A program made the position numbers and the translations under genes. Below, one piece after another: positions 1 through 24,490 of a stretch of DNA of 24,490 nucleotides. The stretch spans positions 1 through 24,490 of the forward strand of contig NZ_JAEDAM010000097.1 of NCBI RefSeq assembly GCF_018420025.1, given 5' to 3'. The DNA is from Candidatus Vampirococcus lugosii. GTDB lineage: Bacteria > Patescibacteriota > Gracilibacteria > Absconditabacterales > Absconditicoccaceae. Position 1 is the first letter of the stretch. Each line of letters opens with the position of its first letter. The notes under the pieces are model-generated. The model was not told the DNA's origin and made no database searches. It worked only from the letters and a program-made list of their open reading frames with translations.

Positions 1-591
1 AAAAAAGCAGAAAATAATAAAAAAATACAACAATCTTTATTTGATAAACATGCATTATCAGAATTTGAAATACAAGATAAAAAATATATTTTATGTTTTA
101 ATCCTGCTAAACAATATGAAGATAAAGAAAATAGAATATTATTAGTAAAATCAACACAAGAAAGATTGGAAGAAGTTAAAAAATTTAAAAGAAATTATAC
201 AGTTAATGTGTTGCAAAATAAAATAAGCAAAAAAATAAGTAAAAATAAATGTAAAAAATATTTTAATTACAAAATTGTAGAAATTAAAATTAATAATAAT
301 ATTTATTGAAAATTAGAATATAAAGTAAATCAAGAACAAATAAATGAAGATGAAAAATATGATTGATTTTATATGATAGAAACTACAAGAAAAGATTATT
401 ATTATTTACTTCAAGATTTTAGATTAAAAGTTAAAGATTTATTACAAGAATATACATTAGATACATTATTAACTGAATCAAAAAATATAAGTAAAGTTTA
501 CTTTAGAATAGATAATATACATATAAATAAAGTAGAACAAATAAATGAGCTTCAAGAAAAAATATTTAAATTATTTAAAATAAAATTATAA
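1..591 (+). CDS. IS1634/IS4-like DDE transposase, C-terminal portion (5' end lies left of the window); possibly degenerate
   Basis: Frame 1 is open from base 1 to TAA 589..591 if TGA 307..309 and 364..366 are sense codons. The translation ...KKYILCFNPAKQYEDKENRILL...NEDEKYDGFYMIETT... follows the C-terminal pattern I recall for IS1634-type transposases (xCYNPxxAxxDxxxR ... DGKxxLxTN). The last ~24 codons plus about 90 nt downstream are repeated at 24207..24371. Confidence 0.55.
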
Positions 592-682
592 ATTTGTGTA
601 GTACATAAATCTATTTTTATTTTCTCGCAAATCCTTGTCTAAATCAAGGATTTAGAAATTTTGTTCTACAAAGATGAGTTTA
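519..682 (+). repeat. IS right-end repeat, copy A (transposase 3' end plus terminal region with hairpin 629..653)
   Basis: Manual alignment to 24207..24371 shows only 3 substitutions and 1 single-base indel over 164/165 nt. Contains a 9-bp stem AAATCCTTG/CAAGGATTT (629..637 / 645..653), enclosed by an imperfect outer pairing of 593..604 with 663..672. Confidence 0.85.
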
Positions 683-740
683 TAAAAACTAAGATTAATA
701 ATCACTATTCACAACACCTTTAATTAAAGTTCCGCAGTAG

Positions 741-1148
741 TTAAGTTGCTTTGCGACGACCGTATCAAGTCTTACGCTTCAAACCAGAAAACCGCAATCC
801 GGACCATATAATGTTATGCTTACTTCATCAGCCTTCACCTCATCAGCCTTCACCATTGCCTCAAATGTCCAAATGTATCTCATATGTCTTAATTCTATAT
901 GTCTTAACTTTACGACCTACTTTATCCAAACTATCTCATGATAAACTTATTTCATCTTGTTTTTTTACAATTTCACTATTATATCATGATACAACAAATG
1001 AATTTCAATCACTGTCTACCAATTGTGCATCTCTTGCTTTATCTACCCACTGTACAAGTATTAATCCTCCTACTACCGCCAAGATTGATATTATAACTAT
1101 AATTACTATCAACTCTACTAATGTAAATCATTTATTGTTTTTTATCAT
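741..1148 (-). CDS. Type IV pilin / pseudopilin-like protein with prepilin N-terminal cleavage-methylation motif
   Basis: ATG at complement 1146..1148, TAA at complement 741..743, 408 nt in frame. N-terminus is MIKNNK-G-FTLVELIVIIVIISILAVVGGLILVQWVDKARDAQ, the canonical G|FTLxE motif plus hydrophobic helix. The cleavage-site Gly is a TGA codon (complement 1128..1130). The 3' ~130 nt are compositionally atypical (see findings). Confidence 0.8.
825..854. repeat. Perfect 15-bp tandem duplication (TCATCAGCCTTCACC x2) inside the pilin gene
   Basis: 825..839 is identical to 840..854. On the coding (minus) strand it reads ggt gaa ggc tga tga twice, i.e. GEGGG GEGGG under table 25. Confidence 0.9.
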
Positions 1149-1470
1149 CTCTAATTATATATGAAATTATAAATATATTGATTTTTTCTTAAATCATTAA
1201 AAAAACACAATAAAAAAAATCTATCATACTTTTTTATTAACTCAAAAATTATTTATATATAAACCATCTAACTCACAAGTAAACTTGCTCATTTTTTCAT
1301 TAATTTTCAAAATTAAATATTAATTAATTTTTAATAATTAAATGATATTATTTTTTTTATATTTTTCAAGTTATCTTTTTGTTTTTTTATATTTTTTTAA
1401 TCTCTTATTGTCATAATTGAAAATTAATTTACTATATGTTTTAAAACATAAAATAATTACAAACAAAATA

Positions 1471-2388
1471 CTACCCCACTATATTTATATGTGGATTAAT
1501 AATTTTTATTTTTTCAGATTCTATATCTTTAAATTCTAAACTATAACAAGAAAGTTGTAAACTTAAATTATTATCATAATTTCAAAAATTATATAAGTAA
1601 TCTCATATTATTTCAGCTCAATTTTTCCATAAATGATATCTAATTTGATGTGTACGACCAGTTAATATTTCCAAATGTAAATATTTTTTATTTCAAATTT
1701 CAAAAAATCATAAAACTTTTGTTATTCATTTTTTTATTTTAGGATTTGGAGTTTTTGGAATTACATCTTGTTCAATATAAAATGGAATTTTTTTTGATAA
1801 AAAAAATTTTTCTCAAAAATTTGTAAATTTAATTTGTGCTATATATTCTTTTTTTAAAGATATAGATTCTTTTCATTTTATAGTTTCTTCTAATGTTTTA
1901 TTTTGAAATAAATTTTTGAAATAAGAAAGTCATTTTTCAGTTTTAGCTATCAACATAGGACCATCAGTTTCTTTATCTAACCTATGAATTAATCCTGATC
2001 TAATAAAATTTCCCAAACTTGGCAAAAATTTATACTTATTTAATAAAAATCAAACAACACTTGGACTTGACAAATCCCATATACTACTAGGATGAGATAA
2101 AACTCATTTTGGTTTATAAAGAACTATATAATCTTTTTTTTCAATAAAAATGTCTAAATCAATAAATGCTAAATCCTCTCTTATATCTCAATCTATAAAC
2201 CTTGTCATATTATCAACAATTATTTCATCTCAAGATTTTAATTTATATGATTTTTTTACAATTTTATCATCAACTTTTACAGCTCATCTACAAATCAAAT
2301 GATGAAAAAAATTTCTTGAATATCAAAAATTTATACTCAAAAATTTATCTATTCTCTGAGGAACTCAATCAAAAATTATTTTTTCCAT
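1471..2388 (-). CDS. rluD: RluA-family 23S rRNA pseudouridine synthase with N-terminal S4-like domain (RluD-like)
   Basis: ATG at complement 2386..2388, TAG at complement 1471..1473, 918 nt in frame with TGA=Gly. Motifs: KPKGVLSHP, HRLDKETDGPMLIAKT (the HRLDxxTSG catalytic Asp motif) and LTGRTHQIRYHL. Confidence 0.88.
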
Positions 2389-2461
2389 AAAAACTATTTG
2401 TTATATAAAAAATAGTTTATAATCTATTATATTAGATCAAAATCAATTTAAATTATTATAT

Positions 2462-4705
2462 TTATTTTTCTCTAACTCTTAAAGTTATATTTCAAACAAC
2501 TCTAGGATTATTTTTATAATTAAGAATTACTCTTATATTATAATTTCAAGCTTCATTATATGTTGTTGATATACTTGTATAAGTTCTTCATTCTCAAGAC
2601 ATAGTTTTTCAATTTCAAAAATTCCATGCAACAGATTCTAATTGTCAATCAGTATTAACCATAAATTTAACAACATCTCATACATTAGCAGACTGTGTTG
2701 GATGAGTTACAATATCTATCGTTGCTTGTTTAACTTGTCTTTTTACAAAAACATCTCAACATTTAGTTTTTTCTATTCATTTTCTTGTTATCACAGTTAC
2801 ACATGGTTTATAATGTCAATTATCAGCAGAAACATCAAAATTATATGTATGATTAATTTGTCATAAACTAGAATTTTTAATTTTTTCTCAATCACCTAAA
2901 TCCCAAGTATAATATACTATATTATCTCAATCTACAGTAACTCTACTTGCCGATGCATCAATATTTACCTGCAATGGTTCCTCTCATTCATCAGGAGAAA
3001 TTAATAAAATAGGTACAAGATCAGATTCTTCAACAATTACAGGAATAGTTTCAGTTACTTCATTTCACATAGGATCTACTATACTAATAGTAACATTTCA
3101 TTCTGTATTTTCTGTAAAATCGTATTCAAATTTATTATCTTCAAATTCATAAAAACTATCTCAATCAAATTTAATATCTGTTGAATATTCTCAATCTATT
3201 TTAGGATTTGTTCAATTTATTACAATATTCATTTTGGTAGGTAATACATCTATATTTAAAGTTTCATCATCTTCCTCATCTTCCTCTCCAAAATTATATT
3301 CAATAAATTTATCATTTGATCATTTTTTTAATAAAATTGAATAATCTATTTCATAACTTTTTAATCAAGATTTAAACTTATCAGTTTGACAATTTCATAT
3401 ATCTCAATTTCCACTTTCATAAGTCGCATATGCTATATAATTAACTCATTCTTGCAAATCTATAACAAATCTTCAATCTCTAGATTTTTCATTAACATAA
3501 GTTCTTTCAGTATCAATATTTTTTAATTCAATATTAAAATTTCTTGGAGAAACGGATGAAGGAGCACTAACATTAAATTGATAATTATTTCACGAAGATT
3601 CACGAAAACTAATATTACAATTTGGAACTTTTGGATCTTGAGTTCTTAAATCAAAATAAAATCTTTTTTCCGTAATATCAGGCAACTCTATATAAACTTT
3701 ATTAAGTTTAGATTCTCTATAAGTATAAACAACATTTCAAACATCACTAAAATCCGAAGAACCATTTCAATTCAAATCCCACGAGATATTCTGCTCTGAC
3801 AATCATAAATCTGTAAATAAAGAACTAGCATCAAACTGAACAGTTGCTGGTACAGTTCAAACTACAATTTCATTATTCGCATCATTCATAGAATATTCTG
3901 ATAATTTTATCTCAGTATCAAAATTAAGATCTATAATCTTTTGTGATATAGATCAAGCATTTCAAGCCCTATTATAAAATACTTCTATAAAAACAGAATA
4001 ATCTTTTTTGGTAGTATATAAACAATTTCATTGTATAAATCAATTATTGGAAAATATATCTCAAGATTTAATTAAATTTGATTGATTATTTCAACAACTC
4101 AACTCAACTGAAGTTATATTATTTATATTACCTATATCTGTAGGTAAATTATTTACAAAGACTGATTCATTTAATTGAAAAGCAAAATAAGATGGAGCAA
4201 TCAGTGGTAAATCATTTTGGAAAAGAACTGGTTCATCATTTTCCATAAGCAAATATGTATTTACTAAATTATTAGTAACAACTTCTCTTTCTCATGAAAT
4301 ATTATTTATACTAATTATACTAAATGTCCCAAAACCTAAAGTAGCAAGCAATAATATTCATCAAAATATCGATCAAATCAAATACTTAAATTTAGATTTA
4401 TTTGCAGTAAAAAATTTATATAAATTTAATGATAACAAGAAAAAAGCAAAGAAAAATAGTATACCAAAAAACATTATAGAAAAAATCAACAAAAGCTCTC
4501 TAATAGTTTCTGATTCTATACCAAATGCTGAAAGACTGTCAGGATTATTTAATATCCAATATAATGACAAAAAAGTTATCAATAAAAAAAACAAAAAAAT
4601 TCATAAACATCATATTACAAATCATTTTATAGATATCGTTTTTCATCTTTTAACTTTATTTTTAGTTCTATTAGTATTATTACTTATTTTTTCATTATTT
4701 CCCAT
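2462..4705 (-). CDS. Large membrane-anchored surface protein with PKD-like repeats
   Basis: ATG at complement 4703..4705, TAA at complement 2462..2464, 2244 nt in frame with many TGA=Gly. N-terminal hydrophobic helices (..FLFFLLITFLSLYWIL.., ..LLIFSIMFFGILFFFAFFLLSL.., ..ILLLATLGFGTF..). PKD-type signatures: PLQVNIDASASRVTVDGDNIVYYTWDLGDGEKIKNSSLGQINHTYNF...YKPCVTVITRKG and PATVQFDASS...ISWDLNGNGSSDF...VVYTY. The supplied ORF 4373..4594(-) is an in-frame fragment of this gene. Confidence 0.75.
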
Positions 4706-4963
4706 ACAATTTTAAATTTTTAATTTATATAAAAAACATAATCATATATAATATATTAAATTTTTAAAAAAATTCAAGTAATTTTAAATTAATTTGTAAA
4801 ACTTAAAATATATATCACATATTATAAATAATCTCCAAAATATAAAGTTTCATATTATAATAACAATTTAACATTATTTAGAAAAAACAAATTAAATATT
4901 GTTTTTAAAATATTTTTAATTATATAAAATATATTATTTAATAAATAATTTTGATAAAAAATA

Positions 4964-5161
4964 ATGAAAAAAATTGATTTTATTATTTTTGTATGACTAA
5001 TAATATGATTTATATTGATAAATATTTATCAAATAGATCTTTCTGATAAAAATTTTTTTCTAAGTAGTATTATTGCAAATGAAATTTGGCAATTTATTAT
5101 ATTTTGAATTGCTATATTTTTGATGGGTAAGAAATTAATAGATTTAGAATATCAAAATTAA
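4964..5161 (+). CDS. Small hypothetical membrane protein (65 aa, two predicted TM helices)
   Basis: ATG 4964..4966 to TAA 5159..5161 with three in-frame TGA=Gly. Translation: MKKIDFIIFVGLIIGFILINIYQ...IWQFIIFGIAIFLMGKK. No recognisable family. Confidence 0.45.
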
Positions 5162-5295
5162 AAATTATATTTTAAGTATTAAATTATATTTAATATATAA
5201 ATAATAAATTTACTTGATTTTGAAATATAAATAAATATAAAAAAATAACTAAATTAATTAGTTGAAAATTTTTTATTTTATTTTATTTCATTTTT

Positions 5296-6216
5296 ATGAA
5301 AATAGCTTTTGTTGGTAAATGATGAAGTGGAAAAAGTACTATATCAAGTTTATTTACAAAATATCTTTTGGACCAAAATCTAGCAGTATTATGATTTGAT
5401 GCCGATATAAATGTCAATTATTTACAAAATATAAAAATTAATGCAAAAGAATATTTAGCTATATCAAAATCTAATAATTCTGAAAAAATAAAAAGTTTTT
5501 TGATTGGAAATAATAAAAAAATTGAATCAATAAATCATTTTATCAAAACCACTCCTCCTTGACAATGATCTAAATATTTGGAATATGACAAAAATAATTT
5601 TATTATACAAAATTTTTGACAAAAATTATGATCATGATATTTCTTTTATGTAGGAAAATATGAAAGTAATTGAATTTGAACTAGTTGTTATCATAATAAT
5701 TTATCTATATTTGAAAATATACTTTCTCATACCAAACTTAAAGAAAATGAATATTTAGTATCTGATATGTCTGCTGGTACTGATGCTTTTTCAAATACTT
5801 TACATGCACAATTTAATAAAATAATTCTTATAGTAAATCCAAGTCAAGAATCTATAAAAGTTGCAAAAGATTTTTTACAATTATGAAAAGATGCAAAAAC
5901 GGAAAAAAATATTTATTTAGCAATAAATAATTATGAAGATCAATATGAAATTGATTTCATAGAAAAAAATTTATGAAAAAAAGTTGATATATATTTTGAA
6001 AAAAATAAAATAATAAAACAAAAATCTTTATTTTGACAAGAGATTAGTTTACAAGACACAAATTATACTAAAAGTTTTGATAAATTATTAAAAATAAATA
6101 ATTGATATGATGATAAATGTATAATAGAAAATTTAAAATTATTACATAAAAAATATTCACAATTGTGATACATAATAAGAAGAATTTGAGATGTTTCTTT
6201 ACAAGCAAAAGATTAA
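5296..6216 (+). CDS. SIMIBI-class P-loop NTPase, CooC/MinD/ParA-like
   Basis: ATG 5296..5298 to TAA 6214..6216, 921 nt. Deviant Walker A MKIAFVGK-GG-SGKST, where the GG are two consecutive TGA codons (5320..5325). CooC-like central motif GIGTSCYHNN. Walker B-like region YLVSDMSAGTDAFSNT...IILIVNPSQESIKVAKDF. Confidence 0.75.
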
Positions 6217-6222
6217 TAAAAT

Positions 6223-7629
6223 ATGAAAAATGTTTTTAAGTGACCTGATTCAATAAAAAATTATTTAAATCCAAACAATCATATAACTCCCCTTCTACAA
6301 CTACCTGCAAATTTAAATAAATATGAGAATGAATGAATTCATATATATGCAAAATTATTACAAAATCTACCTTTGTATAATGTAAAATCAATTCCTGCCT
6401 ACAATATGATATCTGAAAAAAATGAAAATAACAAAACAATAGTAGAAAGTTCATCATGAAATACTGCATATTCTTTATGTATACTTTGAAAAGTATTTTG
6501 ATATAATTCTATGATAAGTTATGCATCTGAAGAAGTTTGAGAATGAAAATTAGATATACTTAGATTTTTTGGCTCACAAGTTGTAATAAATCAAGAACCA
6601 ATTTGTCCAAATCCAAATGATGAAAATAGTTCAATAAATATAGCAAAAAATTTATGAAAATCAAAAAAGTATATAAATTTTGGGCAATATGAAAATCAAA
6701 AAAATCCTGAATGACATTATAATTATACTTGACCACAAATATATGAACAAATGGAATGAAATATTGATTTTTATTGCTCTTCATTATGAACAACTTGAAC
6801 TTTTATAGGTACAAGTAAATATTTGAAAGAAAAGAATCCAGAAATAAAATCAATATGAGTAGTTAGGAAACCAAATAATCCAATACCTGGACCTAGAACA
6901 GAAAACTTACTTAATCAAATAGCATTTGATCGAAAATCACAATTAGACTACTTACAAAGTGTATGAACCAAAAGAGCATATATACAAAGTCTTAATTTAT
7001 CAAGAAATTGAATAATTGCTTGACCAAGTTCTGGAATGATTTTGGAATGAGTTTTTCAATTTATAAAAGAAAATTATGAAAAAATACAAGAATTAAAAAC
7101 AAAAAAATGAGAAATAAATATAGTTTTTATATGTTGTGATTTACCTTTTTTGTATATTAAAGATTATTTTAAATATTTGGATCAAGAACTTTTTCCAGAA
7201 ATTAAAAATAAACATTTGATAAAATCTATAAATACTAATAATTTTGATATTAATATAGAAATTGAAGTTGATACATTTTTTAAAAAATTTTTTTATGAAG
7301 AAAAAAATAAAATTTGGGAAGCAATAAAAAATGATAAAGAAATATCTACCAGACAAAATATATTGCTAATAGATATAAGAGAAAAAAAATATTATCAACA
7401 TTTTTATATACCAAATAGCAAAAATATTCAAATAAATGATTTGGAAAAATATATAGAAAGTGATAAAAATAAAGAAATATATTTAATATGTGAATATGGC
7501 TGACATTCAAACGAAATTGCTATTAAATTAAAAAATAGATGATATAATTGTTTTAGTATCAAATGATGAACTATTGAATGGTCAAAATTAAATTTACCTA
7601 GAATTAAAAATGAAATATGTAATTTTTAA
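6223..7629 (+). CDS. Cysteine-synthase-like PLP-dependent (fold type II) enzyme fused to a C-terminal rhodanese domain
   Basis: ATG 6223..6225 (6 nt after the upstream stop) to TAA 7627..7629, 1407 nt. CysK/CysM-type motifs: ..LYNVKSIPAYNMI.. (candidate PLP lysine), VESSSGNTAYSL, AGPSSGMILEG. C-terminal rhodanese: LLIDIREKKYYQHFYIPNSKNI and active-site loop CEYGGHS (7489..7509). The supplied ORF 7150..7503(+) is an in-frame fragment. Confidence 0.8.
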
Positions 7630-7727
7630 TTTATTAAAATAATTAAATATTTCCATAAAACAAAAAAACTATAATTTATTTTTAATAAAAATAGAATTTT
7701 TTTTATCTAAAACAACAAAATTAATTT

Positions 7728-7985
7728 TTAATAAATAATTGAGGACAAAATCAGAATAATAATACCAATTATAACTGGAATTAACAGTAAAAGAAAATAT
7801 TTAAATTTTTCTTCCAACTTTATATTAAATTTTTTCAAAAGTGGATCTAAATGTTTATCTATAGTTGCTTTTACTTTTTTTCTATTTGGATATTCATAAT
7901 CTATAAATTCCAAAATCGCAATTATAAAAATAACTAAAGAGAAAAGAGCATTTAAATTAGTTAAAATAAGATATAAAGTAGCCAT
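7728..7985 (-). CDS. Small hypothetical membrane protein (85 aa)
   Basis: Intact standard-code ORF with no TGA. Hydrophobic N- and C-terminal helices flank a charged loop (YEYPNRKKVKATIDKHLDPLLKK). No family recognised. Confidence 0.5.
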   Translation of the reverse strand: MATLYLILTNLNALFSLVIFIIAILEFIDYEYPNRKKVKATIDKHLDPLLKKFNIKLEEKFKYFLLLLIPVIIGIIILILSSIIY

Positions 7986-8216
7986 TTGTAAATTTTTTAA
8001 TTATATAAAATATATATGTGTCTATATTTATAATGTTTTTAAATAAAAAATCAATAAAAAATGTACTAATCTTCTGTACCTAAATAGTGTAAACAACACT
8101 AGTCTATATTACAATTAAATTATTTTTAGTACAATAAAAAAATAGATGAAACATTACATTAAAATAATGTCAAGCTATATTTGTTTAATAAAATATTAAA
8201 AATTGTTTTATAAAAT

Positions 8217-8241
8217 ATTATCTATATCATATATAGATAAT
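8217..8241. promoter_or_regulatory. Perfect 11-bp inverted repeat ATTATCTATAT-cat-ATATAGATAAT, 30 nt upstream of the 3D-domain gene (candidate operator)
   Basis: Palindrome read directly from the sequence. Its position relative to the ATG at 8271 suits a promoter-proximal site. AT-only palindromes are common in this composition, so confidence is low. Confidence 0.25.
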
Positions 8242-8270
8242 TTATTTAACTAAAAATAATTTAAAATATT

Positions 8271-9479
8271 ATGAATATAAAATATATATTATTATTGTTT
8301 ATGTCATTTTTACCATATTCATCTTTTGCAAACATAGATACAAGTTTATGTACTCCTAAAACTTTTATAGTTTCAGGTTATTATTCATCCCTTCCTAATC
8401 AAACATTTTATTATAGAGAAAATTATGATAGAGAGATTAGACTTAATTGAAGATGAACACATTGAGCAAGTGGTCAAGCTGTATTTAATTGAATGATTGC
8501 TGCTCCTAAAAATTATAAATTTGGTACTAAAATTTATTTTCCTCAATATTGAGTTGGTGAAGTTCATGATAGATGACAGGCAATAGTAAATGCAGGTGTG
8601 AGATGATATTCAAATGATAGAATAGATATTTGGATGTGACATTGAGAAGATTGATTAAAGAGAGCTTTAAGTTTTGGTAAACAAAAAGTTACTTGATATA
8701 TTTGTCCAGATAATGTTGAAGTTTGATTTAATATGAATAATTTTTTGATTCACGAAAAATTTTTTGATGTATTAATTTGGAGTATATATTTGGAACCATG
8801 AAGAAAAGATCAATTTGTAAAAACTTTACAAAAATATTTATATAAACTTTGATATCTTAAAAAAGAACATCAAACTTGATATTATTGAGAAGTAACTAAA
8901 CAAGCAGTTTGTAGTTTTCAACAGAAAATGTGATTAACTTATCCTTGAAGTTGAGTTTGTTGATATTTTTGACCTAGAACAAGAAATACTATGAAAAATC
9001 TGGCTATAGCTAATAAATTATTTAATAATTCGTTTTATAAAAAATTAATTTCTATCAATGAATTGGAAAATATTAATTTATCAATTAAAACAAAAAAAGA
9101 AAACTTAAAAGAAGAAAAAAATATAAACACAAAAAAAGAAGAAATCTTACAAAAAATAAAAGATGAAATTTTAAAAGAAGAAAATAATATTACAAAAGAT
9201 AAAAAACAAGAAAAAGAAGAAAAATTATTTGTATTTACTAGATGAATTTGACCTTGAGAAAGATCAGCCGAAGTAGGCCATTTACAAGAAGCATTAAAAA
9301 CTGTCGGTTATTATGAATGAAAAATATCATATGAATATGATGATAATACATTGGAAGCAGTTTATAATTTTCAATTAGATCAATGAATTATAAATCATAA
9401 AACAGATTCTATGGTAAAATGATATTTTGGACCTTCTACTAGAGCATCTTTGAATTGAATTTTAATTCAGCAATTATAG
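8271..9479 (+). CDS. Secreted cell-wall protein: 3D (MltA/RlpA-like) domain plus two peptidoglycan-binding (PG_binding_1-like) repeats
   Basis: ATG 8271..8273 to TAG 9477..9479, 1209 nt. Signal peptide MNIKYILLLFMSFLPYSSFA. 3D-domain pattern GMIAAPKNYKFGTKIYFPQYGVGEVHDRGQAIV...RIDIWMG. PG-binding repeats LQKYLYKLGYL...GYYGEVTKQAVCSFQQKMGL and LQEALKTVGYYEGKISYEYDDNTLEAVYNFQLDQG. A Lys/Glu-rich linker separates them. Confidence 0.8.
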
Positions 9480-9629
9480 TTCTTCTAATAAATATTTGTT
9501 CTTATTCTTGATCTTCTTATATATATGTTGTATATTGAAAAAAATTAAATGTCTGTATGTAAATTTCTTTTGATTTTTTTATTAAATTAATTATATATTA
9601 ATATAATTTATATTTTATAAATATATACT

Positions 9630-10838
9630 ATGTATATAATATATTGAAAATGAGAAGTTTGACAATGATTGAAAAAATTATTTAATTTTTTGAATATTAA
9701 AAATATTATTTGTGATGATAGAGATTTTTTGGATATTGAAATAAATGATGATGACAAAATAATTTTGTCGCCAGGAATTAAACCTAGTCATTTTATTTAC
9801 AAATTTCATAAAAATAAAATCATTTCTGAATTGGATATGATTTACAAAATATTAAAAAAATATAATTTAAACAATAAATTTAATTTTATATGAATTACAT
9901 GAACAAAATGAAAATCTACTACTTCTTGGATATTATATAATATATTGAAACAAAAATATGATAATATATATTTGTGATGAAATTTTTCTCCTTCTTTGAG
10001 TGAAGTTTTGTATAATATATTTTCTAATTGAAAGAAAAATGAAGTTAATACAATAATAGTAGAACTTTCTTCATTTATGCTTTACAATACTGATTATTTT
10101 GATTTTCAAAATTCTATATTTACAAATATAGAAACTGATCATCTTGATCGACATATTGATTTCCAAGATTATTTTGCTAGTAAACAAAAAATATTTAAAT
10201 TTACAAAAAATAAAGTATATATTTGAAATAATTTATCAAGTAATTTATCAAATAATCTTATCAAGATTGATAAATATGAGTTTTTTGAAACTAACTTATT
10301 ATGAGAACATAATCAAAAAAATATAAATTTTGTTTATAAAATATGTAAAAATCATTATCAAATAAATAAAAATGAATTTCAAAATTATTTATATAATATA
10401 AATTCTTTGCCAAATACTTTGGAATTTGTAAAAGAAATAAAATGAGTAAGTATATATAATGATTGAAAATCAACAACTCCATGAGCTTTGAGATCAGCAT
10501 TAGAATCTTTTGATAAAAAATTAGTTTTGATAGCTTGAGGATATGATAAATGAGCAAATTTTGATGAATTATGAGAAATTTTTGTTTCAAAAATTAGTTT
10601 TGTATGTTTAATATGAAACACAGCTCCCAAAATAGCTAATATAATGAAAAATTATAATATAGATTATCAAATATATAACTCATTACAAGATGCAAGTGAA
10701 AATGCAATAAATGAAGCTATAAAAAGAAATATAGATATAGTTTTATTTAGTCCTTGATGTTCAAGTTTTGATATGTTTGATAATTATAAACATAGAGCAA
10801 AAGTGTTTTTAAATAGTATAAAAAAAAATAATGAATAA
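9630..10838 (+). CDS. murD: UDP-N-acetylmuramoyl-L-alanine--D-glutamate ligase
   Basis: ATG 9630..9632 to TAA 10836..10838, 1209 nt. N-terminus IIYGKGEVGQGLKKLF..IICDDRD. ATP-binding loop G-ITG-TKG-KSTT (9891..9923) with three TGA=Gly. Further motifs: IVELSSFML, TNIETDHLDRH, NDGKSTTPGA, LIAGGYDKGANF, LFSPGCSSFDMFDNYKHRAKVF. The start could instead be TTG 9669, as in the supplied track. Confidence 0.92.
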
Positions 10839-11424
10839 TAATAAATTGGAAAAATTAGTTGAAATATTTTTGGAAAAAAATAAACATATAAATCTTTCTT
10901 CTATAAAAACTTACGAATGAGTTTGGACAAAACATATTTTGGATTCTATAGAATTTTTGAAAATTTTTGATATTTCTTGATGAAAAAAAATATTGGATTT
11001 ATGAACTGGTTGAGGTTTTCCGTTAATTCCTCTAGCTATTGAAAATACTGATTCTCAATTTATTTGATTAGATTCTAAAAAGAAAAAAATAAATGCTATT
11101 AATGAAATAATACAAAAATTGTGAATTAATAATGTTAAAGGAATTTGGTCAAGATGACAAGAACATAAAAATAAATATGATATATTGACAAGTAGAGCTT
11201 TTGCATATGTTGATAAATTATTTAATTGTTGATATCATTTGGTAAAAAATAACTGATATTTTGTACTTTATAAACAAGAAAATGATTTGGAAAAAGAAAT
11301 TTTGAAAAAAATTTGTAAACAAAAATCTCTTAAATTAGAAATAGAATATAAATATCAATTATTTGATTGAGATATAAATAGAATAATATATATTATAAAA
11401 AAACAATCTATTGGTAGTAGCTAA
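10831..11424 (+). CDS. rsmG: 16S rRNA (guanine527-N7)-methyltransferase
   Basis: ATG 10831..10833 overlaps the murD stop (ATGAATAA) and the ORF ends at TAA 11422..11424, 594 nt. Motifs: NLSSIKTYEGVWTKHILDS, ILDLGTGGGFPLIPLAI (SAM-binding, with Gly encoded by TGA), TSRAFA. Confidence 0.85.
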
Positions 11425-11557
11425 TATTAGCTATATTTTTAAGTGTTAATAATTATATTAATATTTATTAAAAAAACTTATATTATTTATTATATTGTTG
11501 AATTTTATAGATATAAAAAAATACAAAAATAGCAAAAGATAAAAAATAGAAAATAAT

Positions 11558-11603
11558 TTATTTTCTTAAAAATCCTTGATTAAATCAAGGATTTAGAAAT
11601 TTT
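11558..11603 (+). repeat. Orphan copy (B) of the IS-end hairpin module, in the convergent rsmG/GNAT intergenic region
   Basis: TTATTTTCTtaaAAATCCTTGatTAAATCAAGGATTTAGAAATTTT matches 620..665 (and 24309..24354) at about 41 of 46 positions. Perfect 10-bp stem 11570..11579 / 11585..11594. None of the transposase-coding part of the repeat is present. Confidence 0.8.
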
Positions 11604-11606
11604 AGT

Positions 11607-11930
11607 TTAACATCTAATTGCAAAAATATTTCATTCAAATTCTGCTCACAATCTTTCATATATTTGATACAATTGATCTAGTGAAACATCATCAATTGGT
11701 TCTATTTGTCACTCTATATTATAATATTTTGAAAGAATATTTTTTATCATAGATTTCGCATATCAATTACATCTATATTCTTTACCTACCCATAATTTTT
11801 TTAACCAAACTCAATTATTTTCTATACTAAATAATGCAAAAATATTATCACTAATTTCTGCATCCAATAATTCAGATCATTTAGATACTAATATTTTATC
11901 TCAATAATAATCTTGTTCTACAAATTCCAT
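11607..11930 (-). CDS. Small GNAT-like acetyltransferase-fold protein (107 aa), tentative
   Basis: ATG at complement 11928..11930 (11 nt after the leuS stop), TAA at complement 11607..11609, 324 nt. LWVGKEYRCNGYAKSMIKNIL resembles GNAT motif A (V..YRg.G.a..Li). The protein is short and the family assignment is weak. Confidence 0.45.
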
Positions 11931-11941
11931 AATTATATATA

Positions 11942-15094
<3,153 letters not shown>

Positions 15095-15107
15095 AATTTT
15101 ATATATT

Positions 15108-15965
15108 TTAACGAGTAAATTTAGTAGAATTAGTTTGTCTTCAATCTCATTGCAAAAATTCTAAATTTTCTTTTAATCATTCTTTTATATCTGATATTAA
15201 ACAAGAGTCCAAAGCATTATCTTGACAAAGTCAATATGCAACTTGAACTTTACTTTCCATTCATCAAGTTCATGAACTAGAACTTCAATCACAATTTTGT
15301 AATAAATTTTCCAAAGATATATTTTCTATATTTATCTGTGGAATAGGACAAAAATATCAATCTATTGATATACAAAAAGCCGTATTTGTATATATTATTC
15401 AATATATTTTTTCATAATCTCACAAAATTGAAAGTAATTCTACAATATATGCAAATAATCTATCATTATCTTGCAAAACTGCTAGTGCTTCCAACTCAAG
15501 TTTATCAACAGCATCATTAAAATTAATAATAGGTGTTATATTATTTTTCAATAAATCATTCAATAAGTTAAATGTATTTTGATCTTGTTTTTGTTTTATA
15601 AATTTATCATGAAAATCCTCTATAAGTTTTTGAAATCTAGTATATCAAATATTTGAAAAATCAATATTTGAATTATAACTTACCAAAACTTGTCATATCA
15701 TAGGTCCCAAAACTTGTTTCCAAAAATCCATAAGTTTCATCTGTCCAACACTTGCTGATAATTGTGAAGATATATTTTCTCACAAAATTGATTTTCACAT
15801 TTTTACAGCTCAAGAAGAGATTATAACAAAATCCATTTTTTCATCAAAATCCGATATTGCATCTCATATTTGTTTTCTAAAATAAGAAATAGATTCTTCA
15901 TAAGTCATACTATTTGAAACTATTGAATCTGATCAAAATTTTAACACACATAAATTTTTGTTCAT
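15108..15965 (-). CDS. proB: Glutamate 5-kinase-like amino-acid kinase (no PUA domain)
   Basis: ATG at complement 15963..15965, TAA at complement 15108..15110, 858 nt. Motifs: [71 protein letters not shown]. Together these match the ProB/amino-acid-kinase pattern. Confidence 0.72.
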
Positions 15966-16001
15966 AAATTCAAAACTGTAATATTAGATACTAAAAATAA
16001 T

Positions 16002-18473
16002 TTATTTTCTTAATTCAGCTCAAAATTTTTCTGCATTTTCAATAGCTTTCCGTAATACTTTATTTACTTGTTCAGAATTTAAATCTCTAGCATCTATAGT
16101 TAAAGTTATAGATATACTTTTTTTATTTTCAGGAATATTTTCTCATTTATAAATATCAAAAATTTCTATATCAATAACTCATTTAGTATTTAATATAGCA
16201 TTTTTAATTCACAAAAAACTTTCTTGTATATCCAGCAAAAAACATAAATCTTTTTTGAAAATATTATCATTTACAGATAAATAATCAACTCATCCAAAAT
16301 TAGATTTTTGATTATTAATAATATTTAACACAGTATCCAAATTCATTTCTACATAAGAAATTTCACAGTTTTCAGGAAATTTAAAATAATCAAAATAAAT
16401 AGGATGAATACTTGCTATATAAGCTATATCATTTCAATTTAGAAGAATCTTTGCTTGTTTTTTGGGATGAGATATTTTATTATCTGCCAATTTAAATTCT
16501 AATTTTCATTTCAAATTTAAATCTTTTATTAAATTATGAAAAACTCATTTAATATACAAAAAAGCATCATCTTTCCAAGATTCTTTATTTTTGGTATAAT
16601 ACAAAAAATTAAGTTTACTAATTTCATTTGGTCTAATTCAATCTCATAAATTCCAAACATCTCATATATCAAAAATTTTTATTTGGTCATAAACTCTAAA
16701 ATTTTTTTGAACTACTCACAACATACTATAAATCAAATTATCTCTCAAATAAGAAGAATCACTTATCAAAGGATTTTTCATTTGTACAAGTTTTTTAAAA
16801 TCAACATCCATCAATTTCAATATTCATTCATCCAACCAAGGATAAGTCTCTACATTTACAAAATTCATATTTATTAAACTATCTTCAATTTTTCTCTGTA
16901 AATCTATTTCTTTAATCAAAGAATTATCTTGTATATTCCAATAAAGTTTTTTTTCTTCAATATTTTCATAAGAATAAATTCTTGCTACTTCTTCATAAAG
17001 ATCTTCTTTTATATTTATATCTCTAGGAGATCTTCGTAAAGGAACTTTTACTTTATCTTCATAAATTTCAAATCATATATTTTTCAAAATATTTTTTGCA
17101 TTTTGAGTAAATCATTCTTTTTCTTCACCAAACAAAAAATATTGTATTTTATCAAAATCTATTTGTACAAATTTATTATACAAAAATTTATATTCTTCAT
17201 TGAAATAAAAATCAATTCATCAAATTTCATAATTTCATAAAGATTTTTGAAAATATTTTAATTCGTCCAAAAACAATAAAAGAGTATATAAAGTAAATAA
17301 AGGATTAATATTTTTTTCAAATCTTAATTCTGCATCAGTTCTTAATCAAAGTCTTGTTCAAGTTTTCCTAACACAAACAGGGTCAAAATTAGCTATTTCT
17401 ACTAATATATTTTTAGTTTTTTTAGTAATTCAAGAATTTATTGAACCAATAATTCATGCCAATGCCAATATTTTTTCATCATCAGCAATTACTAAATCAG
17501 TATTTTTCAAAATATGTTCGTTTTCAAAAAGATCTATAAATTTTTCTCATTCTTTAGCTTGTCTTACTATTATTTCTCAATAAATTTTATCTGCATCAAA
17601 AAAATGAACAGGATTACCACTATAATTCATAAAATAATTACTAAAATCTACCCAATTATTTACCAAACCTTGCCCCAAATCAGAAAGATACATTCATAAC
17701 AAAAAATCTGTTTCAGCAACATTAATGTTATTTAATTCCAAAGCTATATAAGATCTTAAATTTTGAGATTGAGAATTAATTCTTATTTTTGATTTATTTG
17801 ACATACCCAAAACATCAAAAATATTTGTATTTTTCCAATTTTTCAATATTTGAGAAATAGTATTATATTTGATTTTGCCAGTATCAGAATATATTCCAAA
17901 TAAATCAATTGATAAACCAAAATGTCATGTCATATCAGCCCTATTAGTCAAATTTTTATTATCAACATCTATTACAAGATTATCCAAAAATGCAAATTTA
18001 TCAGTCAAAGATTTACCCAAATCATCATCAGATAAATATTCATCAAAATCTTGATCCAATAACCAAATATCATGTTTATCCAGATCAAGTTTGATACCAA
18101 GTTCTCATTTTGAACAAATCATTCATGAACTCTGTAATCATCTCATTGTCCTATCAGAAATTTTTAGATCAATTTCAGGAAGATAAGATCATGGAAGAGC
18201 TACAGCAATATATCTATTTCAAACCATATTTTCTCATCAAGTTATTATTTGATATTGTCATTTATCGCCACAATCTACTTGACAAACTACAAGTTTATCA
18301 GCATCAGGATGTTTTTCCACTTTATTAGCTTTTCATATAACAATATCTTTTGGTATTTGTCTAATAGTAAAATCTTCAACTTCACAAGATTTTAGAGTTA
18401 ATTCTTTTTGTATATTTTCAACATTATCATCAATATTTATCAATCTTTTAAGTATATCACCAGAATAAAGCAT
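16002..18473 (-). CDS. pheT: Phenylalanyl-tRNA synthetase beta subunit
   Basis: ATG at complement 18471..18473, TAA at complement 16002..16004, 2472 nt. N-terminal tRNA-binding domain IGKANKVEKHPDADKLVVCQVDCGDKGQYQIITGGENM...MRGLQSSGMICSKGELG. B3/4 region NRADMTGHFG. B5 region and C-terminal anticodon-binding-like domain (IEIFDIYKGENIPENKKSISITLTI). Confidence 0.93.
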
Positions 18474-18583
18474 TTTGTTTTAAATAAAATATAAATTTTT
18501 AATATTCATTATATATAATTAATTTTACTTTATTATCAATATTAATTTAGAATTTTTTATTTTTAAGTTTTTTAAAGATAAAA

Positions 18584-19288
18584 TTAATTTCTAATTCATA
18601 CATTATTTATATATTTATAAGCAATTTTTTGTAAATCTTGAAGTTCTTTATTTGTAAAGCTTTTTCAAGTAAAATCATTATCCAAAGTTTTTCAAGATTG
18701 ATAATTTTGTATAAAAAAATTATTAGCTCATTTTATTTCTTTTACAGTATCTTCAAAAATTTCAATACTATGAAATCATTTAATAACTGTAGTTCTAAAC
18801 TCATAATTTATATTTGAATTAATTATTATATTTATACTTTTTTTATAAGATTCAATATTTAAATTTTTTACTCATAACATTTCATTATATTTATAAAATG
18901 GATATTTAATATCCATAGCAATATAATCAATTAATTTATTTTTTATCAATTCATTTAATATTTTTGGATCTTGTCAATTAGTATCTAGTTTTATTAAAAA
19001 TCACATTTCCTTAATTTTTTCACAAAAATCAAATAAATCTTTTTGTAAAGTAGGTTCTCATCCACATATAGAAACTCATTGCAAAAGTCATTTTCTCTTT
19101 TCCAAAAAATTCAAAAATACTTTTTGTGGAATTAAATCATTTTTAATTTCTTGTATTTTTTCTGGTAATACAAATTCAGGATTATGACAAAAAGGACATC
19201 TTAAATTACAAGAGACTGTAAAAACTATACATGAAGTTTTATCAGGATAGTCTATCATACTAAAAGTATTTATTCATCATATCAACAT
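18584..19288 (-). CDS. nrdG: Anaerobic ribonucleoside-triphosphate reductase activating protein (radical SAM)
   Basis: ATG at complement 19286..19288, TAA at complement 18584..18586, 705 nt. N-terminus GGINTFSMIDYPDKTSCIVFTVSCNLRCPFCHN (CxxxCxxC cluster in the NrdG/PflA-type context), followed by GVSICGGEPTLQ. Confidence 0.85.
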
Positions 19289-19317
19289 AATAATTTGATT
19301 ATAAAATTAAAAATTTT

Positions 19318-20907
19318 TTATTCATCTAATTTCATAACAGTTTCCAACAAATTTTCTCTTGCTATTCATTGAAATTCAGAATTTTGAGAATAAGCAATAG
19401 CTTTTATATAATTTTGTCTAGCATTTTTATAATCTCATTTTTCAAAATAAATATCTCATATTTTATTGAAAAGATAATCTCTAGGATATTTTTCTACCAA
19501 AAAATCTAAATATTTATATGCAATTTCATCTTCTCATCTTGCTACATGAAATCAAGCTCTAGCATATCTACAAATTAAAGGTTCTTGTAAATCTTCATAA
19601 CAAGCTGTTATATATGAAGTTGCTAATTGAAAATTATTTTTAAATAAGTCATTAAAATCTTCTTGAAAATTTCATTTATAAAAAATTATATCAAAAAATG
19701 TATAAAAGTCATAATCGGTTAATGGCCTATTTTGTAAAATTCTAGCAAAACTTTTCATCATATTTTCATAATCTCAAATTTTTTCATAAGCCAAAGCTAA
19801 ATATCTATATTTATTTTTTATAAAATAAATATCATCAATTTCATTAAGATGAACTATAGCTGTTTGATTATTACCCAACCAAAAATTACTTATTCAAATA
19901 TAGTAAGTATATAAATTTTTATTATCTTCATCTATATCTATAAGTTCTGTAAAATGTTTTATAGTAATTTCATAATCTTTTCTTATAAAACTACTTTCTC
20001 ATATTATTTGATGCATAAGAATATAATTAGGATTAATTCTTAATACTTGATCTGCCAATTTCTCTGCAATTTTGTAATCTCAATTTTTCATAAGAACAAA
20101 TGCTATAAGTCAATCCATAAAATATTCTGGTGGATTAGTAAATCTATAATATTGATCTATTGCCACATTTAAATCACTTTTAAACTCTGAATACTTTCAA
20201 TCAACATCAATCTTTTCTATATTTTCCAAAAACTTTTCAATATCATTATAAATAATATCAAATAATAATTGATAATATATATGATCTTGTTCATCTATTT
20301 TTTTTTCTAAATAAAATTTATTTACTTTATTTTTTAAATCATCTACTGATGATCTTGTAAATTCAATAGTATTTATCTTTATATTTATATAAACTATAGG
20401 ATCTATTTTATCTATTTCTATCTCTTCTAAATATTTTGATGCTGATTTATAATCATTATTATTATAATATGAATTTATAAGTTCTAATAATACTTCTTCT
20501 TCTTTATTTTCTTTATACAATATTTCCAATATTTCTATTTTTTTTATTTTATCCGTATTGTATTGACCACTATTATATATTTCTTGTAACATTTCAGAAT
20601 CGTCTTTTAATCAAACTTCCAAATCCAATTCTATTTTATTTTGTTGTTCTTCTTTTTTATTTTCTTTATCTTGTTCTTTATTTTCATCTATATTATTTTG
20701 CATAGCTTTATTTTTTAAATCTGTTTTATTTTCATTATGTTTTTCAAGTTCTTCATAAAATTGCATATCCACTTCATCCATTTGAGATTGAAATTTTTTT
20801 ATATCTTGCTCAAATTCTTTTTCAGCTTGATATGCCATATACAAAAATATAATTCATATTACAATGAATATACTTATTATTAAATATATAAATTTAGTAT
20901 TTTTCAT
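19318..20907 (-). CDS. Membrane-anchored coiled-coil / TPR-repeat protein
   Basis: ATG at complement 20905..20907, TAA at complement 19318..19320, 1590 nt. It joins supplied ORFs 20611..20844(-) and 20197..20592(-) through in-frame TGA codons. N-terminal TM helix FIYLIISIFIVIGIIFLY, an acidic coiled-coil stretch, then TPR-like repeats (e.g. GDYKIAEKLADQVLRINPNY, GDYKNARQNYIKAIAYSQN). Confidence 0.7.
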
Positions 20908-21125
20908 ATATATTTTTTACTATATAAATCTAATTTATGAATTATAACATACTTTAAATATTTACAATAAATAGTATAAATATAGAAATTATTAATAAAT
21001 AATATTGTTAAAAAATTATTTTCTTTAATTTTTAATTTCTTTCTATTAAGAAATAATAAAATATTATCAAAAATAAAAATAATATTTTTTAAAATTAAAA
21101 ATTTCTAATTAACTTAATATATTAT

Positions 21126-21380
21126 TTATAATGAATAAATAAATTTATAAATACTATCAAATACATAATAATATTCTGGATTATCTTTTACTATTTGTTT
21201 TATATTTTCTATTTTTGGAATTAGAGATTCAGCAAATCAAGGATTTAATTCATTTCTATAAAGTATTTGATCATATATTAAATTTACTTTTTTGTTACTA
21301 ATTTCTTTATTTATATATTCATAACTAGCAAAACTAAAACTTGGAATTATTATTAATAATAAAATAAATATTTTTTTCAT
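21126..21380 (-). CDS. Small secreted hypothetical protein (84 aa)
   Basis: ATG at complement 21378..21380, TAA at complement 21126..21128, one in-frame TGA. Signal-peptide-like N-terminus MKKIFILLLIIIPSFSFA. No family recognised. Confidence 0.45.
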
Positions 21381-21430
21381 CTTACAACAAAACTTAAATG
21401 ATAAAAAATATTTATTGAAAATATAATTTT

Positions 21431-22441
21431 TTAATTAGAATTTATTTTAAATGATTCTACATTTATATAAGAATTTTTAAAAGAAAATTCTATTTCTGCC
21501 AAAAAGTTTTTATCTCAATCAGTAAAGGAAATTTCTGCTACAGTTCCTCATGTCCATCTAATATTTTTTACTTGATAATTTCATCAATCATTAACTATAG
21601 AATTAATATTATTTAATATAAATTCTCAATACATTTTTGTAAAATTAATACTTCAATTTTCAATATAATTAGATACATTTACATTTGTTCTTGTATCACT
21701 AGAATTATCAGACTCTATTTCATTTTCTTCTTCATTTTCTTCTTCAATATCATTTTGATTATTTTCTTCTTCAATATCATTTTGATTATTTTCTTCCTCA
21801 TTATCAATTTCTTCCTCTTGATTATTTTCTTCTTCAATTTCTATTTCTTTAAAAGAATTAACATAAACAAGTCCATCTCTATATGCAACAGTTATTAAAG
21901 CCAAAATATTTTCTCAAGCAGAATTATATAAAACTTCAGCTTCATTTCATGTTGTCCATCTAATACTAATTACTTCATTTTTTCATTCATTTGAATTAGC
22001 TAGTTTATTTATATTCTCTTTTATATATGTATTATAAAGTGCTGTAAAATTTCAATATTCAGATATTAAATATAATTTTTCTCAATTTCTTGTTGTTTGA
22101 TTTGTAGTCGTTTGATTTGTGGTATTTTGCTCAGTAGTATTATTATTTACTTGACTTTCACTTTCATCTTGATTATCATTAGAGTCTTGATTTAAATTTT
22201 GATCATCATCTTGCTCATCATTTTCCTCATTTTCCTCATTTTCCTCATTATCATCATCTTCCTCATTTTCTTCTTGTATATCTGATTCATCAATAACTCA
22301 AACTTCTTCATTAAAAAATTCTTCAAATTCATCTAAATTCATTCAAGCATTTGTTGATTGAGAGTCTCATTCTGATTTAGTACAAGCAGAATTAAGAAGA
22401 AAAAACACAAATAATAATATTAATAAATATTTTTTATTCAT
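21431..22441 (-). CDS. Putative lipoprotein with two copies of an unknown ~80-aa domain separated by acidic low-complexity linkers
   Basis: ATG at complement 22439..22441, TAA at complement 21431..21433, 1011 nt. Signal/lipobox-like MNKKYLLILLFVFFLLNSAC. Domain 1: ..YGNFTALYNTYIKENINKLANSNEGKNEVISIRWTTGNEAEV... Domain 2: ..GSINFTKMYGEFILNNINSIVNDGGNYQVKNIRWTGGTVAEI... The supplied ORF 21653..21904(-) is an in-frame fragment. Confidence 0.65.
21734..21796. repeat. 27-bp tandem repeat (about 2.3 copies) encoding EEENNQNDI units in the lipoprotein linker
   Basis: Period-27 identity read directly: 21734..21769 matches 21761..21796 with no mismatches, and identity is bounded by mismatches at 21733/21760 and 21770/21797. 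Confidence 0.85.
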
Positions 22442-22652
22442 AAAAAAAATCATATTATATATATAAATATATATTTGTATATAATAATATTAATAAATAT
22501 ATCAAGTAAAAATTAATATAAATTTATATATTTATTTTTAAATAATCACAATTTTTTATAAAAAATATAAATCACTTTTAATATTGAAATATTAAAAAAT
22601 ATATTTATAAGTTTTTTGTATAAAAATATTATTTAAATATATAAAATATATA

Positions 22653-23843
22653 ATGGTAGATTCAGATATTAAAATATTTTCTGACAATATATGAAGTATA
22701 AATCCAAAACATCCTGCTTTTAATTTATTAGAAATGGAAATATGGGAACTAATTGAAAAATTTTTAAGAACAAAAAAATCTATAAGAACTCAACAAAGTT
22801 ATTTTACAGATTTAAAATTTTTTTTTGAAAAATATGAAATATATGATTGTAAAAAACTTCTTAATTATTATTCCAATTATGAACTTAGTGATATGATAAA
22901 TGATTATATAAATTCTAGCAAAAAAGTTGATCCACAAGATCCTAATAGAATATATAATCCAAGAACTGTAAACAGAAAAGCATATTCACTTTCTTCATTT
23001 TTTAAATTTTTACAAAAAAGATATAAATTAAACTATAATCCTGTAATGTTTGATGCACTCAATACACCCAAATATTCAAGCACTAACAGTATAAATAATG
23101 AAGAATTAAAAAATATATTAAATTTTCTCAAACAAAAATATGAAAATGAAAATAATAAAATAAAGAATTTAAGAAATTATTTAATATTTTGTTTTTTTTC
23201 TTTCTCTTTAAGAAGAAATGAAGTAAGTAAATTGAGATGGCAAGATATAAATAAATCTGAAAAATATATACAAGTATTACAAAAATGAAATACAACAAAA
23301 TTAATTCCTATACCATCAAATGTTTATGAATTATTATTAGAATTTCAAACATTAAAAGCTAGTTTATGATATATATGAGATTATATTTTCACACCATTCA
23401 ATAATAATAAAACTAAAACAATAAATAAACCTATAAGTCCAGATTATTTATATAATTTGGTTATTAAATTATGGAATGAATTTGAAACAAATACTCAAAT
23501 TCAAAATATATATCAAAAAATTAATAAATTACAAAACAAGAAAAAATATTTAAATAAAAAATTAAAATTAAACAAAAATATAGAAATTGAAGAAAAAATA
23601 AATAATATAAATTATGAGATAAATAATCTAAAAAATATGAAAAAAGAAATATTAAAAAATAATAAACAAATTTCATGTCATAGTTTTAGAAAAACATTTG
23701 TAGAACAAGCGATACTTAGATGAGATGATTTCGTGCAAATACAAAATGCTACAGGTCATACTAATCCAAATATGATTAATTATTATCAAACTATAAATAA
23801 AACTAAACATAATTCTATAAATAATTTAGATAATTTTTATTAA
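22653..23843 (+). CDS. Tyrosine site-specific recombinase (phage-integrase/Xer family)
   Basis: ATG 22653..22655 (alternative ATG 22734) to TAA 23841..23843, 1191 nt with in-frame TGA=Gly. N-terminal SAM-like domain (SIRTQQSYFTDLKFFFEKY, KAYSLSSFFKFL). Catalytic motifs LRRNEVSKLRWQDI (Arg I), SCHSFRKTFVEQAILRG (HxxR), IQNATGHTNPNMINYY (His plus Tyr nucleophile). It joins supplied ORFs 22734..23288 and 23457..23723. Confidence 0.85.
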
Positions 23844-23861
23844 TTCCCGCCCGGGCGAGAA
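23844..23861 (+). other. GC-rich element TTCCCGCCCGGGCGAGAA directly after the recombinase stop: tRNA 3'-end-like fragment or palindromic recombination/att core
   Basis: It is the only strongly GC-rich run in this part of the window. It contains the perfect 10-nt palindrome CGCCCGGGCG (23848..23857). It can also be read as T-stem 3' strand (TCCCG or CCCGC) plus a 7-nt acceptor 3' strand plus discriminator. No D-arm or anticodon arm lies upstream, because that sequence is recombinase coding. Confidence 0.4.
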
Positions 23862-23892
23862 TTAAATTTGAAAAAATTAGAAAAATCATTAT

Positions 23893-23931
23893 AAAGTTAG
23901 TATTTTTTTATTTTATATACTAACTTTTTTT
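23893..23931 (+). terminator. Rho-independent terminator-like hairpin downstream of the recombinase
   Basis: AAAGTTAGTAT (23893..23903) pairs perfectly with ATACTAACTTT (23917..23927) and is followed by a T-run. Confidence 0.6.
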
Positions 23932-24206
23932 ATATGCAAGAACAAAATCATCTACAAAACATACTTTACAATCATCTTTGTAAATAAAAAATAGCAAAAA
24001 CAAGTTAAGAACTGAAGAAAAAGAATTTAAAAACGCATTTTGTAGTGGCGAGTATTATTGTATTTTCTCTTGAAATTATGATTTTTTTATTATAATAAAA
24101 TATATTGTTTCTTGTATTTAAAAAATTCCTCGCAAATATAATTAAAAAACTTATGTAGCTCATTATCTTATTGAATCTTTTAGAGATAAAGATACAAAAA
24201 AGTAAA

Positions 24207-24371
24207 ACATATAAATAAAGTAGAACAAATAAATGAGCTTCAAGAAAAATTATTTAAATTATTTAAAATAAAATTATAAAATTTGTGTAGTACACAAATC
24301 TATTTTTATTTTCTTGCAAATCCTTGTCTAAATCAAGGATTTAGAAATTTTGTTCTACAAAGATGAGTTTA
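24207..24371 (+). mobile_element. Truncated IS remnant: copy C of the IS right end (last ~23 transposase codons, stop at 24277..24279, terminal hairpin 24318..24342)
   Basis: Near-identical to 519..682 (4 differences by manual alignment). Sequence upstream of 24207 shows at most patchy, gapped resemblance to 340..518, so the transposase body is missing or decayed. Confidence 0.8.
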
Positions 24372-24385
24372 ATGTATATTAAAAT

Positions 24386-24490
24386 TTATTCATTACGATT
24401 AAAAATTCATGAGTAATATTCTTCTTCCCATTTTTCATCTTCTTTTTTAGATTCTCAATTTTTAAAATCATTTATATTCCCATATACTAT
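24386..24490 (-). CDS. 3' end of a hypothetical CDS that continues beyond the right window edge
   Basis: Minus-strand frame is open from the window edge to TAA at complement 24386..24388 (105 nt, two TGA=Gly). Translation: ..IVYGNINDFKNGESKKEDEKWEEEYYSGIFNRNE. Too short to assign. Confidence 0.35.

Follow-up and report, generated by a model that had tools for sequence, protein, structure and literature searches.

UGA as glycine, and very probably CGA and CGG as tryptophan, in a contig of Candidatus Vampirococcus lugosii

Comparative analysis of codons in a 24,490-nucleotide contig (all of which is referred to here as the window) from Candidatus Vampirococcus lugosii, a member of Absconditabacteria/SR1, makes us highly confident that three codons have changed meaning: UGA specifies Gly, and CGA and CGG very probably Trp. 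It is also quite likely that the V. lugosii code as a whole is UGA→Gly, CGA→Trp and CGG→Trp, a combination without an NCBI translation table, and that the deposited proteome, as would follow from such a code, has Arg where the cell inserts Trp. The paper describing V. lugosii reports UGA as Gly for the organism (PMC8080830), and this part of our result repeats published knowledge. The added value lies in independent codon-level support for the predicted change of CGA/CGG to Trp in a named, microscopically characterised Absconditabacterium.

Coding capacity of the contig

UGA is a sense codon in the window, which has 20.7% GC. The standard code leaves 11 stop-to-stop ORFs of ≥100 aa, the longest of 198 aa, and greedy selection of table 11 ORFs covers between 8.5% (≥100 aa) and 33% (≥50 aa) of the sequence, versus 85-88% when TGA is read as sense, with a longest ORF of 1073 codons. 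This comparison of coding densities agrees with the preliminary description of the contig, made from the sequence alone, which had found almost no long standard-code ORFs and called the standard ORF track misleading. Its “about 20” contiguous coding sequences correspond to 19 genes defined with TGA as sense (Table 1), which make up 87% of the window and comprise 7091 codons. In-frame TGA occurs 349 times, spread over 18 of the 19 genes; in-frame TAA or TAG is absent from all 19, and every gene, as described earlier, terminates at one of these two codons (TAA in 17, TAG in 2). Pfam domain architectures are recovered full-length, each across many TGA codons. Next to the left contig end, a direct repeat at 519-682 includes the last 24 codons of g01.

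Table 1 Genes defined in the window with TGA read as a sense codon.
Gene	Product	Position	Strand	Length	TGA codons	Stop	Remarks
g01	Partial ORF, enters from left contig end	1..591	+	196 codons	2	TAA	No Pfam match
g02	Type IV pilin-like protein	741..1148	-	135 aa	10	TAA	Pfam N_methyl, 23.5 bits
g03	RluD-type pseudouridine synthase (S4 + PseudoU_synth_2)	1471..2388	-	305 aa	16	TAG	
g04	Membrane protein with PKD domain	2462..4705	-	747 aa	45	TAA	
g05	ParA/MinD-like P-loop ATPase	5296..6216	+	306 aa	16		Walker A; Pfam CbiA, 23.2 bits, under cut-off of 25.4
g06	PLP-dependent (PALP) enzyme with fused rhodanese domain	6223..7629	+	468 aa	23		
g07	Putative small hydrophobic ORF	7728..7985	-	85 aa	0		
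g08	Secreted protein, two peptidoglycan-binding domains	8271..9479	+	402 aa	28	TAG	
g09	MurD-type Mur ligase	9630..10838	+	402 aa	20		
g10	RsmG 16S rRNA methyltransferase	10831..11424	+	197 aa	11		Pfam GidB, 130.7 bits
g11	ORF	11607..11930	-	107 aa	7		
g12	Leucyl-tRNA synthetase (LeuRS)	11942..15094	-	1050 aa	71		Nested NUDIX domain (aa 397-515)
g13	Amino-acid-kinase family protein	15108..15965	-	285 aa	18		
g14	Phenylalanyl-tRNA synthetase beta chain (PheT)	16002..18473	-	823 aa	35		
g15	Radical-SAM activase (NrdG-like)	18584..19288	-	234 aa	13		
g16	TPR-repeat protein	19318..20907	-	529 aa	14		
g17	Small ORF, signal-peptide-like N-terminus	21126..21380	-	84 aa	1		
g18	Acidic repeat protein, lipoprotein-like N-terminus	21431..22453	-	340 aa	14		
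g19	Tyrosine recombinase/integrase	22653..23843	+	396 aa	5		Pfam Phage_integrase, 44.3 bits

CGA and CGG at tryptophan positions

The codons of the Arg box are used very unevenly in the window: AGA accounts for 87% of them (149 occurrences, with 9 AGG, 6 CGT and 1 CGC), and CGA and CGG are rare, with three occurrences each (4.2 per 10,000 codons each). Were CGA and CGG to encode Trp, they would contribute 6 of 59 Trp codons, or about 10%. Five of these six codons were compared with relatives or homologues, the sixth (g02 residue 119, CGG at 792-794) being left out. All five sites face TGG in relatives or Trp in standard-code homologues, and none faces AGA or AGG.

Residue 480 of PheT (CGA, 17034-17036) is Trp in E. 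coli and TGG in P0121. Its column in public homologues holds 77 W, 42 R and 1 F; wherever the DNA behind an “R” was read, in five of five relatives, the codon is CGA. At PheT residue 808 (CGG, 16050-16052) two relatives have CGA and P0123 has TGG. MurD residue 174 (CGA, 10149-10151), in the motif DHLD[x]H, corresponds to TGG in P0245 and to Trp in the Thermotoga maritima structure 4buc, and LeuRS residue 414 (CGG, 13853-13855) to TGG in P0002 and to W in the table 25 translation of A. praedator. The CGA at residue 237 of g06 (6931-6933) lies opposite a Trp of PDB 8h4q_N.

Across 16 aligned pairs, window CGR codons face TGG four times, CGR nine times and AGR or CGY never. Window AGR codons (n = 190) face AGR 139 times, CGY twice and CGR or TGG never. 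Fisher tests of CGR versus AGR give p = 2e-5 and 2e-9, values which overstate the evidence because the relatives are phylogenetically non-independent. In other lineages, each of the ten columns that contain CGR carries either TGG or codons for aromatic/hydrophobic residues, never AGA, and TGG itself is present in another lineage at eight of the ten. Among the genes compared, no conserved-Arg column uses CGR. From these comparisons CGA and CGG very probably encode Trp and not Arg, in agreement with the prediction that Shulgina & Eddy 2021 made for Absconditabacteria (PMC8629427).

The preliminary description had assigned the window to translation table 25 and had stated that Trp positions use TGG. 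The first assignment holds for UGA as Gly and for UAA and UAG as stops but fails at CGA and CGG, which sit in Trp columns at all five sites compared; the second is true but incomplete, since CGA and CGG also behave as Trp.

We weighed the possibility that table 25 applies unmodified, CGA and CGG being rare Arg codons and the mixed W/R columns reflecting tolerated single-base substitutions between Trp and Arg. TGG and CGG are one substitution apart, the window has just six CGA/CGG codons, and NCBI translations give R at them. Some distant bacteria do carry Arg at two of these columns: it is found at MurD 174 in 23 of 114 distant homologues, and also in E. coli, and at PheT 480 in Staphylococcus, where Thermus has His. 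No single CGR site is therefore decisive; it is the sites taken together that carry the argument. If CGR were Arg, AGA would be expected in the same columns, yet 0 of 16 pairs have AGR or CGY there, whereas 141 of the 190 pairs with AGR in the window do. Conserved-Arg columns would not be expected to avoid CGR, as they do, nor would TGG recur in other lineages at most CGR columns. CGA is moreover two substitutions from TGG and yet stands at PheT 480 in all five relatives read, and the g06 codon faces the Trp of a solved homologue. We regard an unmodified table 25 as unlikely, and Trp as the better reading of CGA and CGG.

Glycine at UGA

TGA falls on conserved glycines of unrelated families, exactly where the preliminary description had placed it. 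In the Walker A motif GK-GG-SGKST of g05, TGA TGA occupies 5320-5325; the -1 Gly before the prepilin sequence FTLVEL in g02 is TGA at complement 1128-1130; the MurD motif G-ITG-TKG-KSTT (9891-9923) has TGA at 9891, 9900 and 9909; and the HIGH region of LeuRS, PYPSGAGIHVGH (complement 14945-14980), has it at 14966, 14960 and 14948. TGA also encodes glycines of RsmG LDLGTGGGFP (at 11002 and 11011) and of the Nudix box (13754-13822, with four TGA). The LeuRS motif KKWQEYW uses TGG twice.

Six E. coli K-12 orthologues, including RluD, provided 123 aligned TGA codons, which face Gly in 55 cases, Ala in 13 and Trp in none; Gly is enriched over a background fraction of 6.9% (p = 5e-31). While 45% of these codons face Gly, the remainder face other residues, as expected because those positions are variable, and decoding of UGA may be ambiguous at a low level. 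A BLOSUM vote against the same orthologues, covering all codons with ≥8 aligned positions (32 codons), returned G for TGA; of the other 31 codons, 28 came out with their standard assignment, and the exceptions, ATA and ATT (Val marginally above Ile) and AAC (Gly above Asn, n = 11), are near-ties or small samples. In 114 MurD homologues from standard-code phyla, with ≤34% identity, Gly makes up 58.5% of the residues in TGA columns and Trp 0.0%, and seven of these columns are Gly in 112-114 of the 114. The Gly enrichment in TGA columns that had been put forward as a check was thus found in both samples.

The same meaning emerges from DNA, a comparison which, like those with standard-code homologues, is free of any earlier translation of the lineage. 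Where genes of the window were compared codon by codon with those of 10 relatives, window TGA lies opposite TGA 178 times, GGN 95 times and TGG never, and window TGG lies opposite TGG 81 times and TGA or GGN never. The amino acid content is sensible only for UGA as Gly: Gly makes up 6.1% of residues with TGA included and 1.1% without it, and Trp would reach 5.7% were UGA Trp. The deposited V. lugosii LeuRS (P0001) and MurD (P0241) equal the window translations at every non-TGA residue and have G at 71 of 71 and 20 of 20 TGA positions, respectively. Taken from these alignments, UGA is Gly rather than Trp, as first proposed in contrast to the Mycoplasma-type code.

That other code, table 4 of Mycoplasma/Spiroplasma and some insect endosymbionts, would make UGA Trp. 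It would suit a very-low-GC genome in which UGA is clearly sense, and most public predictions show W at TGA (107 of 119 LeuRS and 107 of 120 PheT homologues), as does a Logan copy of the V. lugosii MurD (P0242; 20 of 20). These database residues are, however, products of gene calling with table 4, and they place Trp on universally conserved glycines. The E. coli orthologues, the MurD homologues and the relatives' codons, in which TGA exchanges with GGN and never with TGG, refute Trp at UGA, as the Trp content that it implies also suggests, and we consider it highly improbable. Still less probable is that the standard code holds and that in-frame TGA stems from pseudogenisation, amplification or assembly error, programmed read-through or selenocysteine: although the genome was obtained from a few micromanipulated cells (PMC8080830) and rare genes do use UGA in the last two ways, this is refuted by the counts of in-frame TGA against zero TAA/TAG, by the MurD columns and by the relatives' codons, TGA sites being kept as TGA or GGN in ten relatives from independent assemblies and lying at catalytic glycines of essential enzymes, with no SECIS-type or other Rfam element in the window.

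The earlier impression, formed by eye, that UGA is a major Gly codon and exceeds GGN is borne out by the counts: 349 TGA versus 81 GGN, or 349 of 430 Gly codons (81%), UGA being 4.9% of all codons. The window clearly illustrates how, under A+T pressure, a former stop codon can come to outnumber the four standard codons for the amino acid that it now specifies. In the pheT genes of relatives, the share of TGA among Gly codons ranges from 4/54 to 50/56.

Known codes, predicted decoding and annotation

The nearest relatives of the window proteins are from A. praedator and Absconditabacterales MAGs, and the lineage is the one to which table 25 applies, Absconditabacteria/Gracilibacteria (GTDB class JAEDAM01). 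Table 25, the Candidate Division SR1 and Gracilibacteria code, was reportedly described by Campbell et al. 2013 and Rinke et al. 2013. The window resembles it in UGA as Gly, in UAA and UAG as sole stops, and in coming from a low-GC, small-genome CPR lineage. It differs in that the table keeps CGA and CGG as Arg, whereas here both behave as Trp, and in that UGA is the dominant Gly codon rather than just “an additional” one. With table 4, found in Mycoplasmatales/Entomoplasmatales and several insect endosymbionts, the window shares the capture of UGA as sense in an A+T-rich reduced genome, and loss of RF2 as the presumed enabling step, but the amino acid at UGA is Gly, not Trp. That recoding is known in this lineage had been noted beforehand, and the V. 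lugosii paper confirms it (PMC8080830).

The closest match is the extended Absconditabacteria code which Shulgina & Eddy 2021 predicted with Codetta, UGA→Gly with CGA and CGG→Trp (PMC8629427): the three codons carry identical assignments in both, neither CGA nor CGG is common (in the paper <37 and <7 per 10,000, compared with 4.2 for each in the window), AGA is the main Arg codon, and in one relative tRNA-Arg(GCG) adjoins pheT, as the paper describes for CPR. Vampirococcus is mentioned 0 times in that paper, whose evidence consists of whole-genome Pfam-column statistics, whereas ours is a codon-by-codon comparison of few genes; it also gives tRNA evidence for the clade (PMC8629427).

As the 24,490-nt window contains no tRNA or release-factor genes, we draw on published work on the clade to infer which tRNAs are involved, that RF2 was lost and in what order the evolutionary events took place. 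Decoding of UGA would fall to a dedicated tRNA-Gly (anticodon UCA), which GlyRS would charge via the acceptor-stem identity elements G1:C72, C2:G71, G3:C70 and U73, the criteria given for tRNA-Gly(UCA) by Shulgina & Eddy (PMC8629427). A pattern scan of genome contigs found at least 59 near-identical tRNA(UCA) with a Gly acceptor stem in Gracilibacteria-type genomes, with no locus labelled Vampirococcus or Absconditabacteria among the matches listed. Termination would take place by RF1 at UAA and UAG only, because RF2 is presumed lost; no BD1-5 genome has prfB, and proteomics has confirmed UGA as Gly (PMC6851277). Strong A+T mutation pressure could then have shifted Gly codons from GGN to UGA, GGA→UGA being a single synonymous step under such a code. 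A tRNA with Trp identity and a UCG/CCG anticodon would decode CGA and CGG, leaving CGU and CGC to tRNA-Arg(GCG), Arg being written almost wholly as AGA. Since UGA is such a frequent codon, the U34 tRNA-Gly(UCA) must be abundant, and wobble misreading of UGG is, speculatively, possible; Trp may have moved onto CGA/CGG to escape the resulting Gly/Trp ambiguity at UGG, a candidate driver of the second change.

The right code is required to annotate anything in the window: with table 11 all genes are broken up, with table 4 the proteins are full-length but have Trp at every key glycine, and table 25 leaves Arg at CGA/CGG where Trp is expected. Profiles, structures and phylogenies built from these lineages inherit the translation errors, and about 90% of the LeuRS and PheT homologues retrieved from databases are mistranslated with UGA as Trp.

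Reading frames and stop codons

Vampirococcus lugosii, a member of the Absconditabacteria (SR1), is a predator with an epibiotic lifestyle. The 24,490-bp window has a G+C content of 20.7%. Under the standard code, 11 of its stop-to-stop ORFs reach 100 aa, the maximum being 198 aa, and non-overlapping ORFs cover between 8.5% (≥100 aa) and 33% (≥50 aa) of it. With TGA as sense, coverage rises to 85-88% and the longest ORF to 1073 codons: the standard-code ORF track is indeed misleading, as the preliminary description had warned. The 19 genes defined in this way occupy 87% of the window; TGA occurs in frame 349 times in them, TAA and TAG not once. Termination had been described as confined to TAA and TAG, and these end 17 and two of the genes, respectively. 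The TGA motif coordinates quoted in that description all proved exact on re-reading of the window.

Pfam scans were run with TGA masked, as was the LeuRS homologue search (TGA as X in the query). Complete architectures were found across dozens of TGA for LeuRS, PheRS beta, a MurD-type ligase, RsmG and an RluD-type synthase, and further ones were recovered for a PALP-rhodanese enzyme, a radical-SAM activase, an integrase, a type IV pilin and a ParA-like ATPase. Errors, pseudogenes, read-through or selenocysteine as the source of the in-frame TGA are excluded: these codons are conserved, against a count of zero for TAA and TAG, and an Rfam search of the window returned no family at gathering score.

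The amino acid at UGA

The central finding, that UGA encodes glycine, is established knowledge for the clade and not new for V. lugosii either, because the organism's own paper states it (PMC8080830). What we add is its confirmation independently of any lineage translation. The references were accordingly chosen free of such translations: E. coli K-12 orthologues, distant MurD homologues and the DNA of relatives. Close database homologues were rejected as a Codetta-style reference for being circular: the pooled TGA columns contain 2668 W and 2642 G, a near-equality produced by the table-4 translation (UGA as Trp) of most relatives. Trp stands at E. coli-conserved Gly positions in 107 of 119 LeuRS and 107 of 120 PheT (PheRS beta) homologues (~90%), and W occupies every one of the 20 TGA positions in the Logan copy of V. 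lugosii MurD. These proteins (from the sets P0002-P0120 for LeuRS and P0121-P0240 for PheT, and P0242 for MurD) were gene-called with table 4 in place of table 25, and since such calls put Trp on conserved Gly, close homologues are useless for establishing the meaning of UGA. A further point added here is a warning that most public proteins retrieved for the lineage carry this wrong-table translation, an error taken over by any alignment, profile or structure prediction made with them. The deposited V. lugosii LeuRS (P0001, 1050 aa) has Gly at 71/71 TGA and is the same as the window ORF at the other 979/979 residues; the deposited MurD (P0241) matches its ORF likewise, with Gly at 20/20 TGA. 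LeuRS and MurD of this contig are thus both present in the protein collection; PheRS beta has no near-identical entry there, its best match showing 61% identity.

Alignment to six E. coli orthologues (leuS, pheT, murD, rsmG, nrdG and rluD) placed 123 TGA opposite 55 Gly, 13 Ala and no Trp (background Gly 6.9%, p=5e-31). A BLOSUM vote limited to the 32 codons with at least eight aligned positions assigned TGA to Gly and gave the standard meaning for 28 of the remaining 31, the exceptions being ATA and ATT (Val marginally above Ile) and AAC (Gly, n=11). The second reference comprised 114 MurD homologues, none above 34% identity, from ordinary phyla (Aquificae, Elusimicrobia and Firmicutes among them); here Gly accounts for 58.5% of residues in the TGA columns and Trp for 0.0% (background Gly 6.1%), with seven of these columns being Gly in 112-114 of the 114. 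In the DNA of ten relatives' genes, window TGA is matched by TGA in 178 cases, by GGN in 95 and by TGG in none; window TGG is matched by TGG in 81 cases and by TGA or GGN in none. Counting TGA brings Gly content from 1.1% to 6.1%, and applying table 4 would make Trp 5.7%. The absence of Trp from all three comparisons excludes table 4 and upholds the earlier choice of glycine over tryptophan; on the evidence of sequence comparison, UGA=Gly could not be more secure.

The by-eye estimate that UGA is a major Gly codon also proved right: TGA makes up 349 of 430 Gly codons (81%). Its share in relatives' pheT ranges from 4/54 to 50/56. This dominance fits A+T pressure: GGA to UGA takes one synonymous change, and the codons neighbouring UGA (AGA, UUA, UCA and UGU) are the common ones in the window.

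Two observations concern individual glycines. With both codon classes masked ahead of alignment, retained GGN falls on E. coli-conserved Gly at 17 of 24 positions versus 55 of 122 for TGA (p=0.026; RluD-type synthase, MurD, RsmG, LeuRS, PheT and the NrdG-like activase). Selection may favour accuracy at critical glycines, but a neutral origin of the excess is just as possible, new Gly at variable sites being mostly TGA in an A+T-rich genome. In MurD, residue 279 (motif ND-S-K) is TGA, with Gly replacing a Ser found in E. coli and in 114/114 distant homologues. A sequencing error is ruled out by Gly/TGA at this position in A. praedator and three more relatives, and the substitution, specific to the lineage, alters a conserved motif of Mur ligases.

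CGA and CGG

Using Codetta, Shulgina & Eddy (2021) predicted that CGA and CGG are reassigned from Arg to Trp in Absconditabacteria (PMC8629427). Vampirococcus is absent from the text of that study, and our literature search found no paper tying it to this reassignment. The window contains three CGA, three CGG and 149 AGA codons, and five of the six CGA/CGG (CGR) sites were tested (see table).

Features of the window and CGR sites compared with homologues
Feature	Position	Codon	Content or comparison
Direct repeat, copies 1 and 2	519-682; 24207-24371		165 nt, 161/165 identical
47-nt element, three copies	616-662; 11557-11603; 24305-24351		89-100% identity
g06, PALP + rhodanese	6223-7629		
g06	residue 237	CGA	Trp in solved homologue 8h4q_N (97-bit alignment)
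g09, MurD	residue 279, 10464-10466	TGA	Gly in place of Ser
g09, MurD	residue 174	CGA	A. praedator CGA; P0245 TGG; T. maritima 4buc DHLDWH
g12, LeuRS	11942-15094, minus		
g12, LeuRS	residue 414	CGG	closest relative P0002 TGG; A. praedator table-25 translation W; P0010 CGG
NUDIX hydrolase domain in LeuRS	~13550-13906		complete; Pfam 37.3 bits
Nudix box	13754-13822		G-x5-E-x7-REIKEETGY, intact
g14, PheT (PheRS beta)	16002-18473		
g14, PheT	residue 480	CGA	E. coli Trp; 120-homologue column 77 W, 42 R, 1 F
g14, PheT	residue 808	CGG	A. praedator and P0122 CGA; P0123 TGG
g19, integrase	22653-23843		

At PheT residue 480, all five of the "R" relatives whose DNA was read have CGA, and the closest relative has TGG; the CGG of P0010 opposite LeuRS residue 414 is the sole CGG of that gene. 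Pooled over relatives, window CGR corresponds to TGG four times, to CGR nine times and never to AGR or CGY, whereas window AGR corresponds to AGR 139 times, to CGY twice and never to CGR or TGG (p=2e-5 and 2e-9, with the relatives' shared ancestry uncorrected). Ten columns of the same genes contain CGR; in other lineages eight of these have TGG, two have aromatic or hydrophobic codons and none has AGA.

The sole live rival is plain table 25, in which CGA and CGG stay Arg. Some distant bacteria do have Arg at the MurD and PheT CGA columns, so single sites are not decisive, and PDB alignments alone are ambiguous at the CGA sites (W/R/H in PheT, W/Y/R/F in MurD). The joint pattern, however, is as CGR=Trp predicts and unlike that expected of CGR=Arg, which makes the rival improbable; V. 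lugosii very probably also reads CGA and CGG as Trp, and the evidence for this is the second addition made here. NCBI translations give Arg at the window CGR positions, and if these codons are used as Trp, the public V. lugosii proteome and table 25 itself are slightly wrong. The recoding observation of the preliminary description is thus confirmed and its interpretation supported, with one amendment to the table 25 it invoked: UGA=Gly stands on the E. coli, MurD and codon comparisons, and Arg very probably does not hold for CGA/CGG, all five tested sites being Trp-like.

Decoding machinery and accessory elements

The comparisons with the window show what UGA and, very probably, CGA and CGG encode, and its genes stop at UAA and UAG alone. 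The machinery would be that suggested by the clade literature: a tRNA-Gly(UCA) recognised by GlyRS via its acceptor stem (PMC8629427), loss of prfB with prfA kept (PMC6851277, which also confirmed UGA=Gly proteomically in a BD1-5 bacterium), and a tRNA-Arg(GCG) reading CGU and CGC, which would leave CGA and CGG to UCG and CCG tRNAs with Trp features (PMC8629427). ARAGORN found no tRNA genes in the window and, on ten relatives' loci, tRNA-Ser(GGA) and tRNA-Arg(GCG) alone, the latter adjoining pheT in one relative. The supplements of the V. lugosii paper do not mention tRNA-Gly, prfA, prfB, LeuRS or Nudix.

When 185,579 species genomes were scanned with a Gly-type tRNA(UCA) pattern, a tRNA(UCA) of 79 nt, nearly invariant in sequence, came up in at least about 59 Gracilibacteria-type genomes; none labelled Vampirococcus or Absconditabacteria is among the matches listed. 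Also among the matches listed are UCA-anticodon tRNAs with a Gly-type acceptor stem (GCG...CGC-U) on contigs labelled Anaerolineaceae (L023), Akkermansia (L052), Archangium (L090) and Gemmatimonadales (L124), which could be suppressor-like, binning contamination from recoded CPR, or chance matches.

Nested inside the CP1 editing domain of LeuRS, near the position of residue 369 in the E. coli enzyme, is a NUDIX domain. The insert is common to 38 of 119 homologues, and relatives have other nested or fused domains: Ham1/ITPase-like (at two different sites), PD-(D/E)XK nuclease, serine hydrolase and DUF2000; we found no paper on nested NUDIX or other domains in LeuRS. The best solved relatives of the PALP-rhodanese enzyme are 8h4q_N and 8h4h_N ("Rhodanese domain-containing protein", E=8e-27 over a 140-aa fragment), to which it is far nearer than to ordinary cysteine synthases.

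The first copy of the direct repeat takes in the final 24 codons of g01, a partial ORF, and 90 nt 3' of it, and the second lies 364 nt past the integrase gene, in stop-filled frames. Terminal redundancy or a circular contig is ruled out, identity being restricted to the two copies; the repeat resembles what is left of a repeated or mobile element, or else an att-like duplication. The 47-nt element forms a 9-11 bp hairpin (AAATCCTTG...CAAGGATTT, -11.7 to -13.7 kcal/mol) followed by AGAAATTTT, and is likely a terminator or REP-like element; of its three copies, the middle one sits between g10 (RsmG) and g11, which are convergent.

Follow-up and report, generated by a model that had tools for sequence, protein, structure and literature searches.

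The gene pair described here lies in a 24,490-nucleotide stretch of DNA from Candidatus Vampirococcus lugosii (contig NZ_JAEDAM010000097.1, positions 1 to 24,490), referred to below as the window, which has a GC content of 21%. TGA specifies glycine under genetic code 25, the code of the Absconditabacteria, and this applies to both genes, which contain 16 (gene 1) and 23 (gene 2) in-frame TGA codons. Table 11 was rejected for both genes, as it breaks both open reading frames and table 25 restores them. Gene 1 encodes a CooC-like SIMIBI ATPase, and gene 2 encodes a fold-type-II pyridoxal phosphate (PLP)-dependent beta-replacement enzyme with a C-terminal rhodanese domain (Table 1). The two genes are on the same strand and, under table 25, are separated by the 6 nt given in the original prediction, a spacing from which they are probably co-transcribed. 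A scan of the window for promoters and terminators gave a result at chance level. The closest named proteins to both are those of Ca. Absconditicoccus praedator (68% and 74% identity, respectively). Two small open reading frames, one of 65 aa (4964-5161) and one of 85 aa (7728-7985), are not counted as part of the module; a homologue of neither was found near any relative's copy of the pair. In what follows, type I denotes PLP-rhodanese enzymes like that of the window, and type II denotes a distant PLP-rhodanese form that is usually located behind a LysA-like decarboxylase.

Table 1. Coordinates of the two genes, their principal residues and the upstream region, in window numbering.
Feature	Position	Strand	Remarks
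Upstream region without Zur-type operator or Fur gene	4706..5295	.	best 0.6 bits against an 11-bit threshold
Gene 1, CooC-like SIMIBI ATPase, 306 aa	5296..6216	+	table 25; best match CooC1 (3KJE), E 1e-8, Foldseek 4e-11
Gene 1, deviant Walker A	5314..5337	+	signature Lys8 and Lys13 invariant, 120/120 homologues
Gene 1, Cys131-Tyr-His133, putative metal site at dimer interface	5686..5694	+	aligned to CooC1 Cys-x-Cys; Cys131 and His133 in 120/120
Gene 2, fold-type-II PLP beta-replacement enzyme plus rhodanese, 468 aa	6223..7629	+	AMA-synthase family
Gene 2, Lys55, PLP Schiff-base lysine	6385..6387	+	invariant in type I, type II and unfused forms
Gene 2, Glu104	6532..6534	+	Lys in AMA synthase; E/Q/D in type I; mostly K in type II
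Gene 2, Cys128, active-site entrance loop	6604..6606	+	only in rhodanese-fused prokaryotic-type forms
Gene 2, Arg225	6895..6897	+	invariant, common to AMA synthase
Gene 2, rhodanese domain, Cys423 at catalytic position (TGT, 7489-7491)	7345..7587	+	Cys423 in 99/99 prokaryotic full-length rows
Gene 2, Cys466, C-terminal tail, candidate resolving cysteine or metal ligand	7618..7620	+	type I only, 55/57 rows

Identity of the two proteins

The motifs quoted in the original prediction (Walker A, Cys/His, SSGN loop, GPSSG and rhodanese loop) are all present in the translations. Gene 1 had been described as a CooC-class ATPase with a deviant Walker A and a CooC-like Cys/His motif, and this description is borne out. 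The Pfam profile CbiA (PF01656) matches the protein with an E value of 1e-7, and Cys131-x-His133 aligns with the metal-binding Cys-x-Cys motif of CooC1. No NCBIfam family reached its cut-off for either gene. CooC1 is the top match for gene 1 by both sequence and fold, with MinD and ParA ranked behind it. A further histidine, His284, lies in a C-terminal helical extension that is absent from CooC1 and is invariant among the 120 homologues of gene 1. Two other assignments were rejected for gene 1. Membership of ParA/MinD by family profile failed with scores of 17-20 bits against cut-offs of 180-213. A true CooC was rejected because the protein has Cys-x-His instead of Cys-x-Cys and a carbon monoxide dehydrogenase (CODH) client was not found; the window's genome (92% complete) has no Prismane-family match, and there is no CODH gene among the recurring neighbours of related cassettes. 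The ATPase subfamily is present in Actinomycetota as well, and elsewhere members of the family are directly followed by genes for small Cys-rich proteins, including SCO5389-like proteins with a C-terminal cysteine.

Profile checks on gene 2 matched both PALP (PF00291, residues 20-284, E 1e-37) and Rhodanese (PF00581, residues 375-455, E 5e-13). The designation of the enzyme as CysK/CysM type is correct at the level of the fold (PLP lysine, SSGN loop and GPSSG) but not at the level of the family, where the scores fall far below every cut-off. Membership of CysK/CysM was rejected on this basis (123 versus 344 bits for cysKM, 131 versus 413 for CysM and 100 versus 351 for CysK), as was membership of SbnA (TIGR03945, 99 bits against a cut-off of 350), and no SbnB partner (ornithine cyclodeaminase) is among the recurring neighbour clusters. 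The best PDB matches of gene 2 are the fungal aspergillomarasmine A (AMA) synthase entries 8H4Q and 8H4H (E 1e-70), with the next entry at 1e-24 and CysM at 1e-22. The predicted model (pLDDT 92), in which the rhodanese domain is hung on a low-confidence linker (residues 339-342), likewise matches AMA synthase best (Foldseek 5e-40; Z 45 versus 36.5 for Mycobacterium tuberculosis CysM). AMA synthase (8H4H/8H4Q) is attributed to Guo et al. 2020 in PMC8319579; the enzyme adds O-phosphoserine units onto L-aspartate, giving toxin A and AMA, and AMA chelates Zn, Co and Ni (PMC8319579). Fda4 of Fusarium poae has the same combination of PLP enzyme and rhodanese-like domain and couples O-phosphoserine with alanine (PMC12751119). 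The original remark that no characterised system of this architecture was known therefore needs correcting, since the combination of a PLP enzyme with a rhodanese has already been characterised in fungi.

Gene 2 and AMA synthase are about 30% identical over their full length and have in common the fold-type-II PLP domain with its C-terminal rhodanese-like domain, the PLP lysine, the QY motif, Arg225 and the C-terminal CCD motif of the PLP domain. Arg225 is at the position that in CysM-type enzymes accommodates a phosphate or thiosulfate group. The two enzymes differ in that Glu104, Glu125, Cys128 and Arg215 of gene 2 correspond to Lys, Gly, Gln and Thr in 8H4Q, and Ser136-Ser137 corresponds to Arg-Gly. 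In the alignment, gene 2 does not match the acceptor residues of 8H4Q (Lys104, the Gly-rich loop 123-129 and Arg136), which we assume from SbnA to have a role in binding aspartate, and the acceptor pocket of the type I enzymes would differ from that of AMA synthase given that residue 104 is E/Q/D rather than Lys. On these residues, gene 2 cannot be taken for a straightforward AMA synthase.

The rhodanese catalytic cysteine that had been placed at 7489..7491 is indeed there, as Cys423. It is the first position of a six-residue rhodanese active-site loop with the normal sulfurtransferase spacing and, like the PLP lysine, is invariant in the prokaryotic fused forms, so that the conservation asked of orthologues in the original prediction is observed for both residues. 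AMA synthase also retains a cysteine in its rhodanese loop, and the position is occupied by Asp in some fungal homologues.

Conservation and zinc context of the gene pair

The pairing of the two genes is conserved in related genomes, as the original prediction had required. The ATPase gene is located within 2 kb upstream in 29 of 30 informative type I loci compared with none of 33 loci for unfused homologues. Among 401 genomes drawn evenly from the phylum, 21 possess the ATPase and nine the fused enzyme, which in all nine copies lies within about 3 kb of the ATPase; three unfused copies in this sample are in genomes lacking the ATPase. The gene that follows the ATPase encodes the gene 2 enzyme in 70 loci; elsewhere it is a LysA-like decarboxylase (30 loci), a serine kinase (3) or some other protein (about 14), and 13 loci have no gene following. 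These locus counts, like the others given here, contain near-duplicates. A decarboxylase in this position is usually followed by a second PLP-rhodanese enzyme, of type II. Among the four closest relatives no two have the pair in the same surroundings, and in one it lies between IS fragments, so that it acts like a mobile element. The two genes would form the heart of a mobile module found widely among Patescibacteria and DPANN archaea. The cassette is real and uncharacterised; its parts all have known folds, and the enzyme nearest to gene 2 has been characterised. Literature searches found no paper describing the two-gene cassette, the Cys-x-His ATPase subfamily or a cysteine relay in this enzyme type.

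The surroundings of related copies point to zinc. Of 133 ATPase loci, 69 contain a Fur-family gene. COG0523/CobW GTPases, ZnuABC, ZIP and YibE/F also recur as neighbours, and NikR-like regulators do so in archaeal-type contigs. De novo motif discovery in 39 non-redundant upstream regions yielded the 17-bp palindrome WTGCAACTnAGTTGCAW with a score of 11.6, compared with 5.5-5.7 for shuffled sequences. The palindrome equals the ZUR site predicted for Desulfovibrio znuABC-zur operons, a site that is itself a prediction (PMC545781). In held-out loci, which are those outside the motif training set, 33 of 89 ATPase genes have the operator in front of them, compared with 3 of 709 control genes. Family models assigned no subtype to the Fur proteins of the cassettes and the alignment was not diagnostic; it is the operator motif match, together with the zinc-type neighbours, that suggests zinc as the signal. 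Based on this sequence evidence, the module very likely sits in a zinc-starvation (Zur-type) regulon.

In the lineage of the window, Zur-type regulation has apparently been lost. No Fur gene was found in the window's genome, and the window contains five operator-like matches with one mismatch, all of them within coding regions. The closest relative, whose genome is complete, also lacks Fur, whereas a different genome from that family carries Fur, two boxes, the pair and a COG0523 gene consecutively. Loss of regulation in the sub-lineage is the simplest reading. With neither repressor nor operator found in the window's genome, the pair is probably expressed constitutively there. The genome holds SufS, two SufB/D-family genes, MnmA and a ZIP transporter. 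The original prediction had proposed looking for SUF genes and cysE, and of these the former are present and the latter was not found. Searches of the 92%-complete genome under code 25 likewise found no SerC, SerK-like or DUF1015 protein, so that a plain cysteine supply is doubtful.

Proposed chemistry and its alternatives

A covalently attached rhodanese had been taken in the original prediction to suggest that sulfane sulfur is channelled into the product of the PLP enzyme. This idea gains from the co-variation of Cys128 and from the recruitment of desulfurases in related loci, but its extension to plain cysteine supply is doubtful, as no enzyme producing activated serine was found in the window's genome (92% complete). 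Cys128 is present in all 75 non-redundant enzymes, of type I and type II, that have a complete prokaryotic-type rhodanese, and in none of 35 unfused homologues or four fungal AMA-type proteins. The unfused homologues fall into at least two separate clades; the tree, which came from a quick search and has open deep forks and one mis-clustered 402-aa row, supports that minimum and no order of events. Cysteine desulfurases of the SufS-like and of the IscS-like kind are encoded in 13 of the 32 loci with the decarboxylase, among them loci that lack the ATPase. The catalytic cysteine is present wherever its position could be located. None of 75 type I loci yielded a desulfurase, the finds being confined to cassettes with the decarboxylase, and for the window's type this evidence is therefore indirect. 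Ten loci contain a minimal SerK-like serine kinase (PDB 5X0B, E 1e-21), which points to O-phosphoserine as the substrate. Cys128, the desulfurases, Cys466 and the linker favour protein-borne sulfur as the chemistry of gene 2. The EDDS genes aesA and aesB may offer a parallel, which is not used here as evidence.

The best explanation of the locus as a whole, held tentatively and with somewhat less confidence than would make it probable, is that a persulfide-fed, cysteine-type zinc ligand is made in a zinc-starvation module. Taking the zinc regulon as given, the sulfur chemistry itself is an evenly balanced proposition. In most carriers a Zur-type repressor bound to the 17-bp palindrome would silence the module when zinc is plentiful. 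Gene 2 would form PLP-aminoacrylate from an activated serine, most likely O-phosphoserine, which in the window's genome would come from the host or from an unrecognised enzyme. Either a cysteine desulfurase (in the window's genome probably the housekeeping enzyme SufS) or thiosulfate would load a persulfide onto Cys423. The rhodanese domain may then swing in on its linker so that sulfur reaches the aminoacrylate through the loop cysteine, Cys128; the resulting mixed disulfide could be resolved by Cys466 or by a thiol. The cysteines of this putative relay are conserved. The product would be cysteine or a cysteine-derived thiol or thioether that serves as a zinc ligand. By analogy with CooC1, gene 1 would work as a dimer, driven by ATP, that takes up zinc at its Cys-x-His site and loads, unloads or hands on the metal.

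Several observations bear against a sulfur relay. Making cysteine from cysteine-derived sulfur is a net futile cycle unless the product differs; the nearest characterised relatives, AMA synthase and Fda4, form C-N bonds, even though AMA synthase too has a cysteine in its rhodanese loop; and the conserved cysteines could be metal ligands instead of sulfur carriers.

It is conceivable, though doubtful, that the module is a zinc-starvation module in which gene 2 acts like AMA synthase or Fda4, adding the nitrogen of an amino acid or amine onto aminoacrylate from O-phosphoserine to give an aminopolycarboxylate zincophore, with the cysteines serving in regulation or in metal hand-off to the ATPase. 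AMA synthase is by a wide margin the best match of gene 2 in both sequence and structure, type II enzymes have its Lys at position 104, and the SerK and LysA-like decarboxylase of related cassettes resemble the staphyloferrin B set SbnI/SbnA/SbnH. Chelation of Zn, Ni and Co by AMA (PMC8319579) would also fit control by Zur. The window's type, however, departs from AMA synthase at residues 104, 125, 128, 136-137 and 215, a conserved exporter or chelate importer was not seen among the recurring genes of the cassettes, and neither the loss of Cys128 together with the rhodanese domain nor the desulfurases would be explained. A small chelator would be dispensed with if a zinc site is built from gene 2's three cysteines, or if the enzyme works by elimination (cysteine to persulfide or H2S) and so loosens zinc from thiolate proteins, the ATPase capturing or loading the metal. 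The Cys-rich proteins, including SCO5389-like ones, that follow the same ATPase family elsewhere are in keeping with this, and cysteine would be obtainable from the host while a source of activated serine was not found in the window's genome; it nevertheless seems unlikely, as SerK and the decarboxylase in related cassettes indicate a biosynthetic, serine-consuming route and the spacing of the rhodanese loop is that of a normal sulfurtransferase.

A role that has nothing to do with zinc, as a small route for cysteine supply or Fe-S assembly, is quite unlikely; it is close to the general sulfur-mobilisation role originally proposed. The conserved rhodanese cysteine, the CysM-type Arg225 and the desulfurase neighbours are compatible with it, and SerK feeds cysteine synthesis in Thermococcus (PMC5120207). 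That proposal fits poorly with the cassette context, since operator and neighbours are of the zinc type in relatives, the recurring cassette genes include none for an Fe-S scaffold, a carrier or sulfate uptake, the window's genome already has SufS and two SufB/D-family genes, and the ATPase occurs in only about 5% of the sampled Patescibacteria. That gene 1 is a ParA/MinD positioning ATPase whose adjacency to gene 2 is incidental is very improbable: MinD and ParA profiles do give weak scores (E about 1e-3 to 1e-4) and MinD is second in the Foldseek list, but CooC1 comes first by sequence and fold, the Cys-x-His motif is invariant, and the closest relatives keep the pair across four genomic settings.

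Patescibacteria and DPANN archaea are assumed to depend on hosts for nearly everything, and metal acquisition in these organisms is largely unstudied. A bolder form of the persulfide-fed zinc ligand, possible but speculative, is that the module is an undescribed zinc-acquisition pathway of ultra-small symbionts. A persulfide relay through Cys423, Cys128 and Cys466 on an AMA-synthase scaffold would then yield a sulfur-containing zincophore, or would strip zinc from host thiolate proteins, with the metal passing to the Cys-x-His ATPase; the fungal AMA synthase would be a derived form without the relay. A conserved zinc-regulated biosynthetic module would mean that some of these organisms make metal-handling chemistry of their own. 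It would also provide a first function for a widespread CooC-like ATPase subfamily that is paired with SCO5389-like proteins as well, define a Zur-type operator for the phylum, and place the fungal AMA synthases inside a prokaryotic family.

Comparison with known systems

Gene 1 resembles CooC1, the nickel-insertion ATPase of CO dehydrogenase, in its deviant Walker A, its fold and the position of its metal motif. It differs in having Cys-x-His where CooC1 has Cys-x-Cys, in being longer by about 50 residues at the C terminus, where the invariant His284 lies, and in the zinc-type context of its family.

Gene 2 has the same fold as the CysM proteins of E. coli (2BHS) and M. tuberculosis (3DKI/3DWG), with Z scores of about 35-36.5 and rmsd values of 2.3-2.5 A, but its identity to them is only 24-26%. 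M. tuberculosis CysM uses O-phosphoserine and a protein-borne sulfur carrier, both of which are proposed for gene 2; its carrier is the CysO thiocarboxylate, whereas the putative carrier of gene 2 is the persulfide of the fused rhodanese. Compared with AMA synthase, gene 2 is distinguished by its pairing with an ATPase and, in relatives, with a Zur-type operator, and the loop Cys128, the tail Cys466 and an invariant rhodanese cysteine belong to the window's type.

Known Zur regulons include COG0523, ZnuABC and metallophore clusters (PMC6103462), and the relatives of the window share with them a Fur-family gene, the palindrome and these types of accessory genes. They differ in that no report naming this gene pair as a Zur target was found, and box and regulator are both missing from the copy in the window. 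The extended cassettes also recall the front end of staphyloferrin B synthesis (SbnI kinase, SbnA and SbnH decarboxylase) in combining a kinase, a beta-replacement enzyme and a LysA-like decarboxylase. Unlike that pathway, the cassettes have no recurring SbnB, IucA/IucC-type synthetase or exporter, and related cassettes add a rhodanese, a desulfurase and the ATPase, while the window holds just the two core genes.

Gene 1 and gene 2 families in other gene contexts

Members of the family of the CooC-like ATPase also occur upstream of partners other than gene 2, the PLP-rhodanese gene (L090, L091, L160, L165, L166, L168, L170, L171, L174 and L177). These partners are SCO5389-like or related proteins with a C-terminal cysteine, divergent SDR-like proteins, or cysteine-rich unknowns of ~230-280 aa, and the same Zur-type operator is often present at their loci. 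Absconditabacterial ATPases, including that of the window (5296-6216), account for 5 of 120 rows and have asparagine at positions 181 and 212, where Glu and Lys are conserved elsewhere. This change is lineage-specific and goes along with loss of the Fur-family regulator.

The type II cassette, which contains the distant PLP-rhodanese, is present in Nocardia (L074, L078 and L080) in a form that lacks the ATPase. It consists of a desulfurase-like gene (clear in L080), a gene whose 435-aa product carries an HMA domain at its C-terminus, a decarboxylase gene and the PLP-rhodanese gene. Nocardia is a culturable carrier in which this cassette could be tested.

Unfused gene 2 homologues of ~346 aa are housed in arsenic operons of marine Alpha- and Gammaproteobacteria (L031-L034, L036, L038, L039 and L042-L044), each with several of arsR, aquaglyceroporin, class I/II aminotransferase, arsD and arsA. 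These homologues may belong to an undescribed detoxification route involving arsenite beta-replacement (arsonoalanine-type). In Obscuribacterales (L058, L061, L065, L067 and L069), the PLP domain is joined to an unannotated N-terminal region (~900 aa in total), followed by genes for a LysA-like decarboxylase, an SDR, a Cys/Met PLP enzyme and an FAD oxidase.

A type I gene in yeast

The yeast protein P0093, which is of the prokaryotic type I kind, has the loop, rhodanese and tail cysteines. Its gene is surrounded by eukaryotic genes and the protein falls outside the fungal AMA-type clade; a separate horizontal transfer is possible.

Additional genes and a candidate serine kinase

Features of the window and of fetched loci
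Feature	Position	Remark
Apparent transposase fragment	1-591	contig left end
85-aa membrane-type ORF	7728-7985	
Divergent amino-acid-kinase-family gene, ProB-like by appearance	15108-15965	between pheT and leuS
Tyrosine integrase	22653-23843	near contig right end
Type I gene (P0093)	L198:8001-9644	Ascoidea rubescens
SerK-like protein	L082:3938-4309	

The amino-acid-kinase-family gene is not expected in a reduced genome. The 85-aa ORF has a second copy, 93% identical, elsewhere in this genome (contig C67), whereas the fetched loci contain no homologue of it.

A SerK-like protein of 116-146 aa, encoded in 10 loci (L082 and nine more), is a candidate minimal free serine kinase. The 242-aa serine kinase of Thermococcus possesses an insertion domain, whereas the SerK-like protein does not.
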